Shown in pieces: positions 1-64,000 of a DNA stretch of 64,000 nucleotides (the stretch's first letter is position 1; the number at the start of each line of letters is the position of its first letter). Under the pieces are notes generated by a model. That model ran no database searches. It saw only the letters and a program-made list of their open reading frames with translations, and was not told the origin of the DNA. Both the position numbers and the translations under genes were made by a program. Origin of the DNA: Candidatus Parcubacteria bacterium (GTDB lineage Bacteria > Patescibacteriota > Patescibacteriia > Buchananbacterales > SURF-54). The stretch spans positions 18,224 through 82,223 of the forward strand of contig QZIX01000002.1 of NCBI GenBank assembly GCA_003599635.1, in the 5' to 3' direction.

Positions 1-383
1 CCGTCGGCCTGCCGGTGATTTCCAGCCAGGGAGTGTTCATCGGCAGGATTTATCAGACTGAATCACGGATAAGTCAGCTTATGCCGGTGACCGATCCAAA
101 AATAAAAATCGGCGCCGCAATTTTAAACGATGAGCAGACCATGGGAATCATTACCGGCAGAGGCGACGGGCTGCTGAAGATGGAATATATACCCAAAGGA
201 GTTAAAATTGACACAGAAATGCTTGCCGTGACATCAGAGCTTGAAATAAACACACCGAAAGATCTTTTGATCGGCAGTGTAGTGGAATCAACAGCAGATC
301 CGAATAATTTTTTTCAAAGCGCGGTGATCAAGCCGTCATTTGAAATCAATGATCTGACTGTTGTTACAGTAATCTTACCTTAA
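1..383 (+). CDS. mreC: rod shape-determining protein MreC, C-terminal part (5' end outside the window)
   Basis: The frame is open to the window edge; the track ORF 15..383 starts at an internal GTG. The sequence GVFIGRI...VTDPKIKIGA...GIITGRGDG is MreC-like. It is followed by mreD-like and PBP2 genes in the canonical order. Confidence 0.8.
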   Translation, partial: VGLPVISSQGVFIGRIYQTESRISQLMPVTDPKIKIGAAILNDEQTMGIITGRGDGLLKMEYIPKGVKIDTEMLAVTSELEINTPKDLLIGSVVESTADPNNFFQSAVIKPSFEINDLTVVTVILP

Positions 384-386
384 TCT

Positions 387-893
387 ATGGTAAAACACTT
401 TATTATCTTTTTTTCCGGCTTTGCCGTCATTTTTTTGCAGTCAAGTTTTTTTAATATACTTAAAAGCCCTTTTAATAGCGTAAATTTATTCTTATTTTTT
501 CTGATTCTGCTTTTATTAAACGGCAATAAGGCAAATGTTGTCTGGGGCTTGTTTTTTACAGTTATTGCCGAATTATATTCTCTTTTGCCGTCAGGCGTGC
601 TGACTTTTTGCACCATACTGCTTTTTTATTTCATTAGATACATTTCAGGAAAATTTCTCGGGGACAATTACTTTTTTTCGCTTTCGGCTCTGATATTTTT
701 ATCAGTTATTTTTTATAATTTGCTTCTTACGGCTATTTTAAGTCTACTGCGTGTTTTTATACCTAGCGTTATGGCGGCAGATATTTCCGCCGACACTTTT
801 ATATATATTTTTTATGAAATAATTTCGGCATTTTTCCTGCTTTTATTGTTTTATCCGCCGTACTCGTTAATCAGGACAAGATTCAAATTTTAA
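387..893 (+). CDS. mreD: MreD-like polytopic membrane protein
   Basis: 168 aa, almost entirely hydrophobic, lying between mreC and PBP2. The call rests on size, topology and position, not on a motif. Confidence 0.5.
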   Translation: MVKHFIIFFSGFAVIFLQSSFFNILKSPFNSVNLFLFFLILLLLNGNKANVVWGLFFTVIAELYSLLPSGVLTFCTILLFYFIRYISGKFLGDNYFFSLSALIFLSVIFYNLLLTAILSLLRVFIPSVMAADISADTFIYIFYEIISAFFLLLLFYPPYSLIRTRFKF

Positions 894-898
894 TTTTT

Positions 899-2821
899 AT
901 GGACGTCAGTGATATCTTTAAGAGTAAAAACGCCGTGGGGGGAAAAATCGCCAAAAAGAACGGTTTTTTAGGCGATGATAATTACGGCGCTGATTCGGAA
1001 ATTAACGACAATCTGCGGCAAATGATTTCAGGCAAAAGATTGACTGTTATTTTTCTGGTGGCAATTATTTTTGTCGCGCTGATTTTCATCCGCGCTTTCT
1101 GGCTGCAGATTGTAAACGGCAAGTATTATAAAGATATCGCCGAGGGTAACAGAGTCAGGATTTTGACCACTAAAGCCAATAGAGGCGTAATTTACGACCG
1201 TAACGGGCATGTTCTTGTTGATAATATCGCGAGTTTCGCCTTGACAGTTATCCCTGTTGATTTACCCAGGCCGGGCGAACAAAGAGAGCAAATAATAGCA
1301 TGGCTGGCCAAAGCGACTAAAAAAACTCCCGATGAAATAAAGTCCGCGATAGACAACGCCGACAGTTTTTCATATGAGCCGATAACTCTGGCAGAAAACA
1401 TTGACTATGAGACGGCTTTATCGTTTGAGTTGGAAACGGCGGGAATGAACGGGGTGTCAGTCCGGGTAAAACCATTGCGAAATTATATAGCCGCTGATAA
1501 AAATAATACCTGGTCGCATGTTCTTGGCTACCTCGGTAAAATTACCAGTGATGAAAAAGAAGAATATTTGCAGGCCGGCTACAGCCAGGAAGATCTGGTG
1601 GGAAAAGACGGCGTGGAAAAATTTTACGAGAATGTCTTAAAAGGTAAAGATGGCAGGGAAAAAATAGAAGTGGACGCATTGGGAAATAAAAAAGAAATAA
1701 TTTCAATTGATCCGGCACAGCCGGGCAGCAGTCTGGTTTTAACCATTGATTCAGGTTTGCAGCAGGCGGCAGCGGATGCGTTAGCAAGAGGGCTTAAAAG
1801 AAATAGCAAGCAGAAAGGATCTGTTATAGTAATGGATCCGAACAACGGTGAAATTCTTGCCTTTGTCAGTATGCCCTCCTTTAACAGCAATGATTTTAGC
1901 CGCGGTTTAAGCCGTGAAAAATTTGACGCTCTTCTAAACGATCCGAGTCAGCCAATGTTTAATCGCGCGATTTCCGGCCAGTATCCTTCAGGCTCGACGA
2001 TAAAACCCGTGATTGCGCTGGCCGGACTGGAAGAAAAAGTGATTACTCAGGCAACGCAATTATTAAGCGTCGGCGGAATTTATGTTGATAAATGGTTTTT
2101 TCCAGACTGGAAATCCGGCGGGCACGGCTTGACCGACGTCAAAAAAGCCTTATCGCAGTCCGTTAATACATTTTTTTACGTAGTCGGCGGCGGTTATAAG
2201 GATATTTCAGGCCTTGGCCTTGAAAGAATAAACCATTATTTCAAAATTTTTAATTTAGGATCTGTGCTCGGTGTCGATCTGCCAAACGAGGCGGAAGGAT
2301 TCATACCGACTGCTGAATGGAAAAAAACGTCTAAACAGGAACAATGGTATATCGGCGATACTTATCATTTATCCATAGGACAGGGGGATATTTTAGTCAC
2401 CGTGCTTCAGGCGACATCATGGATGAATTTTTTTGCCAACCAGGGCATTATTTATCAGCCCAGGATAGTAAAACAATTATTAAATCAATCGGGAGAAGTT
2501 TTAGCTGAAAAAGAAGCGAAAATAATCAGACAGGATATCGCAGACCAGGAAAATATTGAAACAGTCAGACAAGGGTTGCTTCAGACGGTGTCTTCTGGCA
2601 GCGCAGTCTATCTGTCGTCTTTGGCAAAACCCGCAGCCGGCAAAACAGGCACGGCCCAGCTTTCAAAAGACAAAAGCCCGCATGCCTGGTTCAGCGGTTT
2701 TTTGCCTTACAAAAATCCGGAGATTACCGTAACAGTTTTAATTGAGGAAGGCGGGGAAGGCAGTGTGGTTGCCGTGCCGGTGGCTCGGGAAATTTTCAAT
2801 TGGTGGCTGTTAAACCGTTAA
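899..2821 (+). CDS. mrdA: penicillin-binding protein 2 (class B transpeptidase)
   Basis: N-terminal TM anchor plus transpeptidase motifs SGSTIK (SxxK), SQSVN (SxN) and GKTGTA (KTG). Confidence 0.9.
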   Translation: MDVSDIFKSKNAVGGKIAKKNGFLGDDNYGADSEINDNLRQMISGKRLTVIFLVAIIFVALIFIRAFWLQIVNGKYYKDIAEGNRVRILTTKANRGVIYDRNGHVLVDNIASFALTVIPVDLPRPGEQREQIIAWLAKATKKTPDEIKSAIDNADSFSYEPITLAENIDYETALSFELETAGMNGVSVRVKPLRNYIAADKNNTWSHVLGYLGKITSDEKEEYLQAGYSQEDLVGKDGVEKFYENVLKGKDGREKIEVDALGNKKEIISIDPAQPGSSLVLTIDSGLQQAAADALARGLKRNSKQKGSVIVMDPNNGEILAFVSMPSFNSNDFSRGLSREKFDALLNDPSQPMFNRAISGQYPSGSTIKPVIALAGLEEKVITQATQLLSVGGIYVDKWFFPDWKSGGHGLTDVKKALSQSVNTFFYVVGGGYKDISGLGLERINHYFKIFNLGSVLGVDLPNEAEGFIPTAEWKKTSKQEQWYIGDTYHLSIGQGDILVTVLQATSWMNFFANQGIIYQPRIVKQLLNQSGEVLAEKEAKIIRQDIADQENIETVRQGLLQTVSSGSAVYLSSLAKPAAGKTGTAQLSKDKSPHAWFSGFLPYKNPEITVTVLIEEGGEGSVVAVPVAREIFNWWLLNR

Positions 2822-2826
2822 ACAGG

Positions 2827-2835
2827 TGTGGATAA
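2827..2835 (+). promoter_or_regulatory. perfect DnaA-box 9-mer (TGTGGATAA = TTATCCACA) upstream of the greA promoter
   Basis: Exact 9-mer, 16 nt upstream of TTGACA (2852-2857)-17-TATTGT (2875-2880). Confidence 0.5.
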
Positions 2836-2920
2836 GTTAGAATTTAAAAACTTGACAGCAGGGATAAATAAGTTTATTGTAATAGTTACTTTTATTTTAA
2901 ACTGAAACAAAAATAAATTT

Positions 2921-3379
2921 ATGCATACCTATATTTCAGCGGAAGGCCTGAAAAAATTGAAAGATGAGCTTGATTGTCTGAAGAATGTGAAAAGAAAAGA
3001 AGTAATCGAGCGCATTGCCAAAGCCAAAGAATTGGGCGATCTTTCCGAGAATGCGGAGTATTCTGACGCTAAAGACGAGCAGGGATTTATAGAAGGAAGA
3101 ATTATGGAACTTGAAAAAATAATCAATGATGTAGTAGTGGTGAAAGAGAGTTCTAAAAATTCGGATTTTGTAAATATCGGTTCGGAGATAAAAGTCAAAA
3201 TTGACAGCGAGATAAAAAAATTCAAAATTGTCGGTTCCCGGGAAGCCAACCCGGGGGAAAATAAAATCTCCAATGAATCGCCTTTGGGGCAGGCGTTATT
3301 AGGCAGAAAAGTAGGAGAAAAAGTAAGGGTGATTATTCCCAAAGGCGAAATCGAATACCAGATTTTGGAAATAAATTAA
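2921..3379 (+). CDS. greA: transcription elongation factor GreA
   Basis: 152 aa. N-terminal coiled coil with an acidic tip (ELGDLSENAEYSDAKDEQ) and a GreA-type C-terminal domain. Confidence 0.9.
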   Translation: MHTYISAEGLKKLKDELDCLKNVKRKEVIERIAKAKELGDLSENAEYSDAKDEQGFIEGRIMELEKIINDVVVVKESSKNSDFVNIGSEIKVKIDSEIKKFKIVGSREANPGENKISNESPLGQALLGRKVGEKVRVIIPKGEIEYQILEIN

Positions 3380-3397
3380 ATAATTTTACACATTTTA

Positions 3398-3427
3398 GCT
3401 GCCCTTAATTGCATGGGCAGTTTTTTG
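3398..3427 (+). terminator. intrinsic terminator after greA
   Basis: CTGCCC-loop-GGGCAG followed by T6. Confidence 0.7.
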
Positions 3428-3474
3428 ACTTAAAGCCGTTTTTTAGTTAGAATTAACCCATTAAACAAGATTTT

Positions 3475-4926
3475 ATGGAAAAAGGAGATTTTCAGGAAAA
3501 GAAAATCAGGCAGAAAAAAGTCAATGACTTAAGGTTATTAGGGATTAACCCTTATCCGTCAACCGTTGCGGTCGGTATGTCCGTCGCAGAATCAAGAGAG
3601 CTTGGCGAAGGCGCTAAAAAAGTCAAAATTGCGGGAAGGATTGTGTCTTTCAGGCAGATGGGAAAACTTACTTTTGCCAATATTAAGGATGAGACGGCAA
3701 AAATACAAATCGCCTTTAAGGAAGACTCAATCGGCAAATCCAAATATGATTTTTTGAATTTTTTAAATGTCGGTGATTTTGTAAGCGTTACCGGAAATCT
3801 TTTTAAAACCAAAAAAGGCGAACTGACTGTTCAAGTGACGGATTTCAATCTGCTTACCAAGGCGCTTATGCCATTGCCTGAAAAATGGCACGGGCTAAAA
3901 GATCAGGAGCTGCGTTTTAGAAAAAGATATCTGGATTTACTGTCAAGCAATCAGGTGTTTGAACTGTTCAAACTGCGCAGCAAATTTATAAAGAACGTAA
4001 GAAATTTTTTTGAACAGAAAGATTTTTTAGAAGTGGAAACTCCGGTATTAGAAAATATACCCGGCGGTGCTGATGCTGAACCGTTTGTAACGCATCATAA
4101 TACGCTAGATTTCGATTTATATTTAAGAATTTCCCTGGAACTTCATCTGAAGCGTTTGCTCGTAGGGGGCTATGAGAGAATTTTCGAAATAGGAAAGGTA
4201 TTTCGTAACGAAGGCATGAGCACTCAGCACCTCCAGGAGTTTACTATGCTTGAATTTTACATAGCGTATAAGGATTACAATTTTTTAATGAAATTCGTGC
4301 CTGATTTGTACCGTTATGCCATTAAAAATACTTTCGGAAGTTTGAAAATTGACTACCAGGGAATCGAACTTGATTTCGACCAAGGATGGAAAACAATTGA
4401 CTACGTTAAGGCCATAAAGGAAAAAACCGGTGTGGATGTTGTTAAAGCCGCTGACAATGAAATCAAAGAAGCCATAAAAAAATTTAAAGTCAGAACTGAC
4501 ATTAAAGCCGGCCGGGGAAGGCTGATAGATCAGCTTTACAAAAAAATGGTGCGGCCGGAATTGGTTCAGCCTACTATTTTGATTAATCTGCCGGTTGCCG
4601 TATCGCCTTTAGCCAAGAGGCATTTTGACAAACCCGAACTGGCCGAAAGAATGGTAATTGTCGCCGCCGGAATTGAAATCGGCAACGGTTTTTCAGAACT
4701 CAACGACCCGCAGGACCAGAAAGAGCGTTTTTTGGAGCAGATGAAATTAAGGAAGGCGGGGGATAAGGAAGCGCAGATGACCGATAATGATTTTATTGAA
4801 GCTTTGGAATACGGCATGCCGCCGGCCGCCGGTTTTGGTGTTGGACTTGACCGGCTGTTTATGATTTTGGCCGGCGCGGATTCAATACGTGAGGTAGTGC
4901 TGTTTCCGACCATGAAAGATAAATAA
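3475..4926 (+). CDS. lysS: lysine--tRNA ligase (class II)
   Basis: OB-fold N-domain and class II motifs (FRNEG, GFGVGLDRL); full-length LysS-like sequence. Confidence 0.95.
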   Translation: MEKGDFQEKKIRQKKVNDLRLLGINPYPSTVAVGMSVAESRELGEGAKKVKIAGRIVSFRQMGKLTFANIKDETAKIQIAFKEDSIGKSKYDFLNFLNVGDFVSVTGNLFKTKKGELTVQVTDFNLLTKALMPLPEKWHGLKDQELRFRKRYLDLLSSNQVFELFKLRSKFIKNVRNFFEQKDFLEVETPVLENIPGGADAEPFVTHHNTLDFDLYLRISLELHLKRLLVGGYERIFEIGKVFRNEGMSTQHLQEFTMLEFYIAYKDYNFLMKFVPDLYRYAIKNTFGSLKIDYQGIELDFDQGWKTIDYVKAIKEKTGVDVVKAADNEIKEAIKKFKVRTDIKAGRGRLIDQLYKKMVRPELVQPTILINLPVAVSPLAKRHFDKPELAERMVIVAAGIEIGNGFSELNDPQDQKERFLEQMKLRKAGDKEAQMTDNDFIEALEYGMPPAAGFGVGLDRLFMILAGADSIREVVLFPTMKDK

Positions 4927-4927
4927 T

Positions 4928-5479
4928 ATGGAAAGGCAGGAAGCTTACAATATCGTTCTGGCCAATGTCAAAAATAATAACTTAGTTAAGCACATGCTGG
5001 CGGTAGAAGCGGTTATGGCCGGCCTTGCCGTAAAGCTTGACCAGAACGCAAATGACTGGCGCCTGGCGGGGCTTTTACACGATGCCGATTACGAAGAAAC
5101 GAAAAATGACATGCCCAGGCAGGGCGTAATTATTGCCGAAAAACTTTCCCAATTGGGAATAGCCGATGAAATTTGCCACGCCATAAAAGCCCACAACGAC
5201 AAGACCGGTACGGCGCGACAAAGTCTGATGGATAAAGCCATTTACGCAGCAGATCCTTTAACCGGTTTGATAGTCGCTTCAACTTTGGTTTTGCCTTCAA
5301 AAAAAATTGCCGATTTGACGGTGGAAAATATCCTTAACCGCTTTAAGGAAAAATCATTTGCCAAAGGTGCCAGACGAGATGCCATATTGTCTTGTGTTGA
5401 AATTAATTTATCTCTGGAAGAATTTGTCAGCATCGCTTTGGAAGAGATGAAAAAAATTAGCAGCAACCTTGGCTTATGA
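4928..5479 (+). CDS. HD-domain metal-dependent phosphohydrolase
   Basis: HD signature LLHDADYE with flanking His residues, 183 aa. The TGA stop overlaps the next ATG (ATGA). Confidence 0.65.
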   Translation: MERQEAYNIVLANVKNNNLVKHMLAVEAVMAGLAVKLDQNANDWRLAGLLHDADYEETKNDMPRQGVIIAEKLSQLGIADEICHAIKAHNDKTGTARQSLMDKAIYAADPLTGLIVASTLVLPSKKIADLTVENILNRFKEKSFAKGARRDAILSCVEINLSLEEFVSIALEEMKKISSNLGL

Positions 5480-5874
5480 TCAAAAAAGTAATGGTTTTCG
5501 GAACATTCGATATTTTGCACCCGGGTCATCTGAGTTTTTTCAAACAGGCGCAAAAATACGGCCAACTGACGGTTGTAGTCGCCCGGGATAAAAATGTTTT
5601 GAAAATTAAGGGTAAATTACCGCAAAACTCCGAGAACGAAAGGCTTAAAACAGTTAAAAATATATGGGGAATCACCGCTTTACTTGGCGATTTAAATGAC
5701 CCTTATAAGGTTATAAAAAAAGCCGGGCCTGGTATTATCTGCCTTGGTTACGACCAAAAAAGTTTCGTGAACGAATTAAAATTTAAATTTCCAAAAATAA
5801 AAATTATCAGGTTAAAACCATATAAGCCAGAATTATTTAAAACATCTAAACTAATTCAATATGCTCGACATTAA
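5476..5874 (+). CDS. cytidylyltransferase-fold nucleotidyltransferase (RibL/FAD synthase-like or TagD-like)
   Basis: N-terminal GTFDILHPGH matches the (H/T)xGH nucleotidyltransferase motif; 132 aa. Confidence 0.6.
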   Translation: MIKKVMVFGTFDILHPGHLSFFKQAQKYGQLTVVVARDKNVLKIKGKLPQNSENERLKTVKNIWGITALLGDLNDPYKVIKKAGPGIICLGYDQKSFVNELKFKFPKIKIIRLKPYKPELFKTSKLIQYARH

Positions 5875-7099
5875 TAAAATCAGGGAAGAAAAGGAGACGG
5901 TAAAAAAAGCCCTGCTTAAAAGAATGGATGAAAAAGATCTTGATCTGGACAGTTTAATTGAGTTGGATGATGAGAGGCGTCGGTTATTGCATAAAGCAGA
6001 AAATTTGAAAGCTGAAAGGAATAAATACTCCAAAAGCAAGCCCGATAAAGAAACTATTGCCAAACTTAAAGCAGTCGGCATAGAAATAAAAGAACTTGAT
6101 GAAAAGTTGAGAATTATCGAAGAAAGGCTTAAAGAAAAATTAAGCGCCTTGCCGAATATTACCGCTGATGATGTTTTGCCTGGGGGCAAGGAAAATAATA
6201 AAGTAATCCGAACTCTTGGCAAGAAAAGAGAATATGATTTTAAAGCTAAAGATCATGTCGAATTGGCAACTGCTTTGGATATAATCGACTATGAACGCGG
6301 AGCCAGAATGTCAGGTTCCGGGTTTTGGATTTATAAAGGCCAGGGCGCCGTTTTAGAATGGTCTTTATTGAATTATTTTATAGAATTTCACAGAAAAAAC
6401 GGCTACGACTTCATACTGCCGCCTTATCTTTTGACTGAACAATCGGCTTATACATCCGGGCATCTGCCCAAATTCCGCGATGACCTTTTTTGGACACAGG
6501 ATAAGCTTTGTTTGAACGCTACCTCAGAAATGATGCTGGGAAATTTACATCGTGATGAAATTTTAAACAAACTGCCTATGAAATATTTCGCTTACTCGGC
6601 CTGTTTTAGGCGGGAAGCGGGCAGCTATCGTAAAGAGGAGAGGGGAATGGTGCGCGGACATCAATTTAACAAAATTGAAATGTTTCATTTTACTGAACCA
6701 AAAGACAGCTGGAAGTCTTTTGATGAACTTGTAAAGAATGCCGAAAGACTTGTTGAAGGACTGGATCTGCATTTTCAATCCGTACAACTTGCGGCAGGGG
6801 ATGCTTCGGCTGCCATGGCCAAAACCATAGACATTGAAGTCTGGATACCGAGCATGGAAACGTACAAGGAAGTATCCAGCGTTTCCAATGCCCTTGATTA
6901 TCAGGCGCGGCGCGGTAATGTCAGGTATAAAAATCCAAAGGGTAAAAACGATTTCGTCCATACATTAAACGCTTCCGGCCTGGCAACCAGCCGTTTATTT
7001 CCGGCAATACTTGAGCAGCATCAGAATTCTGACGGTACGGTCAATATTCCCAAAAGCCTGCAGAAATACACCGGCTTTAAAAAAATAGAAAAAAAATAA
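5861..7099 (+). CDS. serS: serine--tRNA ligase
   Basis: N-terminal coiled-coil arm plus class II core (FRREAGS, GHQFNKIEMF, NASGLATSR). Confidence 0.95.
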   Translation: MLDINKIREEKETVKKALLKRMDEKDLDLDSLIELDDERRRLLHKAENLKAERNKYSKSKPDKETIAKLKAVGIEIKELDEKLRIIEERLKEKLSALPNITADDVLPGGKENNKVIRTLGKKREYDFKAKDHVELATALDIIDYERGARMSGSGFWIYKGQGAVLEWSLLNYFIEFHRKNGYDFILPPYLLTEQSAYTSGHLPKFRDDLFWTQDKLCLNATSEMMLGNLHRDEILNKLPMKYFAYSACFRREAGSYRKEERGMVRGHQFNKIEMFHFTEPKDSWKSFDELVKNAERLVEGLDLHFQSVQLAAGDASAAMAKTIDIEVWIPSMETYKEVSSVSNALDYQARRGNVRYKNPKGKNDFVHTLNASGLATSRLFPAILEQHQNSDGTVNIPKSLQKYTGFKKIEKK

Positions 7100-7105
7100 T
7101 TTTAT

Positions 7106-8230
7106 ATGCCAAGAAAAAAAATTAACGTCGGCGTTATTTTCGGCGGTCGTTCAGGTGAGCATGAGGTATCCATAGTTTCGGCTCAGGCAGTAATGAAGGC
7201 GTTTGATAAATCAAAATATAATGTGATTCCCGTTGGCATCACTAAACAAGGTGTCTGGCTGTCAGGAGCAGAAGCCGTAAAATTCTTGAAAAAAGGTATA
7301 AAAAAGATAGTTACTAAGACGGTTTTGGCACCGGATGCAACGGAAAGGGGGTTAATGAAGGTAAGCCGGAATAAAGTCAGTTTTAACCAGAAATTAGACG
7401 TAGTTTTTCCCGTGTTGCACGGCACTTACGGCGAGGATGGAACTGTACAAGGTTTATTCGAACTGGCCAATATACCTTATGTCGGAGCCGGTGTTTTGGG
7501 ATCTGCCGTCGGCATGGATAAAGTCATCCAGAAAGAAATTTTCAAGCAGAACAATTTACCGATAGTCAAGTATGTCTGGTTTTTAAAAAGTGACTGGCAG
7601 AAAGGCAGAGCTAATATTTTGCGACTCATAGAAAAGAAGCTGAAATATCCGGTTTTTGTCAAGCCGGTGAATTTGGGTTCTTCTGTCGGCATATCCAAGG
7701 CCAGAAATAGGGCAGAATTGGTCCCTGCCGTTAAATTAGCGGCAAAGTTTGACAGAAAAATCATCGTTGAAAAATCGGCCGGTAATATCAGGGAAATCGA
7801 GGTCGCCGTGCTTGGCAATGACCATCCTGAATCCACTGTGCCCGGAGAAATCATCCCATCGAATGAATTTTACGACTATAACGCCAAGTATATTGACGGC
7901 AAGTCACAAGCCATAATCCCGGCCAGATTGCCCAGAAGCGTAATTAAAAAAGTCAGAGAAACGGCTGTTGCGGCCTACAGGTGTCTGGATCTTTCGGGAA
8001 TGTCACGTGTCGATTTTTTCGTACTTAAAGGATCAAACAAGCTGATATTAAATGAGGTAAACACCATACCGGGATTTACTTCAATTTCAATGTATCCCAA
8101 GCTGTGGCAGGCAACAGGGCTGTCATATAAAAAGCTTTTGGATAAACTGATAAACTTTGCCATTATAAGACATAAGGAAAAAAATAAACTCAAGACATCA
8201 TTTGATTCGGGCAGCGATTGGTATAAATAA
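7106..8230 (+). CDS. ddl: D-alanine--D-alanine ligase
   Basis: ATP-grasp enzyme with LHGTYGEDGTVQG and NEVNTIPGFT motifs. Confidence 0.95.
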   Translation: MPRKKINVGVIFGGRSGEHEVSIVSAQAVMKAFDKSKYNVIPVGITKQGVWLSGAEAVKFLKKGIKKIVTKTVLAPDATERGLMKVSRNKVSFNQKLDVVFPVLHGTYGEDGTVQGLFELANIPYVGAGVLGSAVGMDKVIQKEIFKQNNLPIVKYVWFLKSDWQKGRANILRLIEKKLKYPVFVKPVNLGSSVGISKARNRAELVPAVKLAAKFDRKIIVEKSAGNIREIEVAVLGNDHPESTVPGEIIPSNEFYDYNAKYIDGKSQAIIPARLPRSVIKKVRETAVAAYRCLDLSGMSRVDFFVLKGSNKLILNEVNTIPGFTSISMYPKLWQATGLSYKKLLDKLINFAIIRHKEKNKLKTSFDSGSDWYK

Positions 8231-8244
8231 TAAATAATTTTTAC

Positions 8245-9066
8245 GTGAAAAAGAAATTGGGATATGTACGTAAGGATTTAAAAAATCCTTTTTTTAGAAA
8301 AAAAAGGGCAAAATTTTCACTTTATTTTTTTTCGGCTGCGGCCTTAATATTAGCAGCAGCCATTTTTGTAGTCATGGCGCAACGCCTGTTATTGATTAAG
8401 GAAATAAAAATTATCGGCACTGATAAAAAAGAAGAGGTCAGATCCGAAGTTTTAAAGCAGCTGAGTAAAAAAAATTATATATTTTTTTCACAGGAAAACA
8501 TTTTATTTTTAGACAGTAATGGCCTGTCGTCGCAATTAATTGACAAATTCAATTTTGAAAGCATAAAAGTGAAAAAACATCCGTTTAACAGTTTGGAACT
8601 TGATGTTGATGAAAAAACAGCTGCCGCTGTTTTAATGGACAGCCATAATATTTTTTATTTGAATAAGGAAGGTATGGTAACGGCTAAAGCCATTTTGGAT
8701 TCGGCAAGCGAAAAATCAGTACAGAGAAACGAGATTGTCACCAAAGACATTCCGATAATTATGGTACCCGAGCAAAATTACGAACCCGGCAGGATCGCAA
8801 TAAATAAAGACCTTGTAAATTTTGTAGCCAATATCCATGACAGTTTAAAAAATACAACAACTGATATTGAACATTACGAATTGATCGACGATAAATTCAA
8901 TGATATAGCCGCCGTATCATCAGCCGGTTACAAAGTATTTTTTTCTATCCAATCAGACGCAACAAATCAAGTTAAGAATTTAATCGCTCTTTTAGAAGAA
9001 AAAATAAAGGATAAAAAAATTGAATATATTGATCTGCGCTACGGTAACAAAATTTTTTACAAGTAA
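8245..9066 (+). CDS. ftsQ: FtsQ/DivIB-like cell division protein
   Basis: GTG start, a single N-terminal TM segment and an extracytoplasmic POTRA-like region, immediately downstream of ddl. No sharp motif. Confidence 0.45.
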   Translation: MKKKLGYVRKDLKNPFFRKKRAKFSLYFFSAAALILAAAIFVVMAQRLLLIKEIKIIGTDKKEEVRSEVLKQLSKKNYIFFSQENILFLDSNGLSSQLIDKFNFESIKVKKHPFNSLELDVDEKTAAAVLMDSHNIFYLNKEGMVTAKAILDSASEKSVQRNEIVTKDIPIIMVPEQNYEPGRIAINKDLVNFVANIHDSLKNTTTDIEHYELIDDKFNDIAAVSSAGYKVFFSIQSDATNQVKNLIALLEEKIKDKKIEYIDLRYGNKIFYK

Positions 9067-9166
9067 ATCTTTATATTTATTCAAACAATACAAACAATAC
9101 AAAGCAGAAATATATTTTTATGAGTTTTGAGAGTTTGTTGTTAAGGTGAAAGTTAGTAATTTGTAA

Positions 9167-9175
9167 TGTGGATAA
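9167..9175 (+). promoter_or_regulatory. perfect DnaA-box 9-mer upstream of the xer promoter
   Basis: Exact 9-mer, 6 nt upstream of TTGCGG (9182-9187)-17-TAGAAT (9205-9210). Confidence 0.5.
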
Positions 9176-9217
9176 GTGATATTGCGGTAAATTATAAATA
9201 ATTATAGAATAATTTTA

Positions 9218-9245
9218 GGGTCGTATAATGTATATTAATTCACGT
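9218..9245. promoter_or_regulatory. dif-like Xer recombination site candidate
   Basis: GGGTCGTATAA-TGTATA-TTAATTCACGT compared with E. coli dif GGTGCGCATAA-TGTATA-TTATGTTAAAT. The central 13 nt ATAATGTATATTA are identical. Lies 15 nt upstream of the xer ATG. Confidence 0.4.
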
Positions 9246-9259
9246 TAAAGCTTGATTTT

Positions 9260-10228
9260 ATGAATAAATCCAATACCCCTTTAATTAAGCACATACCTGA
9301 TTTTTTAGATTATTGCGACGTGGTTAAGGGTTTATCCGCAAAATCAATTGAAGATTATCACCGTTTTATAAAAAAGTTCGTCTTGTGGCTTGAACAAAAT
9401 AATCTGGGTGGGTTAAAACCCCACGATTTATCAAGCCAGCACATTTATCAGTACCGCCTGTACCTTTCCCGACACGCCAATTTTAAAAACCACGGCCAAC
9501 TAAAAAAAAGCACTCAAAATTATTATTTAATAGCTATCAGGGCTCTTTTATTGTATTTTACCGCCAAAGACATAATCTCGTTACCTGCAGATAAGGTTGT
9601 TTTGGCAAAAGAAAAAAATGTCCGCAAGGTAAACTTTTTAAACCTGTCACAGCTGCAAAAATTACTTTCCTCCCCTTCTCTTAACAACGTTAAAGGTCTT
9701 CGTGACCGCGCTATTCTTGAAAGTTTATTTAGTACCGGCATGCGCGTCGGCGAGCTGGCGGGTTTGGACCGGGATCAGATAAATTTAGATTTTCTAAAAA
9801 AAAATAAGCTTACAGAACTGGAACTCCCGGTAACCGGTAAAGGCGGTTACACCCGCACGGTTTATTTTTCACGACGGTCTTTGGATGCGATAATCAGTTA
9901 CCTGGAACTTCGAAAAGACACGGACAAGCCATTATTTATAAGTTTTTCAAGGTTTAAAAATTTGGAAAATCGTTTAACAACAAAATCGATAGAAAGACTG
10001 GTCAAAAAATATGTTCATCTGGCCGGTTTACCCTTAAATACTTCACCGCATACCTTGCGCCATTCATTTGCCACGGACCTTCTTAATCAAGGTGTTGATT
10101 TAAGAATTGTCCAGGAATTCTTAGGCCATCAAAATATCTCCACCACTCAGATATATACTCACGTTACCAGTAAAAAGCTCAAAGACATCCATCAAAAGTT
10201 TCACAGCGGCGAACGGCTTAAGGGCTAA
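9260..10228 (+). CDS. tyrosine site-specific recombinase, XerC/XerD family
   Basis: SAM-like N-domain and catalytic C-domain with RVGELAGL, HTLRHSFAT and LGHQNISTTQIYTH (R..HxxR..Y). Confidence 0.85.
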   Translation: MNKSNTPLIKHIPDFLDYCDVVKGLSAKSIEDYHRFIKKFVLWLEQNNLGGLKPHDLSSQHIYQYRLYLSRHANFKNHGQLKKSTQNYYLIAIRALLLYFTAKDIISLPADKVVLAKEKNVRKVNFLNLSQLQKLLSSPSLNNVKGLRDRAILESLFSTGMRVGELAGLDRDQINLDFLKKNKLTELELPVTGKGGYTRTVYFSRRSLDAIISYLELRKDTDKPLFISFSRFKNLENRLTTKSIERLVKKYVHLAGLPLNTSPHTLRHSFATDLLNQGVDLRIVQEFLGHQNISTTQIYTHVTSKKLKDIHQKFHSGERLKG

Positions 10229-10246
10229 AATATAAAAACGACTCGG

Positions 10247-10930
10247 TTAAAGAGGCGTTTTTGAGTTATTCGATTTAACTTTTTTGTAAAGCCAGTAGGA
10301 ATAAATTATCGGCACTAAAGCAATTATAACGATTCCGGCCATAAATATAATCCAGTAAAGCTGCTGATTAGGCAGAAATGCGCCCAAGATCAAAAACAGG
10401 CCAAGCAGCATAAACAATTTCCCTCCCAGGCGGTGCGTTTTGTTCCAAACTTCTTCCGAAGACAATGTCCAGGGCGTTCTGATGCCAAAAAACCAGTTTG
10501 ACTTTATTTTACCCATATAATTACCCATCACCATAAATAGAATTCCTATGGCCGGAGGAATTATGTAATTAATCGATAAGTCATAACCCATGCCGGCCAA
10601 CCCGACATAAAAATAAATCAGCGTCAGAACGGCGATCAAAATGTCCTTAAATATGTGATAGACTTTGGAAAATTCCACATAACGGTCTTTTTTAGGATCG
10701 ATATAAGGTATGGCCAGAAACAACAGATAAAGACCCGCATTTAATGCCGGAAAGAAAAAAGCTGCAAATGTTTTTGGTGAATAATCATCAATTTCTCCCC
10801 GATAATTCCAGTGGGTCGGTACTTGTTCAGGAAAATTTGCGTAAAAATAAAAGCTGGCAACTAAAGATGTCAATAAAAGCGCAATTGGCAGTATTTCGGT
10901 TTTAAACGATAATTTGATTGGGTTTGGCAT
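10247..10930 (-). CDS. SdpI/YhfL-family membrane protein (DUF1648 + SdpI domains)
   Basis: Contains PEQVPTHWNYRGEIDDY (DUF1648-like) and NWFFGIRTPWTLSSEEVWNKTHR (SdpI-like); polytopic. Confidence 0.8.
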   Translation of the reverse strand: MPNPIKLSFKTEILPIALLLTSLVASFYFYANFPEQVPTHWNYRGEIDDYSPKTFAAFFFPALNAGLYLLFLAIPYIDPKKDRYVEFSKVYHIFKDILIAVLTLIYFYVGLAGMGYDLSINYIIPPAIGILFMVMGNYMGKIKSNWFFGIRTPWTLSSEEVWNKTHRLGGKLFMLLGLFLILGAFLPNQQLYWIIFMAGIVIIALVPIIYSYWLYKKVKSNNSKTPL

Positions 10931-10935
10931 AGGAT

Positions 10936-11205
10936 TTAATCATTTTTTTTAAAAAAATTATAAAGGTCTTTGGAAATCTCCTCAAAAACCGACAAATTCA
11001 GCGAGTATATGATTTGCTGCCCCTTTCTTCTGGTAGTTACAAGGTTGGCATTTTTTAAAGTGTTCAGATGATGCGACAGCGAAGGCAAAGTAATGTCAAA
11101 ATTAACGGCGATTTCATTAACGGCCAAATCCTTTTTTTTAAGCAATTCCAGTATCTGGCGACGGGTTTTATCGCTTAAAGCTTGAAAAGTTAAAGATAGA
11201 GTCAT
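10936..11205 (-). CDS. ArsR/SmtB-family transcriptional regulator (SdpR-like)
   Basis: 89 aa winged HTH (ALSDKTRRQILELL...EIAVNFDITLPSLSHHLNTLKNANLV). Forms an operon with the SdpI-like gene. Confidence 0.85.
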   Translation of the reverse strand: MTLSLTFQALSDKTRRQILELLKKKDLAVNEIAVNFDITLPSLSHHLNTLKNANLVTTRRKGQQIIYSLNLSVFEEISKDLYNFFKKND

Positions 11206-11233
11206 ATTTAGATATTAAGACAACTATCTAAAT
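11206..11233. promoter_or_regulatory. perfect 9-10-9 inverted repeat, candidate ArsR-family operator
   Basis: ATTTAGATA-N10-TATCTAAAT lies between the -10 box and the arsR ATG. Confidence 0.5.
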
Positions 11234-11266
11234 ATTATCATATCAGATATATTAATCAACTGTAAC

Positions 11267-11275
11267 TTATCCACA
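11267..11275 (-). promoter_or_regulatory. perfect DnaA-box 9-mer upstream of the arsR-sdpI promoter
   Basis: On the minus strand, TGTGGATAA lies 7 nt upstream of TTGATT (11259..11254)-16-TAATAT (11237..11232). Confidence 0.5.
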
Positions 11276-11478
11276 GATTAAAAACTGTAACTATTCTTTC
11301 TAATTTACGTCTAAAATATGAACCAGCAAAACATGCAAAATTAGTTTGCTTTTTTGCAGAATAGATGTTAAGTTTATTTGTTCATTTAAATGGTTATCTC
11401 TCTTAAACTGTTGATTACTGTCGTTAGTTTCAGGGAGATAAAAATAATCCACGATGGCCGGAACGGTCCACCGGCGCA

Positions 11479-11679
11479 ATGAGATTAGTTCTCCCGTTAA
11501 TTATTAATGCGAAATTTATGTATCAAGCATTACGGGGAGGACTCACTCTTGCAGTTCTAATCATCGTGGTTGGAGCTTTTTTGCCGCAAGTGGGGCAAAA
11601 ACTGGTCGAAATTATCATTATTATTCTTGATCTAATACTGGAAGGATTAAACCAGATTTCTGCCACACTACCGCATTAA
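11479..11679 (+). CDS. hypothetical small hydrophobic protein (doubtful)
   Basis: 66-codon ORF with no SD, followed by a hairpin. Supported only by ORF length and hydrophobicity. Confidence 0.2.
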   Translation: MRLVLPLIINAKFMYQALRGGLTLAVLIIVVGAFLPQVGQKLVEIIIIILDLILEGLNQISATLPH

Positions 11680-11750
11680 ACTTTCAAGGGGCATGACTTT
11701 TAGTCAGGCCTCTTTCATTTAAAAGTAAAAAATAAACCATTTTGCTTCAT

Positions 11751-12950
11751 TTATTGAAGTTTGTAAATTACCTTGACGCTTTTTCTGTAGCCGACGCGGT
11801 CCTTGGCATATTCCCCCGTCCCCCACATCTGCCCGTAAGCAATCGTATAGTCGCCGTATTTGTCGTTTATTTTGTCCATAGTCTGGGCAATATTTTTTTT
11901 GCTCAAAACGTCATTAAATAAATTCATTTGTCTGGAAAGGCCGGAAAAATTGCCGACGGAAACGGCCAGCATTCTTATTTTTTGACCGATCTTTTTGGCT
12001 AAAAAAATTTTTGCCGCCAAATTATAGATATCAATGGTGATAAACAGCTTTTCCGGAACTTTAAAAATTTTATAGAACCCGCCACTGGATACGTAAGACC
12101 AGTAAAGCGACATACTTTTGGCTTCCAGCTTCTGTTCCCGCAGGCGGCGGCCGACTTTTTCGCATAATTTCATTAATACTGACAAATGATAATTGGTATC
12201 TGTTGTGTGTTTAGGCAAGCAGTAGCTGTGGCCGATTGATTTGGGTTTTATTTCATCCTGTGTTTTTACCCCTTCAAGTTCAATGCCATTGACATTGGCC
12301 CATAAAAAATAACCGGGTTTGCCTAAAGCAGTCAGAATATTTTGCACCGGATAGTTTTTTAAATCGTTTAAATTGTAAATACCCAGACGGTTAAGGCGGT
12401 TTTCCATGCGGAAATTAATGCCCCAGGCATCGGTTAGCTTCACCCGGGAGTAAATTTTGGGCGCTTTTTTCGGCGTAATAATATTTACGGAATCCGGCTT
12501 GGCAATATCAGCGATAAATTTTGCCAGCCATCGTGTAGTGGAAATGCCGATTTTGCTTTTTAACCATTCTCCGACTTCTTTTTTTATCCTTGTTTGGATC
12601 TGCCGGCCGATTTTTTGGGCCAAAGACAGGCTTTGGCAGTAACCGGTCAGGTCCATAAACGCTTCGTCTATGCTATAGGGTTCGATTCTTTCGGTATAAT
12701 CGGCTAAAATCGAAAAAATTTTTTCCGTTGTGGACCGGTATTTGGCAGGTTCGTTTTCTATTAAAATCACATCAGAATGTATTTTTTTAGCTTCTTTGAC
12801 CCGGCAGCCGGTGGTGATGCCCAGTTTTTTAGCTTCGATTGATGAGGCGATAATGCAGCCGTTAGGCGCCAGATAAGCGCAGACGCCAACGGGTTTCCCG
12901 CGCAAAAAAGGATTAGCCTGCTGTTCAACGGAAGCGAAATATGAATTCAT
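11751..12950 (-). CDS. dinB: DNA polymerase IV (Y-family); the real start is probably upstream at a non-ATG codon
   Basis: MNSYFASVEQ...GKPVGVC... is the Y-family palm. In-frame codons upstream of the ATG read KIVLHID, completing the conserved hID(M)D strand. The upstream stop is at 12993-12995. Confidence 0.9.
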   Translation of the reverse strand: MNSYFASVEQQANPFLRGKPVGVCAYLAPNGCIIASSIEAKKLGITTGCRVKEAKKIHSDVILIENEPAKYRSTTEKIFSILADYTERIEPYSIDEAFMDLTGYCQSLSLAQKIGRQIQTRIKKEVGEWLKSKIGISTTRWLAKFIADIAKPDSVNIITPKKAPKIYSRVKLTDAWGINFRMENRLNRLGIYNLNDLKNYPVQNILTALGKPGYFLWANVNGIELEGVKTQDEIKPKSIGHSYCLPKHTTDTNYHLSVLMKLCEKVGRRLREQKLEAKSMSLYWSYVSSGGFYKIFKVPEKLFITIDIYNLAAKIFLAKKIGQKIRMLAVSVGNFSGLSRQMNLFNDVLSKKNIAQTMDKINDKYGDYTIAYGQMWGTGEYAKDRVGYRKSVKVIYKLQ

Positions 12951-13029
12951 ATCAATGTGGAGGACGATTTTTGGGCTGATAGGTTTGAAATTTATGAGTT
13001 AAAATGTTAAGGCAGCTAATAAAGCGAAA

Positions 13030-13074
13030 AGCGATACAGCGATTGAAGTTTTAAACTTTTTCGCTATAATCGCT
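13030..13074 (-). other. long imperfect hairpin between the 82-aa ORF and dinB
   Basis: On the minus strand, AGCGAT-TAT-AGCGA ... TCGCT-GT-ATCGCT, followed by a T-rich run. Confidence 0.4.
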
Positions 13075-13094
13075 ATATTAAATTTATCGCTTGA

Positions 13095-13343
13095 TTACCC
13101 TTCGCAATACATTTCTTCCAGCCGCCATTGCAGATTATTGGTGTTGAAAGACAGCTTAAAGTAAGTGGTTTTGTCGGTTACGTTAAAATAATAAATTTTG
13201 CCTTGGCCGTTTTTTTGATAATGGATCAGATTTAATTTTTCAATTTTGTATTTTTTGTTCCGGTGTTTAAAATAAAGCGGCTGGATTTTAGTCCCCTTAA
13301 AGAAAACCAAAACTTCAATCGGCTGGTTAATTTTTTCATACAT
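13095..13343 (-). CDS. hypothetical protein (82 aa) between lexA and dinB
   Basis: Clean ORF with TATAAT 8 nt upstream of the ATG. No recognisable motif. Confidence 0.4.
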   Translation of the reverse strand: MYEKINQPIEVLVFFKGTKIQPLYFKHRNKKYKIEKLNLIHYQKNGQGKIYYFNVTDKTTYFKLSFNTNNLQWRLEEMYCEG

Positions 13344-13625
13344 AACTAAATATTATATAAGGCGTTTTTTTGGATTAAAACCATTTTGTTCTTGTATACT
13401 CGTTCCTTTTTGAGCAATTTTTTATAGCTTGTTTTAAACATACAGTTAAAATAATGTTTCCATAAAAACTTTTTAATTGATTTTGGCATAGTTTTATTTT
13501 TAGTTTATTATTTAATTTAGTTATTTTCTGTCGTTTTGCCAACGACTTCCCTTTATTAATTTTAAAAATTCTAAATACTAATGTCTAAATCTCAAACAAT
13601 AGTGAGGAGCGGCGTTTTATTCATT

Positions 13626-14240
13626 TTATATAGTTTTATATTTTCTGATAACCGCCTTAACTATTCCCTGAATCAGCGGATCCTTGGCAAAAATGGGTTT
13701 CATTTGCGAATTTGCCGGCTGCAGACGGATTTTATCTTTTTCACGATAGAATTTTTTTAAAGTGGCATAGGCGTTATCAAGCAATGCCACGACCACATCG
13801 CCGTTTCTGGGGCTGGGGTTTCTTTCCACTATCACATAATCACCGTCTAATATGCCTTCATCTATCATTGATCTGCCCTTAACCTGTAAAACATAGGAAT
13901 TGGCAGCATCTGCTACCAAGTCAGCCGGTACGCCGATGGCTTCGTTATTTTCTATTGCTTCGATCGGTTCACCTGCCGCTATCAGGCCCACTAAAGGCAA
14001 ATTAAGAGCATTAGCCAGCCGCATTACTTTAGGCGTGACTTCAATTGACCTTTTTTCATTAAAACCGCCTTTTAAATAACCTTTGTCTTTTAAAGCCTGG
14101 ACATGCTGATGGACAGTCGCCGGTGAGGATAAGTTGAAATGCCGGCCGATTTCCAAATAAGAAGGTGAAATCCCCTGTTCCTTAATATAAACAGCAATAA
14201 AATCGACAATTTCTTTTTGTTTTTTGGTAGGTTTTTCCAT
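13626..14240 (-). CDS. lexA: LexA repressor
   Basis: N-terminal winged HTH. The C-terminal S24 peptidase has VKGRSMIDEGILDGDYVIV (Ser nucleophile) and ATLKKF (Lys). Confidence 0.9.
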   Translation of the reverse strand: MEKPTKKQKEIVDFIAVYIKEQGISPSYLEIGRHFNLSSPATVHQHVQALKDKGYLKGGFNEKRSIEVTPKVMRLANALNLPLVGLIAAGEPIEAIENNEAIGVPADLVADAANSYVLQVKGRSMIDEGILDGDYVIVERNPSPRNGDVVVALLDNAYATLKKFYREKDKIRLQPANSQMKPIFAKDPLIQGIVKAVIRKYKTI

Positions 14241-14246
14241 AATTTA

Positions 14247-14276
14247 ATTATATACCGAAAGAAAACCGAAAGTCAA
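14247..14276 (-). promoter_or_regulatory. lexA promoter (TTGACT-18-TATAAT), probably near-leaderless
   Basis: The -10 ends 6 nt before the ATG. The spacer holds the direct repeat CTTTCGGT...CTTTCGGT (TTCG-N7-TTCG). Confidence 0.5.
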
Positions 14277-14284
14277 TGCTTAGT

Positions 14285-14293
14285 TGTGGATAA
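14285..14293 (+). promoter_or_regulatory. perfect DnaA-box 9-mer upstream of the rrf2 promoter
   Basis: Exact 9-mer, 7 nt upstream of TTGACA (14301-14306). Confidence 0.5.
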
Positions 14294-14300
14294 ATCCGTT

Positions 14301-14329
14301 TTGACAATAAATTAATCTAGGACTAAAAT
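14301..14329 (+). promoter_or_regulatory. rrf2-hemerythrin promoter (TTGACA-17-TAAAAT)
   Basis: Consensus -35 with 17-nt spacing. Confidence 0.6.
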
Positions 14330-14339
14330 AGTCTTAGAT
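14315..14339. promoter_or_regulatory. 11-3-11 imperfect palindrome, candidate Rrf2 (or LexA) operator
   Basis: ATCTAGGACTA-AAA-TAGTCTTAGAT has 1 arm mismatch and overlaps the -10 box. Confidence 0.5.
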
Positions 14340-14359
14340 ACTTAATAATAAAATCATTT

Positions 14360-14782
14360 ATGAAACTCAATCAAAAAATAGAATATGCCCTTTTGGGTAT
14401 GATTAATCTGGCCCGAACTGATTTTATAGCCAAAAAAGTCAGTTTGATTGCCAGAGAAGAAAGATTGTCAGCCGTTTTTCTGGCCAAAGTATTCCAGGAT
14501 TTAAGCCGGGCCGGGCTTGTCATGTCTGTTTTCGGCCCGCATGGCGGCTTTTCATTGATCAAAAAACCGGAAAAAATAACCTTAAAAATGGTAATAGCCG
14601 CCATAAATAACAGTTATTTTTCCCCTTGTTACCGACAAAAAGAATTTGTCTGCACTAAAAAAAACTGCCTTCTTCGCCCCGTACTGCTGCAAGCTGATAC
14701 TGTCCTGGAAAATTTTTATGAAAATGTGACTTTAGCTCAATTAATTACTAAATCCCCTGCCTTAACCAAAGCCGGGGTTTAA
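14360..14782 (+). CDS. Rrf2-family transcriptional regulator (NsrR/IscR-like, with a Cys cluster)
   Basis: N-terminal KIEYALLGMINLAR wHTH. C-terminal Cys residues (SPCYRQKEFVCTKKNC) sit where Rrf2 proteins bind Fe-S. Confidence 0.85.
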   Translation: MKLNQKIEYALLGMINLARTDFIAKKVSLIAREERLSAVFLAKVFQDLSRAGLVMSVFGPHGGFSLIKKPEKITLKMVIAAINNSYFSPCYRQKEFVCTKKNCLLRPVLLQADTVLENFYENVTLAQLITKSPALTKAGV

Positions 14783-14791
14783 GAAAAAAAT

Positions 14792-15388
14792 ATGAAAAGC
14801 GATATTCAAAAAAACAGCCACAATTTAAAAACGAAAATTATTGATGCCACAGCCGAAATGAAAAAGTGTCATCAGGAAGTCTTAAAACATCTTGACGGCC
14901 TTCAGAATTTAAAAGAAACAATAATTAAAAAAAATTTGCCGGTTTCAGCCATTAAGAATGAATGGGATAAATTTAATGATTTTGCCAATACCAGTCTTTT
15001 GCTTCATACCAGAGACGAAGAACAGGCGCTGTTCCCGCTGCTTGAGCCGAAACTTTGCAACCACGCCTGTATCGGCACCGGCTCCATTACGCCGGTGGAA
15101 ATGATGATGACCGATCATAAAAATATTCATGCTGCAATCGAAGTAATAAATTACCTGACCAAACTTTTGGGCAAAAAGGAGGTCAGCAATGAATTGTCCT
15201 TCGTGTTAAAAAATGAAATGGCCGCAAGAATGGCAATGATAATAAAAACCATGCGCAATCATATCTGGAAAGAAGACAATGTTCTTTACCAGATTGCCCG
15301 GTCGGAATTGTCCTTTGAGGAATTGGACAAAGTCAGTCAAAAAATGGTTGTTTTTCGCAGCCAGTCTGATTTTATCTGCCTGCATTAA
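14792..15388 (+). CDS. hemerythrin-like (HHE cation-binding) domain protein
   Basis: His/Glu pattern HTRDEEQALFPLLE, MMTDHKNIHAAIE and HIWKEDNVLY. Cotranscribed with the Rrf2 gene. Confidence 0.6.
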   Translation: MKSDIQKNSHNLKTKIIDATAEMKKCHQEVLKHLDGLQNLKETIIKKNLPVSAIKNEWDKFNDFANTSLLLHTRDEEQALFPLLEPKLCNHACIGTGSITPVEMMMTDHKNIHAAIEVINYLTKLLGKKEVSNELSFVLKNEMAARMAMIIKTMRNHIWKEDNVLYQIARSELSFEELDKVSQKMVVFRSQSDFICLH

Positions 15389-15433
15389 AGAAGTTTTTAG
15401 TATGTGCTATAATTCAGACAGCAAAATAATCCT

Positions 15434-16159
15434 ATGGCGCTTAAAAAATTCGTTCCCAAAAAAGAAATTATCGGATTTTTAAACAAGATAACCCGTTATG
15501 GTCTGACCAGTGAAGTAAAAAATAATCTAAGAAAAAAGGGGTTTAGTTTTGATGCCAGAGGATGGAGCAAGGAAAAACTCCGTCAGGCTGAGCAACATCT
15601 TAAGGAAGGTGATGATCTGAAACTTGGCATGGGTGATTTGGGCCTTAAAAAAGAGGAAAATACCTACTTCAGGAAGAATCTGTCTGCCACCAGTTCAAAA
15701 CAAACATCGGTTAGTAAAGATGAAATCCTAAGACTAAGCGGAACATTTCAAGGCAGGAAAAAACTTTCAAAAATAGCAAAACAGACCTCAAGCCGAGACC
15801 TGGCCCACAATATTTTACGAATTCTTGAAAAAAAAACGCCCGCCGGGCATTTGACAGCGGAACAGCTGTGGCAACTTAATCCGGCGGAACTTGAAGAAAA
15901 ACTTTCACAGCTTGAAAACAGCTCCGGCTCAAGCAAAGATGAAATTGAAAATGTAAGAAAAATCTTAAATACCAAAAGAAACCGAATTATTGCTGAAGGA
16001 AACGTGTCGGAAAATCAAAAAACAAAAAGCGGCAGGGACGTTATTGAAGAAATACTTCACGGCGATGACAACCATAAGCCGGATGACAGACAGCAGAATA
16101 AACCGCTGCCGCCCTTATTTGACGAACGCAAACTGCCGGGAAGCGGCATGTTCGACTGA
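15434..16159 (+). CDS. hypothetical charged/low-complexity protein
   Basis: 241-aa ORF rich in Lys, Ser and Glu. No motif recognised. Confidence 0.4.
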   Translation: MALKKFVPKKEIIGFLNKITRYGLTSEVKNNLRKKGFSFDARGWSKEKLRQAEQHLKEGDDLKLGMGDLGLKKEENTYFRKNLSATSSKQTSVSKDEILRLSGTFQGRKKLSKIAKQTSSRDLAHNILRILEKKTPAGHLTAEQLWQLNPAELEEKLSQLENSSGSSKDEIENVRKILNTKRNRIIAEGNVSENQKTKSGRDVIEEILHGDDNHKPDDRQQNKPLPPLFDERKLPGSGMFD

Positions 16160-16588
16160 TTATCTGAAGTAGTATTTTTTAAGCCACCAAATTACGCCGA
16201 AGCTGAAAAAAGCCGCGAAAACGTTGTACCATGTGTACTCTGTTTCAAAAAAATAAGGCATAATCAAAATTACCAGGCCGCAGACAAATGCAGCCAGTTC
16301 ATGCCTTAAAAGATCAAAATAAGTCAGAGATACGTTAAATATATTATCCCCTGTTTGGCGGGATTTTTTTGACTGGCGCAAATTATAACTTGTGGCTTTG
16401 GCTCCGCCTAAAATGAAAACGGCAAGCGGCGCAATGTATTTGGCAAGCAGAATGCCCAAATCGTCAATGTCCTTGTAAAATTTTATGTAAGCGGCCAGAA
16501 ACAAAAAAAAGCCGAGCCATAACCCCAGAATAATGAATTCCTTTAAATTTTTGAAAATAATATTTTCTTCTTTATTCATATATGTCAA
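16160..16588 (-). CDS. hypothetical membrane protein
   Basis: 142 aa with about 4 hydrophobic segments. Downstream of the M23 peptidase gene on the same strand. Confidence 0.4.
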   Translation of the reverse strand: MTYMNKEENIIFKNLKEFIILGLWLGFFLFLAAYIKFYKDIDDLGILLAKYIAPLAVFILGGAKATSYNLRQSKKSRQTGDNIFNVSLTYFDLLRHELAAFVCGLVILIMPYFFETEYTWYNVFAAFFSFGVIWWLKKYYFR

Positions 16589-16594
16589 TTATAT

Positions 16595-17833
16595 TTATGG
16601 CAGATATTCCAAGGGATTGACCGGTATGCCGTTTGATCGGACCTCGAAGTGAAGATGAGGGCCGGAAGTCAATTTTCCCGCCCCGGGGGTTTTGGGTTTG
16701 CCGCCGCTCAATGCAATTATGTCGCCCTTGTTAACGTATTGGTCTTCCTTAACCAAAATTTTGGAAACATGTCCGTAAACAGTGGAAAAACCGTCATTAT
16801 GAATTATCATGATATAACTGTAACCCATGCCTGCATCCTTGGCGCGGGCCACATATCCGCTTTCGGCGGCTTTTACCGAAGTCCCCTGCGAAGCGCGGAT
16901 GTCAATTGCCGGGTGTTCGAAAATGTAGCGATAGGGATAATCGGGATCATGGAAATATGCAGTGACGTATTTGCTGGGCACCGGCCAGATGAATTTTGCC
17001 GGCCCGAATCCCTTGAATTTTTCCTGGGCTTCTCTTTTTTCCAGTTCGTCACGAATTTTTCTTTCCAGCGTGGTTATTTCGGCGTTTATCTGCTGTTCTT
17101 CCAGTTTCAATTTGTATACCAGGTCCTTAAATTGAATTTCCGATTGTTTTGACTGTACAAGGAGCTCGCCTTTGACGAACCGTTTTTCGTCCAAATTGTC
17201 CCGGTGTTCTTTCAGCTCGTCAATCAATTTTTCATTATCCGTTTTTTTTGCTTCCATTTCGGATTTGTCAGCCTGCAGGGTTGCTTTTAAGTCAGTGACT
17301 TTTTGCAGAGTATTTTTTACATCATTCTGCATCTGGTAAAGGTATTCCACCTGATCGAAAAATTCAGAAAATGATCTTTTCTGCAGCAATACCTCAAGGT
17401 AACTTTTTTTATCGTTGATGTTGATAGTTCTTATATATTCGGCCAAATATTTTTTTTGATTTTGTATATTCTTTTCCGTTTTTACGATTTCAGATTCCAA
17501 TTTGCTGATTTCCAGGTTTAATTTTTCAATTTCAAGACTTGTCCTTTCTATATCAAGTTCATTTTTTTTGATTTCATTTTCAAGTATTGCCAGTTGATTT
17601 TTTAAACTTAAGCTTTCCGATTGCTTTTGTTTGATTTGCTTATTGTATTGGTCGATTTTTTCCTTAATAGAATCGATGGCCTTTTTTTTAAGGTCTATAT
17701 CTTCGTTGTATTCATCAACTGAATCGGCTCCGAAAACCGGGGTTGTCCCGGCGATAAAAAAAACAGCCATAAATACGGCTGCAGTCAAAAAAACCGCAAA
17801 AAATATTTTTTTGTTTTTGTTTATAACCGCCAT
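16595..17833 (-). CDS. M23-family peptidoglycan DD-metalloendopeptidase with a long coiled coil (EnvC-like architecture)
   Basis: Signal/TM segment, about 250 aa of coiled coil, then an M23 core (HPAIDIRASQGT...GHVSKILV...GPHLHFEV). Confidence 0.85.
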   Translation of the reverse strand: MAVINKNKKIFFAVFLTAAVFMAVFFIAGTTPVFGADSVDEYNEDIDLKKKAIDSIKEKIDQYNKQIKQKQSESLSLKNQLAILENEIKKNELDIERTSLEIEKLNLEISKLESEIVKTEKNIQNQKKYLAEYIRTININDKKSYLEVLLQKRSFSEFFDQVEYLYQMQNDVKNTLQKVTDLKATLQADKSEMEAKKTDNEKLIDELKEHRDNLDEKRFVKGELLVQSKQSEIQFKDLVYKLKLEEQQINAEITTLERKIRDELEKREAQEKFKGFGPAKFIWPVPSKYVTAYFHDPDYPYRYIFEHPAIDIRASQGTSVKAAESGYVARAKDAGMGYSYIMIIHNDGFSTVYGHVSKILVKEDQYVNKGDIIALSGGKPKTPGAGKLTSGPHLHFEVRSNGIPVNPLEYLP

Positions 17834-17890
17834 TAACTTAATTATAACATAAGTTTACGGCAATTTCCATCGGATTGTCCTCTGCTAAAT

Positions 17891-19876
17891 TTAGTAACAG
17901 CCGACCCAGCGATCATTTCTTGCTTCTACTGCCGCCACGTCCCAGCCGTCGTTTAAGGTTTCCTGGTCATAAGTGGTAAGCCACAGGTTGGCATGGTATT
18001 CATTCGGCACAATCCAGCCGGAATTATACAGATCCGTCAGTTTTTTGCCGTACATATCGCCGCCGGTTGCGTAATATTTGTCCGTAATATCCACTCCGTC
18101 CCTTCTGAAATACCATCTTTCAGCCGTATTGCTTACTTTGTCAATATGTATTTCCCAGCAATACCATTTGTCGGCTAATGTGTCGACGCCGGCAGAAAAA
18201 ATATCGTCGACCAAAACGCCGTAGCCGGAAGGATGGTCGCTGCCAAAACCCAGCGACATAGTGTAATCCATCTGGTTTACCGATGTCAGCCCGAAGCTTT
18301 TGAATTCAGATGTCATCGGCGCATGAAAACGCAGATAATGTTTTGTATTTTTATTGGTGTCGATGCCTGAAAACCAGTGAGTATTGGAATGAAGATTTCC
18401 CGGCTGTACCCAGTCTTTACTGGCGCGGACATATGCCCTGATGTAAAGGTCGTCCGGGTCCCTGAAAATGTCGGGAATGTCAGATGAGCCGTTGATTTTA
18501 AGTTCCATTGTCCTGCCGTCGCCGTCAAGCCCCCCATTGCCTACGGTAACCATTTTTAAGTAATTGTTATTGCCGGGCGCTCCCGGCATAACTGCGGGAT
18601 ACTGCAATGAATTGTTGTAAAACACTTTCCAGGTCTGTTTGTCGGTGCAGTCATCGCCGTAATAGCTTTCCTCGTATTGCGACCCCAGGCCCTGGCAATA
18701 ACCGGTTTTGGTGTTCCAGCTGGAAAAGAAAAGGCAGCCGGGATCGCCTGAACAGTTCGTTTCCGGACTGCTGCACGTTTGCTGTTCCGAAGGTTTCGGA
18801 AGAACGGGACAGTAATAGGTTGAAGGGTCAGGGTCCAGGCAGGTTCTGGTCTGAATACCATTGATGCAGCTTCCCCAATCTGAACACTGCCATGATTCGG
18901 TGCAGGAAAAACAAGATGACGAACTAAGACAGTCTGAATCAGAGCAGTCTGTTTTTCCGTCGCAGTCGTTGTCATAGTTGTCCGAGCAGTTTTCAGCAAC
19001 ACAAGCCGGCTTACCGGGTTTTACAATCACAAAATACATGATATTGCCCACACAGCCGTCGCCGCAGGCGCCCAAAGAAACTTTTCCCGGCAGATAATTC
19101 TTAACGTAAATCAGGCTTTTCGATCCGGCGCTGGTAGTTAAGCTTAAACCCGTGGGGGTAAAATTTTGCGTCAGCCATAAAGGTTTTTTGCCCCAGCCCC
19201 AGGAATCTTCCCAGCCGATTACATAAACTGTTGCCGGTTCGGAAATTTCAAAACTTACGCTTAGCGATGAATTGGCTTTGTCATCCATTTTCGTCCTTAA
19301 AAGCGTTTGCCCTGAAAGTTCGGAAGAAAGCGATCTAATGGTGATAGTTCTGTCAATATACGGCTGAGATCCGGCATTGGCAATTCCGCTTTTGTATGTT
19401 GAGGGTGAAATATCCGTTAAAGTCAGGCCGGACGCCGAAAAAAAGCAGTCAGTGTCATTTTCATCGGTCCCGCCGTCGCAGTCGTTGTCAAAACCGTCCG
19501 CGCAGATTTCCGAACCCGCGCAGCAAAAATTGTCATTGCAGCCGAATTGGCAGTCGGTGCTGACCGAACGGGCATAGGTCAGACCGCCGACACCGGAGCA
19601 GTAATATTCTTTTAATGACACCGGATCCAGACAGGCGTCAGGATAACTGATGCGTCCGTTGATTAAAATTTCACCCGGTTTTTGAAAATTTATGCCACCG
19701 TCAGAATCCAGGCAGGTTTTTACTTTGGTTATGGTCGCTTTTTTGGTAGTTCTCAGCCGGGCATCAGCCGTAAAAGTAGTCACAACGCCGACAGCAATGC
19801 TTAAAGCAGCTAATGCTGCCAGAAAAGCGATCAGAGTGAATAAAACTGATTGTTTTTGTTTTATGAAGTTATCCAC
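17891..19876 (-). CDS. large Cys-rich secreted/surface protein
   Basis: N-terminal TM. Modules: CLDSDGG...LKEYYC; two DNDCDG metal-binding-type motifs (CADGFDNDCDGGTDENDTDC, CSDNYDNDCDGKTDCSDSDC); a lectin-like middle; and a C-terminal beta-rich domain. The annotated start is GTG. Confidence 0.6.
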   Translation of the reverse strand: MDNFIKQKQSVLFTLIAFLAALAALSIAVGVVTTFTADARLRTTKKATITKVKTCLDSDGGINFQKPGEILINGRISYPDACLDPVSLKEYYCSGVGGLTYARSVSTDCQFGCNDNFCCAGSEICADGFDNDCDGGTDENDTDCFFSASGLTLTDISPSTYKSGIANAGSQPYIDRTITIRSLSSELSGQTLLRTKMDDKANSSLSVSFEISEPATVYVIGWEDSWGWGKKPLWLTQNFTPTGLSLTTSAGSKSLIYVKNYLPGKVSLGACGDGCVGNIMYFVIVKPGKPACVAENCSDNYDNDCDGKTDCSDSDCLSSSSCFSCTESWQCSDWGSCINGIQTRTCLDPDPSTYYCPVLPKPSEQQTCSSPETNCSGDPGCLFFSSWNTKTGYCQGLGSQYEESYYGDDCTDKQTWKVFYNNSLQYPAVMPGAPGNNNYLKMVTVGNGGLDGDGRTMELKINGSSDIPDIFRDPDDLYIRAYVRASKDWVQPGNLHSNTHWFSGIDTNKNTKHYLRFHAPMTSEFKSFGLTSVNQMDYTMSLGFGSDHPSGYGVLVDDIFSAGVDTLADKWYCWEIHIDKVSNTAERWYFRRDGVDITDKYYATGGDMYGKKLTDLYNSGWIVPNEYHANLWLTTYDQETLNDGWDVAAVEARNDRWVGCY

Positions 19877-19877
19877 A
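19869..19877 (-). promoter_or_regulatory. perfect DnaA-box 9-mer overlapping the GTG start of the Cys-rich protein gene
   Basis: On the minus strand, TGTGGATAA contains the annotated GTG (19876..19874) and the TAA stop of a 29-codon upstream ORF. Confidence 0.4.
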
Positions 19878-20097
19878 GGTTTGTTTTTTAATTGTAAATT
19901 CCGTCAATAAAAAAAATCCTATTTGAATTAATAATATTTTAATGAAATTATAGGACATTTTCCCCTCCTATAATAAAATTGTAAGGATTTAGTGTTATTT
20001 TAGCATAAAAAGTAACATTGGACAACGAAATTTCCATTACTGTGTTGACAACAAAGGCAGTTTATTCAATTTTAATGAAGATTTGGTTAAGAAATAG

Positions 20098-20397
20098 TTA
20101 CTGCTTCCTTATATATTTTTTACAGTTTTTGCTTTTGCATAAGCATTTAAAGTTAAGGACTGTAGCGTCTTTTGAATAATCTGATGTTATCTCTTCACCT
20201 TTTTTTATTGATTTAATCGCTATGTCACTTTGTCCTCTCACTCTGGTATTAGACTCGCAGCAGTGGTTGACGTATCTTTCGGGAATTCCTTGCAAAATAT
20301 ATTGGCCTTTTTTATAGCTGGAAACATAATGTTTGAGCTTAGCAGATAGCTTTTGATATTCTCTTTTAGTTAAAATTTTTTTCGGTTTCCATTGCAA
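20098..20397 (-). CDS. SET-domain protein-lysine methyltransferase (5' part in another frame, see findings)
   Basis: Motifs YVNHCCESN (NHxCxPN-type), GEEITSDYS and post-SET CLCKSKNC (CxCx4C). In-frame codons upstream of the TTG read IKGKGVFTARNFKKGEVV, the SET N-terminus. Confidence 0.8.
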   Translation of the reverse strand: MQWKPKKILTKREYQKLSAKLKHYVSSYKKGQYILQGIPERYVNHCCESNTRVRGQSDIAIKSIKKGEEITSDYSKDATVLNFKCLCKSKNCKKYIRKQ

Positions 20398-20450
20398 TAC
20401 AACCTCGCCTTTTTTAAAATTTCTGGCGGTAAATACTCCTTTGCCTTTAA

Positions 20451-20464
20451 TTTTTTATTTTTTT
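20451..20464 (-). promoter_or_regulatory. A7-T-A6 homopolymer tract (coding strand) at the SET-gene frame break
   Basis: Plus strand reads T6-A-T7. The two reading frames of the SET gene meet here. Confidence 0.5.
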
Positions 20465-20523
20465 ACTATGACATTTGTCATTTGAAATTTTATCAGACAT
20501 TAAAAATTTGTAATTGAAAATTT

Positions 20524-21240
20524 TTAAACTATCCATTTCAGAGTTTCTTCGAACAATTTTTCTTCTGTTCCCTCTTCGCAAAAGTTATGGCTTGAGCCCC
20601 TTATTATTACATAATCGTTTTTTGGCTTTATCATTTTTAAATACGGCAGCCAGTGCTTATGGGTACCTGATTCTGCAAAGATAAACTTTATAGGCGTGTC
20701 AAGTTTTCTAATAATTTTTCCGGGCTCTCTTGCCTCTGCCCATTCATTTATCATTTTTTTATTGGCCAGGGTTTCTTTTCCCCAGCGAAGAATATATTTA
20801 TTTAAGGATTTGTTGTAAGTAATAAATTTATCTTTAGTATTGGTAAATCCTTTTGTCGGGTCCCATAAAACAATTTTTTTTATGCCCGAAAGATTAGATT
20901 TTAAAATTACCAGGGCGCCAAGGCTGTGGCCGATAAGAAAAATATTTTTGTATTTATCTTGGAATTTGTTTAAAACAAGCTTTAAGTCATTTACGTGTAT
21001 GGTTACGCACGTGTCGCTTAATTGCCGCCCATTTGGCTTTCGGCTGTAAAAATCAAAACGGAAAGTGTCGAACCCCTTTTTGGTAAAAAAAGGCACGGCA
21101 TTAAAATACTGGTGTTCCCTGGAGCTGCCTGTTAAGCCGTGCACAAATATCAGCAAAGTTCGCTTATGCTTCCCCTGCCAGTTACGCGTGCCGTAAATAA
21201 TGTGGTTGTCTTTGGTTTTAATTTTAATTTCTTGTTCCAT
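20524..21240 (-). CDS. alpha/beta-fold hydrolase
   Basis: Nucleophile elbow LIGHSLGA, HG oxyanion region (IFVHGLTGS) and a C-terminal His (SSHNF). Confidence 0.75.
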   Translation of the reverse strand: MEQEIKIKTKDNHIIYGTRNWQGKHKRTLLIFVHGLTGSSREHQYFNAVPFFTKKGFDTFRFDFYSRKPNGRQLSDTCVTIHVNDLKLVLNKFQDKYKNIFLIGHSLGALVILKSNLSGIKKIVLWDPTKGFTNTKDKFITYNKSLNKYILRWGKETLANKKMINEWAEAREPGKIIRKLDTPIKFIFAESGTHKHWLPYLKMIKPKNDYVIIRGSSHNFCEEGTEEKLFEETLKWIV

Positions 21241-21287
21241 TTGTTTAGTTGTAAGCGATAAGTTATAAGTGGCAAGTTTTTAAACAG

Positions 21288-21397
21288 TGTCATCTCGACC
21301 GATGTTACGATTATTTGGGGTGAGTGGAGAGATCTCGATATACTTTAGCTTTTTTAAAACGAGATTTCTTCCCGCGGACGCGGGACTCGAAATGACA
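21288..21397. repeat. MITE-like gene-less copy of the GIY-YIG element (two hairpin modules)
   Basis: Runs TGTCATCTCGACCG...GGAGAGATCTCG to CGAGATTTCT...CTCGAAATGACA. The left 50 nt match 25979-26028 at about 42/50 positions by eye. Confidence 0.7.
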
Positions 21398-21405
21398 ATT
21401 GTTTT

Positions 21406-21432
21406 TGTCATTCTGAGCGGCACCGAAGAATC
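21406..21432. repeat. single TGTCAT hairpin module
   Basis: Sequence TGTCATTCTGAGCGGCACCGAAGAATC with the internal inverted repeat ATTCT/AGAAT. Confidence 0.6.
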
Positions 21433-21509
21433 TAAATTATTGTTTATTTCTAAACATTCTTAGGAAGACAGGGGTTTCAAAACATCACGAAACCCCTATG
21501 AATTTGTAG

Positions 21510-21749
21510 TTAAGCGATTTGCCTTAACATTGCATGGGCTTCCCTTAACAGATTATCCCTTTGGTTTTTTATAATCTGTTTACTGTATTTCTTGGCAATG
21601 TTTCTTATTGCCGTGGCTTGCTCATGAACATTAAGGCCGTATCTTGCCAAGCAATTAATCAGCGATCTGTAAGCTGAATTGATTCTTGCTAACTCCTCAT
21701 CGGTTAGCTTTGGATTATTTATCCATTCAAGCATTGCCGCCGTAACCAT
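21510..21749 (-). CDS. hypothetical helical protein
   Basis: Track ORF 21510..21767. The internal ATG at 21749 is preceded by AAGGGGGGG (SD-like) and is the more likely start. Confidence 0.35.
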   Translation of the reverse strand: MVTAAMLEWINNPKLTDEELARINSAYRSLINCLARYGLNVHEQATAIRNIAKKYSKQIIKNQRDNLLREAHAMLRQIA

Positions 21750-21982
21750 GCAAATCCCCCCCTTCATAAGAGCAATTTTTTTGGCCTTCCTAAAAATATT
21801 TTAAATTTTTAATACATATCTTCATCATCATCTTTTTCCTTTGGCCCCTTTTCTTTTAGTTGTTTTTTGACATATTTAATAATTTCAGTTAAGTCATTTT
21901 CCAATTCCGGTGGAATTGTATCACACTGTGTATAACCCCTTATAAATTTTTTAAATACTTTCTGCTCTATATACCATTTAAA

Positions 21983-22162
21983 TTATTCTCTGCCTAAAAT
22001 TTCATTGAAAGCTTTTTTAATTTTAGTTATAGCTTCTTCCGGCAAAGGTTTTTTATGCCAAACTGAAAGCAGTAACAATTCATCCGGATTATAACCCCAG
22101 TCAGGATAATATTCTTCAGCTGGGCTTAAGGGAAAACTTAATTCTTGCTTTACATTTTCCAT
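21983..22162 (-). CDS. hypothetical 59-aa protein; its frame continues past a TAA for 57 more codons (21809..21982)
   Basis: Hand translation gives MENVKQELSFPLSPAEEYYPDWGYNPDELLLLSVWHKKPLPEEAITKIKKAFNEILGRE*. Below the track's size cut-off. Confidence 0.3.
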   Translation of the reverse strand: MENVKQELSFPLSPAEEYYPDWGYNPDELLLLSVWHKKPLPEEAITKIKKAFNEILGRE

Positions 22163-22174
22163 AAGTTTTTGTTA

Positions 22175-22250
22175 TGTCATCCTGAATTTATTTCAGGATC
22201 TAGATTCCCCGCCTTTGCAGCGATGTAGGCGAAACGGGTTCGGAATGACA
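22175..22250. repeat. two-module TGTCAT...ATGACA palindromic element
   Basis: Sequence TGTCATCCTGAATTTATTTCAGGATCTAGATTCC...GGGTTCGGAATGACA. Confidence 0.75.
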
Positions 22251-22325
22251 ATTGTTTGGGATTTATGATTTAGAAGTTGGACTTTTATTAGAAATTAGGA
22301 TTTGGAAATTTTTACTATTATCGTT

Positions 22326-22721
22326 TTATTCTTCTATATCTCTATCGCTACTCTTTCCTTTCCAATTCAGCCAGAACAAATACGCAATTAAAAACGGAAC
22401 GCCGGAAATTTGCAGGATCCAGGCCAGGTAATACCATTCAAAACCCGTTGATATCATATTCCATAAGACAAAACCAATGTAAAAAAGTCCGGCCAAAGCA
22501 AAGAAAACAGCGCCGACAATTTCTTTTTTCCAGGCAATAATTAATATAAGCAATAAAACAAATGTCGGAACATTGTGCATAAAAAGTCCGATAGCAACGT
22601 CTTTGGCGTTTGCCGCGCCTTCAAAGACATCCAGCGAAAACATCGCCAGAAACAAGATGAAGATAATGGAGAGGATTCTGGGAGTCCAGTAGATGAGTTT
22701 GTTTGTTGTTTGCTGTTCCAT
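22326..22721 (-). CDS. hypothetical 4-TM membrane protein; its 5' head is repeated twice upstream
   Basis: 131 aa with four hydrophobic segments. The N-terminus MEQQTTNKLIYWTPRILSIIF is shared with the stubs at 23463..23525 and 24074..24115. Confidence 0.5.
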   Translation of the reverse strand: MEQQTTNKLIYWTPRILSIIFILFLAMFSLDVFEGAANAKDVAIGLFMHNVPTFVLLLILIIAWKKEIVGAVFFALAGLFYIGFVLWNMISTGFEWYYLAWILQISGVPFLIAYLFWLNWKGKSSDRDIEE

Positions 22722-22742
22722 GTAATTTATACTTAAAAAATT

Positions 22743-23447
22743 TTATTTAGTTATATTTAATGTAGCTAAAGCCTGCTGGTACTGTTCATCCAATTCCTTG
22801 CTATGATATATGCAGATATAATCACTTGGGCGTTTGTCTTCACTAATCACAACTTTTTTATATTCAATGCAATAATGACTACCTTTAAGGTCACCATCTG
22901 GCCGTGGTGAACTTGTAACGACTTTGAGCAAATTTAAGCCGTTACTGTTTTTTTCTCTTTCCGTGTAGGATAAGGTAGTGTGATCGAGACCATAGCCGTT
23001 TTTATACATATTTTGAAAATATTTCTCAAGGCTCTCCGGCTCAATAATTTTTCCTTTTTCATCTCGCATATTGTAATATTCATAAATGATTTGTATGTGA
23101 AAGCGGTGAAGCGGATTATCATTTACGGCTACCCTGGCAACGACAAAGTAATTGGGCTGTTGTTCTAATTGAATTTCATCATAATCGCTTTTGATTGTAA
23201 ATTCCAGCCCTAAAGCTTTGCTAAAAATTTTAACGAATTCTCCTTGCTTTTCCTTTTGCCATGACAGATAGTTTTCTTGAGGTTTATTTATCGATCCACC
23301 ATTTTTTATTTCCTTATCTTTTTTAACGTTAACGTTAATTTGTTGGTTTAACCTTGCTTGCTGTTTTTTCTGGTATAAAGCGAAGCCACTGATTGCTATA
23401 ATTGTTGCAATTAGTATTATTAGCACTGGTACAACGATTTTTTTCAT
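22743..23447 (-). CDS. hypothetical secreted/anchored protein
   Basis: 234 aa with an N-terminal MKKIVVPVLIILIATIIAISGFAL signal/anchor. No motif recognised. Confidence 0.5.
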   Translation of the reverse strand: MKKIVVPVLIILIATIIAISGFALYQKKQQARLNQQINVNVKKDKEIKNGGSINKPQENYLSWQKEKQGEFVKIFSKALGLEFTIKSDYDEIQLEQQPNYFVVARVAVNDNPLHRFHIQIIYEYYNMRDEKGKIIEPESLEKYFQNMYKNGYGLDHTTLSYTEREKNSNGLNLLKVVTSSPRPDGDLKGSHYCIEYKKVVISEDKRPSDYICIYHSKELDEQYQQALATLNITK

Positions 23448-23462
23448 AGATTTATAGTTATA

Positions 23463-23525
23463 TTAAATAAATAAGATTGAAAGAATTCTGGGAGTCCAGT
23501 AGATAAATTTGTTGTTTTTTTGCAT
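23463..23525 (-). repeat. 20-codon stub duplicating the 5' head of gene 22326..22721
   Basis: MQKNNKFIYWTPRILSILFI* versus MEQQTTNKLIYWTPRILSIIFI... of the full gene, with a 20-nt identical core ATCTACTGGACTCCCAGAAT. Confidence 0.8.
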
Positions 23526-23545
23526 ATGATAAATTAAATTTTAAA

Positions 23546-24040
23546 CTATCTGATTATTTTTGCGTCTTTGGGCAATTCTTTCTGTATTATTCCCAAATCA
23601 GTTTCGGAATAATCATTTCCGGAAATATCAAGGGTTCTTAAATTTTTTAGATTTCCCAACTCATATGGCAGTCCGGTAAGCTTATTATTAGATAAATCTA
23701 ATACCTGCAGGTTTTGCAATTGTCCGATTTCTGCCGGGACTCCTGTCATCTGGTTATTGCTCATATCAAGGATTTTTAAGTTTTGAAGATGCCTGATTTC
23801 CGCCTGTACGGCGCCGGTTAACTGATTGTTTGAAACATCCAGTTCTTCCAGGCTTGTTCGGTTAAAGACATACTCCGGAATTTTTTGCAGGTTTTGATTG
23901 CTTAAGTCTAATTTTTTTGTTTTCGGTGTATCACTCTGGTTTTTGTTTTCATTTTCTATAGAGACTTGTTTTTGAGGCGGCAGTAATGAACAACCGTTTA
24001 GCAATAATGCGATAATCATTGTGAATAGTATTTTTTTCAT
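23546..24040 (-). CDS. leucine-rich-repeat lipoprotein
   Basis: Lipobox LLLNGC, then about 5 LRR units (LxxLxLSNNxLTGxPxEIGxLxNL). Confidence 0.8.
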   Translation of the reverse strand: MKKILFTMIIALLLNGCSLLPPQKQVSIENENKNQSDTPKTKKLDLSNQNLQKIPEYVFNRTSLEELDVSNNQLTGAVQAEIRHLQNLKILDMSNNQMTGVPAEIGQLQNLQVLDLSNNKLTGLPYELGNLKNLRTLDISGNDYSETDLGIIQKELPKDAKIIR

Positions 24041-24073
24041 ATATTTTAAGTTATATAATTAAAATTGATAATG

Positions 24074-24115
24074 TTAAGTCATCCAGTAGATGAGTTTGTT
24101 TTTGGTTTGATTCAT
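24074..24115 (-). repeat. 13-codon stub duplicating the 5' head of gene 22326..22721
   Basis: MNQTKNKLIYWMT*, with a 19-nt identical core AACAAACTCATCTACTGGA. Confidence 0.8.
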
Positions 24116-24191
24116 AAATTTTTACGATGGCTGTTAGCTAAAATTATTTTATTGGATTGTGCAAATTTGATAAACCGTATCAGGCTTCATT

Positions 24192-24950
24192 TCAATTCTT
24201 ATCTAGGTTGCTTGATTTTAGGTAATCTAATAAGGCTGGACTTATTGATATAGTTTGATTTCCTTCTTTAATAACAAGAGTCATATCTGCAATTGCTTTG
24301 TATAACTTGAATGCTGCTAAGATTGTTTTATTAGCATCACCTTTCTGTTGGCGAGTATCATATTCCCATGAATGCAAGTATTTATTTCTAATGTTCCTTA
24401 TTACTTCAAATTGTTCATAAATTTTTCCCCCAATTGTTTTGATTGCAAGCAAAATATTTTCTCTTCTTATTTGTCTTATATCCTCAAAACTTTGTCCAAA
24501 CAATTTTTTTTCATCTTCTTCTGTAATTTTTTGTCCTCTTATATTGAAATTGCTCATTTTCCAAATAAGAAGAGTTAGCATTTCGCTAATTATTCCTGAT
24601 AATGCTATACAAGATAGGTATTCCCCTAGACAGTACTGCCTTTTTGCAGAAATCAATGGGTCAATGATTCGTTCAATAATATTTTGATAACTAGGAGTTA
24701 TTGTTACATGCGTTTCTTGGGTTGTTATTTCAGTATATCTTTTTAAAATATCTTGATTTATGGTAGTTATGGGTCTTTCGAAAAAATATTCAAGTTGGGT
24801 TACGGTATGTTTTATAGCTTGGTTTGTTGACGGAGACAACAAGTCATCAATTTTACAATTTTCGATAAAAGGGCCAAAGGAGCTATTAATTCTTAATAAT
24901 ACCCTATCCTTTTCTTCATTCTCTTTTTTTTGATCTATGTTTTTAGTCAT
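24192..24950 (-). CDS. HEPN-like protein (Rx4H motif), putative RNase/toxin component
   Basis: 252 aa, all-helical in character. FEVIRNIRNKYLHSW contains R188-N-K-Y-L-H193, the RNxxxH form of the HEPN motif. No search was run. Confidence 0.4.
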   Translation of the reverse strand: MTKNIDQKKENEEKDRVLLRINSSFGPFIENCKIDDLLSPSTNQAIKHTVTQLEYFFERPITTINQDILKRYTEITTQETHVTITPSYQNIIERIIDPLISAKRQYCLGEYLSCIALSGIISEMLTLLIWKMSNFNIRGQKITEEDEKKLFGQSFEDIRQIRRENILLAIKTIGGKIYEQFEVIRNIRNKYLHSWEYDTRQQKGDANKTILAAFKLYKAIADMTLVIKEGNQTISISPALLDYLKSSNLDKN

Positions 24951-24966
24951 ATAGAATAATTTAAAT

Positions 24967-25440
24967 TTATTTTTTTGTATTTTTTATAATAAAACTATTG
25001 TTATATTCTTGATGACTATTTACCCCCTTGCCGGTAACCATAAATAGAATCTGGCCATTGTCTGAGTAAGTGGGTAAGCTTGCCATTTTTTTCTTTTCAC
25101 CTGCATCTATAAAACTGCAATTGTGACTAGATGAACGAATTGGATCCTCTTCGTAATTATAGAATTCAGTTATGGGTCGTTGCTGCTTTTTTTTGTCTTG
25201 TAACCATTCGATCGTTATGTTTAAATCTTGAATCGGGTCATTTCCAAGATTGGCCAGTTCGGCAGATAACCCAAGTTTTTGACCTAGAGAAGATATATAT
25301 AATTTGGGTGAGAAAGATTTTTTTGGAGGATTGATGAAAAAGTAGCGTCTTATAAAGAATCCAAATATTGTAATCAAGATGCCTAAGAAAAAAATAATAA
25401 AGCTACTAATGACTGGATATTGTTCAATAAGTTGAACCAT
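24967..25440 (-). CDS. hypothetical single-pass membrane protein, upstream partner of the HEPN-like gene
   Basis: 157 aa with an N-terminal TM (VISSFIIFFLGILITIFGFFI) followed by a soluble domain. Only a 16-nt gap to the next gene. Confidence 0.5.
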   Translation of the reverse strand: MVQLIEQYPVISSFIIFFLGILITIFGFFIRRYFFINPPKKSFSPKLYISSLGQKLGLSAELANLGNDPIQDLNITIEWLQDKKKQQRPITEFYNYEEDPIRSSSHNCSFIDAGEKKKMASLPTYSDNGQILFMVTGKGVNSHQEYNNSFIIKNTKK

Positions 25441-25480
25441 ATTTTATTTAAAATTAAATGTTTCCTTTATTTAGTTTTTT

Positions 25481-25547
25481 GAGATTCCGAAACAAGCTTG
25501 CCCCGTATCTCCACCATATGCGGATGGTGCTGGGGTTCGGAATGACA
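25481..25547. repeat. right-hand hairpin module (GAGATTCCG...CGGAATGACA)
   Basis: Shares AGATTCC...GGGTTCGGAATGACA with 22205-22250. Confidence 0.6.
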
Positions 25548-25561
25548 ACGTTGTTTAGTTA

Positions 25562-25888
25562 TTATATATCAAATTCTTTTGCTATTAAATTCATCTTATC
25601 TGAAATTTCATCAAAAATTGGATCATCTTCGGCTACTGCCGCGCCTGGCTTTATTTTTAAAAAAATTCCTTTTAATTCATTGAGCCAGTTTTTTATTTGT
25701 TTATCTTTAACTAAAGCTAAAAAATTGTCTAATGCTTGTCCAGCTGACTTTAATCCAGCTTCACTCCAAATTCCTTGCAGCCGGGACATTGCAACCAAAC
25801 TCTCGCTCAAGTGGTGAAAAAATTCATTGCGAGCTTTTTCCAATGGCGGCATTTCGTATTGTTTTTGAGAATTTTCCTGATTTTTCAT
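25562..25888 (-). CDS. hypothetical protein
   Basis: 108 aa of balanced composition. The antisense track ORF 25458..25817 runs through a repeat and looks spurious. Confidence 0.45.
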   Translation of the reverse strand: MKNQENSQKQYEMPPLEKARNEFFHHLSESLVAMSRLQGIWSEAGLKSAGQALDNFLALVKDKQIKNWLNELKGIFLKIKPGAAVAEDDPIFDEISDKMNLIAKEFDI

Positions 25889-25915
25889 ATAACAATAAGT
25901 TGATTGAAGGGTTTT

Positions 25916-25970
25916 TGTTATCCTGAATTTATTTCAGGATCTAGATTCTTCGCTTTCGCTCAGAATGACA
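25916..25970. repeat. two-module TGTTAT...ATGACA element
   Basis: Sequence TGTTATCCTGAATTTATTTCAGGATCTAGATTCTTCGCTTTCGCTCAGAATGACA. The first 33 nt are near-identical to 22175-22207. Confidence 0.75.
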
Positions 25971-25978
25971 TGTTTATT

Positions 25979-26381
25979 TGTCATCTCGACCGGTGCCACG
26001 ATTTTTTAAGGTGAGTGGAGATATCTCATAACATCAAATCTTGCGATAAATCATTCAATTTGGGATTAACCTTCCTTATTAAATCCACCTTCTTTTTCCT
26101 TGACCATTTTTTGAGCTGTTTTTCTCTGGTAATGGCATCAGATACGTTATCATAAGGTTCGTAATAAACTAATTTGTTTATATTGTATTTTTTTGTAAAA
26201 CCTTCCACTACCTTATTTTTATGCTGGCTTATTCTTTCATCAAGTTTGCTTGTTACGCCAATATAGCTTGTGGTGTTCCACTTATTCATCATAATATAAA
26301 CGTAATAGGTTTTTCCCATAGAGTAAGGTATGAGATTTCTCGACTAGCTAAAAAACACTTTACGCATCGCTCGAAATGACA
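25979..26381 (-). mobile_element. terminal-inverted-repeat-bounded element carrying the GIY-YIG gene
   Basis: The left end TGTCATCTCGA (25979-25989) and right end TCGAAATGACA (26371-26381) are inverted repeats with 1 mismatch. The GIY-YIG ORF fills the interior, and its TGA stop lies inside the left module. The ends are homologous to the gene-less copy at 21288..21397. Confidence 0.6.
26026..26319 (-). CDS. GIY-YIG nuclease family protein (small stand-alone type)
   Basis: YYVYIMMNKWNTTSYIGVTSKLDERISQHKN is the GIY-(x)-YIG...R...H core; 97 aa. Confidence 0.85.
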   Translation of the reverse strand: MGKTYYVYIMMNKWNTTSYIGVTSKLDERISQHKNKVVEGFTKKYNINKLVYYEPYDNVSDAITREKQLKKWSRKKKVDLIRKVNPKLNDLSQDLML

Positions 26382-27899
26382 TTAATATTCCATCGCTTTT
26401 TTAAGCCTATTCAAAACCTTTTCCTTGCCCAAAACCGCGGCGACTTCAAACGGCCCGGGGGATTTTTGGCGGCCGGTTAAGGCAACGCGCATCGGCCACA
26501 GATTGGTGCCGGTATCCAATTGGTTGGCTTTTATAAATTCCATCACCTTTTTTTCTAACATATCGGCCGTAAAATCCTTTTCATCAATTTCTTTTAGCAG
26601 GTTGTAAATCAGATCCAAGGCTTGTTTGGTTTTTTCCATATCAGCCTTTTTCCAGACCAGCATTTCTTTTTCGTATTCCGGTTCTTGGAAGAAAAATTTT
26701 GTGGCTTCGGGCAGCTCTGTTAAAGTCTTGACCCTTTCTTTTTCTGTGGCAATAATCATTTTAAATTTATCAAAAGAAATTATTTCGCCTGACTTTTTCA
26801 CAACCAAGTCTTCTTCTATATTTTGACCCATATATCCTGTGAGCTCAGGCTTAACTTCCGCGCTTCTAAAAATCGGTTTTAAAATACCTTCTTTAATGTA
26901 AAAATAGACAGCAAAATTTGCCAACTCTTCTAAAGATTTTCTACGTATATACTGGCCGTTTATCCAGTCAAGTTTTTCCACGTTAAACACCGCGCCTGAC
27001 TTATTGATTTTTTCAAGCGAAAACTCCTTAACCATTTCATCAAGAGAAAATATTTCCCTTTCATCGCCGGGGTTCCATCCTAAAAACAAAACGAAATTAA
27101 GCAGGGCTTCGGGCAGATAGCCTTTTTCCAGATAATCTTTAACAGCAACGTCCCCCACTCTTTTGGATAGCTTTGACCGGTCGGGATTAAGCAGTAAAGG
27201 CACATGCGCGAATTGAGGCGCCTGCAAATTTAAAAATTTATATAAGATGATGTGCTTGGGAGTCGATGAAAGCCATTCCTCGCCGCGCATAACGTGGGTT
27301 ACGCCAATTTCCGCATCGTCAACGACAGACGCCAGATGGTAAGTCGGAAAGCCGTCGGATTTGATTAAAATCTGATCATCAAGCAGGTCTGTTGCAAATT
27401 TCACATGTCCCCGGATCAAGTCGTCAAATTCAATGGTTTCATTCTCCGGCATCTTCAATCGTATAACATACGGAACTTCGTTTTTTAATTGTTCGGCTAC
27501 TTGTTGCTCTGTTAAATCCCTGCATTTTTTATCGTACATTGTGGGTTTTTTTAAATTCCTTTGTTTTTGATGCAGCTCTTCTAATCGTTCTGGTGTGCAA
27601 AAACAATAATAAGCCAGGCCGGAGTCAATCAATTTTTGCGCGGCTTTTTTATAAACATTAAGCCGCTGCGACTGAAAGACAGGTTCATTATCAAATTTCA
27701 GTTTAAAAAAATTCAAAGTGTCGATTATGTCTTCAATTGCGCCTTCGACATATCTTTTTCTGTCGGTGTCTTCGATGCGCAGCAAAAATTTGCCCTTGTT
27801 TTTTTTGGCCAGCAAATAATTATATAAAGCCGTGCGCAAACCGCCGATGTGCAAAAAACCCGTGGGGCTGGGAGGAAAACGTGTAATTATTTTTGTCAT
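26382..27899 (-). CDS. gltX: glutamate--tRNA ligase
   Basis: Motifs RFPPSPTGFLHIGGLRTA (HIGH) and KLSKR (KMSKS). The track start at 27914 is an ATG donated by the TGTCAT repeat end. The start at 27899 (MTKIITRF) matches the usual GltX N-terminus. Confidence 0.95.
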   Translation of the reverse strand: MTKIITRFPPSPTGFLHIGGLRTALYNYLLAKKNKGKFLLRIEDTDRKRYVEGAIEDIIDTLNFFKLKFDNEPVFQSQRLNVYKKAAQKLIDSGLAYYCFCTPERLEELHQKQRNLKKPTMYDKKCRDLTEQQVAEQLKNEVPYVIRLKMPENETIEFDDLIRGHVKFATDLLDDQILIKSDGFPTYHLASVVDDAEIGVTHVMRGEEWLSSTPKHIILYKFLNLQAPQFAHVPLLLNPDRSKLSKRVGDVAVKDYLEKGYLPEALLNFVLFLGWNPGDEREIFSLDEMVKEFSLEKINKSGAVFNVEKLDWINGQYIRRKSLEELANFAVYFYIKEGILKPIFRSAEVKPELTGYMGQNIEEDLVVKKSGEIISFDKFKMIIATEKERVKTLTELPEATKFFFQEPEYEKEMLVWKKADMEKTKQALDLIYNLLKEIDEKDFTADMLEKKVMEFIKANQLDTGTNLWPMRVALTGRQKSPGPFEVAAVLGKEKVLNRLKKAMEY

Positions 27900-27908
27900 A
27901 AGTGTTTC

Positions 27909-27964
27909 TGTCATCCTGAACTTGATTCAGGATCTAGAGATTCCGGATCAAGTCCGGAATGACA
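27909..27964. repeat. two-module TGTCAT...ATGACA element
   Basis: Sequence TGTCATCCTGAACTTGATTCAGGATCTAGAGATTCCGGATCAAGTCCGGAATGACA. It supplies the false gltX ATG. Confidence 0.75.
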
Positions 27965-27972
27965 ATGATTTA

Positions 27973-28533
27973 TTAATTATTTAGGTTTTCGTCTGGAGCA
28001 TTTATCTGCTGCAAAACTGAAGCAAGTTTCTCTAAATTATCGGAAGTCCTAGACTTTAGCATTTGCCATCCTATTTGTTCCTGATAAATATCATTATGTG
28101 CAATAGCTATAAGTAAGCTTTGAATTTCCGCCTCTATCTGTTCTCGCAGAGGCTTTATATTTATATGCTGTGGCAATTTTTGTATTTTATCTAAAATTTC
28201 TTGATGTTTTTGCTCAATTAACTTTATTTTTTCTTCTTCTGTAAAATATACTTCCGGGATGAAAACCTCCTTACCCTGTTTTTTTAACTCAACATCATGA
28301 TTTATTCTTTCTATATTGTCTTTAATCACGCTTATTGTCTTATTATATAGGTCGAAATTTTCGGTGTTCATTCCACTCTTGGCGTCATTTACTAAATCAT
28401 TAATTTTTTTAATTCTTTCATTAGTGGCTTCTTGATTTGCGTTTATACTTATTAATAAATTTTTAAATTGCGCGCATAATTCAAAAAGTTTTTGTTCTTT
28501 ATCTTCATCTGGTGTATTTAAATGCTCTGGCAT
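27973..28533 (-). CDS. hypothetical coiled-coil protein
   Basis: 186-aa helical, charged ORF between tagA-like and gltX. No motif recognised. Confidence 0.45.
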   Translation of the reverse strand: MPEHLNTPDEDKEQKLFELCAQFKNLLISINANQEATNERIKKINDLVNDAKSGMNTENFDLYNKTISVIKDNIERINHDVELKKQGKEVFIPEVYFTEEEKIKLIEQKHQEILDKIQKLPQHINIKPLREQIEAEIQSLLIAIAHNDIYQEQIGWQMLKSRTSDNLEKLASVLQQINAPDENLNN

Positions 28534-28544
28534 ATTTTTTTAAT

Positions 28545-29276
28545 TTAATTCTGATTATCCTTTGGCACGCTCAGGACAAGGTTTAGAATGACATAAAACG
28601 GAAACCTGATTATGGCATTATAAATTCTTTTTATTCTTTTCGGTTCCTTGACTAACCTGTACAGCCATTCCAAACCGATAATTCTAAAAACATAAGGTGA
28701 GCGTTTGATTTCACCGGAAATGTAATCAAAGGCGCCGCCGACACCCATTGCTAATTTAGCAGACGGAATCCGCTTGAGGTTTTCGTAAATCCATTTTTCC
28801 TGCTTTACCTGGCCGAAAGCGACAAATAAAATGTCGGGATTTGCATTTTTTATTTTTTCCACGTCAGTATTTTGTGCTTCCATCCCATCCTGCCAGCCTG
28901 AAATTTTTAAATCACTAAATTTTTCCTTAAGTTTATAAGCAGTCCTTTTGGCAATATCTTGTTTTCCGCCCACTAAATATACTGAATACATATTTTGTTC
29001 AGCCAGTTTGCAGATGTCAAACATAAGATCAGCCCCCGTAATCCTGTGTTTGATTTTAAAAAATGAACCGAACTTCAGACCGACGCCGTCGGCAATGGAT
29101 AAATCGGCATCATTTAAAATTTTTTTAAACTCGTTATCTTTTTGCGCGGCAACTAAAAATTCAGGGTTCGGGGTTACAATGTAATGCTGATTTTGGGATT
29201 GTAAAAATTCCCGGATTTTATTTAAACATTCACTTTTAGAAATGTTATCGATTTTTACACCTAAGATAGTTACCAT
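28545..29276 (-). CDS. WecB/TagA/CpsF-family glycosyltransferase
   Basis: ILGVKIDNIS...YIVTPNPEFLV...DLSIADGVGL is typical of the family. The track start at 29291 is again a repeat-derived ATG; 29276 is the more likely start. Confidence 0.85.
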   Translation of the reverse strand: MVTILGVKIDNISKSECLNKIREFLQSQNQHYIVTPNPEFLVAAQKDNEFKKILNDADLSIADGVGLKFGSFFKIKHRITGADLMFDICKLAEQNMYSVYLVGGKQDIAKRTAYKLKEKFSDLKISGWQDGMEAQNTDVEKIKNANPDILFVAFGQVKQEKWIYENLKRIPSAKLAMGVGGAFDYISGEIKRSPYVFRIIGLEWLYRLVKEPKRIKRIYNAIIRFPFYVILNLVLSVPKDNQN

Positions 29277-29286
29277 TAATATTGGC

Positions 29287-29353
29287 GTCATTCTGAACGA
29301 AACGGAGTGAAGTGAAGAATTTTTCTGAAGATCCCGCTTTGCTCAGGATGACA
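29287..29353. repeat. two-module (C)GTCAT...ATGACA element
   Basis: Sequence GTCATTCTGAACGAAACGGAGTGAAGTGAAGAAT...GATCCCGCTTTGCTCAGGATGACA. It supplies the false tagA-like ATG. Confidence 0.7.
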
Positions 29354-29359
29354 ATGTTA

Positions 29360-29920
29360 TTATTTCAATTTGAAACTTTCAATTACGGAATATTCAGGCC
29401 CCGGCGGGGTCAGTTTGCTTTGCATCAGATCAATTGAACGGACTTCAAAAGTCAACTGTGGAATTATTATTTTATCATCAATATAAAATTTTTCGCTGTT
29501 TTTGATTCTGCAAATTGTCAGGTGGCTTTTCCAGGACCGGTTATCAATTGCAAATCCCGAATCTGACAATTTTTTGCCTATCTCTTTTTGCAATTTTAAG
29601 GCATTTCCTCCATCCCGGCATTCCAAATAAATTATCCGAGGAAATTCAATGGAGGGAAAACCGCCGATGTCTCCCAGACTCATCTGAAAAGAATTTTTGT
29701 TCCTTATGCTTTCCGAAATTATCGATTTAATCTGTTCTATTTCTTCATAATCCAAATTACCGAGAAAATGTAAAGTGAGATGCAATATTTCAGGTTTGAC
29801 GTAAATAAGGCTGCGTTTTGAATTTAAATGCTTCAGTTGCGAGATGTAAGTTGCGAGTTCCTGCTTAACATCACTGGGCAAATTTATGGCTATAAATACC
29901 CTATTTTTATCACCTGACAT
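29360..29920 (-). CDS. thpR: RNA 2',3'-cyclic phosphodiesterase (2H family, ThpR/LigT)
   Basis: Two HxT/Sx motifs (HLTLHFLG and HLTICRIK); 186 aa. Confidence 0.8.
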   Translation of the reverse strand: MSGDKNRVFIAINLPSDVKQELATYISQLKHLNSKRSLIYVKPEILHLTLHFLGNLDYEEIEQIKSIISESIRNKNSFQMSLGDIGGFPSIEFPRIIYLECRDGGNALKLQKEIGKKLSDSGFAIDNRSWKSHLTICRIKNSEKFYIDDKIIIPQLTFEVRSIDLMQSKLTPPGPEYSVIESFKLK

Positions 29921-30000
29921 AAGTTGATTTTAACAAAAAAATATGCTAAAATCAAGCTATTGGCACATTAACCATAATCAAAATAAGGAGGAATAGTACG

Positions 30001-30207
30001 ATGGGGCATCGATCAGGATTTGGTGATGATTTTTACATGAGAAAACTTTTACAAAGAGGATTTCCCGGCGAATTCCCCATTGATCCTTCAACTGACACGG
30101 CTGCTGATCAGGAGAAGGCACTGGATGATTTTTCTGAAGCTGTAATGGAACACGTTAAAAAAGAAATTGGCGGTGAACCCATAGACTTAAACGAGTGTGT
30201 CGGCTGA
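30001..30207 (+). CDS. hypothetical small acidic protein
   Basis: 68 aa with a strong SD (AAGGAGG, 9 nt upstream) and its own terminator. Confidence 0.45.
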   Translation: MGHRSGFGDDFYMRKLLQRGFPGEFPIDPSTDTAADQEKALDDFSEAVMEHVKKEIGGEPIDLNECVG

Positions 30208-30232
30208 CCAATCTTGGTGAGCCGCTTTTTTT
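30201..30232 (+). terminator. intrinsic terminator after ORF 30001..30207
   Basis: CGGCTGACC-aatctt-GGTGAGCCG followed by T7. Confidence 0.7.
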
Positions 30233-30292
30233 ATGGTAAAATAAAACAAGCCGATCTTTAAAAAAACATAGGGTAAAACCAGGAGGGAAAAT

Positions 30293-30820
30293 ATGTTGTC
30301 AAAAATATTGCTAATGGTCGCTTCTTTTTATTTAAAGATCAAGTTCGGAGATAAGCTGTCTGCGCAAGACCAGGTCTTCAGTTGCCCGCAAGAAGCCAAA
30401 CTTACCTACTGGATGGCAGAAAGGCTGAGTTTAGTCAGATTAAATCTTGAGCATGGATTTGTCCATTCCAGTACTTCTAAAGGTATATCGCTTATTGATA
30501 TCGAAGAATCAGAATTTAAGGAATTTTTTCACCGACATCTGCTAATACCCGTAGTTTGCGAGTATGGCGATCAGCTGCAATCAGAAGCTTTTTTAATCCA
30601 TTTTGTTGATTGCATATTTGAGCAATACAACGAACGCCACCGTTTATTGAAAGATTTAGCTAAAAAAGCGGAGAGGATTTCTCTGCCCATCAGTTCGATT
30701 CAAAAAATTAAGATTTATTTTATGGTTATGGCATCGTATGCCGTTATTTCAGCGGTTAGGAACGGTATCCTTGTGCCTGATAGCAATCTTAGGGTTCTTG
30801 ACTGCCCTATAACGCTATAA
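30293..30820 (+). CDS. hypothetical protein
   Basis: 175 aa with a strong SD (AGGAGGG) and its own GGTTAACC hairpin terminator. Confidence 0.5.
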   Translation: MLSKILLMVASFYLKIKFGDKLSAQDQVFSCPQEAKLTYWMAERLSLVRLNLEHGFVHSSTSKGISLIDIEESEFKEFFHRHLLIPVVCEYGDQLQSEAFLIHFVDCIFEQYNERHRLLKDLAKKAERISLPISSIQKIKIYFMVMASYAVISAVRNGILVPDSNLRVLDCPITL

Positions 30821-30844
30821 CCATAAAAAAACCTAATTATCAGC

Positions 30845-30876
30845 GGTTAACCAAACATGGTTAACCATTTTTTTTT
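30845..30876 (+). terminator. intrinsic terminator after ORF 30293..30820
   Basis: GGTTAACC-aaacat-GGTTAACC followed by T9. Confidence 0.75.
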
Positions 30877-30892
30877 ATGCTAAAATCAGGAT

Positions 30893-31915
30893 ATGAAAGA
30901 AGCATTATTTTACCAAAAACTAAATGACCAGAAAGTAAAATGCCAAGCCTGTAGTCATTACTGCATAATCAGTAACGGAAAGCGCGGCATCTGCGGGGTT
31001 AAAGAAAATCAAGACGGCGTTTTGTATGCCTTAAATTACGGTAAAATCATCGCCCGAAATATAGACCCGATAGAAAAAAAACCGTTGTACCATTTTCTTC
31101 CAGGCAGTCAATCTTATTCAATAGCAACCGTCGGCTGCAATTTCCGCTGCCTTAATTGCCAGAACGCCGATATTTCCCAGGCCTCAAAAGAGGGTTATTT
31201 TTTTAACAAGAAGGAAATCCCCGGGGAAGGTATGTCTCCCGAAGGAATTGTCGCCGATGCTTTAAAAACAAATTGCCAGAGCATTGCCTACACTTATACC
31301 GAACCGACAATTTTTTATGAATTTGCCAAAGACTGTATGGCGCTTGCCAGAACCAAGGGTTTAAAAAATGTCTGGGTGTCAAACGGTTATTTTTCAAAAG
31401 AAGTGATTAACGATGCCAAAAGTTTAATTGATGCCGCTAATATCGATTTAAAATTTTTTAGCAATAAAAATTATTTAAAAGTTTGCGGTACCAAACTCCA
31501 GCCGGTGCTTGATAATTTAATTAGATTAAAAGAATCGGATATTTGGCTGGAAATTACGACTTTGCTTATTCCCGGTTTTAATGATTCTGAAAATGAATTA
31601 AAGCATATCGCCGGATTTATAGCTGAAGAAATTGGGCTCGATGTTCCCTGGCATGTATCCGCCTTTTATCCGGCTTTTAAAATGGCTGACGTGCCGCCGA
31701 CGGCAACAGCATCAATTCTTAAAGCGGTTAATATCGGCAAAGAAAGTGGGCTTAATTACGTTTATGGAGGAAATATTGTTGATGAAAAGTCAAGCACGAC
31801 TTTTTGCCCCCATTGCAAAACCCCGGTTATAAAAAGAATCGGTTATAATATAAAAAGAATGGATTTTGGTGGATATTGTCCGAATTGCCATTATAAAGTC
31901 AGCGGAACATTTTAG
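30893..31915 (+). CDS. amrS: AmmeMemoRadiSam-system radical SAM enzyme
   Basis: N-terminal Cys cluster (CQACSHYC...GICG), DPIEKKPLYHF, and the CNFRCLNCQN CxxxCxxC radical SAM motif. Confidence 0.85.
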   Translation: MKEALFYQKLNDQKVKCQACSHYCIISNGKRGICGVKENQDGVLYALNYGKIIARNIDPIEKKPLYHFLPGSQSYSIATVGCNFRCLNCQNADISQASKEGYFFNKKEIPGEGMSPEGIVADALKTNCQSIAYTYTEPTIFYEFAKDCMALARTKGLKNVWVSNGYFSKEVINDAKSLIDAANIDLKFFSNKNYLKVCGTKLQPVLDNLIRLKESDIWLEITTLLIPGFNDSENELKHIAGFIAEEIGLDVPWHVSAFYPAFKMADVPPTATASILKAVNIGKESGLNYVYGGNIVDEKSSTTFCPHCKTPVIKRIGYNIKRMDFGGYCPNCHYKVSGTF

Positions 31916-31925
31916 TGTTTTAATT

Positions 31926-33272
31926 ATGAAAAAAATATTTATTGTTACAATTATAGCTTTTATTCTATTACCATGTCAGGTTTTGGCAGACGAAATTTTT
32001 GACCAGAATTTTATTATTTCGGATTCCCAGCTTACTGATTATGATTCAATGTCAGAAGCCGACATCCGGAATTTTCTGCTGGCCAGGCAAAGCCGGCTGG
32101 CTTCAAAGTCATTTGCTGATTTTTATGGCGGAACCAAAAGAGCGTCACTTATAATTTTTCAGGCTGCCCTGCGAAACCATATAAATCCGAAATTTATTTT
32201 AACCATGCTGCAAAAGGAGCAAAGTCTGGTTGAAAACAAAGAGCCGTCTGCCAGAAACTACGACTGGGCAACAGGCTACGGTCTTTGCGACAGCTGTTCA
32301 AGCGATGATCCGTCACTGGCTATTTTTAAGGGTTTTGGCAATCAGGTTGAATACCTCGGCAAAATAATGAAAAAATATCTGACTTATCCCGATCAGTATA
32401 ATTTTCAGGTCGGCAAAACTTCGCAGGTCGATCTTTATCTGGTAACTCCCTTAAGCCAGGCAACAGCCAATTTATACAATTACACGCCGCATATTTTGGG
32501 CAATAAAAATTTCTGGAAAATATGGCAGGACTACTGGGAAAAAACATATCCTGACGGAACTCTGCTTAAGGCAGTTGACAACAAGGATGTTTGGCTGATA
32601 AGTAACGGATTACGAAGAAAAATAAATTCTTTTTCCATATTGCTGTCAAGATTCGATCCGAAAAAAATAGTTGTTGTCAATCAGCTGGAAATCGATTCTT
32701 ATCCATCGGGTCCGGAAATCAGATTTAACAATTATTCCCTGCTTCGCGACCCGTCGGGTAAAATTTATCTGCTCCAAGACGACAGTTTAAGACATATAAA
32801 TTCGCCTGAGGTATTCAAAATTTTGGGATTCAATATTGAAGAAGTTGAAGATATTACCGATGTTGACCTGACAAATTATAATATCGGGGAACCGCTGACT
32901 TTGCAGAGTGCCTATCCGACAGGCGCCCTGCTGCAAAATAAAAAAACAGGCGGCATTTATTTCGTGCAAGACGGAATAAAATATCCGATTCTTGCCAGGG
33001 AAATCTGGCTGAATAATTATTCCGAAAAAACAGTTATTAAAGTCTTACCCGAAGAGCTGCAAAAATATACTGACGGCTTACCCGTAAAATTTTCTGACGG
33101 GACACTTGTCAAATCAGATGCTGGTCCGGATGTTTTCGTTATTTCCTCCGGAAAAAGACGGCCGGTTATTTCAGGAGATAAGTTTGAAGAACTCGGCTAC
33201 AGTTGGGAAAAAATAATTTCAACGACTCAAACAGTGGCGGAAATTCACCCTTTGGGAGAAATAATAAAATAA
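31926..33272 (+). CDS. hypothetical secreted protein
   Basis: The signal peptide MKKIFIVTIIAFILLPCQVLA begins at 31926. The track start at 31866 overlaps amrS and is unlikely. Confidence 0.6.
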   Translation: MKKIFIVTIIAFILLPCQVLADEIFDQNFIISDSQLTDYDSMSEADIRNFLLARQSRLASKSFADFYGGTKRASLIIFQAALRNHINPKFILTMLQKEQSLVENKEPSARNYDWATGYGLCDSCSSDDPSLAIFKGFGNQVEYLGKIMKKYLTYPDQYNFQVGKTSQVDLYLVTPLSQATANLYNYTPHILGNKNFWKIWQDYWEKTYPDGTLLKAVDNKDVWLISNGLRRKINSFSILLSRFDPKKIVVVNQLEIDSYPSGPEIRFNNYSLLRDPSGKIYLLQDDSLRHINSPEVFKILGFNIEEVEDITDVDLTNYNIGEPLTLQSAYPTGALLQNKKTGGIYFVQDGIKYPILAREIWLNNYSEKTVIKVLPEELQKYTDGLPVKFSDGTLVKSDAGPDVFVISSGKRRPVISGDKFEELGYSWEKIISTTQTVAEIHPLGEIIK

Positions 33273-33298
33273 AAAAACCGCTGCGCAAAGGGCAGCGG
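33271..33298 (-). terminator. intrinsic terminator after ORF 33313..33720
   Basis: CCGCTGC/GCAGCGG stem with an A7 run on the plus strand (T7 on the minus strand). Confidence 0.6.
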
Positions 33299-33312
33299 CG
33301 TAAAGGACTTTT

Positions 33313-33720
33313 TTAAGCAACTTTAATCGCCAGACCTGGTTTTTTCTCCCTATCCGATTCAATGATCTTTTCGCGGGCATCATCTAACAAATTGATTATT
33401 TTCCGGACAAGGCCATCCTGTCCAGGTATAACCGACATTTGTTCGACCAGCTTTGTCACCATGTCTTTCGTGGTGACTGTGTCGTTGCCTTTCCGGATCC
33501 TTTCACAGGCGAGCTTGATAATTCCATACGTCCCGTGCGGATCCACTTTGTACAGATAGGCTAACGTCAACCCCATCAGGTTATTGACGATAAAAGCCAG
33601 ACTAGGATCGGTGTAGGGGAAAAAATCAACCAGGGCATAGGCAAACGATTTTGGCTCTTTGAAGATTACTTCAATCGCTCGCCAGTCAGGATTTGGTGTG
33701 TCCAGATTCGTGCCCAGCAT
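33313..33720 (-). CDS. hypothetical protein (possible 5' frame break)
   Basis: 135-aa ORF. An SD-led 25-codon ORF (33743..33820) lies just upstream in another frame. Confidence 0.45.
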   Translation of the reverse strand: MLGTNLDTPNPDWRAIEVIFKEPKSFAYALVDFFPYTDPSLAFIVNNLMGLTLAYLYKVDPHGTYGIIKLACERIRKGNDTVTTKDMVTKLVEQMSVIPGQDGLVRKIINLLDDAREKIIESDREKKPGLAIKVA

Positions 33721-33913
33721 GGCTATCGTCCGTCCCCTAAGGTCAACCCGTGGGGGTAAAAATTAGTTTCCAGTCTTTACCGGTCAATACCTGCGGTTGT
33801 GCCATATCCGTTGTCTTCATGTTAGTCCTCCTTTTCCTTTTGGTTATTTTAAAAAAAGCGAATTTTTTACTGTTATCAGGTAAATTAACAAAATATAAAG
33901 ACTAAGTCAAATT

Positions 33914-33942
33914 TTAATAAAAACGGCAAGTCGTGCTATAAT
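33914..33942 (+). promoter_or_regulatory. promoter of the LigB-like gene (TTAATA-14-TGcTATAAT, extended -10)
   Basis: A TGn extended -10 motif is read directly from the sequence. Confidence 0.45.
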
Positions 33943-33977
33943 TTAACCAAGCTGTCTTAATTTTATAAAATGAAAAT

Positions 33978-34772
33978 ATGTCCTTGGTTTTTGCCGCCAT
34001 AACCCCTCATCCGCCAATTTTGATTCCTTCAGTAGGGCAGAACAACCTGAAAAAAATTAACCAGACCAGAAAAGCCATGCAGGATCTTTCGGGAGAATTT
34101 TACGCTGCCCGGCCGGATACCGCAGTTATTATTTCACCACACGGCGATGTTTTTAATGATGCCTTTACAGTAAATATTGCCGCTGATTTTGAAGCCAATT
34201 TTGAACAGTTCGGGGATTTCTCAACCAAACTGAAATTTTCGGCTGATTTCGAATTTATTCAGCAGTTACGGATCAAAACAGAGGCGACAAACGATTATCC
34301 TTTGACCATGGTTTCGAATTCCCGGCTTGATCACGGAGTCGCAGTACCTTTATTTTATCTGACCCAGAGATCGAAAATGAAGATAGTTCCGCTGGGTTAC
34401 AGTTTTTTAAATTTAAAAAAGCATTTTGATTTCGGACGTTATCTGCATAAAATTATTTCCAAGTCGGAAAAAAGAATAGCAGTTATAGCTTCGGGAGATC
34501 TGTCGCATTGCTTAAGTCATGAAGCGCCGGGAGGTTTTGCCGAAGAAGGAAAAATTTTCGATAAAAACTTAATTGATTTTATAGAAAGTAAAGATACGGA
34601 AAATATACTCAATTTTGATGAAAAGTTTGTGGCTGCTGCCGGTGAATGCGGTCTGCGTTCATTTGCCATACTTTTGGGAATTTTGGATGATGTAGGTTAT
34701 AAACCGGAAGTTCTTTCTTATGAAGGCCCTTTTGGCGTCGGATATTTGGTGGCAAATTTCAGAATAGGATAA
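33978..34772 (+). CDS. LigB-fold (class III extradiol dioxygenase subunit B-like / Memo-related) protein
   Basis: Contains AAITPHPPILIP, ISPHGD, LDHGVAVPLFYL and ASGDLSH, a LigB/Memo-superfamily metal-site pattern. Confidence 0.65.
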   Translation: MSLVFAAITPHPPILIPSVGQNNLKKINQTRKAMQDLSGEFYAARPDTAVIISPHGDVFNDAFTVNIAADFEANFEQFGDFSTKLKFSADFEFIQQLRIKTEATNDYPLTMVSNSRLDHGVAVPLFYLTQRSKMKIVPLGYSFLNLKKHFDFGRYLHKIISKSEKRIAVIASGDLSHCLSHEAPGGFAEEGKIFDKNLIDFIESKDTENILNFDEKFVAAAGECGLRSFAILLGILDDVGYKPEVLSYEGPFGVGYLVANFRIG

Positions 34773-34783
34773 TAATTTGACAC

Positions 34784-34807
34784 ACCGGCCTGCAGCCGGT
34801 TTTTTTA
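34784..34807 (+). terminator. intrinsic terminator after the LigB-like gene
   Basis: ACCGGC-ctgca-GCCGGT followed by T7. Confidence 0.75.
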
Positions 34808-34834
34808 ATATTTTTTAGTCAGTAAATTTAGTTT

Positions 34835-36688
34835 ATGAAAACTGTTGCCAAAATTATTCCTTATGTGCGACTTCCCAAATCACTGGGCGTTTTCGATTAT
34901 AAAATAGCCCCTCATCAGGCCGGAGCTATCAAACCGGGTGCCCTGGTCAGGATTAATTTCAGAAACAAACCTGTCTTTGGCGTTGTTTTGTCAGCCGCGC
35001 AAAATTCCGGCATCAGTAAAAAAAAGCTTCTGGAAATCGATGAGGTTACAGACCTGGTTTTACCGCCGAAATTTATGCAATTTTTGTTATGGTTTGCCGA
35101 TTATTATTTTATATCACCTGCTCTGGCTTTAAAGACGATGATGCCGAAACCGGCGGCAAAAAAAGATTCAAAAAAAGATTTTTGGCCCTGCGTTAAATCA
35201 AGCAACAAAATGCGGCCAAAGGCGTTCAGGGCAAAAGAGAAAAAAATTCTGTATTTAAACAGTGAACCGCGGAATTATTTTGATTTGATTTCTAAAACAA
35301 TAAAAAGTAAAAAGCAGGTTTTAGTGCTGTTCCCTGAAATTTTTCAGGTGCAAAACATCTATCAGGAATTTTTAGATTTTTTTAAAGATGCCGGCTTGGT
35401 TCAGTTTCACAGTCGTACGCCGGCAGGATCGCTTTATACTGTCTGGCGCAATATTCTAACCGGCAAGGCGTCGATTATTGTCGGAACCAGACAGGCAGTG
35501 ATGGTTCCTCTGACTAACCTGGGCCTGATTATAATCAATGACTCCTTTAATTCAAGTTTTAAACAATGGGATCAGAACCCGCGATATAATGCGTCCGTTC
35601 TGGTTGAAAAACTCAGGGAAATTTTCGATTGCCAGCTGGTTATTTCAACTCTGACGCCGACTGTGGAAGAATACAATCAGGTTTTGGAAAATAAATTTCA
35701 ATTATATGAAGCCGGCGGGGTAAAAACCGAATCGATAACAAGAGTTATCAATATGAAGGATGAAATTAAAGCGGGAAATTTTTCGGTATTTTCAAGGGAG
35801 TTGATGTCCGAAATGTCAGCTGCGGCGAAGAAAGGTGAAAAGGTGCTGATTCTGGCCGGCGGCAAAAGCACCTACTCCTATGTAATCTGCCGGGACTGCG
35901 GTTATGTGCCTAAATGTCCCGACTGCGGAGTTGCTTTTTCCTACTATGAAAATCAAGCTGACGATCTTATTTGCAATCACTGCCGCAGAAAACAGATTAT
36001 GTCGCCTTTCTGTCCTTTGTGTCGCGGTTCCCGCTTTAAGTTTGTTGGCGTCGGTCTTTTGAAAATTACAGCCGATCTTAAAAAATTTTTTCCCGACGCA
36101 AAAATAGAATTAATAGATAATCAAAAACTAATAAATGCGGATGCGGAAATATTTTTGTCCACGCCAGCCGGCTTAAACCGTATCCAGGATTGCAAATTCA
36201 AAACAGCCTCGATTTTGAATTTTGATACGCTGATTAATGTACCGGACTATCGAGCCAGCGAAAGATCCTGGCGTTTAATATTCAGATTGAAAACTTTATC
36301 TTCGCGCTTACTAATCCAGACTTATAATACCGAAAATCCCGTGCTGCAGCACCCCGGATATGCTTTTTATAAGGAGGAAATAAAAAATCGAAAATCAATG
36401 GGTTACCCGCCTTTTGGTTTTTTCATTAAATTTATTTATCAGGACAGTCATGACGATGTTGCGAAAAAAACCGCCTTTTTGCTTTTTTGTGACTTAAAAA
36501 GAACGGCTGTGCAAGACGTGACGGTTTTAGGTCCTTTTCCTTCCTATATCAGGAAAATTCGCGGCAATTACCGATGGCTGGTAATTTTAAAATGCGGTTT
36601 GAAGACCAGAAGAGATGACATAAAAAAAATAATGTCAAAAATAGACGACAAATGGTTAATTGACATTAATCCAGATTCTTTGCTATGA
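34835..36688 (+). CDS. priA: primosomal protein N' (PriA) homologue with degenerate helicase motifs
   Basis: Collinear with PriA (VLVLFPEI, IIVGTRQA, NPRYNA, and a CRDCG..CPDCG..CNHC..CPLC zinc module). Motif I and DEEH are replaced by LNSEPRNY and NDSF. Confidence 0.8.
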   Translation: MKTVAKIIPYVRLPKSLGVFDYKIAPHQAGAIKPGALVRINFRNKPVFGVVLSAAQNSGISKKKLLEIDEVTDLVLPPKFMQFLLWFADYYFISPALALKTMMPKPAAKKDSKKDFWPCVKSSNKMRPKAFRAKEKKILYLNSEPRNYFDLISKTIKSKKQVLVLFPEIFQVQNIYQEFLDFFKDAGLVQFHSRTPAGSLYTVWRNILTGKASIIVGTRQAVMVPLTNLGLIIINDSFNSSFKQWDQNPRYNASVLVEKLREIFDCQLVISTLTPTVEEYNQVLENKFQLYEAGGVKTESITRVINMKDEIKAGNFSVFSRELMSEMSAAAKKGEKVLILAGGKSTYSYVICRDCGYVPKCPDCGVAFSYYENQADDLICNHCRRKQIMSPFCPLCRGSRFKFVGVGLLKITADLKKFFPDAKIELIDNQKLINADAEIFLSTPAGLNRIQDCKFKTASILNFDTLINVPDYRASERSWRLIFRLKTLSSRLLIQTYNTENPVLQHPGYAFYKEEIKNRKSMGYPPFGFFIKFIYQDSHDDVAKKTAFLLFCDLKRTAVQDVTVLGPFPSYIRKIRGNYRWLVILKCGLKTRRDDIKKIMSKIDDKWLIDINPDSLL

Positions 36689-36699
36689 TTTAGAAGTTT

Positions 36700-37197
36700 A
36701 TGGCTGAAATTTTGAATATTTTGCTGTTTCCTGACAAAGGACTGCAAAAAAAATCCAAAAAAATCAAAGATTTTAATACTGATGAAATAAATCAGTTGAT
36801 TTTAGATATGGACAAAACGATGAAGGAAAGAAACGGCATTGGACTGGCAGCGCCTCAGGTCGGTAAAAATATCCGTTTGATTTTGGTCAATACCGAAAAG
36901 GGCAGTTTGGCCCTTTTAAACCCGAAAATAAAAAGAAAATCATGGGCGAAAGAATTGGGCGAAGAAGGGTGCCTGAGTCTGCCGGAAATCTGGGGCCTGG
37001 TTAAGAGATGCAAAAAAATCAAAGTTGAAGCAATGACTAAGCAGGGCAAAAAAATAACGTTTGAAGCCGAGGGTCTTTTCGCCCGTGTTATACAGCATGA
37101 GGTCGACCATTTGGACGGCATTCTTTTTATAAAGAGAACAAAAAAAATTGTCAAAGGCGCGGACAAATTGGCTGGACTTGGTAAAAGTAAAAAATAA
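36700..37197 (+). CDS. def: peptide deformylase
   Basis: Motifs GIGLAAPQVG, EGCLS and HEVDH. Confidence 0.95.
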   Translation: MAEILNILLFPDKGLQKKSKKIKDFNTDEINQLILDMDKTMKERNGIGLAAPQVGKNIRLILVNTEKGSLALLNPKIKRKSWAKELGEEGCLSLPEIWGLVKRCKKIKVEAMTKQGKKITFEAEGLFARVIQHEVDHLDGILFIKRTKKIVKGADKLAGLGKSKK

Positions 37198-37261
37198 GCG
37201 GTAAAAAATCACGTGGCTTGCCGGATTTTAATTTTTCGTTAAATCACAAACTGAAAAAATA

Positions 37262-38197
37262 ATGCCTGTTAAAAATAGCATAGTATTTTTCGGTACTTCT
37301 TATTTTGCTTCCATCATTTTAAAAAAGCTGGCGGCGAATTTTTGTGTTTTGACGGTTATAACGCAGCCCGACAGGCCATCGGGAAGAAAACAGCAAATAA
37401 TGGAAACTGAAGTGAAAAAGACGGCTAAAGAAATGAAAATCCCCTTTTTTCAGCCGGAAAATTTAAACGATAAAAATTTCTTATTGCTTTTAAAAAAGTA
37501 CGGGGCCGAGGCGGGGGTTTTGGCGGCTTATGCCCAAATAGTGCCCAAGCAAGTCCTTAAAGCTTTTCCCAAAGGCATTTTAAATGTTCATCCGTCACTT
37601 TTGCCGAAATACCGGGGCGCTTCTCCTGTTCAGACTGCGATTATTAATAATGAAAAAGAAACAGGAGTTAGCATCATAAAACTGACTGACAAACTTGACG
37701 CCGGGCCGATTTTGGCACAAACGAAAATTGCCATAAATGACGATGACAATAATATATCACTGCATGAAAAATGCGCATTCGCCGGAGCTCAATTGTTTGT
37801 GAAAATTTTACCCGATTATTTATCGGGTAATTTTGTTTTAAAAGAGCAGGAAGAATCACTGGCCAGTATGACTTATGAATTGCGAAAAGAAGACGGTAAG
37901 GTGAACTGGAATGATGACGCGGCAAAAATTTTCAGAATTTATAGAGCTTATCTGGGCTGGCCCGGGATATTTACTTTTTTGGAAAACAAAAGGATAAAGA
38001 TGACCGAAATACGCTTTTTGAATAAAAATTTTACTCGAAAAGCCGGCGCTATTACCGTTTCCGGCCAGGATATATACGTACAATGCAAAAATCAGTCGGT
38101 GCAGATTTTAAAATTAAAACCGGAAGGCAAAGATGAAATGACAGCCGGACAATATCTGTTGGGCCATAAAAAATTAAGCGGAAATATTTTTACTTAA
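37262..38197 (+). CDS. fmt: methionyl-tRNA formyltransferase
   Basis: Motif NVHPSLLPKYRGASP plus a C-terminal Fmt domain, directly after def. Confidence 0.95.
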   Translation: MPVKNSIVFFGTSYFASIILKKLAANFCVLTVITQPDRPSGRKQQIMETEVKKTAKEMKIPFFQPENLNDKNFLLLLKKYGAEAGVLAAYAQIVPKQVLKAFPKGILNVHPSLLPKYRGASPVQTAIINNEKETGVSIIKLTDKLDAGPILAQTKIAINDDDNNISLHEKCAFAGAQLFVKILPDYLSGNFVLKEQEESLASMTYELRKEDGKVNWNDDAAKIFRIYRAYLGWPGIFTFLENKRIKMTEIRFLNKNFTRKAGAITVSGQDIYVQCKNQSVQILKLKPEGKDEMTAGQYLLGHKKLSGNIFT

Positions 38198-39679
38198 CCT
38201 GGCTTGATCTGCGGCAAATATCCAGACAAGCAAAATAATATAGCCCATACCTAAAGGATGGTTCAGATATGGCGTAAAAATGTTGGCAATCAGAAGAGCC
38301 GCTAAACCGGCAATAAGGCCGCAATACAAATATTTTTTTTCTTCCTCAATTATTAGAAACTGTTCAGCCGCTTTTAATATTATTGTCAGAACAAACAGCA
38401 GATAAAAAAATAAGCCGACTATTCCTGTTTTAAGCCAGATATCAAGATAACCCCATTCAAAGGCGTAAGTTGTGTATTTTCCCTGCGGGCTGGCGGCTAA
38501 AATCCTTGGGTCGCTGCTTTTATAAGTCAAAGTCGTTCCAAAGCCGCTGCCGAAAAACGGCTTTTTTGATATGGCCAAGATGAGAGGTTCAAGCTGATTT
38601 TTTCGGCTGGATTCTGAAGATCGGGCCGACACACCGCTTGTTCTGGCTGTAATTATTTCCAGTGACGTTTTTTTGGTTATCAGATAAATGAAAATTGAGC
38701 TGAAGACGCATAATATTGCCGTATAAACGACAACTGAAACAACCAGATTTTTTTTTAACCGGAAAATATAGATAAAGCCGGCTATTGTCATTATAAATGC
38801 GGCCAAGCCGGCCAGCCAAAAACTTCTAGACTGACTGATTAATATGGTTGTTGTGTTTAAAATGGAAAACAAAGTTATAAAAAACAAATTTTTGGAAATT
38901 TTTTCCCTGCCAAAAAGATTTTTATCCCTGACGTAGAACAAAAACAAGGCGAAAAATATGAAAAAAGCTGCTAAAGAATAAATCTGCGACTGAAAAAAGA
39001 TCCGGAAAATATCATTTGAGATGTAGGTTATTTCCCCTACCCCGGTATTTCTTAACCATTTGTAAAAAGGGCTTCCGATGTAAGCGAAACGATACGAAAA
39101 TATATTTAGCACGACAATAGTTTTTAAAGAAAGCCAGGCAACGGAGGCGAAAAATATTGACATTATTTTGTCCGCCTGTTCGCTGTTAACTGAAATGATT
39201 CCCACAGGCAGGATCAATAAAAAGATCCAGGAGTTGAAGTCAAAAAATAAGTTGTTGAAGTCGTTCTTTAAGCTGCCTATAAAAAGACCGTAAACGACGC
39301 TAAAAATCAGGAGCGTATACCCGGCAAGAATGTAAGGGCAAGATTTTATTTTTTTAAAAAAGGCCCAAAAATTTATTTTTTTGTTTAAAAGTAAAAGTAT
39401 CCAGACACCCAGGATAACTATGAAAATTCCGATTCTCAGGGATATGACAGTATCCGAAATGTTCAGGGAAAAAAGGTATCCTTTGCCGCCGACAAAAAGC
39501 TCGGCCAGCATTATATAGAGTCCGTATACAATATTTTTTAAACTTAAAAATAGGATTGCCGCCAAAATCAGGGCAAATAAAAAAGCTGTCAACATCCTGC
39601 TGTTAAAGCTTAGAAAAGACAGCGTTTCCGCAACGATAATTGAAATAAGGGCAGCGTAAAAATATTTGTTGACTGGCAT
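38174..39679 (-). CDS. O-antigen ligase/polymerase-like polytopic membrane protein
   Basis: 501 aa with more than 10 TM segments and one larger loop. Sits at the edge of a glycosyltransferase/flippase locus. Confidence 0.5.
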   Translation of the reverse strand: MPVNKYFYAALISIIVAETLSFLSFNSRMLTAFLFALILAAILFLSLKNIVYGLYIMLAELFVGGKGYLFSLNISDTVISLRIGIFIVILGVWILLLLNKKINFWAFFKKIKSCPYILAGYTLLIFSVVYGLFIGSLKNDFNNLFFDFNSWIFLLILPVGIISVNSEQADKIMSIFFASVAWLSLKTIVVLNIFSYRFAYIGSPFYKWLRNTGVGEITYISNDIFRIFFQSQIYSLAAFFIFFALFLFYVRDKNLFGREKISKNLFFITLFSILNTTTILISQSRSFWLAGLAAFIMTIAGFIYIFRLKKNLVVSVVVYTAILCVFSSIFIYLITKKTSLEIITARTSGVSARSSESSRKNQLEPLILAISKKPFFGSGFGTTLTYKSSDPRILAASPQGKYTTYAFEWGYLDIWLKTGIVGLFFYLLFVLTIILKAAEQFLIIEEEKKYLYCGLIAGLAALLIANIFTPYLNHPLGMGYIILLVWIFAADQARLSKNISA

Positions 39680-39738
39680 TTATTATATTACTGGCTTATG
39701 TTAAGATAATAATAACATTTATAACCATATCCGTCATT

Positions 39739-40995
39739 ATGGACAATCTAAAAAAACAGCTCGGTAAAAATATTGAAAAAATAAGGCAGAAAGCGGCAAA
39801 AATCCGGTCGAAAAAAGGTGATGAAATATTAAGCACGATAAAAAAGAAGGATATGTTTTCCGGGCTTCGCGGAATTACAACCTCGATTGGCGAAACAAGT
39901 TATGTTGATCCGGAATCCGGTTTAATGATCAGGGGAAAATCAATAAGCGATCTTTCCGGATGCCTGCCCGAAGAAGTCTTTTTTTTATTGTTAACCGGCC
40001 GCCTGCCGAAAAAATTCGAGTTGCACAAGCTAAGTCAGGAACTGGCGAAAAAAGCTGATTTACCCGGCTATGTCTATAAAATTTTAAAAATCTTACCGCC
40101 CGAAACGCACCCTATGACCATGTTCAATACGGCCTTACTGTCTTTGCAGAACGAATCTGTGCTTAGCGGAAAATACAATCCGGCCATTAAAAAAGAACAG
40201 CTGTGGCAGTACGTGTTGACCGACTGCCTGAATCTGATCGCCAAGGCGCCAATTATTGCCTCAGCAGTCTACCAGTTGAAATATAAGGCGGGAAAACTGC
40301 CCAGATACAGCCGTAAATTAAGCTGGTCGAAAAATTTTTCGCGGAATTTGGGGATTAAAGATAAAAGATTTGATGATTTGATACGCCTTTATCTGGTATT
40401 GCACTCCGATCATGAGGGTGCCAACGTCAGTGTCAATTCAGCCAGGCTAGTCGCGTCAGCTTTATCAGACCCCTACTTTTCAGTTAGCGCTGGTTTAAAC
40501 GGCCTGGCCGGACCTTTGCACGGCCTGGCCTGCCAGGAAAGCGTCAGGTTCATTTTAAAAATAAAAAAGCATTTTGGAAAAATACCGACAAAACAAGATC
40601 TTGAAAAATATCTTCGCCGCTGCCTTTTAGAAGAAAAAATTATACCCGGCTACGGACACGCTGTTTTAAGGGCAACTGACCAAAGATTTTTGGCATTGCT
40701 TGAATTCAGCCGTAAATACAGGATGAAAAACGAAGCGCTTGAATTGGTCTGCCTGCTCTATCAGGTAACTCCGGGTTTGTTGAAGGAAAAAGGCAAAATA
40801 AAAAATCCATATCCTAATGTTGACGCAATTTCCGGAAGTTTGCTTTACAGTTTCGGCCTGAAGGAAACCGAATTTTATACTGTGGTATTTGCTTTGGCAA
40901 GGATTTTGGGAATTTGTTCCCAGATAATCTGGGATCGAGCCTTAAACCTGCCTTTAGTCAGGCCAAGATCGATTACTTTGGATCAGATGCTTTAA
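39739..40995 (+). CDS. gltA: citrate synthase family protein
   Basis: Motifs LHSDHEGANVS and PGYGHAVLRATDQRF (the citrate synthase His/His/Asp region). Confidence 0.8.
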   Translation: MDNLKKQLGKNIEKIRQKAAKIRSKKGDEILSTIKKKDMFSGLRGITTSIGETSYVDPESGLMIRGKSISDLSGCLPEEVFFLLLTGRLPKKFELHKLSQELAKKADLPGYVYKILKILPPETHPMTMFNTALLSLQNESVLSGKYNPAIKKEQLWQYVLTDCLNLIAKAPIIASAVYQLKYKAGKLPRYSRKLSWSKNFSRNLGIKDKRFDDLIRLYLVLHSDHEGANVSVNSARLVASALSDPYFSVSAGLNGLAGPLHGLACQESVRFILKIKKHFGKIPTKQDLEKYLRRCLLEEKIIPGYGHAVLRATDQRFLALLEFSRKYRMKNEALELVCLLYQVTPGLLKEKGKIKNPYPNVDAISGSLLYSFGLKETEFYTVVFALARILGICSQIIWDRALNLPLVRPRSITLDQML

Positions 40996-41839
40996 CTTTT
41001 TTAAACTGATAAAGCCAGACTAAAAACAGACTGCCATATTGCGCTGCCGCAAGGCAAAGCCAGGCTAATAGATTGTGATGTTTTCTGAAATAAAGCAGTA
41101 AAGACTCGTTAAAAAAATTTCTTTTTTTTAACGGCATTAACTGTTTGAAACTTTGTCCGCCGTAATGCTTTATTGTCGCTTCCGGAAAATAATATATTTT
41201 GAAGCCGGCTGCTTTAATTCTTTTGCATAAATCGACTTCTTCGAACCAAATATAAAAATTTTCATCAAACATACCCACTTGAGTAAATATTTTTCGCGGT
41301 AAAAGCATGAAAGCGCCCATTATCTGATCGACCTCAGCCCCTGTTTCATAGTCAAAATCCGCAGCAAAATAGCGCCGCAGCGGCCCAAGCCGGGGAAAAA
41401 AGTGATGCAGTTTGTAAAGGATTAAGAGTTGCGAACAAAAGGTCGGAAATCGCCTGACAGACGGTTGGACAGATCCGTCGGCATTGGTTATTTTACATCC
41501 CAAAGCCCCTATCTGAGGGTCGGTTTTTATGCAAGACAGTGATTTTTGTACGGTATCAGCGTAAATTTCCGTATCCGGATTCAGGATAAGGATATATTCA
41601 CCTGTTGATCGGCCTAAGGCCAGGTTATTGGCCCTGGCGAAACCTAAATTTTTTGAATTTTCCGTCAGTTTGACTTGCGGAAAATTTTTTTTAACAGCCA
41701 AAGCACTGCCGTCAGATGAACCGTTATCGACTACAAAAACTTCAAAATCAAGACCATTTAAGTTTTTAAATATTGAATTGAGGCAGGTTAACAATTTTTC
41801 CCTGACGTTCCAGGAAACGATTATAATTGATAAATCCAT
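40973..41839 (-). CDS. family 2 glycosyltransferase
   Basis: Motifs LSIIIVSWN...FVVDNGSSDGS and a DxD-type NPD. Confidence 0.85.
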   Translation of the reverse strand: MDLSIIIVSWNVREKLLTCLNSIFKNLNGLDFEVFVVDNGSSDGSALAVKKNFPQVKLTENSKNLGFARANNLALGRSTGEYILILNPDTEIYADTVQKSLSCIKTDPQIGALGCKITNADGSVQPSVRRFPTFCSQLLILYKLHHFFPRLGPLRRYFAADFDYETGAEVDQIMGAFMLLPRKIFTQVGMFDENFYIWFEEVDLCKRIKAAGFKIYYFPEATIKHYGGQSFKQLMPLKKRNFFNESLLLYFRKHHNLLAWLCLAAAQYGSLFLVWLYQFKKVKASDPK

Positions 41840-41845
41840 ATATTC

Positions 41846-42226
41846 TTATTTTACCAGCAATTTAATATAAAAAAAAGGAGCGTTTAGCTCCGTATGGTTA
41901 TAAATCGCGAAAAATTTTCCGAAGATATTCTCATGCAAAAGAAAAAAAGCAGAAAGCGCAAATACCGCTATGATTATCTGGATTGCACAGGTTACATCCG
42001 TCGCTATAAACAGCCTCGGGGTCAGGGATACTATGCAAGAACAAAGAAGGTAAAGTGTTAGAAGGAAGAAAAAGAAAATAATTCTAAGCGTTAACTGTTG
42101 TACTTTCTCCAGAAATATCATTATTTCCTTAAAATAATAGCCGATTACAACGACAAGGGTAAATAAACTGTAAATGCAATTGGGTTTCGCTTGAACTAAA
42201 AGATCCAGATTACAAAAGCAATGCAA
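41846..42226 (-). CDS. hypothetical membrane protein (TTG start; possible 5' frame break)
   Basis: 126-aa hydrophobic ORF. An SD-led ATG at 42270 is in another frame and stops after 24 codons. Confidence 0.35.
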   Translation of the reverse strand: MHCFCNLDLLVQAKPNCIYSLFTLVVVIGYYFKEIMIFLEKVQQLTLRIIFFFFLLTLYLLCSCIVSLTPRLFIATDVTCAIQIIIAVFALSAFFLLHENIFGKFFAIYNHTELNAPFFYIKLLVK

Positions 42227-42320
42227 AAATGCATTACCATGTCATACCTTCTGCTAGTTTCAATGTCCATAAGAAACCTCCTTTTTCAACAAGTTTAGCA
42301 AAAAAAATAAAAAGGCAAGA

Positions 42321-43046
42321 TTAGGCTAGGGAATGTTTTGTTTTAATAATTTTAACCGCTGACTCATATTCCTTAATATTTTTAGGTTTAAAACCAATTT
42401 TGTCCCAAGGTATTTCAAATAAAACCTTCGGCAGCCAATTGCTGATCCTACCGTTTCTTGTCATAATTTTGAATAAATATTCAGGTAACCAAATTCCGGT
42501 GTGGCCGTTTTCAAGCATAGTCAGCCATAAATCCCAATCCTGAAAACGTTTAATATTTTCGTCAAATCCAGGAAAATGCTTTCTTAAAATTAACGAAGTG
42601 GTGTGAATATACGGTCCTTGTTTTAATTTCAGGATGTCAAAATTCCACAATTTAAATTTTTTCCAGCCATAGGTAAAGGATGTGTAACAAAATGATTTAT
42701 TACTATTTTTTTCCAAAAAGATTATTGTTTTTGAAAGAAATTTGGGGTGAAGTTTGATATCTGCGTCGCAAAATATTATATATTTTGCCTGCCCTTCCCT
42801 GGCACCCCGATTTCTGGCGGCATTTGAGCCCTTGTTTTCCTGATTGATAATTTTTATTTTTTTCAATTCATCATCTGAAAGCCATGACATAAATTTATTA
42901 ACCATATCCAAACTGCCGTCAGAAGAACCGTCATTTACCAAAATCAGGCTATAATCTTTAAAATCCTGGCCAAAAATGCTCTGTAAACAAAAATTAATGG
43001 TTTTTACATTATTATAAAATGGTACGACTATATCGACAATTGACAT
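42321..43046 (-). CDS. family 2 glycosyltransferase
   Basis: Motifs VDIVVPFYN...LILVNDGSSDGS...FCDAD. Confidence 0.8.
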   Translation of the reverse strand: MSIVDIVVPFYNNVKTINFCLQSIFGQDFKDYSLILVNDGSSDGSLDMVNKFMSWLSDDELKKIKIINQENKGSNAARNRGAREGQAKYIIFCDADIKLHPKFLSKTIIFLEKNSNKSFCYTSFTYGWKKFKLWNFDILKLKQGPYIHTTSLILRKHFPGFDENIKRFQDWDLWLTMLENGHTGIWLPEYLFKIMTRNGRISNWLPKVLFEIPWDKIGFKPKNIKEYESAVKIIKTKHSLA

Positions 43047-43276
43047 ATATTTCTTATAAACTATAATTAAAACACAAAAAAGGAGGGAGTAAAATGAATG
43101 TCATGCACAACTGGCAAGATCCATATAATCCGCAAAACTCAGGGCATATGGATGCAAGGGAATTAATTGAACGTACCCGGATTAATTTCCCTGGTATTTC
43201 CTTGCAAAAATCGACCACACCACGATGTTCATAGTGGAAAAAATACACGATGCCGAAACCGCCAATCGGCATCTTT

Positions 43277-44296
43277 TTATTTAAGACAAGCGATTATGGC
43301 GCTTGAAATGTCTTCGGCTGAAAGTGATTTTACCAGATATGAACGCTTTACCTGCTTAACAGCATCACCCACACCGCCGCTAATATAGGCAATAACCGGT
43401 TTATCGAATAAATCCGCTTCCAAATACACTGTGCCAAACCCTTCCACGTCTCCGTTTTCAAGCTCAAATGGTGTCATTATAAAGGCGCTGCAGAGTTTAT
43501 AAAATGCTGCCAATTCTTCCATACTGATACTGCCTGTAAATATAACCTTAGGAGCCACATTTAGATTTTCAGACAGTTTTTTTAAAGCTGGAAGTTCCGG
43601 CCCTTCCCCCACTATAACATAAACCAGATCTTTTAAGCTTTCAATCGATAGCGGTAACGAACTTATAACCTTGTCAAAACCTTTACGCTTTACGATTCTG
43701 CCCACGCTCAGCAGAATTTTTTTACCGGCAAGACTGTATTTATTGTTCAATTTTTCGATTGTTTGCTCACTTAAACTGTTGTATAAATTCCTGTCAACTT
43801 CCGGATAAACAATTGATATTTTACCGGCTTGGGCGCCCAGACGTAAAAGCTGTTGTTTTGTGTAAAGACTGTTAACTATAATTCTTCCGGATTTTTTAAT
43901 TATACTTTTCAGGATAATTTTTTTAAAAAACCTTTTTGACGGCAATGCCACATCCAGACCGTGAAAAAAAACCGTATATTTTACCCGACAAAAATAAACC
44001 GCTTCGCCTACCGGCAGAGCCTGTCCGACATAAACTTCATCAATTTGATATTTTTTGATGATCTTTTTTAAAATAAAAATCATCTTTAACCATCTTGGCC
44101 AGAAAGATTTGTATAATAAATTTTCCCTTAATATTTTGAAGCTCTGCTGACTGTCAAATTCGAAATGTTTATCATTTTTTGCTGTTAATACTATAATTTC
44201 ACCATTGTCAAATCTTCGGCAAAAATTTTGATAATAATTGGCAACACCGCCTATATAAGGGGGAAATTCAGTTGTTACTAGGAGTGACCTTTTCAT
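43277..44296 (-). CDS. family 4 (GT-B) glycosyltransferase
   Basis: C-terminal EGFGTVYLEADLFDKPVIAY..GG..D motif. Confidence 0.85.
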   Translation of the reverse strand: MKRSLLVTTEFPPYIGGVANYYQNFCRRFDNGEIIVLTAKNDKHFEFDSQQSFKILRENLLYKSFWPRWLKMIFILKKIIKKYQIDEVYVGQALPVGEAVYFCRVKYTVFFHGLDVALPSKRFFKKIILKSIIKKSGRIIVNSLYTKQQLLRLGAQAGKISIVYPEVDRNLYNSLSEQTIEKLNNKYSLAGKKILLSVGRIVKRKGFDKVISSLPLSIESLKDLVYVIVGEGPELPALKKLSENLNVAPKVIFTGSISMEELAAFYKLCSAFIMTPFELENGDVEGFGTVYLEADLFDKPVIAYISGGVGDAVKQVKRSYLVKSLSAEDISSAIIACLK

Positions 44297-45728
44297 CTTC
44301 AGCGCTAAAAATTATTTTACCTAAATTCCTGATATCTTTTGATGTAAACGTTTTTAACAGGTAAAGCACGGCAAAATAAACCGTGGCGGCCAGGCCGATT
44401 ACGAAAATTATGTTAAAATCGGATAAAATCTTAAGCGTTATTACCATTGCCGATGAGGCAACTATTATTTTATACAGGTATCTGGCTATATATGAACCGG
44501 TTTTCGGCAATAATTTTCTTACTGCGTTTGTGTCAAGCGCCACTAATGCAATATTAGTACAAAGGAAAGCCATTCCTGAGCCGAGCTGATCATACCTTGG
44601 TATAAGCAAAATATTCAAAAATAAGGAAACCAATGTGATAATGCCGCGGTTTATGGTATTTTTATTCTGGCGGTCGCACGCGTTAAGAAGCGTGCCTGTG
44701 GCAAAAGCGACGAATATAAATGGCATGGCCAAAGCCATAACTTTAAAGGTACTGACCGATTGCTGGTACTGCGGCCACAAAAGATCGATTATTTTAGGAG
44801 CTAAGACGTAAATTCCCAATGATGACGGAACACTTATCAACAGCAGATAAAAAACGGAATTTTCGAACGAATTTTTTAAAAATTCCTTCGATGTTATGTA
44901 GAAATTACTGAAAGCCGGGTAAATTGCCGCGGCAAATGAACCGGCAACTATCATTTGGATGGCAAAAATAACTTTTGCCGGCACGGCGAAAAAACCAACG
45001 GCTTTGTCACCGGAAATATAGCCGAGCAGCACTGAATCGGAAGTGTTGTAAATTTTAATAAAAATTCCAGCCAACGCGAACGCAGGCAATATTTTCAGCA
45101 AAATCTTAATCGTTTCTTTATCCCAGGAAGGCATTAAAGAAAATTTAAATTTGGTTTTTAATAAAACCAGGGCAATTATAAAATTAAAAGCGCTGGCGCA
45201 GATCAAAGCCAGTATTAAAAATTCAAGCCGGCCTGTAAGTTTGAGCGCGAAAACACCTACCAGAATGTTTATGACCTGAAAAACGACTGAGGACATACTC
45301 TCGTATTTCAATAACTGTGTCGACCTAAATACCGAAAAAAAACTCAAAGTAAACGAATCAAGCGTCATTACTATGATCGCCAGATAGACAAGCATTCTTA
45401 TTTCACTTGATTTTCCGGTGAGATTAATGACCGCAACTGCCACAAGTATCGTTAAAATTAAAAGCGGTATTTTTAATGCGAGAATGTTTTTTAAATATTT
45501 ATTCGTTCTTGAAAAATTTTTTGCCCCTTCGCGTATCAGTATCTGACTTAAACCCAAATCAATGAAAATCGAAAACAGGGTTGTAAATGAAAGCGCGAAT
45601 ACATATTTGCCCAAATCACTGGGGAATAAATTGTTTGAAATAAACCAAAAATAAAAAAAGGACAGTGTTTTTTGCAATATGAGGGAAGCAGTCAACCAGG
45701 TCGTATTTTTGGCGATTTTTTCAATCAT
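44268..45728 (-). CDS. polysaccharide flippase (Wzx/MOP superfamily)
   Basis: 486 aa, about 12-14 TM segments, Wzx-like N-terminus (NTTWLTASLILQKTLSFFYF). Confidence 0.75.
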   Translation of the reverse strand: MIEKIAKNTTWLTASLILQKTLSFFYFWFISNNLFPSDLGKYVFALSFTTLFSIFIDLGLSQILIREGAKNFSRTNKYLKNILALKIPLLILTILVAVAVINLTGKSSEIRMLVYLAIIVMTLDSFTLSFFSVFRSTQLLKYESMSSVVFQVINILVGVFALKLTGRLEFLILALICASAFNFIIALVLLKTKFKFSLMPSWDKETIKILLKILPAFALAGIFIKIYNTSDSVLLGYISGDKAVGFFAVPAKVIFAIQMIVAGSFAAAIYPAFSNFYITSKEFLKNSFENSVFYLLLISVPSSLGIYVLAPKIIDLLWPQYQQSVSTFKVMALAMPFIFVAFATGTLLNACDRQNKNTINRGIITLVSLFLNILLIPRYDQLGSGMAFLCTNIALVALDTNAVRKLLPKTGSYIARYLYKIIVASSAMVITLKILSDFNIIFVIGLAATVYFAVLYLLKTFTSKDIRNLGKIIFSAEDEKVTPSNN

Positions 45729-45773
45729 ATAGCGAATTATACTCTAAATTAAATAAATTTTGAAGCGGCTTAA

Positions 45774-45800
45774 CAAAAAAACGGGGCTTTTACGCCCCGT
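45774..45800 (-). terminator. intrinsic terminator after the GerMN lipoprotein gene
   Basis: ACGGGGC/GCCCCGT stem followed by T7 on the minus strand. Confidence 0.7.
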
Positions 45801-45813
45801 ATTTGATTTTTGC

Positions 45814-46731
45814 TTACGGTTGTAAAATATCTTCCGTTCTGCCATTTATTGATATTATCACGTTTTCTACGGTGGCAAATTGCTTAAGTGTTGTTGTAAT
45901 TTGCGATCTAATGGCAGCAACCCGGCACGAACCTCCGACGGCAGCTTCCAGCCTGTCATCAAAATCAGCATAGGCTGTTTTGTCTTTTATAATCAGGCTC
46001 TGAAGTTTAACACCGCTGTTAATACTGGTGTAGAATTTTTCATTTATTTCTTCCGGTGTGGGGCCCTTTAACAGTTCTTCTATGGCGGCTTTGCCGACAG
46101 CTTCGGTTTTGGCGATTCTTCTTTGAATCGGATAAACCAATCTACAATCCATAACTTCGGGGTTGAGTTTTTCCGATCCAAAATAAACATTTACTGTCAT
46201 ATCTTCAACGGCTATAAATTTTACCGGAATAATTACCTTGTCTGTTTCAGTGCCGTCTTTGGCCGAATACTGAAAAACTTCAACTATTCCCGTTTCGCTG
46301 GCCGGTTTATTGTAATTCACCTGGATGTTAAAAGAACCGAAATAACCTGCATCCGGACTCTCAGACATAGCTGTAGTTTCAGCTAATTTGTTACCTTTAT
46401 TATCACTTACTCTTACTATAAACGTGTTTTCGAAAACCCGCGCGTCACCTTTTACAATCAGAGGTAATCCGATTTCCTGATTGTCCTTCGGCTCAGAAAC
46501 AAATATATTTTGTTTTACGGCCTGACATGTCTTTATAGTCGTTGTTTGATCATCAGGGCACGGCGTTTGACGGCATTTTTCACCTTGCTGGCAATCAAGT
46601 TCCTGGTCGCAGGTACTTGTGCAGTTCTTAGCAGTAACATTTTGGTTGGTACCGGTGTTTTCCCTGCCATTTTTTAAACTACAGCCGGCTATAAGCAGCA
46701 GGATTGCCGCCAGGATAAGAATTTTTTTCAT
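45814..46731 (-). CDS. lipoprotein with Ig-like (Gmad2-type) and GerMN-like domains
   Basis: Lipobox LLIAGC and a Cys-rich linker. The C-terminal YFGSEK...AAIEELLKGPTPEE...ADF region is GerMN-like. Confidence 0.65.
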   Translation of the reverse strand: MKKILILAAILLLIAGCSLKNGRENTGTNQNVTAKNCTSTCDQELDCQQGEKCRQTPCPDDQTTTIKTCQAVKQNIFVSEPKDNQEIGLPLIVKGDARVFENTFIVRVSDNKGNKLAETTAMSESPDAGYFGSFNIQVNYNKPASETGIVEVFQYSAKDGTETDKVIIPVKFIAVEDMTVNVYFGSEKLNPEVMDCRLVYPIQRRIAKTEAVGKAAIEELLKGPTPEEINEKFYTSINSGVKLQSLIIKDKTAYADFDDRLEAAVGGSCRVAAIRSQITTTLKQFATVENVIISINGRTEDILQP

Positions 46732-46746
46732 ATGTTTATATAGTTA

Positions 46747-48249
46747 TTAAAAGCCAGGACACTGTTTTTTTATTTCTTTACCGATGCCGCTGTAAAATTT
46801 TGTAAAATGTTTTCTGAATTCCGCTGCCAGATAAACAGCGGTGCGCCGGTATTCATTTTTGTTCTTCCAGTTTCTTTTTGCCAAAGGTTGAATCTTTATA
46901 CCAGGCAATTTCCTTGGTACCTGGAGGTGAAATAAATTATCCTCTTTATATTTTAATTTGTCAAGCCTGTCTTGAAGAATTAAATTGACTATTTTTTTGC
47001 TTACTGCTATGTCGATTCTGTGTCCGATGCCGTATGGTCCGCCGGTCCAGCCGGTATTGACCAGATAAATTGAAGATTTGTGTTGCTGGAGCTTTTTTTT
47101 GAATAAATCCAGATAATCCCGGGGGTAGTTGGGCATAAACGGTTCACCGAAAAATCTGCTGAACGTATTGATCGGGCGGATCGTTCCGATTTCAGTCCCG
47201 GCCAGTTTGCTTGTGTAACCCATTAAAAACCATAAAAGTGCAGAATCTAAAGATAATTTGGCTACCGGGGGCAAAACGCCGTTGGCATCAGAGGTCAAAA
47301 AAATAATTCTTTTGGGATGTTTACCGATGCCGGATAATTTGGCATTTTTCAAAAATTTCAATGGATATGAAACCCGCGAGTTTTCAGTCAGCCTGCCGTC
47401 GTTTAAATCGATGATGCCGTTCGGATATATCATGGCATTTTCAATTATCGTGCCGTCCTTTAAATAATGTCTGTCGCTGAAAACTGCCCTGAAAATTTCC
47501 GGCTCTTTTTGTCGGTTAAGATTTATAAGTTTGGCATAACAACCATATTCAAAATTGCTTATTCCGTAATCTGACCACCAATGTTCATCATCGCCGATTA
47601 GTTTTAAATTTTTATCGGACGATAGCGTAGTTTTACCGGTACCGGATAATCCTAAAAACAGCGATGTGTTGCCTTTTATATCTTCGTTGGCCGAACAATG
47701 CAAAGGTAGCACGTTATGAAGCGGCAGAAGATAATTCATGACAGTAAACAGCAGTTTTTTTATAGCGCCACAGTAAGAACTGCCAAAAATTAATCCGATC
47801 CTTCGGTCAAGATCCATTACTATCCCGATATCAGAGTCATGATTATAAGTTTTTTTCAGCCATAAATGATATTTTTTCGACTTTATCTTATCATAAGGCA
47901 AAACCAGCAGGCGAAATTCTTTTTTATAAAATACGCTTTTATAAATCTTTCTGCTTTTCGGTAAAAACATATTATCGGCAAAAAGCACACTTAAAGCCCG
48001 GTCAGAAATTATTTTTAACGGCAAAGCGAAATTAATATCAGTGCCGATTATTTTGTCAGCCGCATAAATCTTTGGCTTTTGCGCCATCACTTTCCGGGCC
48101 TCAGCCAAAAGAAGATCAAAAATATCGCGTCTCATTTTATTGCAATAATCCGAATTCCAGTCGATGTGGCGGTTACTGGGAACGCTATCGACAATGAAAG
48201 TATTTTTAGGGCTTCTGCCTGTTGATTCATGGCTGCTCCAGGTAGCCAA
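46747..48249 (-). CDS. pckA: phosphoenolpyruvate carboxykinase (ATP); the N-terminal ~40 codons lie in another frame (48132..48368)
   Basis: Motifs TGRSPKN and GLSGTGKTTLS (kinase-1a). The upstream ORF encodes the PckA N-terminal segment ...NLPRKQLIRQAIVNKEAILERSG. Confidence 0.9.
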   Translation of the reverse strand: MATWSSHESTGRSPKNTFIVDSVPSNRHIDWNSDYCNKMRRDIFDLLLAEARKVMAQKPKIYAADKIIGTDINFALPLKIISDRALSVLFADNMFLPKSRKIYKSVFYKKEFRLLVLPYDKIKSKKYHLWLKKTYNHDSDIGIVMDLDRRIGLIFGSSYCGAIKKLLFTVMNYLLPLHNVLPLHCSANEDIKGNTSLFLGLSGTGKTTLSSDKNLKLIGDDEHWWSDYGISNFEYGCYAKLINLNRQKEPEIFRAVFSDRHYLKDGTIIENAMIYPNGIIDLNDGRLTENSRVSYPLKFLKNAKLSGIGKHPKRIIFLTSDANGVLPPVAKLSLDSALLWFLMGYTSKLAGTEIGTIRPINTFSRFFGEPFMPNYPRDYLDLFKKKLQQHKSSIYLVNTGWTGGPYGIGHRIDIAVSKKIVNLILQDRLDKLKYKEDNLFHLQVPRKLPGIKIQPLAKRNWKNKNEYRRTAVYLAAEFRKHFTKFYSGIGKEIKKQCPGF

Positions 48250-48411
48250 CGTCCTGATCTTTCTAAAATCGCCTCTTTATTCACTATCGCCTGCCTGATA
48301 AGCTGCTTTCGAGGTAAATTACAATAAAAATCGCTCGTTTCTAAAAATTTTTGTAGTTGATCCTTCATATGATAAAGATTATAACACAACCATCGTTAAC
48401 TAAAAAACGGA

Positions 48412-48441
48412 CCCCTGACAGGGGTCCGTTTAAATTTATTA
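48412..48441 (-). terminator. intrinsic terminator after rpsI
   Basis: CGGACCCC-tgaca-GGGGTCCG followed by T6 on the minus strand. Confidence 0.8.
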
Positions 48442-48445
48442 TAGC

Positions 48446-48883
48446 TTAACGTTTCGAAAATTGCGGAGCGCGTCTTGCTCTTTTGAGTCCGGGTTTTTTC
48501 CTTTCCTTTTTCCTCGGGTCGCGTTTCAACAGCCCCAAAGGTTTTAAAGTCTTTCTCCATTCAGGTTCAATTTTTACCAAAGCTCGTGTAATGCCGTGAC
48601 TTACGCTTTCTGCCTGACCTCTTATGCCGCCGCCGCCGACTTTTACAGTAACATTTAATTTGCTTCGTTCACCGACCAAATCCAGCGGTTTAGTAACTAT
48701 TTCCTTGAATTCAGTCAGACTGAAATACTTATCATAAGGTTTCTGATTGATAATTATTTCACCGTTGCCTTTTTTGATCAATCTTACCCTGGCAATGGCC
48801 GTTTTTCGTCTGCCCACCGCGTAAATATAGTCCTTTTTCGATTTAATTTTCTGCTCCTTTGGTTTTTCGATATTTTTATTCAT
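48446..48883 (-). CDS. rpsI: 30S ribosomal protein S9
   Basis: GGGIRGQAESVSHGITRAL and a C-terminal ...RRAPQFSKR. Confidence 0.95.
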   Translation of the reverse strand: MNKNIEKPKEQKIKSKKDYIYAVGRRKTAIARVRLIKKGNGEIIINQKPYDKYFSLTEFKEIVTKPLDLVGERSKLNVTVKVGGGGIRGQAESVSHGITRALVKIEPEWRKTLKPLGLLKRDPRKKERKKPGLKRARRAPQFSKR

Positions 48884-48885
48884 AA

Positions 48886-49254
48886 TTATTTAAATTGAAG
48901 ACGTTTTATTCTTTCATTTAAAAGCTTATTTTTCGGCAGCATTTTTTTTACTGTTCTTTTAATAACCTCCCGGGGATTTTTTTCAAAAACATCTCTAAGA
49001 CTTTCAGTTTTTAAGCCGCCAGGATATCCGGAATAACTTTTATATTTTTTCTGGGTCATTTTATTTCCGGTGATAATTATTTTACCGGCGTTAATTACAA
49101 TTACATAATCGCCGTAATCGTTGTTTCTGCTGTAAGATGCCTTATTCTTGCCCATAAGTATTTTTGCTATCTTGGTTGAAACTCTGCCCAAAACTTGCCC
49201 TGAAACGTCAATTTCATGCTTTTGTCGGTTTATTTTTTTTTCAGTGTTTTTCAT
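48886..49254 (-). CDS. rplM: 50S ribosomal protein L13
   Basis: L13-like sequence (GRVSTKIAKILMGK, VIVINAGKI) directly upstream of rpsI. Confidence 0.9.
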   Translation of the reverse strand: MKNTEKKINRQKHEIDVSGQVLGRVSTKIAKILMGKNKASYSRNNDYGDYVIVINAGKIIITGNKMTQKKYKSYSGYPGGLKTESLRDVFEKNPREVIKRTVKKMLPKNKLLNERIKRLQFK

Positions 49255-49256
49255 AC

Positions 49257-49607
49257 TTAAACAAATTCTATTTTAACCATCTTGGCATTATCGCCCTTCC
49301 TGGAACCCACATTGGTTATTCTCGTATAACCGCCGTATTTTTGCTGATACTTGGGTCCCAATATTTCCTGACATTTGTTTACCGCTTTTTTTGAATACAA
49401 AATTTTCAGCAGCTGCCTTTTGCTGTTTATATCGTTTTTTTTGCACAGCCGGATCAATTTTTCCACAAACGGTTTTAACGCCTGGGCTTTTGACTTTGTT
49501 GTCTTAATTTCTTCGTAAAGCACAAGACTGGTGGCCAAATTCCTCATCATCGAATTTCGCGATTCTTTTTTTCTGCTTAAAATTTTACCTTTTCTTTTAT
49601 GCTGCAT
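49257..49607 (-). CDS. rplQ: 50S ribosomal protein L17
   Basis: KLSR...RNSMMRNLATSLVLYEEIKTT is L17-like; follows rpoA. Confidence 0.9.
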   Translation of the reverse strand: MQHKRKGKILSRKKESRNSMMRNLATSLVLYEEIKTTKSKAQALKPFVEKLIRLCKKNDINSKRQLLKILYSKKAVNKCQEILGPKYQQKYGGYTRITNVGSRKGDNAKMVKIEFV

Positions 49608-49610
49608 AAA

Positions 49611-50360
49611 TTATTTTTCATCTTTTTCCTTTTTGCTTTTCTTTGTTTTTTTAGTTTCTTCCTTCCCCGCCAAAATACTAGAATCAATATAATTAAAGTG
49701 TTCCATTAAAATTTGAGTTGATTGTTTTAACGCTTCCTGGGTAGTTATTGTGCCGTCTGTTTCCAAAGTAATTAAAAGCTTGTCGAAATTTGTCATTTGA
49801 CCGACACGTACGTTTTCAAGTTTAAAACCGACATTGACTATAGGACTGTAAATCGCATCGATATTTATCTGACCGACTTCAGTTTCTTCTTTTTCGCGCG
49901 ATTCAGTAGTTATATACCCACGTCCTTTTTTTACCGTCATTTCCATTTCCAGTTCAGCATCCTTTTCAGTCAGGTTAGCCAACACAAGATCTTTGTTCAC
50001 GACTTCAACCTGTGACGGTGTTTTAATGTCTCCGGCCTTTACAATTTTCGCTCCTTTGACCGAAATCTGTATTTTTTGCGGTTCATCGCCGTGAAGCTTT
50101 AGTCTCACCTTTTTTAAATTCAGCGAAATTTCCACCAAATCCTCTTTAACATTTTGCAGCGCGGAAAATTCATGCTGGGCCCCTTTGACTTTAAACGAAG
50201 TTATGGCAGCCCCTTCTAGTGATGAAAGCAAGACTCTCCTTAAGGCATTGCCAATAGTCGTGCCGTAGCCGGGAAAACATGGCCAGATGGAAATAATGGA
50301 TTCATTTTCATTTTTCCCCTTTTCAAATGTTAAATTGGCCGGTAATGAAATTTTTTCCAT
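49611..50360 (-). CDS. rpoA: DNA-directed RNA polymerase alpha subunit, N-terminal domain only
   Basis: GYGTTIGNALRRVLLSS and the rest of the alpha-NTD are present. The protein ends after about 225 aa in a Lys-rich tail; no alpha-CTD. Confidence 0.9.
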   Translation of the reverse strand: MEKISLPANLTFEKGKNENESIISIWPCFPGYGTTIGNALRRVLLSSLEGAAITSFKVKGAQHEFSALQNVKEDLVEISLNLKKVRLKLHGDEPQKIQISVKGAKIVKAGDIKTPSQVEVVNKDLVLANLTEKDAELEMEMTVKKGRGYITTESREKEETEVGQINIDAIYSPIVNVGFKLENVRVGQMTNFDKLLITLETDGTITTQEALKQSTQILMEHFNYIDSSILAGKEETKKTKKSKKEKDEK

Positions 50361-50378
50361 ATTTGTTGAGGTTATGGA

Positions 50379-51011
50379 TTATTTTGAATAAAATTCGACA
50401 ATTAATGTCGGATTAAAAATAGATTTAATGTCATTTAAAGACGGTCTGTTAAGTATCTTGGCCTCTAATTTTTTTTGATCAAAGCTAATCCATGACGGAA
50501 TTTCTTCGTCTTCACCTTTCTTTTCCTTGAATGACTGGAATATTTTTAAATCCTGATACTGCGGTTTGATTGTTATTAAATCCTTTGCCTTAATCTGGTA
50601 TGAAGGGATATTGACCGACTTTCCATTGACCAAAAATATACCGTGATTTATCAGCTGCCTTGATTGATTTCTTGATTTACTGATCCCAAGCTTATAGACA
50701 ACATTGTCAAAACGCATTTCCAGCGCCTGCAAAAGCAGTTCAGCTGTATTGCCTTTCTTTTTTATGGTCTTTACATAATAATTTCTGAACTGTCTTTCCA
50801 GAATGCCGTAATATCTTTTCGCTTTCTGTTTTTCTTTTAATTGCGCGCCAAAACTGGTTGTATAACGGCTGCCTTTGGATCCGTGTATTCCCGGCGGATA
50901 ATTTCTTTTTAAAATAGCGCATTTGGCCGAAATACATCTTTCGCCCTTTAGAAAAAGTTTCTCGCCCGCCCTGCGGCATTGTTTACATTTTGGATTTAAT
51001 GATTTTGCCAT
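50379..51011 (-). CDS. rpsD: 30S ribosomal protein S4
   Basis: N-terminal CKQCRRAGEKLFLKGERC plus an S4 RNA-binding domain. Confidence 0.95.
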   Translation of the reverse strand: MAKSLNPKCKQCRRAGEKLFLKGERCISAKCAILKRNYPPGIHGSKGSRYTTSFGAQLKEKQKAKRYYGILERQFRNYYVKTIKKKGNTAELLLQALEMRFDNVVYKLGISKSRNQSRQLINHGIFLVNGKSVNIPSYQIKAKDLITIKPQYQDLKIFQSFKEKKGEDEEIPSWISFDQKKLEAKILNRPSLNDIKSIFNPTLIVEFYSK

Positions 51012-51025
51012 TGTACTAATATAAA

Positions 51026-51418
51026 TTATACTCTTCTGACTTTTTTAGGACGACAGCCGTTATGGGGTATCGGGGTCACATCCTTTATTGAAATGATATT
51101 CAAACCATTTACGTTTAAGGCACGAATTGCTGCCTCGCGACCTGATCCGATACCTTTGACAAAAACCGCAACATCTTTAACCCCGAAATCCTTGATTTTG
51201 TCTATCGCCTTTTTTACTATGATACCGGCCGCATAAGGTGTTGATTTTTTCGGTCCTTTGAATCCAGACATACCGGCGCTGGATTGAGCCAGCGTATTAC
51301 CTGAATTATCGGTAAAAGTGATTAAAGTATTATTATAAGTAGCTTTAATATAAGCTCGTCCCGTGCTGACCTGCCTGATTATTCTTTTTTTTGATTTAGT
51401 CGTTTGTTCTTTTACCAT
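51026..51418 (-). CDS. rpsK: 30S ribosomal protein S11
   Basis: S11-like (GFKGPKKSTPYAA...DVTPIPHNGCRPKK). Confidence 0.95.
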   Translation of the reverse strand: MVKEQTTKSKKRIIRQVSTGRAYIKATYNNTLITFTDNSGNTLAQSSAGMSGFKGPKKSTPYAAGIIVKKAIDKIKDFGVKDVAVFVKGIGSGREAAIRALNVNGLNIISIKDVTPIPHNGCRPKKVRRV

Positions 51419-51432
51419 AGTTAAGCTAATTT

Positions 51433-51825
51433 TTAAGTCTTTTGCGCGGTCGGTTTTTTACCCGAGCCCATGGTCTTTCGCACATTGCCTCTTACTGTAC
51501 GAGAGTTTGTTTTTGTCCGCTGCCCGCGCACCGGTAAATTTTTGGCGTGTCTTGAACCGCGATAGGCCCCTATTTCTTTTAATCTTTTAATATTAAGCAG
51601 TATTTCCCTTTTCAATTCACCCTCGACTTTATAATTTTTTTCTATGAATTCACGCGTCAACCTTATCTCTTCTTCTGAAAGTTCTTTTGTTCTTTTATTA
51701 GGGTTGATTTTCAGAATATTTAAAATCCTCATCGACTGACTTCTGCCGATGCCGTAAACATAGGTTAATGCTACTTCAATTCTTTTGTCGTTCGGGAGTG
51801 TTACACCCGATATTCTTAATGCCAT
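51433..51825 (-). CDS. rpsM: 30S ribosomal protein S13
   Basis: [25 protein letters not shown]. Confidence 0.95.
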
Positions 51826-51848
51826 AGTATGTTGAATTGATATCTATT

Positions 51849-51962
51849 TTATCCCTGCCTCTGCTTGTGTTTAGGATTTTTGCACGAAATATAAATTCGG
51901 CCCTTGCGACGGGATACTTTACAGTCTTTGCAAATTTTTTTTACTGATGCTTTCACCTTCAT
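51849..51962 (-). CDS. rpmJ: 50S ribosomal protein L36
   Basis: Hand translation gives [37 protein letters not shown] (37 aa). Absent from the track because of its size. Confidence 0.9.
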
Positions 51963-51963
51963 T

Positions 51964-52212
51964 TTAGTAGCGGTAAATTATTCTTCCCTTTGTTAAATCG
52001 TACGGGCTGATCTGAACTTTGACCCTGTCTCCGGGTAATAACCTGATCTTAAACATCCTCATTTTACCGGAAAGATGCCCTAATATAAGCTGCTCATTGA
52101 CCAGTTTTACCCTGAACGTAGCCGATGGCAAAAGCTCGGTCACTTCTCCGTCTATTTCCAAATAATCCTTGCTTGAAGGCACCGTATTTTTGCCTTCATT
52201 TTCTTTAATCAT
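51964..52212 (-). CDS. infA: translation initiation factor IF-1
   Basis: S1-like fold sequence [38 protein letters not shown]. Confidence 0.9.
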
Positions 52213-52220
52213 ATTTTGAC

Positions 52221-52260
52221 TAAAAATAAAATTCTTAAGTAAGTAAGACCTTACTTAGAA
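52221..52260 (-). terminator. AT-rich hairpin terminator candidate after alaS
   Basis: Stem TTCT(T)AAGTAAG/CTTACTTAGAA followed by a T-rich run on the minus strand. Confidence 0.4.
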
Positions 52261-52370
52261 TTTTATTTAATTATCGTAATTTTCTCTAAATAAACTGATA
52301 TTTTAACCTTTTAGTTAAAAAAAATAGTCAATTACAATATTATATTAATTTGAAAAGTTTGTCAATACTT

Positions 52371-54179
52371 TTAATTTTTTCCGACCACGGCTTTAATTCT
52401 CCTGATTCCTGCTGAGCTGGCTTCTTCCTTGATTATTCTGAAATTCTTTAACTCTTTAACATTATTTACATGAGGTCCGCCACAGACTTCCCTGGAAAAT
52501 ACTTCCCCTGTTTTTTCATCATAAATGGTATAAACCTTTACTCTGTCCCCGTATTTATGCTCAAACAGTCCCAATGCCCCTGAATTTTTCGCATCATCAA
52601 GAGACATTTCCTCAAATTTTACCGCAAAAGCCCGCATAATCGCCTGATTGATTAATATTTCGGTTTCATTAATTTGTTCGGCAGTCATCTTTTTATCGTG
52701 AGAAAAATCGAACCTAAGTCGCTCGGAAGTAATATTTGAACCTTTTTGACAGACATGATTACCTAAAACTTTCCTTAAAGCTGCCTGCAACAGATGAGTC
52801 GCTGTATGAAGCTTGGTTGTTTTTTCCGTATGATCAGCCAAACCGCCCTTGAATCTGACTTCTGTTGCCAGGCGGGACATCTTTTGGTGATTTTCGTATT
52901 CTTTTTTAAATTCGGCCGGATTAATTTCAATTCCGCTTTCCTTTGCCAGATCCCGGGTCATCTCAAAAGGAAAACCGTAGGTAGAGAACAGAATAAAAGC
53001 TTCCTTGCCTGTAATTTTTTTATCCCTGGCCATTTTATTAAATTCTTTCAAACCCTTTTCCAGCGTACGTATGAATATTTTTTCTTCTTTCTGCAGCTGC
53101 TCAAGAATAAAAGATTCATTTTTTTGCAGTTCAGGGTAATTTTTTTTATAAGTATCAATGACAGTTTTTGCTATTTTATCAAGAACAAAATCAGGGCTTC
53201 CTATTTGTTTTAACGTTCTTAGGGTTATTCTTATTAAGCGTCGTAAAATATATCCTTGTTCGATATTAGCCGGCACTATCATTTTATTGTCACCCAGTAT
53301 AAAAACAACTGCCCTGGTATGATCCGCTATCAGCCTTATTTTTTGCTCTGGGTAAGTTTCATTTCTTATAAAAGCCAGTTCAATGATTTTTTTTATTATT
53401 GGGTTGAATAATTCTGTCTTATAAACGCTGTCATATCCCTGCAATACCGCGCTGGTTCTTTCAAGTCCCATACCCGTATCAACATTTTTTTGTTTTAAGG
53501 GAATAAATCTGCCTTCCTTGGTTTTATTGAATTCCATAAAAACATCATTCCAGATTTCGACATACTTACCGCAGCCGCAGCCGGGTCGGCACGATGGCAG
53601 GCATTTAATTTTGCCGGTGTCATAAAACATTTCCGTGTCAGGTCCGCAAGGCCCGGTTTCTCCGGCCGGCCCCCACCAGTTATCTTTTTTAGGCAAAGCA
53701 AAAATTCTTTCGTCCAGCCTGGCATCCATTCCCGACTTTTTATACTGCTCCTGCCAAAAGCTTATCGATTCTTCATCGCGAGGAGCGTCATTGTCGCCTT
53801 CAAAAACGGTAACGTAAATTTTTTCGGGATCAATTCCAAGCCAGTTTTTACCGGTTAAAAATTCCCAGCTCATCTCGATTGCTTCTTTTTTAAAGTAATC
53901 ACCCAGGGACCAGTTCCCCAGCATTTCAAAAAAAGTCAGGTGCCATGAGTCACCCACCTCCTCGATATCGGTTGTCCGGATGCATTTTTGGATATTGGCA
54001 AGCCGTTTACCTGCCGGGTGGGTTTCACCTAGAAGGAAAGGAACCAAAGGATGCATACCTGCAGTGGTAAACAAAACCGTGGGATCGTTTTCCGGAATTA
54101 AAGAAGCCGAAGGTATTATGGCATGACCATGGCTTTTAAAAAAATCAAGATATTTTTTTCTTAATTCTTCCGCTTTCAT
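52371..54179 (-). CDS. alaS: alanine--tRNA ligase, short form (catalytic + editing domains, no C-Ala domain)
   Basis: The AlaRS N-terminus (FTTAGMHPLVPF) and editing-domain HTATHLL...CGGPHV are present. The protein ends at 602 aa. Confidence 0.9.
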   Translation of the reverse strand: MKAEELRKKYLDFFKSHGHAIIPSASLIPENDPTVLFTTAGMHPLVPFLLGETHPAGKRLANIQKCIRTTDIEEVGDSWHLTFFEMLGNWSLGDYFKKEAIEMSWEFLTGKNWLGIDPEKIYVTVFEGDNDAPRDEESISFWQEQYKKSGMDARLDERIFALPKKDNWWGPAGETGPCGPDTEMFYDTGKIKCLPSCRPGCGCGKYVEIWNDVFMEFNKTKEGRFIPLKQKNVDTGMGLERTSAVLQGYDSVYKTELFNPIIKKIIELAFIRNETYPEQKIRLIADHTRAVVFILGDNKMIVPANIEQGYILRRLIRITLRTLKQIGSPDFVLDKIAKTVIDTYKKNYPELQKNESFILEQLQKEEKIFIRTLEKGLKEFNKMARDKKITGKEAFILFSTYGFPFEMTRDLAKESGIEINPAEFKKEYENHQKMSRLATEVRFKGGLADHTEKTTKLHTATHLLQAALRKVLGNHVCQKGSNITSERLRFDFSHDKKMTAEQINETEILINQAIMRAFAVKFEEMSLDDAKNSGALGLFEHKYGDRVKVYTIYDEKTGEVFSREVCGGPHVNNVKELKNFRIIKEEASSAGIRRIKAVVGKN

Positions 54180-54234
54180 TGTTTTATCAGTATATCCAAA
54201 CCAATTGCTTTTGACAAGGTATTTTATGAGATAG

Positions 54235-55305
54235 TTAATTAATTACGCCGCCGCCGATAAGCTCATTTTTGTCGTAAATCACAGCAGACTGGCCCGCAGT
54301 GACGGCAAATACTTTACGGTTCAGAATAATTTCACAATATTTTTTATTGATTTTGATTCGGCCCGGTTCCGCTTTTGTCCGATATCTGATCTGGATATTA
54401 TACACTTTTCCCGGCTGCGGAGGGTTTATAACCCAGCTGCAATCGCTTATTTTGAATTTGTTTGAACTTATTTCAGCTGGTTTTTTCGTTACCATTAAAG
54501 TGTTATTTTTTAAATCTTTCTTCATTACGTAATAAGGACCGCCTGATAGTTTTATATTTTTTCTTTGACCAAGAGTGTACAGCGCTAAGCCGTCATGCCT
54601 GCCTAAATTATTGTTTTTTTTATCTATAATTCTGCCCGGTTTGAGTCTAAGATTTTGTTTTAAAAAAACACCTAATTTTTTCGGGGGCACAAAGCAGATT
54701 TCCTGGCTTTCTTCTTTCCATAATACAGGCAGACGCAGCTTTTTTGCGAGTTTCTTTACTTTGTCCTTATTTAACCCGCCGACAGGAAAAATAACGCGCG
54801 ACAACAAATCCTGATTTAAATTGTACAAAAAATACGTCTGATCTTTTTTTTTGTCCTTTCCCTTCATTAAAGCATAAGACCCGTTTTTTAATTTACGCTT
54901 AATGGCATAATGACCGGTTGCTAGTTGCGTACAACCAAGTACTAAAATCCTTTTAAGCAGCAGATCAAATTTTATAAATTTATTGCAATTAATGCACGGA
55001 TTGGGCGTCTTACCTTTCCGATATTCATGCAAAAATTTGTCCACTACGTTTTGTTTAAATTTTTTCTTGAAATTCAGCGTATAAAGAGGAATATCCAGAT
55101 AATCAGCGACGCTTTTTGCCCTCAAATACGACTCCTGGGAGCAGCAGCGGTTTTGTCCTTGTGTGTCAGGCAGTTTTTCATCATGCCAGAATTTCATAAA
55201 TATACCGATACAGTCGTATCCCATTTTTTTCAACAAAGCGGCAGATACGGAAGAATCAACGCCTCCGGACATAGCAACGGCAATTTTGTTCTTGTTTTTT
55301 ATCAT
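54235..55305 (-). CDS. mnmA: tRNA 2-thiouridine(34) synthase
   Basis: PP-loop AMSGGVDSS and catalytic Cys residues (NPCINCN). Confidence 0.9.
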   Translation of the reverse strand: MIKNKNKIAVAMSGGVDSSVSAALLKKMGYDCIGIFMKFWHDEKLPDTQGQNRCCSQESYLRAKSVADYLDIPLYTLNFKKKFKQNVVDKFLHEYRKGKTPNPCINCNKFIKFDLLLKRILVLGCTQLATGHYAIKRKLKNGSYALMKGKDKKKDQTYFLYNLNQDLLSRVIFPVGGLNKDKVKKLAKKLRLPVLWKEESQEICFVPPKKLGVFLKQNLRLKPGRIIDKKNNNLGRHDGLALYTLGQRKNIKLSGGPYYVMKKDLKNNTLMVTKKPAEISSNKFKISDCSWVINPPQPGKVYNIQIRYRTKAEPGRIKINKKYCEIILNRKVFAVTAGQSAVIYDKNELIGGGVIN

Positions 55306-55370
55306 TTGGTAATTGTAATAAAATTAAAGACGCCAGGCAAGCGTCTTTAACTATTCCGAGAAAGCAGCCA

Positions 55371-57983
55371 TTAAATTTTTTTTATGACGATCTTTTCATC
55401 TATGGCGTCAATTTTAATCCTGTCTGATTCGATAATTTTCCCTTCTATTATCTGCAATGCCAGTTTATCGAGTATTTTCGTCTGAACAACCCTTTTCAGG
55501 GGCCTGGCCCCGAAGACCGGGTCATAACCTTTATTGGCAAGGTAATCATTTAACCTGGGGGTAAATTCGACTTCAACTTCTTTTTTCCTGAGTCTTCTGG
55601 CAACTTCTAAAAGCTGGATATCTACTATCAGCTTCAGCGATTCCTGACTCAAACTTCTGAAAATGATTATTTCATCCAGCCTGTTTAAAAATTCCGGCTT
55701 GAAAGTTTTTCTCATAACTTCATTTATACGGCTTTTAATTTCAGTATCGCTGATAATATTTTTCCTTTCATCGGTAAAACCCAATGTGTATTCCTTTATC
55801 AGATCTGAACCTATATTGGAAGTCATTATAATTATAGTATTTTTAAAATTCGCTTTTCTGCCTTTGGCGTCAGTCAGATGACCCTCATCCATTATCTGCA
55901 AAAGAATATTAAAAATGTCAGGATGAGCTTTTTCTATTTCATCAAATAAAATCAATGAATACGGCCGACGCCTTATTTTTTCCGTCAATTGACCGCCTTC
56001 TTCATAACCGACATAGCCGGGAGGCGAGCCTATCAGCTTTGAAACGGTGTGTTTTTCCATAAATTCCGACATATCCAGCCGGATAAGGGCATTTTCATCA
56101 TTAAACATAAATTCAGCCAGGGCCTTCGCCATTTCTGTTTTACCCACACCTGTCGGTCCCAAAAATATAAATGACCCGATAGGGCGATTTTCTTCTGCTA
56201 TACCCGCTCTGCTTCGGCGCACGGCGTTGGAAATTATTTTTATTGCTTCATCCTGCCCTATAATTCTTTTAATTAATTCATCTTCCATTCTGGATAATTT
56301 GACCGTTTCTGATTCAAGCATCTTGGATACGGGTATGCCCGTCCAGCGTGAAACAACCGTGGCAATGTCTTCCTCTGTAATTTCCTCTTTCAGGATCCTT
56401 TCGTCGGCATGCATTGTTTCAAGCTTCTGTCTTGATAATTTTGCCTGACGTTCCAGTTCCGGTATCTTGCCGTATTTAATTTCCGCTACTTTTTCCAATT
56501 CACCCGACCGCTCCAGTTTTTCGGCCAAAGTTTTAAGTTCGTCAATTAATTTGGACGAATTCTGTACTTTTTTTATCATATCCTTTTCATTTTTCCAGCG
56601 CATTTCTATTTCATCGCTTTGTTCCTTTAAATCGCTCAGATTTTTTTCCAGATCTTTAAGCCGCGCCCTTGACTGCTTGTCTGAATCTTTTTTTAACGCC
56701 TCGCGCTCTATTTCAAGCTGTCTGACTTTTCTTTTCAGATTATCAAGCTCTTCCGGCATACTGTCGATTTCCATTCTTAAAGCCGATGATGCTTCATCAA
56801 TCAGATCCACCGCCTTATCCGGCAGAAACCTGTCGGTTATGTATCTTTGAGACAAAGTCGCCGCAGCGATTATTGCCGTATCTGTGATTTTTACACCATG
56901 ATGAAGTTCATATTTTTCCTTTATCCCCCGCAAAATCGCAATTGTGTCTTCCAGCGACGGTTCGCTCACAAAGACAGTCTGAAAACGCCTTTCCAGGGCC
57001 GCGTCCTTTTCTATATTTTTCTGGTATTCCTTTAAGGTGGTGGCGCCGATCATATGTAAAGTACCTTTGGCTAAGGCAGGTTTAAGCATATTGGCCGCGT
57101 CAACCGATCCTTCCGCCTGGCCTGCTCCGACTATTGTGTGCAGTTCATCGATAAACAAAATCAAAGCACCTGATGCGTTTTCCACTTCTTTTAAAACGGC
57201 TTTCATCCTATCTTCGAATTCACCCCTGAATTTTGAACCCGCCACCAGACCGCCGATGCTCAGCGACAAAATTTTCTTGTCTTTCAAGCTTTCCGGCACA
57301 TCGCCTGATGCGATTCTTTGGGCAAGTCCCTCGACGATTGCTGTTTTTCCCGTCCCCGGCTCGCCGATCAGCACCGGGTTATTTTTTGTCCGTCTTGATA
57401 AGATCTGCATTACCCGGCGGATTTCGCCGTCACGACCGATAACCGGGTCAAGTTTCCCGTCTTTGGCCATAGCAGTCAGGTCAACGCTATATTTTTCCAA
57501 AGCGCCATATTTGCTTTCCGGCTCCTGGTCAGTCACCCGATGCGTTCCCCTGACATCCTTTAATACGGTAAGTACATTTTCATAATTAATGCCGTTGTCA
57601 TTAAGCAGTTTTAAAACGTCAGTGCGGACTTCAAGCATGCTTAAAAAAATATGCTCGGTTGATATGAATTCATCCCCAAGCTTGCGGGCTTCTTTTTCTG
57701 AATTGTTCAAAACCCGGTTGAAATCCACGGAAACATATTGTTGCGCGATATTACCATGGGCCACCGTAGGAATGATGTTTAGTTGTTTATCAAGGTCTTC
57801 TTTTAATTTATCCGGATTAAGTTCCAGGCGCTTGAGTATTGATTCGACAATCCCCGGCTTCTGTTCAATCAATGAATAAAGCAAATGATATAGTGTTACC
57901 TGCTGATGGCTTTTTTCAACAGCCAGGGCCAAAGCTTTCTGCAGCGCTTCCTGGGTTTTAAAAGTATATTTGTCAGGTGTCAT
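55371..57983 (-). CDS. clpB: ATP-dependent chaperone ClpB
   Basis: Clp_N repeats, two AAA+ modules (GEPGTGKTA, GPTGVGKTE) and a long coiled-coil middle domain; 870 aa. Confidence 0.95.
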   Translation of the reverse strand: MTPDKYTFKTQEALQKALALAVEKSHQQVTLYHLLYSLIEQKPGIVESILKRLELNPDKLKEDLDKQLNIIPTVAHGNIAQQYVSVDFNRVLNNSEKEARKLGDEFISTEHIFLSMLEVRTDVLKLLNDNGINYENVLTVLKDVRGTHRVTDQEPESKYGALEKYSVDLTAMAKDGKLDPVIGRDGEIRRVMQILSRRTKNNPVLIGEPGTGKTAIVEGLAQRIASGDVPESLKDKKILSLSIGGLVAGSKFRGEFEDRMKAVLKEVENASGALILFIDELHTIVGAGQAEGSVDAANMLKPALAKGTLHMIGATTLKEYQKNIEKDAALERRFQTVFVSEPSLEDTIAILRGIKEKYELHHGVKITDTAIIAAATLSQRYITDRFLPDKAVDLIDEASSALRMEIDSMPEELDNLKRKVRQLEIEREALKKDSDKQSRARLKDLEKNLSDLKEQSDEIEMRWKNEKDMIKKVQNSSKLIDELKTLAEKLERSGELEKVAEIKYGKIPELERQAKLSRQKLETMHADERILKEEITEEDIATVVSRWTGIPVSKMLESETVKLSRMEDELIKRIIGQDEAIKIISNAVRRSRAGIAEENRPIGSFIFLGPTGVGKTEMAKALAEFMFNDENALIRLDMSEFMEKHTVSKLIGSPPGYVGYEEGGQLTEKIRRRPYSLILFDEIEKAHPDIFNILLQIMDEGHLTDAKGRKANFKNTIIIMTSNIGSDLIKEYTLGFTDERKNIISDTEIKSRINEVMRKTFKPEFLNRLDEIIIFRSLSQESLKLIVDIQLLEVARRLRKKEVEVEFTPRLNDYLANKGYDPVFGARPLKRVVQTKILDKLALQIIEGKIIESDRIKIDAIDEKIVIKKI

Positions 57984-58027
57984 ATTTATAGATTTAACAG
58001 TATATAATTAATTTTGGATGAATGTAA

Positions 58028-58054
58028 TTAGCACTCGGCAATCAAGAGTGCTAA
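58028..58054. promoter_or_regulatory. CIRCE operator (HrcA binding site)
   Basis: TTAGCACTC-GGCAATCAA-GAGTGCTAA is a perfect match to TTAGCACTC-N9-GAGTGCTAA. Confidence 0.9.
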
Positions 58055-58058
58055 TTTG

Positions 58059-58087
58059 ATTTTAAAAAAAATTTTTCCTGCTGTCAA
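58059..58087 (-). promoter_or_regulatory. clpB promoter (TTGACA-17-TAAAAT)
   Basis: Consensus -35 with 17-nt spacing. CIRCE starts 4 nt downstream of the -10. Confidence 0.7.
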
Positions 58088-58092
58088 GTCAG

Positions 58093-59226
58093 CTAGCCGC
58101 TAAGCAAGGTGTAGACAATCCCTGAGACAAACATAATTATCAGAATGACGCCGATTAGATATGATTTCGCCGATACTGTTTCAGCTTTTCTTTCGGTTCT
58201 TTTGCTTTTAAAAAACATCAAAATTATCATTATTCCCACCAATCCGCCGGCTACCGCACCAAAAAAATTCAGAATTTCAATAAAATCCTTCTTAACGTAT
58301 AAAAACATCGCCAAGGGAACGATAACTGTCAGCAACCAGCTTAAATTTTTACCGAATTTATAATCGTATTCAAAAGTCTGCTTTAAAGCCAGGCCCAGTG
58401 TAAGAAAGCTGGTGCCCATGGTAAAGAAAGCGAAAAGATTGGCCAGCATAAGCGCCTCAGGACCAAGGACTTTGCCCAGTCCTATTGTCGCGATTTCCGT
58501 GGTGAAAATCCCGGTGGCTCCGGCGACTATAACGGCAAAAAGAAAATAAATAACGAAAATCAGACTGTAGCCGCAAAGAATTGCGGAAAATAATTTTTTT
58601 TCGTTGCCGATTAATATTTTTCTCATCTGAGGAACGGCGGAAGCTCCGGAAAAGGCGAATAAAGTTGCGCCGTAAGGCAGCAGCAGATTGGACAAATCAA
58701 AGGGCGCGAAATTTGTCAGGTTAAAGTGACTGGATGAAATCAGGGTTATAAAAATCACTACAATAAACATAAAAAACGTCATTAAAAGTTCAAATCTTTT
58801 GATCAGGTTTAAGCCAAAATAAATCATAACTGAAAAAACCACATAAAACAAAATGCTGTAAGTAGTACTGCTGCCTCGAAAAAAGGAGGAAAGGACCTGT
58901 CCTTCCCCTACCATATACGCCAGCAATGCGCCGTAAATTTCGGCAATTAGAAAAAAACCCAGTAAATTTCTGCCGGTTCGGCCAAAATAGATACCGGCGT
59001 AGCCGGCCAGCTGGTGATCTTCATTGCTTTTAAGGACTATTTTGGCGAAATAGAGCGATAAAATGATAATTCCGGAGCAGACAAGCACAAAATTTATAAG
59101 CGCAATAGTCAGCCCGGCTTTTACTACTAAATAAGGCAGGCCTAAAATTCCTGCCCCGATAACCGTTCCGATTAAAACTGCAATGCTTTCCAGATAATCG
59201 ATAAAATTGTTACTTTTTTTGTTCAT
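58093..59226 (-). CDS. amino acid permease-like transporter
   Basis: 377 aa, about 11 TM segments. N-terminal IGTVIGAGILGLPY is typical of the amino acid/aromatic amino acid permease fold. Confidence 0.6.
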   Translation of the reverse strand: MNKKSNNFIDYLESIAVLIGTVIGAGILGLPYLVVKAGLTIALINFVLVCSGIIILSLYFAKIVLKSNEDHQLAGYAGIYFGRTGRNLLGFFLIAEIYGALLAYMVGEGQVLSSFFRGSSTTYSILFYVVFSVMIYFGLNLIKRFELLMTFFMFIVVIFITLISSSHFNLTNFAPFDLSNLLLPYGATLFAFSGASAVPQMRKILIGNEKKLFSAILCGYSLIFVIYFLFAVIVAGATGIFTTEIATIGLGKVLGPEALMLANLFAFFTMGTSFLTLGLALKQTFEYDYKFGKNLSWLLTVIVPLAMFLYVKKDFIEILNFFGAVAGGLVGIMIILMFFKSKRTERKAETVSAKSYLIGVILIIMFVSGIVYTLLSG

Positions 59227-59300
59227 TAATATAATTATACTATTTATTTTAACTGCGGCAAAGTAAAAATCAACACCGCGCTCGAAGTTAAAACCAAAAC

Positions 59301-59331
59301 AAAAACGGCTTTTTTAAAAAGCCGTTTTTTT
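59301..59331 (-). terminator. intrinsic terminator after the dehydrogenase gene
   Basis: ACGGC-T/A loop-GCCGT flanked by A and T runs on both sides (bidirectional). Confidence 0.7.
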
Positions 59332-59336
59332 ATTTA

Positions 59337-60131
59337 CTATGATTCGTATCTGTGAGCGTTTTTGAATTCTTCTCTGAATTCGGTGTTCCTGTCCCAGACC
59401 CGTTTTAACAGCGCCGGATTAACGCCGGCATCCATTGCGAAATGAATCATTGCGTTGACGTCTTTGGGAAAACACATCCCGCCATAGCCGCACTGACCAT
59501 CAGGACCCGGAACTTCATTATGAGAAGGGCCCATTCTTTCGTCCAATACCCATAAATCTCTAATCGCCTCAAAATCAAGTTTCATTTTATCGATAATTTC
59601 TTTCATCTCGTTTAAAAAAGTCACTTTTGTTGCCAAATAACAGTTCCTCATATACTTTATCATTTCAGCATTATCGCTTGTGGTGAAGTGAAAACTGACG
59701 CTATGCTTATAAGCATGATTATAGGCCTTGATTAACGGCTCTGATTCCGAAGGTTCTCCGCCGATAATGATGTTGGTTTCATCCAAAACGTCCTGGGCAG
59801 CGGATACTGCGCGTAAGAACTCCGGATTAAAAATTATTTTTTTGCCTGTTTTTTCTCTCAATTTTGTGGTAGTGCCAACGGGTACGGTTGATTTTATCAC
59901 TATCAACGGAACGTTTAACCAGTCAAACGTGTTTTCGATGGCTGTTAAATCGCATTTTCCGCCGTCTTGCATGGGTGTTGGAACACATATCAGAGCAACT
60001 TCGCAATTTTTGTTGATTTCATCTTTGGTATTGATATTTTTTTTGATGTCATAAACCAGCGCGTCTGTAAACAATGAATTGTATGCTTGGCCGACAACAC
60101 CATGGCCGATAATGGCAATTTTTGATCTCAT
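59337..60131 (-). CDS. UDP-glucose/GDP-mannose dehydrogenase-family protein, short form
   Basis: Rossmann IAIIGHGVVG and catalytic GGMCFPKD. Ends after the central domain (264 aa). Confidence 0.7.
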   Translation of the reverse strand: MRSKIAIIGHGVVGQAYNSLFTDALVYDIKKNINTKDEINKNCEVALICVPTPMQDGGKCDLTAIENTFDWLNVPLIVIKSTVPVGTTTKLREKTGKKIIFNPEFLRAVSAAQDVLDETNIIIGGEPSESEPLIKAYNHAYKHSVSFHFTTSDNAEMIKYMRNCYLATKVTFLNEMKEIIDKMKLDFEAIRDLWVLDERMGPSHNEVPGPDGQCGYGGMCFPKDVNAMIHFAMDAGVNPALLKRVWDRNTEFREEFKNAHRYES

Positions 60132-60189
60132 AATAAAAAATTATCTGTTAGCTATACAAATAATAAATTATAACGACTGTCTAGTCAAA

Positions 60190-61956
60190 TCAATCAAATC
60201 TGATAACCTGACCGGGGTCAAGTTTTTTTATTATTTTGGGTTTGCTCTGTTCAGGTTCGATTTTGTTGCTATCGCTGTTTTGGTCCTGATTTGAACTATT
60301 TGTTCCGTAAGTCTGATTTTTTGGCTGTTTTTCATTATTGTCCTTTCGGGTGGTTTTAAAAGGCATCGGCTCTTTTGCCATGGCTTCCTTCAGGGTTAAG
60401 GAATTTTCCGCGCCACTTTCATCATCGGGTTTAACTATTTCTCCTGATCTGATTTTACGAAAACATTCAACGCAATAGACCGGCCTTATACCGTCAGGAA
60501 CAAAATTTACAGTAGTCGTTTTGCCGCACTCATAGCATTTGACGGTATACGATTTTTCATCATTTTTCCTCTTTCTTGGCGGTTTTTTTTTGTCGGCATC
60601 TTCGCTTGTTTTGGCATCCTCCGCTTTCCCTGTTTTTATCTTTACCGCTGATTCATCTGACATGCCGCTCCAACGGGCAATTTTATCTTCAATTTCCTGC
60701 TTGGGACGGGAATAACGTTCACGGGACACGGCGATTACCTTCTGGCTGTTATCTTTCTGGCTGAATTCAAATTTCAACGGCGGTAAGGTCGTGGCTGAAA
60801 AGGGGTTGGAAGAAACACCGTCTATCATCAGTTTCATGTAAGTATTATGCTTTGTAAGATTGACCAAATCTTCTTCCTTAAAATAAGGGGTAAATTCCTG
60901 AACCAAAAATTCAGCGTCAGCCGCCCCGACCCGGAAAAGCATGATCGTACCGACGTTTCCGAAAACCGAGGCCCTGACTTTTTCATCTAGCTGTTCAATA
61001 TACTGATGGGCAATGATAATATTAAGACGATATTTTCTTGCTTCCGACAGTATATTAGCGAAACTTTCGGTGGCAAAATTTTGAAATTCGTCAACATATA
61101 AATAAAAATCCTGTCTTTGTTCTTCCGCTATATCTACACGACTCATGGCAGCCAGCTGTAATTTGGTGATCATCATGGCGCCCAGCAGCGCCGAAGCGTC
61201 TTCGCCGATTCTTCCTTTGGCCAGATTCATTATCAGTATTTTTTTATGATCCATTATGTCCCTTAAATCAATTGTCGATTTTACCTGGCCGACGATGTTT
61301 CTAATCATGGCTATGGATAAAAACTGACCGACTTTGTTTTGAATAGGTGAAATAGCTTCAACCTGAAATTGATTGGAATATTTGGGAAATTCTTCCGACC
61401 AAAATGCCTTAACAACAGGATCCTTGATTTTCGACACCACTTTGTACCGGTAATTTTTATCAACCAAAAGACGGGTAACACCAAGCAGCGTGCTGCCGGG
61501 ATAATCCAAAAGAGCTAAAATGCTATTTCTTAAAAGATATTCAAGCCTCGGCCCCCAAGAGTCAGCCCAGAGTTTGTGAAATACCGCAATCAGGCCTGAG
61601 GCAATAAGATGTTTATGTTCAGCTGACACCGACTCCATAACGTTAAACGCTATGGAATAATCAGGGTCAGCAGGATTAAAATAAATAACGTCATTTATTC
61701 GGTATGAAGGAATATACTGAATGATTGTTTCAGCCAGATCACCGTGCGGATCTACGACCGCTACGCCTTCACCGTTTCTAATGTCCTGAATAATCATATT
61801 TTCTAAAACCGTCGATTTACCCATACCGGTCTTGCCAATCAGATACATATGCCGGCGACGGTCATCCTTTTTAATTCCAAACCTTCTGCGCTGGTTGCGA
61901 AAATTCGTTTCGGCAAGTATGGTTATTGGTTGTTTGTCGTTGTCTTTTGTTTCCAT
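60190..61956 (-). CDS. VirD4/TraD/TraG-like (type IV coupling-protein-type) ATPase with a C-terminal CxxC-x17-CxxC zinc ribbon
   Basis: Walker A GKTGMGKST, Walker B LYVDEFQNF and IIAHQYIEQL. No TM segment. Tail carries CYEC-17 aa-CVEC. Confidence 0.7.
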   Translation of the reverse strand: METKDNDKQPITILAETNFRNQRRRFGIKKDDRRRHMYLIGKTGMGKSTVLENMIIQDIRNGEGVAVVDPHGDLAETIIQYIPSYRINDVIYFNPADPDYSIAFNVMESVSAEHKHLIASGLIAVFHKLWADSWGPRLEYLLRNSILALLDYPGSTLLGVTRLLVDKNYRYKVVSKIKDPVVKAFWSEEFPKYSNQFQVEAISPIQNKVGQFLSIAMIRNIVGQVKSTIDLRDIMDHKKILIMNLAKGRIGEDASALLGAMMITKLQLAAMSRVDIAEEQRQDFYLYVDEFQNFATESFANILSEARKYRLNIIIAHQYIEQLDEKVRASVFGNVGTIMLFRVGAADAEFLVQEFTPYFKEEDLVNLTKHNTYMKLMIDGVSSNPFSATTLPPLKFEFSQKDNSQKVIAVSRERYSRPKQEIEDKIARWSGMSDESAVKIKTGKAEDAKTSEDADKKKPPRKRKNDEKSYTVKCYECGKTTTVNFVPDGIRPVYCVECFRKIRSGEIVKPDDESGAENSLTLKEAMAKEPMPFKTTRKDNNEKQPKNQTYGTNSSNQDQNSDSNKIEPEQSKPKIIKKLDPGQVIRFD

Positions 61957-61957
61957 G

Positions 61958-63328
61958 TTATTCCATTGGTAAATTGGTCGGCGCTATATCCTTAGTCTCG
62001 GTTTGCTGTCTGAAATTTGATGGCGGAATGCCCTCTTCAATCGGCAAGCTTAAAGGAGGTTCGGATTTTTTGCTTTCCGTGCGCTTGATTAACGGCGCTT
62101 TGACTGACATAGCCGGAAAATGGTAGACAGATGCCATTTCTTCCGTATTTAAAATAAAACCGTAATCTCCGGGCGACATATACTGCGCCCTTTCTTTATA
62201 GATTCTTAGCATCCGCGTTTTCCTCCAATTAACTCTTCTGGTGGCCATAAAATGAAGGGCGCCTGTCCAATATCTAGTGTCCGGCTTAAAAGCATTGCAA
62301 TCAAGGGTATTAAACTGTTTTAAAGCGCCGTAAAGAACTTTTGAGCCTTTGTTTTTATCGTAAACTTCTTTTTTGGCGATATAAACCAGACGTATTCTGA
62401 CGTGAAAACCGAGTTTGCTGATTTTTTTCTCTATCGCGTTCACCGTGTCTTTTTCCCCCTGCGTCATGTATAAAACTTTATTGGGAGGCGCCCCTTCCTT
62501 CTCTTTGGATGCCTGAGAAAGCGACGTGCTCATAAAATCAATAAGTGCAAAAGGGGCCTTGTAAATCAAATCAAAAATATTATCTTTTTCCTTGATTTCA
62601 GCGCCGATTAATTTCTGTATTAAAGGCGTTGCTCCTTTGCCCCAGTCATTGTCAGCGGGTGTTGATAAAAATTGAACCCAAAACTGTTCGCCCGGGCCGA
62701 TTTTTCCCAGCCCCTCCAGAAGCCCGGCCATGGGCTCTTTGGCCTTTTCTTCCGATATCGGATCTTCGAAAGCAGGATGCGTCTTTATGGGATAATATTG
62801 TTTTTTGGCTAATTTAATTTCCGTACCCCATAAGTCATATTCAGGATGAGGAAAAGTCATTTTCCAGTCCTGGCTGTAATCTTCTACTTCGACAATTTCC
62901 GCATCAGGGTACTGGGCGTAAATGGCCGCCTCAATCAGATCGCGGTATTTTACCTCCATATGGATAAGGAATTGGATATATCCTTCCAAACTGATAATTT
63001 CAAAACTGAAACTGTCCGGTATTCCGCCGTTCCACCATTTATCAATGAAATCAAAAGTCGCATGGGCGCCGCATAAATGTTGGAAAATATTTTCCACCCC
63101 GCGCGGCGTCTGCATATTTTCTTTAGGGACATCAATTGCCAAAAGCGTATATTTTCTTTTGTTCCGGTACAAATTGCGGATATAAGCCAGCCAGAGTTCT
63201 CTTAACGCAAAAATTAAAAACAATAAAAAAAGAGCCCAGCCGCCGTGCCGGAAAATAAGCCAAATCATCAGGAAAGGATTCCCGCCGGCTTCCTGGGCAA
63301 TTGAGTTTATACCTATTAAAAAACCCAT
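61958..63328 (-). CDS. hypothetical membrane-anchored protein coupled to the VirD4-like ATPase
   Basis: 456 aa with two N-terminal TM segments followed by a large soluble domain. Its stop is 1 nt from the ATPase ATG. Confidence 0.55.
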   Translation of the reverse strand: MGFLIGINSIAQEAGGNPFLMIWLIFRHGGWALFLLFLIFALRELWLAYIRNLYRNKRKYTLLAIDVPKENMQTPRGVENIFQHLCGAHATFDFIDKWWNGGIPDSFSFEIISLEGYIQFLIHMEVKYRDLIEAAIYAQYPDAEIVEVEDYSQDWKMTFPHPEYDLWGTEIKLAKKQYYPIKTHPAFEDPISEEKAKEPMAGLLEGLGKIGPGEQFWVQFLSTPADNDWGKGATPLIQKLIGAEIKEKDNIFDLIYKAPFALIDFMSTSLSQASKEKEGAPPNKVLYMTQGEKDTVNAIEKKISKLGFHVRIRLVYIAKKEVYDKNKGSKVLYGALKQFNTLDCNAFKPDTRYWTGALHFMATRRVNWRKTRMLRIYKERAQYMSPGDYGFILNTEEMASVYHFPAMSVKAPLIKRTESKKSEPPLSLPIEEGIPPSNFRQQTETKDIAPTNLPME

Positions 63329-63361
63329 AGAATTTTTATTTTTGTTTTGAGTTGTTAAAAA

Positions 63362-64000
63362 TTATTTACTGGCTAATGTATAGCAGCTGTCTTCGGTTTT
63401 TTTGAATTTCTCCCTGTCTGTTAAGGCCAGATTAATCGTGCTCTTTTTCACCTGTCTGGATTTAAGCACGTTATTTGTTATTTCTTCTTTGCTTAAAGGT
63501 TTTTCTGAATTTTTTAAAATATCAATTATGACATCAGCGACTGTACCCGGCTTGTAACCCCATTCCGCCAAAGCATAAATGCCCCTGCCGATAAGAACAA
63601 ATTTATCATTTAAAATCAGTTCATTATGAATAGTTGCCGGGTGCGCAACCTTACTGTCGAATTTGGCCTGGTTAATCAGATTGGCAATCTCTTTAAAATG
63701 CAGGGGTTTTTTTTCCCTTCTTAATATCATATAAACTTTATCGCTCATTCTTTTTGGTTTGACCGTATTCCATTTTTTCAGTCCCCATTCGTCCATGATG
63801 TTTTTATCAATTTTTTTACTTGCCCTCAGATATGCTTCTACTATCCGCGACAATTTTTCATCGTTTAAATCGTTGTAATTGCAGTAATAGGCGTTTTTTT
63901 CCTTATGGTAGTCATGCCCCTTTAACAGTTTCAGAATTTTTGACAGGTCAAGAAGGCTATTCTCTTTTCTGATTATATCATGGATGGTATCTTCAAGTTC
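63362..64000 (-). CDS. HARE-HTH domain protein (5' end outside the window)
   Basis: Two HARE-HTH-like units (KVYMILRREKKPLHFKEIANLI...GRGIYALAEWGY and VADVIIDILKNSEKPLSKEEI...). The frame is open to position 64000; the track's TTG start at 63853 is internal. Confidence 0.6.
   Translation of the reverse strand, partial: ELEDTIHDIIRKENSLLDLSKILKLLKGHDYHKEKNAYYCNYNDLNDEKLSRIVEAYLRASKKIDKNIMDEWGLKKWNTVKPKRMSDKVYMILRREKKPLHFKEIANLINQAKFDSKVAHPATIHNELILNDKFVLIGRGIYALAEWGYKPGTVADVIIDILKNSEKPLSKEEITNNVLKSRQVKKSTINLALTDREKFKKTEDSCYTLASK

Follow-up and report, generated by a model that had tools for sequence, protein, structure and literature searches.

Candidate regulatory DnaA boxes beside sigma-70-type promoters of a small gene set conserved in Patescibacteria

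At Escherichia coli nrdAB, DnaA boxes lie directly 5' of the -35 element and mediate dual activation and repression according to DnaA level and nucleotide state (PMC8203912). The window studied here, by which we mean the whole 64-kb stretch of DNA analysed, taken from a Patescibacteria (CPR, "Parcubacteria") genome, resembles nrdAB in having a consensus TTATCCACA box just 5' of a sigma-70 promoter, and the link of the nrdAB target gene to replication is a further likeness to the window genes. It differs in that nrdA has a double box (TTATCCACAaagTTATGCACT; PMC11317965), whereas the window sites are single, have other targets and are served by an RNA polymerase lacking the alpha-CTD. At the E. 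coli SOS genes uvrB, recN and dinJ, the promoter region contains both a DnaA box and a LexA operator, which connects DnaA with the SOS response (Wurihan et al. 2018, PMC6015884); the two are likewise found together at lexA in the window. In E. coli the genes concerned are effector genes, and their DnaA boxes overlap with LexA boxes or with the start site (PMC6015884), whereas the box described here sits at the promoter of lexA itself, 8-10 nt 5' of the -35 and without touching the operator, and is kept across a phylum-level radiation. The initiator also acts as transcription factor on compact sets of replication or cell-cycle genes in Bacillus subtilis (sda, ywlC, yydA, trmE) and Caulobacter (gcrA, ftsZ, podJ), regulons that the present gene set resembles (PMC8203912). 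A membership of lexA, greA, xer and arsR-sdpI has no description in the literature searched. The DnaA sites of B. subtilis are clusters of several boxes, whereas the window has one perfect box per promoter. The 9-mer TGTGGATAA is the consensus DnaA box and is identical to R1 and R4, the high-affinity boxes of oriC. These stay bound by DnaA for the greater part of the cell cycle and seed oligomers; in oriC one such box suffices for stable DnaA occupancy and directional oligomer nucleation (PMC4285127). Unlike in oriC, and as originally predicted, the window boxes are unclustered and kilobases apart, with neither an AT-rich unwinding element nor adjacent dnaA or dnaN.

Occurrence of the 9-mer in the window

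The original prediction listed five copies of TGTGGATAA in the window, none of them beyond 20 kb, where fewer than one was expected by chance. An exact scan of both strands returned the same five and no others (Table 1), and dinucleotide shuffles of the window gave a mean of 0.49 matches and a maximum of 2, with five reached in 0/100. The five boxes are genuine and far beyond chance. Boxes 1-4 are all intergenic, in agreement with the prediction; a crude gene call puts the intergenic share of the window at some 4.7-5.0 kb, or about 8% (7.8%). In an unbiased 9-mer count over 44 intergenic regions, TGTGGATAA was, a terminator-tail word excepted, the sole non-A/T-rich word common to at least four. 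One-mismatch variants are not enriched in the window (they add 15 sites, where about 16 would be expected), the only intergenic one being TGTGTATAA at 21927. A search for a second DnaA box beside the boxes found none; the sites are single. Three of the five copies do continue as ...AAGT, as had been noted, but relatives do not keep this flank.

Any 64 kb contains many recurring 9-mers, and five chance copies might have been noticed because the word is famous; we give this explanation practically no weight. For boxes 1-4 it is refuted by the shuffles, by the concentration of four boxes in about 8% of the sequence, and by retention of the exact box at orthologous promoters of many independent genomes (see below). 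Chance is a possibility for box 5 only, one coding match being within expectation (about 0.45 in the coding DNA of the window).

Table 1. Coordinates of boxes, predicted promoters and genes in the window
Feature	Position	Strand	Remarks
Box 1, TGTGGATAA	2827..2835	+	6 nt 3' of PBP2 stop codon, 16 nt 5' of greA -35
Predicted greA promoter, TTGACA-17-TATTGT	2852..2880	+	promoter scan, 10/12 matches
greA, transcript cleavage factor	2921..3379	+	Pfam GreA_GreB_N and GreA_GreB
Box 2, TGTGGATAA	9167..9175	+	upstream of xer-like gene, 6 nt 5' of TTGCGG-17-TAGAAT (-35 by eye)
Xer-type tyrosine recombinase gene	9260..10228	+	Pfam Phage_integrase with SAM-like N-terminal domains
sdpI-family membrane protein gene	10247-10930	-	Pfam SdpI with DUF1648
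arsR-family repressor gene	10936-11205	-	Pfam HTH_5
Box 3, TGTGGATAA	11267..11275	-	upstream of arsR-sdpI, 7 nt 5' of TTGATT-16-TAATAT (-35 by eye)
dinB	11751-12950	-	Pfam IMS with IMS_C
Small ORF of SOS cluster	13095-13343	-	co-oriented with lexA and dinB
lexA	13626-14240	-	Pfam LexA_DNA_bind with Peptidase_S24
Predicted lexA promoter, TTGACT-18-TATAAT	14247..14276	-	promoter scan, 11/12 matches
LexA operator, TTTCGGTTTTCTTTCGG	14255-14271		in lexA promoter spacer; sole such operator in window
Box 4	14285..14293	+	between divergent -35s: TTATCCACA 8 nt to lexA -35, TGTGGATAA 7 nt to rrf2 -35
Predicted rrf2 promoter, TTGACA-17-TAAAAT	14301..14329	+	promoter scan
rrf2	14360-14782	+	3' of rrf2 promoter, followed by hemerythrin gene
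Hemerythrin gene	14792-15388	+	3' of rrf2
Cys-rich secreted protein gene	17891-19876	-	GTG start
Box 5, TGTGGATAA	19869..19877	-	overlaps GTG start of Cys-rich gene
rpoA	49611-50360	-	249 aa; alpha N-terminal domain only (N-terminal Pfam domains only)

Boxes at orthologous promoters

The boxes behave as those of a regulon would: they are retained at orthologous greA, lexA and arsR-sdpI promoter regions of relatives, and in degenerate form at the xer-like gene, while the spacer DNA around them diverges. At greA the exact box occurs in 5/6 lineages. In the PBP2-greA spacer of L115, L116/117, L118/119 and L120 it is the sole exact match per 9-20 kb locus, and the greA promoter architecture of the window is repeated in L115, L116 and L120; the long invariant blocks of the spacer alignment (A2) are the box and the -35 only. 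The xer-like gene follows ddl and an ftsQ-like gene, in synteny with L116 and L127, and its box position is occupied in 4/5 lineages with 0-2 mismatches: TGTGGACAA, 6 nt from TTGACT, in L001/L116, CGTGGATAG, 7 nt from TTTACA, in L007, and TGTGGATAT, 7 nt from TTGACA, in L127-129; the site is missing in L121. For arsR-sdpI the exact box is found in 3/5 lineages, among them L125/126 (6 nt upstream of the -35) and L130/131 (4 nt upstream); in L123 a ATATCCACA in reverse lies 19 nt upstream, and L127-129 have no box there.

The densest record is that of lexA. An exact box at a constant offset of 8-10 nt 5' of the -35 is present in at least 11 lineages, the arrangement being found in L001, L006, L009, L018, L040, L041, L042, L047, L048 and L049, and with the variant TTATCCCCA in L045 and L046. 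The exact box is present in 10 of the 15 nearest LexA relatives. Metagenome loci centred on lexA, 612 kb in total, contain 14 exact boxes, 12 of which are located 73-440 nt 5' of the gene. In the alignment of lexA promoters (A3), TTATCC(A/C)CA is invariant and the 8-10 nt linker variable. The window type of LexA operator is kept in relatives, and the co-oriented SOS cluster lexA-small ORF-dinB (11751..14240) recurs in this gene order in L001, L004 and L007. The rrf2 and lexA promoters flanking box 4 are the two best promoter-scan matches within 2.5-20.5 kb; the rrf2-hemerythrin pair is missing from the closest relative, L001, where the box is still present. Judged by this comparison, box 4 has lexA as its conserved partner, in opposite orientation and read TTATCCACA-N8-10-TTGAC, and not rrf2. 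The prediction that all boxes are oriented with their downstream gene therefore fails at box 4.

Boxes in the TGTGGATAA orientation keep to two distances from the -35: the gap is 4-7 nt at arsR, xer and rrf2 and in a single greA lineage, and 16-17 nt, about one helical turn more, in the remaining greA lineages. The gap of 6-7 nt claimed for three boxes is borne out at box 4 (7 nt to TTGACA) and is soft at boxes 2 and 3, whose -35 elements (TTGCGG and TTGATT) were read by eye and are below the scanner or ambiguous in it; for box 3 the scanner's alternative is GTTACA, directly adjoining the box. Location directly 5' of -35 hexamers would also suit a core promoter element, whether recognised by RNA polymerase itself as an upstream element or belonging to the promoter of an alternative sigma factor, and ...GGATAA has a loose likeness to the sigma-28 -10 element GCCGATAA. 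We nonetheless consider this very improbable: both orientations occur (lexA versus greA, xer and arsR), only about 4 of about 40 intergenic regions of the window have a box, no partner element is conserved at fixed distance, boxes are also found downstream of promoters, and a UP element requires the missing alpha-CTD.

On balance we favour the reading that the 9-mers are functional cis-regulatory sites, namely single, perfect, high-affinity DnaA boxes beside sigma-70-type promoters of a small conserved Patescibacteria gene set, as far as comparison of sequences can indicate. This set would, somewhat more probably than otherwise, comprise the lexA-dinB SOS cluster, greA, the Xer-type recombinase and arsR-sdpI in one Patescibacteria clade; rrf2-hemerythrin probably belongs to it in this genome, and the Cys-rich surface protein gene possibly does.

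Candidate binder and mechanism

The motif is an asymmetric 9-mer with no conserved information beyond its edges in the relatives compared; a monomeric binder like DnaA therefore fits, and a dimeric helix-turn-helix regulator does not. L009 and L018 have the same lexA box at the same offset, though their LexA is only about 33% identical and their operator follows the GAAC-N4-GTTC pattern instead of the TTCGG direct repeat, so the specificity of the binder is older and more stable than that of LexA, as expected of DnaA. From these features we infer DnaA as the likely binder. Counting against it are the differing orientation of the box to the promoter at lexA and at the other genes, and the natural variants TTATCCCCA, TTGTCCACA and ATATCCACA, which are not the substitutions that E. 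coli DnaA reportedly tolerates best (Schaper-Messer consensus). Single boxes count against it too, since E. coli DnaA in vivo favours pairs 2-3 bp apart, with only 13/32 consensus boxes in DnaA-bound regions (PMC11317965). A real regulon bound by another monomeric factor, possibly CPR-specific, whose site coincides with the DnaA consensus would accommodate the single boxes, and conservation shows selection on the 9-mer and names no protein. Such a factor is nevertheless unlikely in our view: all 9/9 bases are those of the canonical DnaA box and conservation ends at its borders, which makes coincidence improbable, and a specificity that is stable where the LexA operator changed suits a universally conserved protein. 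Patescibacteria genomes are moreover small and encode few regulators.

The absence of an alpha-CTD, claimed for the RpoA of the window, is confirmed and extends across the whole clade, its best 120 homologues being all of 233-310 aa and all without PF03118. Classical class I activation through the alpha-CTD is ruled out on this ground. With DnaA as the binder, a monomer would bind each box via domain IV and, at about -45 or -57, might modulate RNA polymerase; as the polymerase has no alpha-CTD, contact would be limited to sigma region 4, beta or alpha-NTD. The alpha-CTD is not required, because DnaA is able to contact the beta subunit (PMC8203912). Alternatively, ATP-DnaA oligomers could start at the box and extend over the promoter. 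DnaA boxes are active in DNA-repair and SOS promoters and 5' of -35 elements (PMC6015884; PMC8203912), and both signs of regulation have precedent in E. coli, in the dual control of nrdAB and in co-repression of uvrB, recN and dinJ with LexA (PMC8203912, PMC6015884). DnaA binding of this kind would make the expression of genes for repair, anti-backtracking and dimer resolution depend on initiator level and on replication status, and the sites probably constitute a small conserved regulatory circuit linking greA, xer, arsR-sdpI and lexA to DNA replication.

Boxes downstream of promoters

Box 5 starts 1 nt ahead of the GTG of the Cys-rich gene, where it had been placed, and is downstream of any promoter for this gene, which has no orthologue among the relatives' loci compared. 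Comparable boxes downstream of a promoter, with TGTGGATAA likewise on the coding strand, occur in L004, L007, L039 and L047; together with box 5 these lie within transcribed leaders or at start codons, and they may act as roadblocks or repressors. In the account of Schaefer and Messer's work given in PMC11317965, RNA polymerase is halted by a DnaA/box complex at the asnC terminator of E. coli. As far as that account goes, these boxes, in one orientation, are asnC-like; unlike at asnC, the conserved sites lie 5' of promoters, the roadblock-like ones being a minority.

DnaA might bind chiefly for titration, as a reservoir, or as a roadblock to read-through (for example from mreBCD-pbp2 into greA) and not for control of the adjacent promoter. 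The asnC precedent, the position of box 1 just past the stop codon of PBP2, the lack of an intrinsic terminator between PBP2 and greA, the reported selection of DnaA boxes for titration (PMC12371093) and the locally high density of five boxes per 17 kb all agree with this, which we still regard as improbable. Titration needs no gene-by-gene conserved offset of 8-10 or 4-7/16-17 nt from the -35, relatives have one orthologous box only per locus, and the GC skew, passing from + to - along the window, resembles a terminus rather than an origin-proximal region. A roadblock is unnecessary at the lexA boxes of L009, L018, L048 and L049, because a good intrinsic terminator directly precedes each. Beyond the genes of the proposed set, a box also precedes ftsA in one Berkelbacteria locus.

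Exact copies of the 9-mer in the window

The word TGTGGATAA, the reverse complement of TTATCCACA, has five exact matches in the window (boxes 1–5 in the table below) and zero exact copies beyond 20 kb, so that the five-box observation is confirmed, with number and coordinates as in the original prediction. Shuffling the window 100 times with dinucleotide content preserved gave on average 0.49 copies and at most 2, in agreement with the earlier estimate of fewer than one chance match. By a crude gene call intergenic DNA makes up 7.8% of the window and holds four of the five boxes, and box 5, placed earlier at the GTG start of the Cys-rich gene, indeed begins 1 base ahead of that codon. In an unbiased count of 9-mers, TGTGGATAA is the sole non-A/T-rich word, a terminator-tail word excepted, that recurs in at least 4 of the 44 intergenic regions. 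One-mismatch variants stay at chance level (15 additional sites in the window vs ~16 expected, n = 1 of them intergenic), and neither one- nor two-mismatch variants are enriched window-wide or between genes. The DnaA-box consensus used here (TTATCCACA; relaxed form TTWTNCACA) is matched by the five window sites as well as by the exact sites at orthologous promoters of relatives. Chance as the source of boxes 1–4 is excluded by the shuffle counts, the intergenic bias and the orthologous conservation described below.

An origin of replication consists of a box cluster within a few hundred base pairs together with an AT-rich unwinding element, usually beside dnaA or dnaN. We rejected oriC as an explanation on the grounds that the boxes lie 2–6 kb apart without clustering, that dnaA is missing from the window and that the skew polarity is terminus-like. 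Searching the window and the homologous loci fetched from related genomes and metagenomes for three or more near-boxes within 400 bp gave nothing origin-like, with zero such clusters around the boxes, as the first reading of the sequence had held. No dnaA match was returned by tblastn with an approximate DnaA query in the window or in fetched loci L001–L114. The GC skew passes from ~+0.12 (1–8 kb) to ~−0.12 (48–60 kb) with a switch near 36–44 kb, and gene orientation converges, which suggests that the window spans a replication terminus. Control loci of the datA/DARS type, which are compact arrays of 3–5 regularly spaced boxes and may include an IHF site, were discarded because only single boxes occur. 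An alternative-sigma promoter was also rejected. Rfam families and tRNA genes gave zero matches anywhere in the 64 kb, box surroundings included.

Positions and strands of the boxes and of other features in the window
Feature	Position	Strand	Context
Box 1	2827	+	PBP2 gene, then greA
Box 2	9167	+	ddl, ftsQ-like gene, then Xer-type recombinase gene
Xer-type recombinase gene	9260-10228		
Inverted repeat TTAGATAgttgtcTAAATATCTAA	~11207-11231	-	between -10 and arsR start codon
Box 3	11267	-	arsR-sdpI
LexA operator	14255-14271	-	TTTCGG-N5-TTTCGG direct repeat within promoter spacer; only one in 64 kb
Box 4	14285	+	lexA, small ORF, dinB; divergent from rrf2-hemerythrin
ORF with GTG start (box 5)	17891-19876	-	
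Box 5	19869	-	Cys-rich secreted protein gene
Citrate synthase gene	39739-40995	+	
ATP-dependent PEP carboxykinase gene	46747-48249	-	
rpoA	49611-50360	-	rplQ begins 4 nt past stop
Coupling ATPase and HARE-HTH protein	60190-61956, 63362-63853	-, -	

Conservation at orthologous promoters

By its DinB, GreA, RpoA and SdpI homologues the window belongs to Patescibacteria (CPR), and its nearest relatives carry the labels Falkowbacteria, Buchananbacteria or "Patescibacteria group". Loci fetched with DinB contain the same 9-mer beside the lexA promoter in four cases (L001, L006, L009 and L018). A metagenome scan based on a LexA alignment yielded 80 loci (612 kb in total) with 14 exact 9-mers, 12 of which lie 73–440 nt upstream of lexA; among the 15 closest LexA relatives, 10 carry the exact word. 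At least 11 lineages keep the lexA site at the same offset, and no block of the lexA alignment (A3) is better conserved than the 9-mer. The commonest layout runs from TTATCCACA over 8–10 variable bases to the −35 element (TTGACN), then the LexA operator within the spacer, and the −10; L045 and L046 have TTATCCCCA in place of TTATCCACA. Because the closest relative, L001, is devoid of rrf2-hemerythrin and has kept the box beside lexA, lexA is the conserved partner of box 4.

The 9-mer is not itself an SOS box: it is unrelated to LexA operators of either the TTCGG or the GAAC-N4-GTTC type and constant under both. Relatives L001 and L035–L049 have a GTTCGG-N5-GTTCGG direct repeat in the promoter spacer, and the direct-repeat operator of this clade resembles the alphaproteobacterial GTTC-N7-GTTC type. 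In the Saccharibacteria-like loci L009 and L018 LexA is only ~33% identical and the operator is the palindrome GAAC-N4-GTTC, with box and offset unchanged. None of the other boxed promoters has a LexA operator; since this element is confined to the lexA promoter, the boxes do not form a general SOS composite.

Upstream of greA the exact box is found in five of six lineages, namely in the window and in the PBP2–greA spacer of L115, L116/117, L118/119 and L120 (GreA 58–72% identical), loci of 9–20 kb that each contain no other exact match. The gap to TTGACA is 16, 17, 17 and 5 nt, the flanks have diverged, and in the greA alignment (A2) the 9-mer forms the invariant block; the box is absent from the greA region of L121/122, which has a different synteny. 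The xer site keeps its position, 6–7 nt ahead of the −35, in four of five lineages with 0–2 mismatches and in four sequence versions (TGTGGATAA in the window, TGTGGACAA in L001/L116, CGTGGATAG in L007 and TGTGGATAT in L127–129), and none was seen in L121. For arsR-sdpI the exact box occurs in three of five lineages, 6 nt (L125/126) and 4 nt (L130/131) ahead of the −35 in the relatives; L123 has ATATCCACA, reversed and 19 nt upstream, and L127–129 are without a box. The check for conservation upstream of orthologues was thus positive for greA, lexA and arsR, and for xer it returned a site held in position with 0–2 mismatches. The Cys-rich gene at box 5 had no orthologue among the fetched loci.

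Every arsR-sdpI locus examined (L123–L131 and the window) also has the inverted repeat TTAGATAgttgtcTAAATATCTAA, presumably the ArsR autorepressor operator. Further exact boxes were encountered upstream of an ftsA-like gene in a Berkelbacteria locus (L027, position 4574) and twice in L047 (10721 and 13330), one of these 10 nt ahead of the dinB start codon and one upstream of a tRNA-like sequence, so that the regulon is possibly wider and possibly lineage-variable.

Motif borders, promoter geometry and RNA polymerase

In a set of 36 distinct exact sites the bases flanking the 9 bp on either side carry ~0 information, and neither an extended motif nor a partner element was found. The GT flank pointed out in the window is present there and is not conserved in this larger set. 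The selected unit is thus an asymmetric 9-mer, the form expected where domain IV binds as a monomer. In living E. coli cells DnaA favours boxes in pairs 2–3 bp apart, an arrangement present at 15 of 16 bound sites (PMC11317965). At the sites studied here a second, weaker box at that spacing is not apparent, the mismatch distribution of the best neighbour being close to background. Pairing is a behaviour of E. coli and no part of the definition of a box.

Offset classes were compiled from all sites with a good adjacent predicted promoter. In 2.5–20.5 kb no promoter matches score better than those of lexA and rrf2, which diverge on the two sides of box 4 at distances of 8 and 7 nt, respectively. 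Boxes oriented as TGTGGATAA end 4–7 nt ahead of the −35 at arsR, xer, rrf2 and greA of L120, and 16–17 nt ahead of it at greA in three lineages, a shift of about one helical turn; those oriented as TTATCCACA end 8–10 nt ahead of the −35 of lexA. The rule that boxes point along the downstream gene therefore applies to greA, xer and arsR and fails at the conserved lexA site, and of the −35 elements originally assigned, that of rrf2 at 7 nt from box 4 stands, while those for boxes 2 and 3 are softer than claimed. Judged from these comparisons, a single asymmetric 9-mer is under strong purifying selection at fixed promoter offsets in a small syntenic gene set. A minority of boxes (box 5 and those of L004, L007, L039 and L047) are located past the promoter, within a leader or on a start codon, all reading TGTGGATAA on the coding strand. 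That DnaA binds mainly for another purpose, such as titration or a roadblock, and not to control the adjacent promoter, we regard as improbable. The greA, xer, arsR and rrf2 reading frames open without an obvious Shine-Dalgarno sequence ahead of the start codon.

RpoA of this organism (249 aa) comprises PF01000 and PF01193 only, the insert and dimerisation domains, and PF03118 is found in 0 of its best 120 homologues (233–310 aa; from Buchananbacteria, Falkowbacteria and other Patescibacteria). The absence of the α-CTD suspected earlier is in this way corroborated, and with all 120 best homologues without PF03118 the loss appears to be clade-wide; the literature searched makes no mention of α-CTD loss in CPR. 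Classical class I activation and UP-element recognition are consequently excluded. Selection acts on sites at about −45 to −57 although the polymerase has no α-CTD, so another contact surface must serve.

DnaA as the candidate binder

The proposal of a regulon for DnaA, or for another factor with the same site, held as regards a conserved regulon; as regards the protein, we infer DnaA from four lines of evidence. The 9-mer is identical to the consensus and to oriC boxes R1 and R4, which as single sites are bound by DnaA stably and with high affinity and nucleate oligomers (PMC4285127); the borders of conservation coincide with the 9 bp; box specificity is stable while LexA specificity changed; and DnaA is known to regulate the transcription of genes for repair and replication, also jointly with LexA (PMC6015884, PMC8203912). 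The E. coli preference for double boxes vs their absence at these sites counts against DnaA and would fit better with some other factor sharing its site, which we consider unlikely; such a factor would be a new monomeric regulator with the site of DnaA, likewise worth knowing. DnaA-mediated promoter control through the boxes is, on this sequence evidence, rather probable. Box-bound DnaA could touch sigma region 4 or the β subunit, a DnaA contact with RNA polymerase β having been reported (PMC8203912), or ATP-DnaA could spread from the box across the promoter.

More tentatively, DnaA may gate lexA (with dinB), GreA, Xer and ArsR/SdpI through single perfect boxes on one helical face upstream of the −35. 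Through DnaA, replication status would then be linked to the SOS repressor, to GreA with its part in replication–transcription conflict, to Xer, which serves dimer resolution, and to a membrane-stress module. Such an arrangement would constitute a minimal replication-coupled transcription circuit with an α-CTD-independent contact in a large Patescibacteria clade, and the first non-SOS regulon defined in these uncultured bacteria. Patescibacteria represent a large share of bacterial diversity, are almost all uncultured, and their gene regulation is hardly known; a sharply conserved cis-element provides a concrete hypothesis open to cloning tests.

The closest known systems are the E. coli nrdAB promoter, E. 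coli uvrB, recN and dinJ (DnaA with LexA), and the DnaA regulons of B. subtilis and Caulobacter. Unlike these, the present promoters have one perfect box each, the targets (lexA itself, greA, xer and arsR-sdpI) constitute a new membership, and the RNA polymerase is without α-CTD. The literature searched, outside which lies the one study devoted to the SOS network of Patescibacteria (Sanchez-Osuna 2017), reports no DnaA boxes in CPR/Patescibacteria or at lexA or greA promoters.

Beyond the boxes, the window encodes citrate synthase and ATP-dependent PEP carboxykinase, both unusual in Patescibacteria, where a TCA cycle is generally absent. A TrwB/TraG-type coupling ATPase (treble-clef zinc finger) adjoins an unannotated ORF of 456 aa, with a HARE-HTH protein (RNA polymerase δ-like or Rok-like domain) nearby, and this neighbourhood may hold remnants of a conjugation or DNA-uptake machinery.

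Follow-up and report, generated by a model that had tools for sequence, protein, structure and literature searches.

Gene arrangement at the locus

The window, that is, the whole 64,000-nt stretch of DNA analysed here, carries on its minus strand an intact gene for a membrane protein of the DUF7670 family. Upstream of it lie two truncated copies of its 5′ end (its head), designated stub 1 and stub 2, each followed by a different gene. The features are listed below in the 5′ to 3′ direction of the minus strand.

24192..24950, minus strand: 252-aa orphan gene with no family match, the upstream flank
24115..24074, minus strand: stub 1, a 13-codon ORF (MNQTKNKLIYWMT and a stop), of which only 24115..24083 (ATG to TGG) is derived from DUF7670
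24082-24091, minus strand: the 10-nt ATCTACTGGA as it lies in stub 1; it is common to all three heads
24041..24082, minus strand: native upstream block of the LRR gene, promoter-like, beginning ATGACTTAACATTATCAATTTTAATTA, the left part of insert 1
23546..24040, minus strand: complete gene for a 164-aa LRR lipoprotein, the cargo of insert 1
23526..23545, minus strand: native 3′ flank of the LRR gene, beginning TTTAAAATTTAATTTAT and reaching the ATG of stub 2
23463..23525, minus strand: stub 2, a 20-codon ORF (MQKNNKFIYWTPRILSILFI and a stop), a 5′ fragment of a different, formerly functional DUF7670 gene
23485-23504 (stub 2) and 22675..22694 (intact head), minus strand: exact 20-nt core ATCTACTGGACTCCCAGAAT
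23448..23462, minus strand: 15-nt junction from the stop of stub 2 to the 234-aa gene, with a TATAAC/TATAAA box-like sequence
22743..23447, minus strand: gene for a 234-aa protein with an N-terminal hydrophobic anchor or signal, the cargo of insert 2
22326..22721, minus strand: intact gene for a 131-aa DUF7670 membrane protein (Pfam PF24709, E 1.3e-26)

The three heads stand in direct order, with two inserts between them and the intact gene downstream, and both the order and the coordinates agree with those given in an earlier note on this DNA. The tail of stub 1 (MT and the stop codon) is already upstream DNA of the LRR gene. A spacer of 76 nt separates the 252-aa gene from stub 1, and the whole locus is within a low-GC stretch of orphan genes. 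The designation of the 252-aa gene as a HEPN-side flank was not borne out, with no match in Pfam, NCBIfam or PADLOC and only an Rx4H motif read by eye. The orphan neighbours had no PHROG or PADLOC match either; a single weak PADLOC match, to HEC-01A, was seen in a 108-aa neighbour.

The similarity among the heads, which the earlier note had thought might vanish on formal alignment, was upheld by a repeat finder, by a count of the core pattern against shuffled sequences and, for stub 2, by the family HMM. The repeat finder returned a three-copy repeat family of 28 nt, in which the stubs are 82% and 93% identical to the intact head, and also paired stub 2 with the intact head over 57 nt (79% identity). 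The identical cores of 19–20 nt claimed earlier are present, the longest exact runs being 19 nt between stub 1 and the intact head and 20 nt between stub 2 and the intact head. A 16-nt core pattern gave 3 exact matches in the window, and 5 matches at up to two mismatches compared with 0.21 in shuffles; near-matches of the core at 30398 and 33170 lie inside unrelated proteins and were dismissed as chance.

The repeat is limited to the coding head. The 130 nt upstream of the three heads are unrelated (P 0.4-0.7), and a common promoter in front of them was rejected, there being no similarity in that region. A promoter and terminator scan showed no excess over shuffles, and an Rfam search gave no relevant match. 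Homology with the intact gene extends through codon 11 in stub 1 but through codon 20 in stub 2, so that its end-points differ. Both stubs retain an ATG and an open frame that is in frame with the following gene (expected by chance about 1 time in 9), and the distance from the stub end to the next ATG is 15-41 nt.

Origin of the two stubs

The intact gene matches PF24709 over residues 4-123, and four hydrophobic helices can be read by eye from the alignment of its 131-aa product; the analysis also corrects the annotated start of this gene. Among 1209 DUF7670 homologues the head is the best conserved part, and its conservation spans CPR bacteria and DPANN archaea, which makes the head a plausible portable homology anchor. 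The closest other DUF7670 protein found in one genome scan and one metagenome scan is only 66% identical. Exact look-ups of the proteins of the window in searchable collections, the contig index included, gave no match, and the literature search found no paper that mentions DUF7670.

Both stubs are true 5′ fragments of DUF7670 genes. Stub 2 was recognized by the family HMM with 29 bits (E 3e-6) over profile positions 2-21, while stub 1 is below the length that the HMM can use and its similarity covers 9 residues only. When stub 2 was compared with the resident head, 9 of 12 differences fell at third codon positions (P about 0.001) and only 3 residues were changed (P about 3e-4). Stub 2 diverged under constraint at the protein level, and the predominance of third-position differences shows a separately evolving DUF7670 gene to be its source. 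It is as close to foreign heads (up to 81% identity) as to the resident head (77%), and the gene from which it came may have been either a xenologue or an old paralogue. The 20-mer shared by stub 2 and the resident head is carried by none of 125 foreign heads, and an exact run of at least 20 nt occurs in 2.4% of family head pairs with similar identity (empirical P about 0.02). Such an exact core, despite the divergence of stub 2, is what would be expected if an exchange had occurred within the core.

Stub 1 has another history. It is identical to the intact head at 26 of 28 nt, the family-variable N-terminus included, and is a recent copy of the resident head.

The two genes read as inserts

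The LRR gene (Pfam LRR_8, E 7e-20) encodes a protein whose N- and C-termini align end to end with those of 12 homologues at 63-74% identity. Its upstream block matches the upstream DNA of LRR homologues in other Patescibacteria, most clearly at locus L164 (score 35, P<1/3000) and also at L162 (P=0.004) and L165 (P=0.016), and the block in its 3′ flank is also found behind the stop codons of L162 and L164 (P=0.0003 and P=0.008, respectively). On this evidence at least one of the two cargo genes, the LRR gene, is complete and self-contained, keeps its native flanks and has heads on both sides. Since the gene is complete and has its own conserved flanks, one joint can be placed directly behind the TAC TGG of stub 1 and the other at the stub 2 ATG. 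The possibility that terminal inverted repeats enclose the LRR gene was also considered. An 18-nt perfect pair exists in L164 alone, and as it is missing from six other distinct LRR loci and from the window, the idea was dropped.

The 234-aa protein had itself as its sole match among 5.8 billion proteins, and its gene had no match in Pfam, NCBIfam, PHROG or PADLOC. One remote homologue (31% identity) was found, a lipoprotein in an unrelated context.

Occurrence of the arrangement at other loci

The arrangement of stubs and inserts is a one-off. When 160 other DUF7670 loci (1.37 Mb) were scanned in six frames with the HMM and by motif, 0/160 had a head stub; a short-motif scan of the same loci gave 8 matches, none of which looked like a stub, compared with 3 in the control. 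Homologues of the LRR, 234-aa or 252-aa proteins were not found at the DUF7670 loci, and a DUF7670 head was present at none of 7 distinct LRR-homologue loci (four scanned by HMM and three by eye). The DUF7670 gene, the LRR gene and the core were all absent from IMG/VR viral contigs. Among the DUF7670 loci, L062 has a C-terminal DUF7670 fragment adjoining a duplicated HigA gene, and L027, the only one of the 160 with a second full copy, has two full DUF7670 copies in opposite orientation.

Junctions and signs of a recombination system

The junctions that follow the two stubs had been described as similar to each other. The likeness is literally there (36 nt at 81% identity), but it does not rise above chance: a local alignment of the two post-core junctions scored 23 (P = 0.065 against shuffles), 1.6% of the gene-upstream pairs in the window scored equally high or higher, and unrelated upstream regions reached 27-28 against either junction. 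A look-alike third junction lies at 46721-46751. In this genome TATAAT-like boxes directly precede many ATGs, Shine-Dalgarno motifs are rare, and 4 of 64 genes start with ATGAAAAAAAT. The likeness is generic because of these boxes and this shared start, and junction homology as an insertion footprint was rejected in favour of a generic pre-ATG pattern of the genome.

We then looked for recombination machinery in 34 ORFs between 10 and 35 kb of the window (all ORFs of at least 110 aa, minus three overlapping longer ORFs, plus six shorter ones). None encodes an integrase or transposase domain, and no recombinase lies within about 12 kb of the locus, which confirms the earlier remark that no integrase is adjacent. 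Each insert consists of one gene, and neither gene is a recombinase. An attC-like fold was absent from both strands of the three heads. Folding energies were -3 to -7 kcal/mol; the fold z-scores were about 0 in stub 2 as in the intact head, while a 5-bp hairpin brought that of stub 1 to about -2. No inverted repeats bracket the cassettes. As at gene-end islands, direct repeats of the target gene flank the inserts and the target gene is intact.

Possible origin of the arrangement

In the reading that we prefer, and to which we would give an even chance of being correct, the stubs are scars left when two genes were gained, each joined by recombination over short homology in the conserved head. 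The LRR lipoprotein gene and the 234-aa orphan gene would both have arrived, as complete, self-contained units, at the 5′ end of DUF7670, joined via the first 30-60 nt of its coding sequence, the most conserved stretch of a widespread family. In the crossover mechanism and order of events that we infer, a DNA molecule bearing a head would have recombined with the chromosomal head by a single crossover (Campbell-type, short-homology or template-switch) carried out by host functions, and neither a dedicated recombinase nor a recombination site would have been involved. After each crossover the insert would have a head cut short on its upstream side and an entire gene on its downstream side, and two crossovers would produce the order stub, insert, stub, insert, gene. 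At least one partner head, that of stub 2, would have come from another DUF7670 gene. The stubs are presumably non-functional, and each insert probably has its expression driven by promoter-like boxes of its own.

Some observations fit this reading poorly. The 10-20 exact nucleotides are very little homology for a RecA-type crossover, and the retention in both stubs of an ATG and an in-frame open frame could hint at function. The 5′ part of stub 1 is nearer to the current head than stub 2 is, so a strict two-insertion model needs a mosaic donor head or a later conversion.

The earlier note had favoured repeated insertion of cassettes at the 5′ end. Its layout of two inserts and three heads, the genuine DUF7670 fragments and the self-contained LRR unit all stand, while the integron-like, repeatedly site-specific part of the proposal found no support. 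A recombinase encoded in trans that inserts single-gene cassettes at the head core and regenerates the head, as in integrons or gene-end islands, would account for the 10-nt ATCTACTGGA in all three heads with longer exact cores in pairs, for the n+1 heads that go with n inserts, and for an identical core amid synonymously diverged sequence, a pattern known from integrative elements that replace the end of a gene. We nevertheless consider it unlikely. The ORFs tested between 10 and 35 kb yielded no integrase or transposase domain, the homology of the two stubs stops at different points, the heads lack inverted repeats and a stable fold, and the LRR unit retains its promoter-like block; the likeness of the junctions is generic, the arrangement was seen at 0/160 DUF7670 loci and 0/7 distinct LRR loci, and the viral contigs gave no trace of its parts. 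A broader idea, in which the conserved DUF7670 head is a portable landing pad where secreted-protein genes are stacked by a recombinase in trans or by short homology, is just as improbable in our judgment; its footprint would be an exact core with synonymously saturated flanks and clean joints.

Erosion is a further explanation that is possible, though doubtful. Two or three full DUF7670 genes, paralogues or acquired copies, would once have been interleaved with the LRR and 234-aa genes, and two of the gene bodies would have been deleted. Stub 2 was evidently once part of a functional, separately evolving DUF7670 gene, a DUF7670 fragment and a second copy are known at other loci (L062 and L027), and deletions are common in bacteria with small genomes. 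But two independent deletions would be needed, each running from inside a head to the exact edge of the native upstream block of the next gene, and no remnant of a DUF7670 body or tail is found between the heads. The second full copy is at just 1 of 160 loci and in opposite orientation, and DUF7670 and LRR genes never adjoin at the other loci examined. Stub 2 moreover begins exactly at its ATG and is preceded by the 3′ flank of the LRR gene, so that under erosion its own upstream DNA must have been removed as well. A functional role of the stubs, as upstream ORFs or leader peptides that control translation or transcription of the secreted-protein genes, would explain why both keep an ATG and an open frame, in frame and 15-41 nt from the next ATG, and the rarity of Shine-Dalgarno motifs makes unusual initiation plausible. 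We regard this role as quite improbable: the peptides are unequal in length with only NK[LF]IYW in common, a TATAAT-like box lies between the stub and the ATG of each downstream gene, the synonymous pattern of stub 2 is accounted for by its past in a real gene, and seven distinct LRR loci have a similar native upstream block without such an ORF or head. The contig is metagenome-assembled, which would allow for an assembly artefact, and the similarity might be due to chance; both are very improbable, since the exact repeats are at most 20 nt, presumably less than the k-mer of a typical assembler, no two of the three copies are the same, the flanking genes are all intact and in frame, and the similarity is far above chance in the core-pattern count against shuffles and in the family HMM.

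If the stubs are only scars, their value is local, as a record of two recent gains of surface or secreted-protein genes in a Parcubacteria genome, with at least one DNA partner that bore a foreign or old DUF7670 head. Use of the head as a reused insertion site finds little support here; if real, such use would mean that genes can be captured by a new route with little machinery, in organisms about whose mobile elements little is known, and a true landing pad would amount to an integrase-less, integron-like swapping of surface proteins in ultra-small symbionts.

Comparison with known systems

The closest layout is that of the dusA islands and prophages, which integrate in the 5′ end of dusA by means of DusA-specific tyrosine integrases and replace that 5′ end (PMC4482086). 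Each carries its own integrase beside the regenerated gene end, the site is used in over 200 bacteria, and the islands far exceed one gene in size, with one described island in a 48.3-kb deleted region (PMC4482086). As in these islands, the inserts described here sit within the 5′ end of a protein-coding gene, which stays intact because that end is duplicated; the displaced 5′ remnant lies beyond the insert, which is bordered by short, imperfect direct repeats. Unlike them, the present locus has no integrase, its inserts are single genes of 0.6-0.8 kb, its homology ends at two different points, and the arrangement is present at 0/160 further loci of the target family.

Mobile integrons (IntI, attI, attC) share with the locus single-gene inserts in the same orientation, arranged head to tail with a short repeat at their bounds. 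The locus differs in lacking IntI and any imperfect palindrome or fold of the attC type, in having target-gene coding sequence as its repeat, and in the promoter-like flank that belongs to at least one insert.

In staphylococci, composite SCC and pseudo-SCC arrays occupy the 3′ end of rlmH (orfX); at icd, phage 21 and e14 replace the gene end, leaving an identical core with synonymously diverged flanks. These elements use Ccr or phage integrases, have a defined core, target a 3′ end and are known from many strains. The locus resembles them in its tandem inserts split by direct repeats of the target gene end, in units without a recombinase, which also occur among them, and in a replaced end that differs mostly synonymously. 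It differs from them in that an integrase, a defined core, a 3′ target and recurrence among strains are not seen here.

With ordinary scars of illegitimate or short-homology recombination the locus has in common truncated gene pieces at the joints, a single occurrence, low-GC and orphan-rich surroundings and no machinery. It departs from them in that the same head was left twice, in register, with one of the scars derived from a foreign or old copy, and in its very clean joints, which fall at an ATG and behind a Trp codon and are neater than random scars usually are.

Repeated heads at the DUF7670 locus

In the source MAG (Candidatus Parcubacteria; locus tags C4569_00320 to 00330), the 5' coding start, or head, of a DUF7670 membrane-protein gene occurs three times, once in the intact gene and twice as a stub in front of another gene, with the features arranged as follows.

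24950..24192, minus strand: 252-aa orphan gene, then a 76-nt spacer to stub 1
24115..24074, minus strand: stub 1, MNQTKNKLIYWMT*
24040..23546, minus strand: 164-aa LRR lipoprotein gene, with 20 nt between its end and stub 2
23525..23463, minus strand: stub 2, MQKNNKFIYWTPRILSILFI*, then 15 nt
23447..22743, minus strand: 234-aa gene with an N-terminal hydrophobic segment, then 21 nt
22721..22326, minus strand: intact 131-aa DUF7670 gene

That the heads are repeated, as the earlier note had it, proved correct and non-random by a repeat finder, by counts of the core pattern against shuffles and by a family HMM. The repeat finder returned a three-copy 28-nt family, in which the stub copies are 82% and 93% identical to the intact head, together with a 57-nt pair at 79% between stub 2 and the intact head. 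The 16-nt core pattern had three exact matches in the window and five with at most two mismatches (0.21 in shuffles), and stub 2 scored 29 bits with the HMM. The two inexact matches among these five, both inside unrelated proteins, were rejected as chance. No DUF7670 sequence was found in the window besides the two stubs and the intact gene, and only coding sequence is repeated: over the 130 nt before their ATGs, the three heads were no more alike than shuffles (P 0.4-0.7). Each stub ATG shares its reading frame with the start codon of the gene that follows (24115/24040, 75 nt apart; 23525/23447, 78 nt apart), with two intervening TAA codons for stub 1 and one for stub 2; both being in frame has a chance of about 1 in 9.

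Within 19800-26300 the GC content is 28-38%, compared with about 40-50% in the flanks, and nearly all genes are small and without family matches. Among them is the 252-aa protein, previously taken to mark a HEPN side, which has the Rx4H motif (RNKYLH) and no HEPN profile match. The orphan neighbours had no PHROG match, and PADLOC gave one weak match, HEC-01A, to a 108-aa protein. Two families of hairpin-containing intergenic repeats (e.g. ATCCTGAATTTATTTCAGGAT...) occur at 22172-22218, 25913-25959 and 27906-27952, and also at 21288-21336 and 25979-26027; one of the copies directly follows DUF7670, and a composite one borders a GIY-YIG gene of 97 aa (26026-26319). Rfam matched neither family, and both resemble small mobile or REP-like elements. 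A high-GC patch (45-52%) holds the gene of a 661-aa secreted protein (17891-19876, minus strand), which differs in composition from the surrounding genes; the protein has repeated Cys-rich CDGxTDxxDxDC motifs and a weak MopE-like metal-binding match.

DUF7670 family and its loci in other genomes

The 131-aa protein clearly belongs to Pfam DUF7670 (E 1.3e-26), a family mentioned in no paper in the literature; the alignment, read by eye, suggests a small membrane protein containing four hydrophobic helices. The annotated public protein (C4569_00320, 105 aa) begins at Met27 and leaves out the conserved 26-residue head. No other part of the family is as well conserved as this head (KFIYWTPRILSIIFILFLAMFSLDVF, in CPR bacteria and DPANN archaea alike), so the gene almost certainly begins at the ATG at 22721. 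Homologues are about 50-60% identical to the window protein, in CPR hosts (Parcubacteria, Gracilibacteria, Saccharibacteria and others) and DPANN hosts (Woesearchaeota, Nanoarchaeota, Pacearchaeota), and the lack of a split by domain at this identity suggests that the gene was transferred repeatedly between bacteria and archaea.

We compared 160 DUF7670 loci, together 1.37 Mb (80 came from genomes representing species, 80 from metagenome contigs). Scanned in six frames with the HMM, they yielded 161 full genes and not one head-only fragment, the only additions being a C-terminal fragment and, in L027, a second full copy. The fragment, in the Gracilibacteria locus L062, adjoins a second, near-identical copy of a HigA antitoxin gene, and the intact DUF7670 gene there is also preceded by HigA (3486-3551 and 3615-3959 versus 5659-6357), so that DUF7670 neighbourhoods are rearrangement-prone elsewhere too. 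A short-motif scan for remnants like stub 1 gave eight matches, none stub-like, against three in the reversed control. In a Woesebacteria locus, L058 (5579-6185 and 9885-11150), a GIY-YIG gene comes directly after DUF7670, and gltX is 4 kb away from the latter; the window holds the same three genes (GIY-YIG, 26026-26319; gltX, 26382-27914), a hint of old, loosely kept synteny. Recurrent neighbours in L135, L031 and L069 are LexA, radical-SAM and LigB genes.

Homologues of the LRR, 234-aa and 252-aa proteins were absent from the 160 loci, and the DUF7670 head was absent, by HMM or by eye, from seven distinct LRR-homologue loci of other genomes, whose neighbours vary. The 234-aa gene is nearly an orphan, matching only itself among 5.8 billion proteins; an exhaustive search gave a single 31%-identical relative, a lipoprotein in an unrelated context. 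IMG/VR viral contigs contained no DUF7670, LRR-family or core sequence. Pfam bore out the observation that no integrase is adjacent, finding no integrase or transposase domain in 34 ORFs from the 10-35 kb interval (every ORF of 110 aa or more, apart from three overlapping longer ORFs, plus six shorter). With no attC-like folding in the heads either, and no recurrence at the 160 loci, the integron-like cassette insertion proposed earlier was unsupported.

Origins of the stubs and limits of the LRR insert

Of 51 aligned nt, stub 2 and the resident head disagree at 12, nine of them third codon positions (P about 0.001), with only three residue changes, all family-typical (P about 3e-4 under random substitution). 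Over 48 aligned nt it is up to 81% identical to heads of unrelated genomes and 77% to the resident head. Stub 2 is therefore no decayed copy of the resident head but a fragment of another DUF7670 gene, which was once functional and evolved separately. Stub 2 and the resident head nevertheless have an exact 20-nt run in common, carried by none of 125 foreign heads (longest run with any of these: stub 2, 12 nt; intact head, 13 nt). Among 3407 family head pairs with a similar overall identity, 2.4% have a run of at least 20 nt; the run hints at exchange between the two inside the core but does not settle it. Stub 1 is a recent relative of the resident head, because their match (26 of 28 nt) falls in the family-variable N-terminal part (QT[KT]NKL).

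The reported similarity of the two stub-to-gene junctions did not hold on alignment (local score 23, P = 0.065 against shuffles): 1.6% of gene-upstream pairs in the window equal or beat it, unrelated upstream regions score 27-28 against either junction, and a third look-alike lies at 46721-46751. Among 64 crude gene starts of the whole window, four begin with ATGAAAAAAAT, 29 have a TATAAT-like hexamer starting at -20 to -9, these hexamers being concentrated 6-16 nt ahead of the start codon, and only six have Shine-Dalgarno-like motifs. The TATAAC...ATG pattern of the junctions is thus a generic gene-start feature, and the hexamer positions with the rarity of Shine-Dalgarno-like motifs suggest that many transcripts are leaderless or have very short leaders.

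The junction between stub 1 and the LRR gene is the latter's own upstream block, matching upstream regions of other Patescibacteria LRR homologues (L164, score 35, P<1/3000; L162, P=0.004; L165, P=0.016). The 20 nt past its stop codon match their 3' flanks (L162, P=0.0003; L164, P=0.008), and the protein is full length at both ends. Given a complete gene with native flanks, the LRR insert spans 24082..23526, its left joint directly after TAC TGG of stub 1 and its right joint at the stub 2 ATG; the 'MT*' tail of stub 1 is thus LRR upstream DNA. In L164 an 18-nt perfect inverted repeat (TAATAAAATCAATTTTAA; 64-81 and 640-657) brackets the homologous gene; L162, L165 and the window have a single-sided copy, and the pair was not found at six other distinct LRR loci. 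This palindrome could be regulatory or a relic of mobile ends.

Origin of the arrangement

Two inserts with three heads, joints this clean and an LRR unit complete in itself are consistent with gene gain at the DUF7670 5' end and duplication of the head. A single crossover between head-bearing DNA and the chromosomal head would leave an insert flanked by duplicated heads. We give about an even chance to one-off scars of two such gains, through host recombination at the conserved head. Hard for this reading are the short exact homology (10-20 nt), the 5' part of stub 1 lying nearer the current head than stub 2 does, and both stubs being in frame with the following gene.

The leading rival, erosion of tandem DUF7670 copies, accounts for the coding-type divergence of stub 2. 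For it to hold, two deletions must each have stopped precisely at the native flank of the gene that follows, and few loci have tandem copies (1 of 160, that copy inverted); we consider it unlikely. A dedicated system acting in trans ranks next and is improbable, an upstream-ORF role of the stubs slightly more so, and an assembly artefact or chance similarity is very improbable.

Read as the probable record of two gene gains, the locus is a neat case of gene-fragment scars, set in a variable part of the genome that is low in GC and rich in orphans. Integrase-driven islands are known to replace the 5' end of dusA, leaving a 5' remnant behind (PMC4482086). One-off scars are favoured because what defines such islands, and integrons too, namely an element-borne recombinase, a defined att or attC site and recurrence of the arrangement, is absent here, while the geometry, 5' remnant included, is that of the dusA islands (PMC4482086).

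Follow-up and report, generated by a model that had tools for sequence, protein, structure and literature searches.

A probable Ssn-family GIY-YIG endonuclease and its variant hairpin repeats at a Candidatus Parcubacteria locus

In a 64,000-nt stretch of a Candidatus Parcubacteria genome (the window, meaning the whole stretch analysed here), a short GIY-YIG nuclease gene lies between two inverted arms beside gltX, and a similar pair of arms occurs elsewhere in the window with no gene between them. What the protein is, whether the arms belong to it and whether the whole unit moves are the questions raised by this locus. A preliminary description read the unit as a transposon with a MITE derivative, held that small GIY-YIG proteins of this type were without an assigned function, and offered the locus as an undescribed system. 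The last two points have been overtaken, as the family was characterised in 2025 as Ssn, the single-domain GIY-YIG site-specific ssDNA endonucleases (Chenal et al., Nat Commun 2025; PMC11893778). On sequence grounds, the ORF is very probably a member of the Ssn family, and its cognate repeats, the Ssn-related motifs (SRM), would be the arms on either side of it, the pair of arms lacking a gene and the remaining modules at 21.3-28.0 kb. The gene and its two arms are as follows:

26026..26319, minus strand: probable ssn homologue, single-domain GIY-YIG nuclease of 97 aa (PF01541, E=3.2e-16; alignment with the SsnA orthologue).
26332..26381, minus strand: putative SRM upstream of ssn, minus-strand reading TGTCATTTCGAGCG...AGTCGAGAAATCTC, tandem-GA subclass, abutting the gltX stop; like the upstream modules of the homologous loci L001 and L046.
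25979..26028, plus strand: putative SRM downstream of ssn, TGTCATCTCGACC...GGAGATATCTCA, with one stem mismatch and holding the ssn stop; like the downstream modules of L001 and L067.

Ssn enzymes cut ssDNA just 5' of a GTC-palindrome-C hairpin repeat, the NTS/SRM, and the Neisseria NTS, CGTCATTCCCGCGMAVGCGGGAATCYRG, is an extension of dRS3 (PMC11893778). The gene ssnA encodes a single-domain GIY-YIG protein of 94 aa assigned in CDD to cd10448, the family GIY-YIG_unchar_3, and an SRM lies near 71% of ssnA homologues, on both sides in 42% (PMC11893778). SsnA binds the repeat as ssDNA only and cuts a few nucleotides 5' of it, on the forward strand only, leaving dsDNA and RNA uncut; the three nucleotides before the palindrome (GTC) govern cutting, and the C after the palindrome governs binding (PMC11893778). 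Neisseria has its NTS repeats clustered around genes for surface proteins, and Ssn there limits the recombination of incoming ssDNA; for N. meningitidis, DNA that contains NTS was found to transform less well when the enzyme is present (PMC11893778).

The homology of the window protein with SsnA was tested by direct comparison. The ORF, whose coordinates and length had been given correctly, matched the Pfam GIY-YIG HMM over residues 5-77; GIY-YIG-type families were its sole matches in Pfam and NCBIfam, and no second domain was found in its 97 aa, no other Pfam family having a credible score. A "GIY-YIG nuclease family protein" of Candidatus Parcubacteria bacterium has the identical sequence (100%), and the relatives of the window protein number thousands; a named Neisseria SsnA was absent among the 120 matches listed in a protein search with the window protein. 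With tblastn, the window protein matched NZ_CP119142.1, an N. gonorrhoeae chromosome filed in PLSDB as a plasmid, at E=1e-19 (7.3-Gb database). The locus there, L190, encodes ...VYILASQRNGTLYIG...AITREKQLKKW...FDII and is surrounded by NTS copies, and we took it as the SsnA orthologue because of these NTS flanks and because its numbering fits the published Y6/Y17/E64 and 94 aa. In pairwise alignment the two proteins are 49% identical over 90 aa with 0 gaps (E=1e-29), within the blastp E<1e-10 to Neisseria SsnA that served as the homology criterion in PMC11893778. Y8, Y19 and E66 of the window protein align ungapped and with identical spacing to SsnA Y6, Y17 and E64, and in a 40-sequence alignment Y19 and E66 are invariant and Y8 is conserved at >=90%.

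Other GIY-YIG proteins are more distant. Both the UPF0213/YhbQ proteins and the homing endonucleases of the I-TevI type have the GIY-YIG catalytic core in common with the window protein. Its nearest solved relatives are the UPF0213 structures 1zg2 (E=3.6e-6) and 1ywl (E=8e-5), a weak similarity, and the window protein appears to belong to a different subfamily. Identity as an I-TevI-type homing endonuclease was rejected: the protein has only 97 aa, without a DNA-binding extension or an intron context, its TIGR01453 score of 18 bits is far under the cut-off of 56, and no homologues were found among 50,697 phage records.

The left arm on the plus strand (TGTCATCTCGACCGGTGCCACGATTTTTTAAGGTGAGTGGAGATATCTCA in full, 25979-26028) has the ends TGTCATCTCGACC...GGAGATATCTCA, and the right arm (GAGATTTCTCGACTAGCTAAAAAACACTTTACGCATCGCTCGAAATGACA, 26332-26381) stands opposite with the ends GAGATTTCTCGAC...CTCGAAATGACA and the ORF between. 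Between the outer 11-mers, TGTCATCTCGA and TCGAAATGACA in reverse complement, there is 1 mismatch. The TGA stop of ssn (26026-26028) lies inside the left arm, and the last base of the right arm, 26381, directly precedes the gltX stop codon (26382-26384). This layout is as the preliminary description had drawn it. The upstream arm carries GTC, a perfect 5-bp closing stem and C, and the downstream arm carries the same core with 1 mismatch. A nearest-neighbour DNA model predicted no stable hairpin for these two ssn-adjacent arms (z = +0.8, +1.1). Both fit the subclass GTC-ATNNN-GA-N...N'-GA-N'N'N'AT-C, found at 30 of 118 ssn flanks, where 11 different compensating 5-bp stems are represented; inside its GA/GA step there is always a Watson-Crick pair, and a strict Watson-Crick hairpin detector is blind to this subclass. 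A tandem sheared G·A motif probably extends the stem in this subclass, which would account for the thermodynamic model missing these arms; they could otherwise be decayed or non-functional sites.

Modules of the form (T)GTC, a palindrome with AT at both ends, and C (forward, GTCAT...ATC; reverse, its reverse complement) are present at seven further places, again as putative SRMs:

21288..21337, plus strand: left arm of the gene-less pair, paralogue of 25979-26028 with the long loop included (86% identity).
21360..21397, minus strand: right arm of the gene-less pair, with ends as in 26332-26381 and an interior 7-bp TCCCGCG hairpin (-8.4 kcal/mol, z = -2.7).
21406..21433, plus strand: solo SRM TGTCATTCTGAGCGGCACCGAAGAATCT, 8 nt from the preceding module (GTC-stem-C pattern).
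22175..22250, no single strand: SRM doublet, forward 22175-22200 and reverse 22203-22250 (GTC-stem-C pattern).
25483..25547, minus strand: solo SRM with a long structured loop (-11.2 kcal/mol; GTC-stem-C pattern).
25916..25970, no single strand: SRM doublet, degenerate forward (GTTAT) 25916-25941 and reverse 25944-25970, 8 nt from the ssn unit (repeat-family comparison and GTC-stem-C pattern).
27909..27964, no single strand: SRM doublet directly upstream of gltX, forward 27909-27934 and reverse 27939-27964 (z = -4.1, -4.5).

The gene-less copy at 21288-21397 holds both arms with no ORF, 22 nt apart (put earlier at about 25 nt). On alignment, its left arm is identical to that of the gene-bearing copy at 86% of 49 nt, including the unusual 26-nt loop, and the right arms have common ends, GAGATTTCT on the inner and CTCGAAATGACA on the outer side, with differing interiors. 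The modules are clearly clustered. TGTCATYTCGA with at most 1 mismatch matched 7 times in the window against 1.9 expected, a count reached in 0 of 100 shuffles, and GTC-ATNNN...N'N'N'AT-C matched 11 times against a shuffle mean of 2.6, exceeding all shuffles, with 10 of the 11 within 21.2-28.0 kb. Including two slightly degenerate copies, the window modules total 12, all within 6.7 kb; ten have GTC, a perfect 5-bp stem and C, one has a single stem mismatch and one reads GTT. The short-loop copies fold well as ssDNA (z = -4.1, -4.5). Rfam gave no family at the gathering score over the whole window or at E<=10 over 21.2-28.1 kb, and a tRNA scan found none.

The published degenerate SRM pattern, HGTCWYN(0-2)YYVSBRHN(0-5)WNVSBRGN(0-2)RNCYNB, is built around TCCCGCG-type stems and short loops. 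It has 0 matches in the window, and we therefore defined the modules by their functional core instead; within 200 nt of homologues it matched at 13 of 73 loci. The window modules are variant hairpin subclasses that escape this search pattern. A fixed 8-nt spacer between adjacent units, equal to two 4-nt cut offsets, was also considered, and was dropped because the spacers across loci are broad, from 7 to >50 nt, despite two 8-nt spacers in the window.

Most of the modules fall within a segment that relatives lack at this position:

17834..26381, no single strand: lineage-specific island between gltX and the M23 peptidase gene, with the ssn unit as its gltX-side edge (synteny with relatives).

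In at least 15 relatives the M23 peptidase gene (homologous to window 16595-17833) directly follows gltX; in the window 8.5 kb separate these genes. The island encodes a 661-aa protein, a SET-domain ORF, an alpha/beta hydrolase, a DUF7670 protein and lipoprotein-like or LRR ORFs. Of the 12 modules, 10 fall inside it, and the remaining doublet is just past gltX at 27909-27964; gltX itself is thus in a repeat-gene-repeat configuration, with SRMs on both sides. An SRM-studded island with lipoprotein-like or LRR ORFs is similar to the situation in Neisseria, where NTS clusters around surface-protein genes. A gltX-based metagenome scan found ssn next to gltX in 0 of 80 relatives; the best GltX match was 63% identical, and synteny with such relatives shows an 8.5-kb island, not a 403-bp insertion.

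The same architecture recurs across phyla. A scan restricted to one genome per species gave 80 loci in at least 15 phyla, encoding proteins 46-66% identical to the window protein, with hosts in Patescibacteria, Cyanobacteria, Bacteroidota, Proteobacteria, Bifidobacterium, Chloroflexota, Omnitrophota, Planctomycetota and others. By eye, almost all of these loci, in many phyla, have GTCAT-hairpin-ATC upstream and GAT-hairpin-ATGAC downstream. GTCAT lies within 150 nt upstream at 55 of 78 loci and ATGAC within 150 nt downstream at 59 of 77, with both at 47 of 75, against about 13% per side implied by the background rate. With a strict detector, a forward module was found upstream at 32, a reverse module downstream at 28 and both at 20 of 76 loci; the corresponding figures for control ORFs were 8, 10 and 0 of 630, and the arrangement around ssn is orientation-specific. 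Module density over the 80 loci is 6.2 per kb within 100 nt of ssn, about 40 times that further away (0.13-0.20 per kb beyond 500 nt, about 0.15 beyond 1 kb), and the distant intergenic DNA of ssn loci holds 0.48 modules per kb. Outside GTCAT, only a T at -1 is conserved (about 70% of 118 termini), and inside, positions +6 to +10 favour Y-C-Y-G-A. The exact NTS consensus flanks some of the homologues (L045, a Saccharibacteria MAG, L049 and L072). The preliminary description had proposed to judge its case by whether homologues elsewhere are flanked in this way, and its own refutation tests leave the association standing, because homologues in many phyla carry both flanking modules.

The window locus thus agrees with the published system in its single-domain GIY-YIG protein of about 95 aa, in repeats made of GTC, an AT-starting palindrome and C, and in the placement of these repeats, which stand on both sides of the gene, recur as additional copies in its vicinity and enclose neighbouring genes (PMC11893778). 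It differs in its host, Parcubacteria (Patescibacteria), a phylum absent from the main text of PMC11893778, and in its hairpins, which have CCTGAA stems or tandem-GA stems with loops up to about 30 nt. At the N. gonorrhoeae locus a forward module follows the gene, whereas the one in the window and at most of the 80 loci is inverted. The dRS3/NIME arrays of Neisseria are likewise short palindromic repeats clustered around variable genes, with an ATTCCC...GGGAAT-type core in dRS3, but the window has other stems and, within the 64 kb available, much smaller arrays. What is new here, to judge from the sequence comparisons, is a Patescibacteria member of the known Ssn/SRM pair, with variant hairpins.

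By analogy with the characterised enzymes, we infer ssDNA cleavage, its position and a biological role for the window protein as follows. The SRM would fold once the DNA is single-stranded, whether as incoming transforming DNA, lagging-strand template or a repair intermediate. As with the Neisseria and Wolbachia enzymes, the protein would bind the stem and the C after the palindrome, and it would nick a few nucleotides 5' of GTC, only on the strand reading GTCAT...ATC. Since the modules around ssn are inverted, the predicted cut sites fall just outside the unit, on opposite strands. Patescibacteria take up DNA, and a role of the window Ssn in transformation may be extrapolated from Neisseria.

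Whether the unit also moves is a separate matter, and the hypothesis is not new: the discussion of PMC11893778 noted that NTS-ssnA-NTS resembles an insertion sequence and put forward the analogy with REP/BIME-RAYT as a hypothesis. We consider it possible, though rather doubtful, that SRM-ssn-SRM is an autonomous minimal IS mobilised by the GIY-YIG nuclease, with gene-less doublets such as 21288-21397 as MITE-like derivatives. Such a reading does not conflict with the protein's identity as an Ssn enzyme; it concerns the purpose of the system. The layout is like that of terminal inverted repeats, and the gene-less pair and the gene-bearing copy have a lineage-specific long loop in common (86% identity). 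In one MAG, the homology of two units, L049 and L072, extends exactly from GCTGTCAT to ATGACA, beyond which they are unrelated; their arms are 100% and their interiors about 80% identical. The units of L003 and L005 are 96% identical up to ATGACAG, then diverge. Identical copies of one protein, P0051, are found in at least 4 different gene contexts, homologues of >50% identity are spread over many phyla, which suggests horizontal spread, and the authors of PMC11893778 raised the same idea.

Several observations stand against such an element. Target-site duplications were found neither at the window flanks (...tgtttatt/TGTCAT and ATGACA/ttaatatt) nor among the 118 termini, where conservation outside GTCAT is limited to the T at -1. 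Nor was a precise empty site found; the nearest gltX relative is only 63% identical. Recent movement is visible for P0051, but the segment concerned is 772 bp long; it starts where two different tRNA genes have their 3' ends and runs to a tRNA-3'-end-like sequence, not from SRM to SRM. Proteins P0063 and P0008, from Parcubacteria-type groundwater populations, are in one context in every sample, and P0229, like them, has essentially one context. The window has one ssn gene in 64 kb, its SRMs are locally clustered rather than dispersed, and no particular length is sharply preferred for the spacing of adjacent units. GIY-YIG enzymes act on DNA by hydrolysis, and strand transfer is not known for them; moreover, since Ssn cuts one ssDNA strand orientation only, no single strand could be cut at both ends. 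For the transposon and MITE proposed in the preliminary description, the exact homology boundaries and the multiple contexts speak in favour, and the lack of a target-site duplication and the 772-bp segment against.

The closest parallels among mobile elements are REP/BIME-RAYT and IS200/IS605, in which a small nuclease gene also lies between inverted copies of a hairpin recognised as ssDNA and target-site duplications are likewise absent. The gene-less doublets of the window resemble REPINs, and a short conserved motif stands at the hairpin foot in both cases (GTAG in REP, GTC in the window). RAYT and IS200/IS605 enzymes have the HUH/Y1 fold, whereas the window enzyme has the GIY-YIG fold, and Pfam and NCBIfam gave no HUH/Y1 transposase match for the ORF; Ssn also differs in having no covalent intermediate and no known strand transfer. 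In IS200/IS605 the recognition sites are on the same strand at both ends, but in the window unit they are on opposite strands. In its broadest form, the mobility hypothesis would make SRM-ssn-SRM an ssDNA-based mobile element of a new IS class, in which a GIY-YIG nuclease works with host repair or replication, doublets are REPIN/MITE-like, spread has been horizontal across most bacterial phyla including Patescibacteria, and hypervariable loops and local arrays are the footprints of activity. We entertain this only tentatively.

Still less probable, in our estimate, is a homing-type arrangement in which forward-reverse doublets are the target, ssn inserts between the arms and gene-less pairs are empty sites. 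In its favour, ssn is always placed precisely between one forward and one reverse module, doublets whose centres vary are common, and the combination of 100% identical arms with a gene and leader at about 80% in L049 and L072 fits arms that come from a homogenised repeat family and have not diverged in step with the gene. But Ssn leaves dsDNA uncut and cuts outside the hairpin, not between the arms, no locus was found both as a doublet and as a filled site, and the centre of the gene-less pair does not resemble the inner junctions of the copy with the gene. It is scarcely credible that the modules are hairpins of a generic intergenic kind, for instance terminators or regulatory stems, that adjoin ssn by coincidence: they are intergenic, some are stable stem-loops and one doublet lies between two genes just upstream of gltX, but they are about 13 times denser beside ssn than in other intergenic DNA of the same loci, a general hairpin density that does not account for the architecture, their layout is orientation-specific with both modules at 0 of 630 control ORFs, their GTC and C determinants are conserved across phyla with covarying stems, no T run follows the stems, and no Rfam family matches.

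As a probable Ssn ssDNA endonuclease with its SRM, the window pair gives an experimentally grounded annotation to the very common "GIY-YIG nuclease family protein" of candidate-phyla genomes, and SRM hairpins explain the hairpin-encoded peptide tails that contaminate many ORF calls. To the question of mobility, the comparison adds exact TGTCAT...ATGACA boundaries between paralogues, an identical gene in several contexts and polymorphism confined to the loop within a population. The Ssn/SRM pairing is extended to Patescibacteria and to hairpin subclasses outside the published pattern, and these variant subclasses matter for mining Ssn enzymes as ssDNA tools with new specificities.

The hairpin repeats that flank the ssn gene (Ssn-type GIY-YIG nuclease) recur elsewhere around gltX, and the features of this region are listed here by window position; F and R denote a repeat reading GTCAT...ATC and its reverse complement.
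16595-17833, counterpart of the M23 peptidase gene that directly follows gltX in at least 15 CPR relatives
17834-26381, island ORFs: a 661-aa protein, a SET-domain protein, an alpha/beta hydrolase, a DUF7670 protein and lipoprotein-like/LRR proteins
21392-21411, junction of adjacent repeat units, ATGACA-attgtttt-TGTCAT
22657-22713, 23467-23523 and 24082-24109, repeated segment of island ORFs (repeat families D11 and D12)
25965-25984, junction of adjacent repeat units, ATGACA-tgtttatt-TGTCAT
27909-27964, F-R doublet upstream of gltX

In the window, gltX and the M23 peptidase gene lie apart, and the 8.5 kb between them is a lineage-specific island. None of its ORFs had a homologue within the gltX-M23 peptidase loci of the relatives. 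Three consecutive island ORFs have a repeated segment in common at their 5' ends or upstream regions, with 79-93% identity, suggesting paralogous signal-peptide or lipoprotein N-termini.

On the other side, just upstream of gltX, the window has an F-R doublet of hairpin repeats, as do three distant relatives (L086, 2909-2970; L097, 2913-2992; L106, 2874-2966). The window sequence at 27939-27963 is identical to the reverse module of L097, gattccggatcaagtccggaatgac, despite only 47% identity between the two GltX proteins. In the gltX ORF as listed, the first ATG (27912-27914) is the opposite-strand CAT of a GTCAT repeat terminus; translation probably starts six codons further downstream, at the ATG of 27897-27899 (MTKIITRF...). 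Several database homologues are likewise lengthened by codons derived from the repeat, including the Ssn homologues P0105 (MLNLFQH...), P0020 (...VIPRAKPEES...) and P0083 (...RDSSPSRGSE) and locus L036 (...DSRIRGNDI). The ssnA orthologue of N. gonorrhoeae (L190, 686-973, in NZ_CP119142.1, a 2.17-Mb record filed in PLSDB as a plasmid) has no in-frame ATG; an ATG nearby is one base out of frame, pointing to either a frameshift or an unusual start.

The exact protein of P0051, a 95-aa Ssn homologue, was found within a 772-bp unit (L164-L173, from -326 to +158 relative to the gene) that occurs in at least four contexts, with 97.5-99.2% identity among copies, and also contains an antisense 47-aa ORF. 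This unit begins directly behind the CCA end of a tRNA gene, with two different tRNA genes represented among its contexts, and its far end, ...AGTCCACCAT, is similar to a tRNA 3' end. One short contig (L171) carries a tandem ssn pair, at 756-1043 and about 1113-1426, with about 89% identity and several repeat modules between the copies.

At both window junctions, neighbouring repeat units are separated by 8 nt of A/T-rich sequence, and the two junction regions together form a 51-nt inverted repeat (I1) with 78% complementarity; in other loci the spacer varies in length. Four repeat units follow one another head-to-tail in an Anaerolineales genome (L067, 8541-8800) with a period of 84 nt, and the sequence GAAATGAC-aaggagtct-GTCATTTC at every junction marks this stretch as an array of hairpin-repeat doublets. 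Six population variants of one Parcubacteria locus (L174-L180), otherwise nearly identical across 950 bp, differ mainly in the loop of one hairpin repeat, which is replaced and reads either GTGA-GCGTAGCGAAT or GCGATCCGCCTACTGGCGGAGC-AAT (alignment A6, columns 609-630); termini and stem are the same in all variants. This replacement of the loop alone agrees with the two right arms in the window, which have common ends and different interiors.
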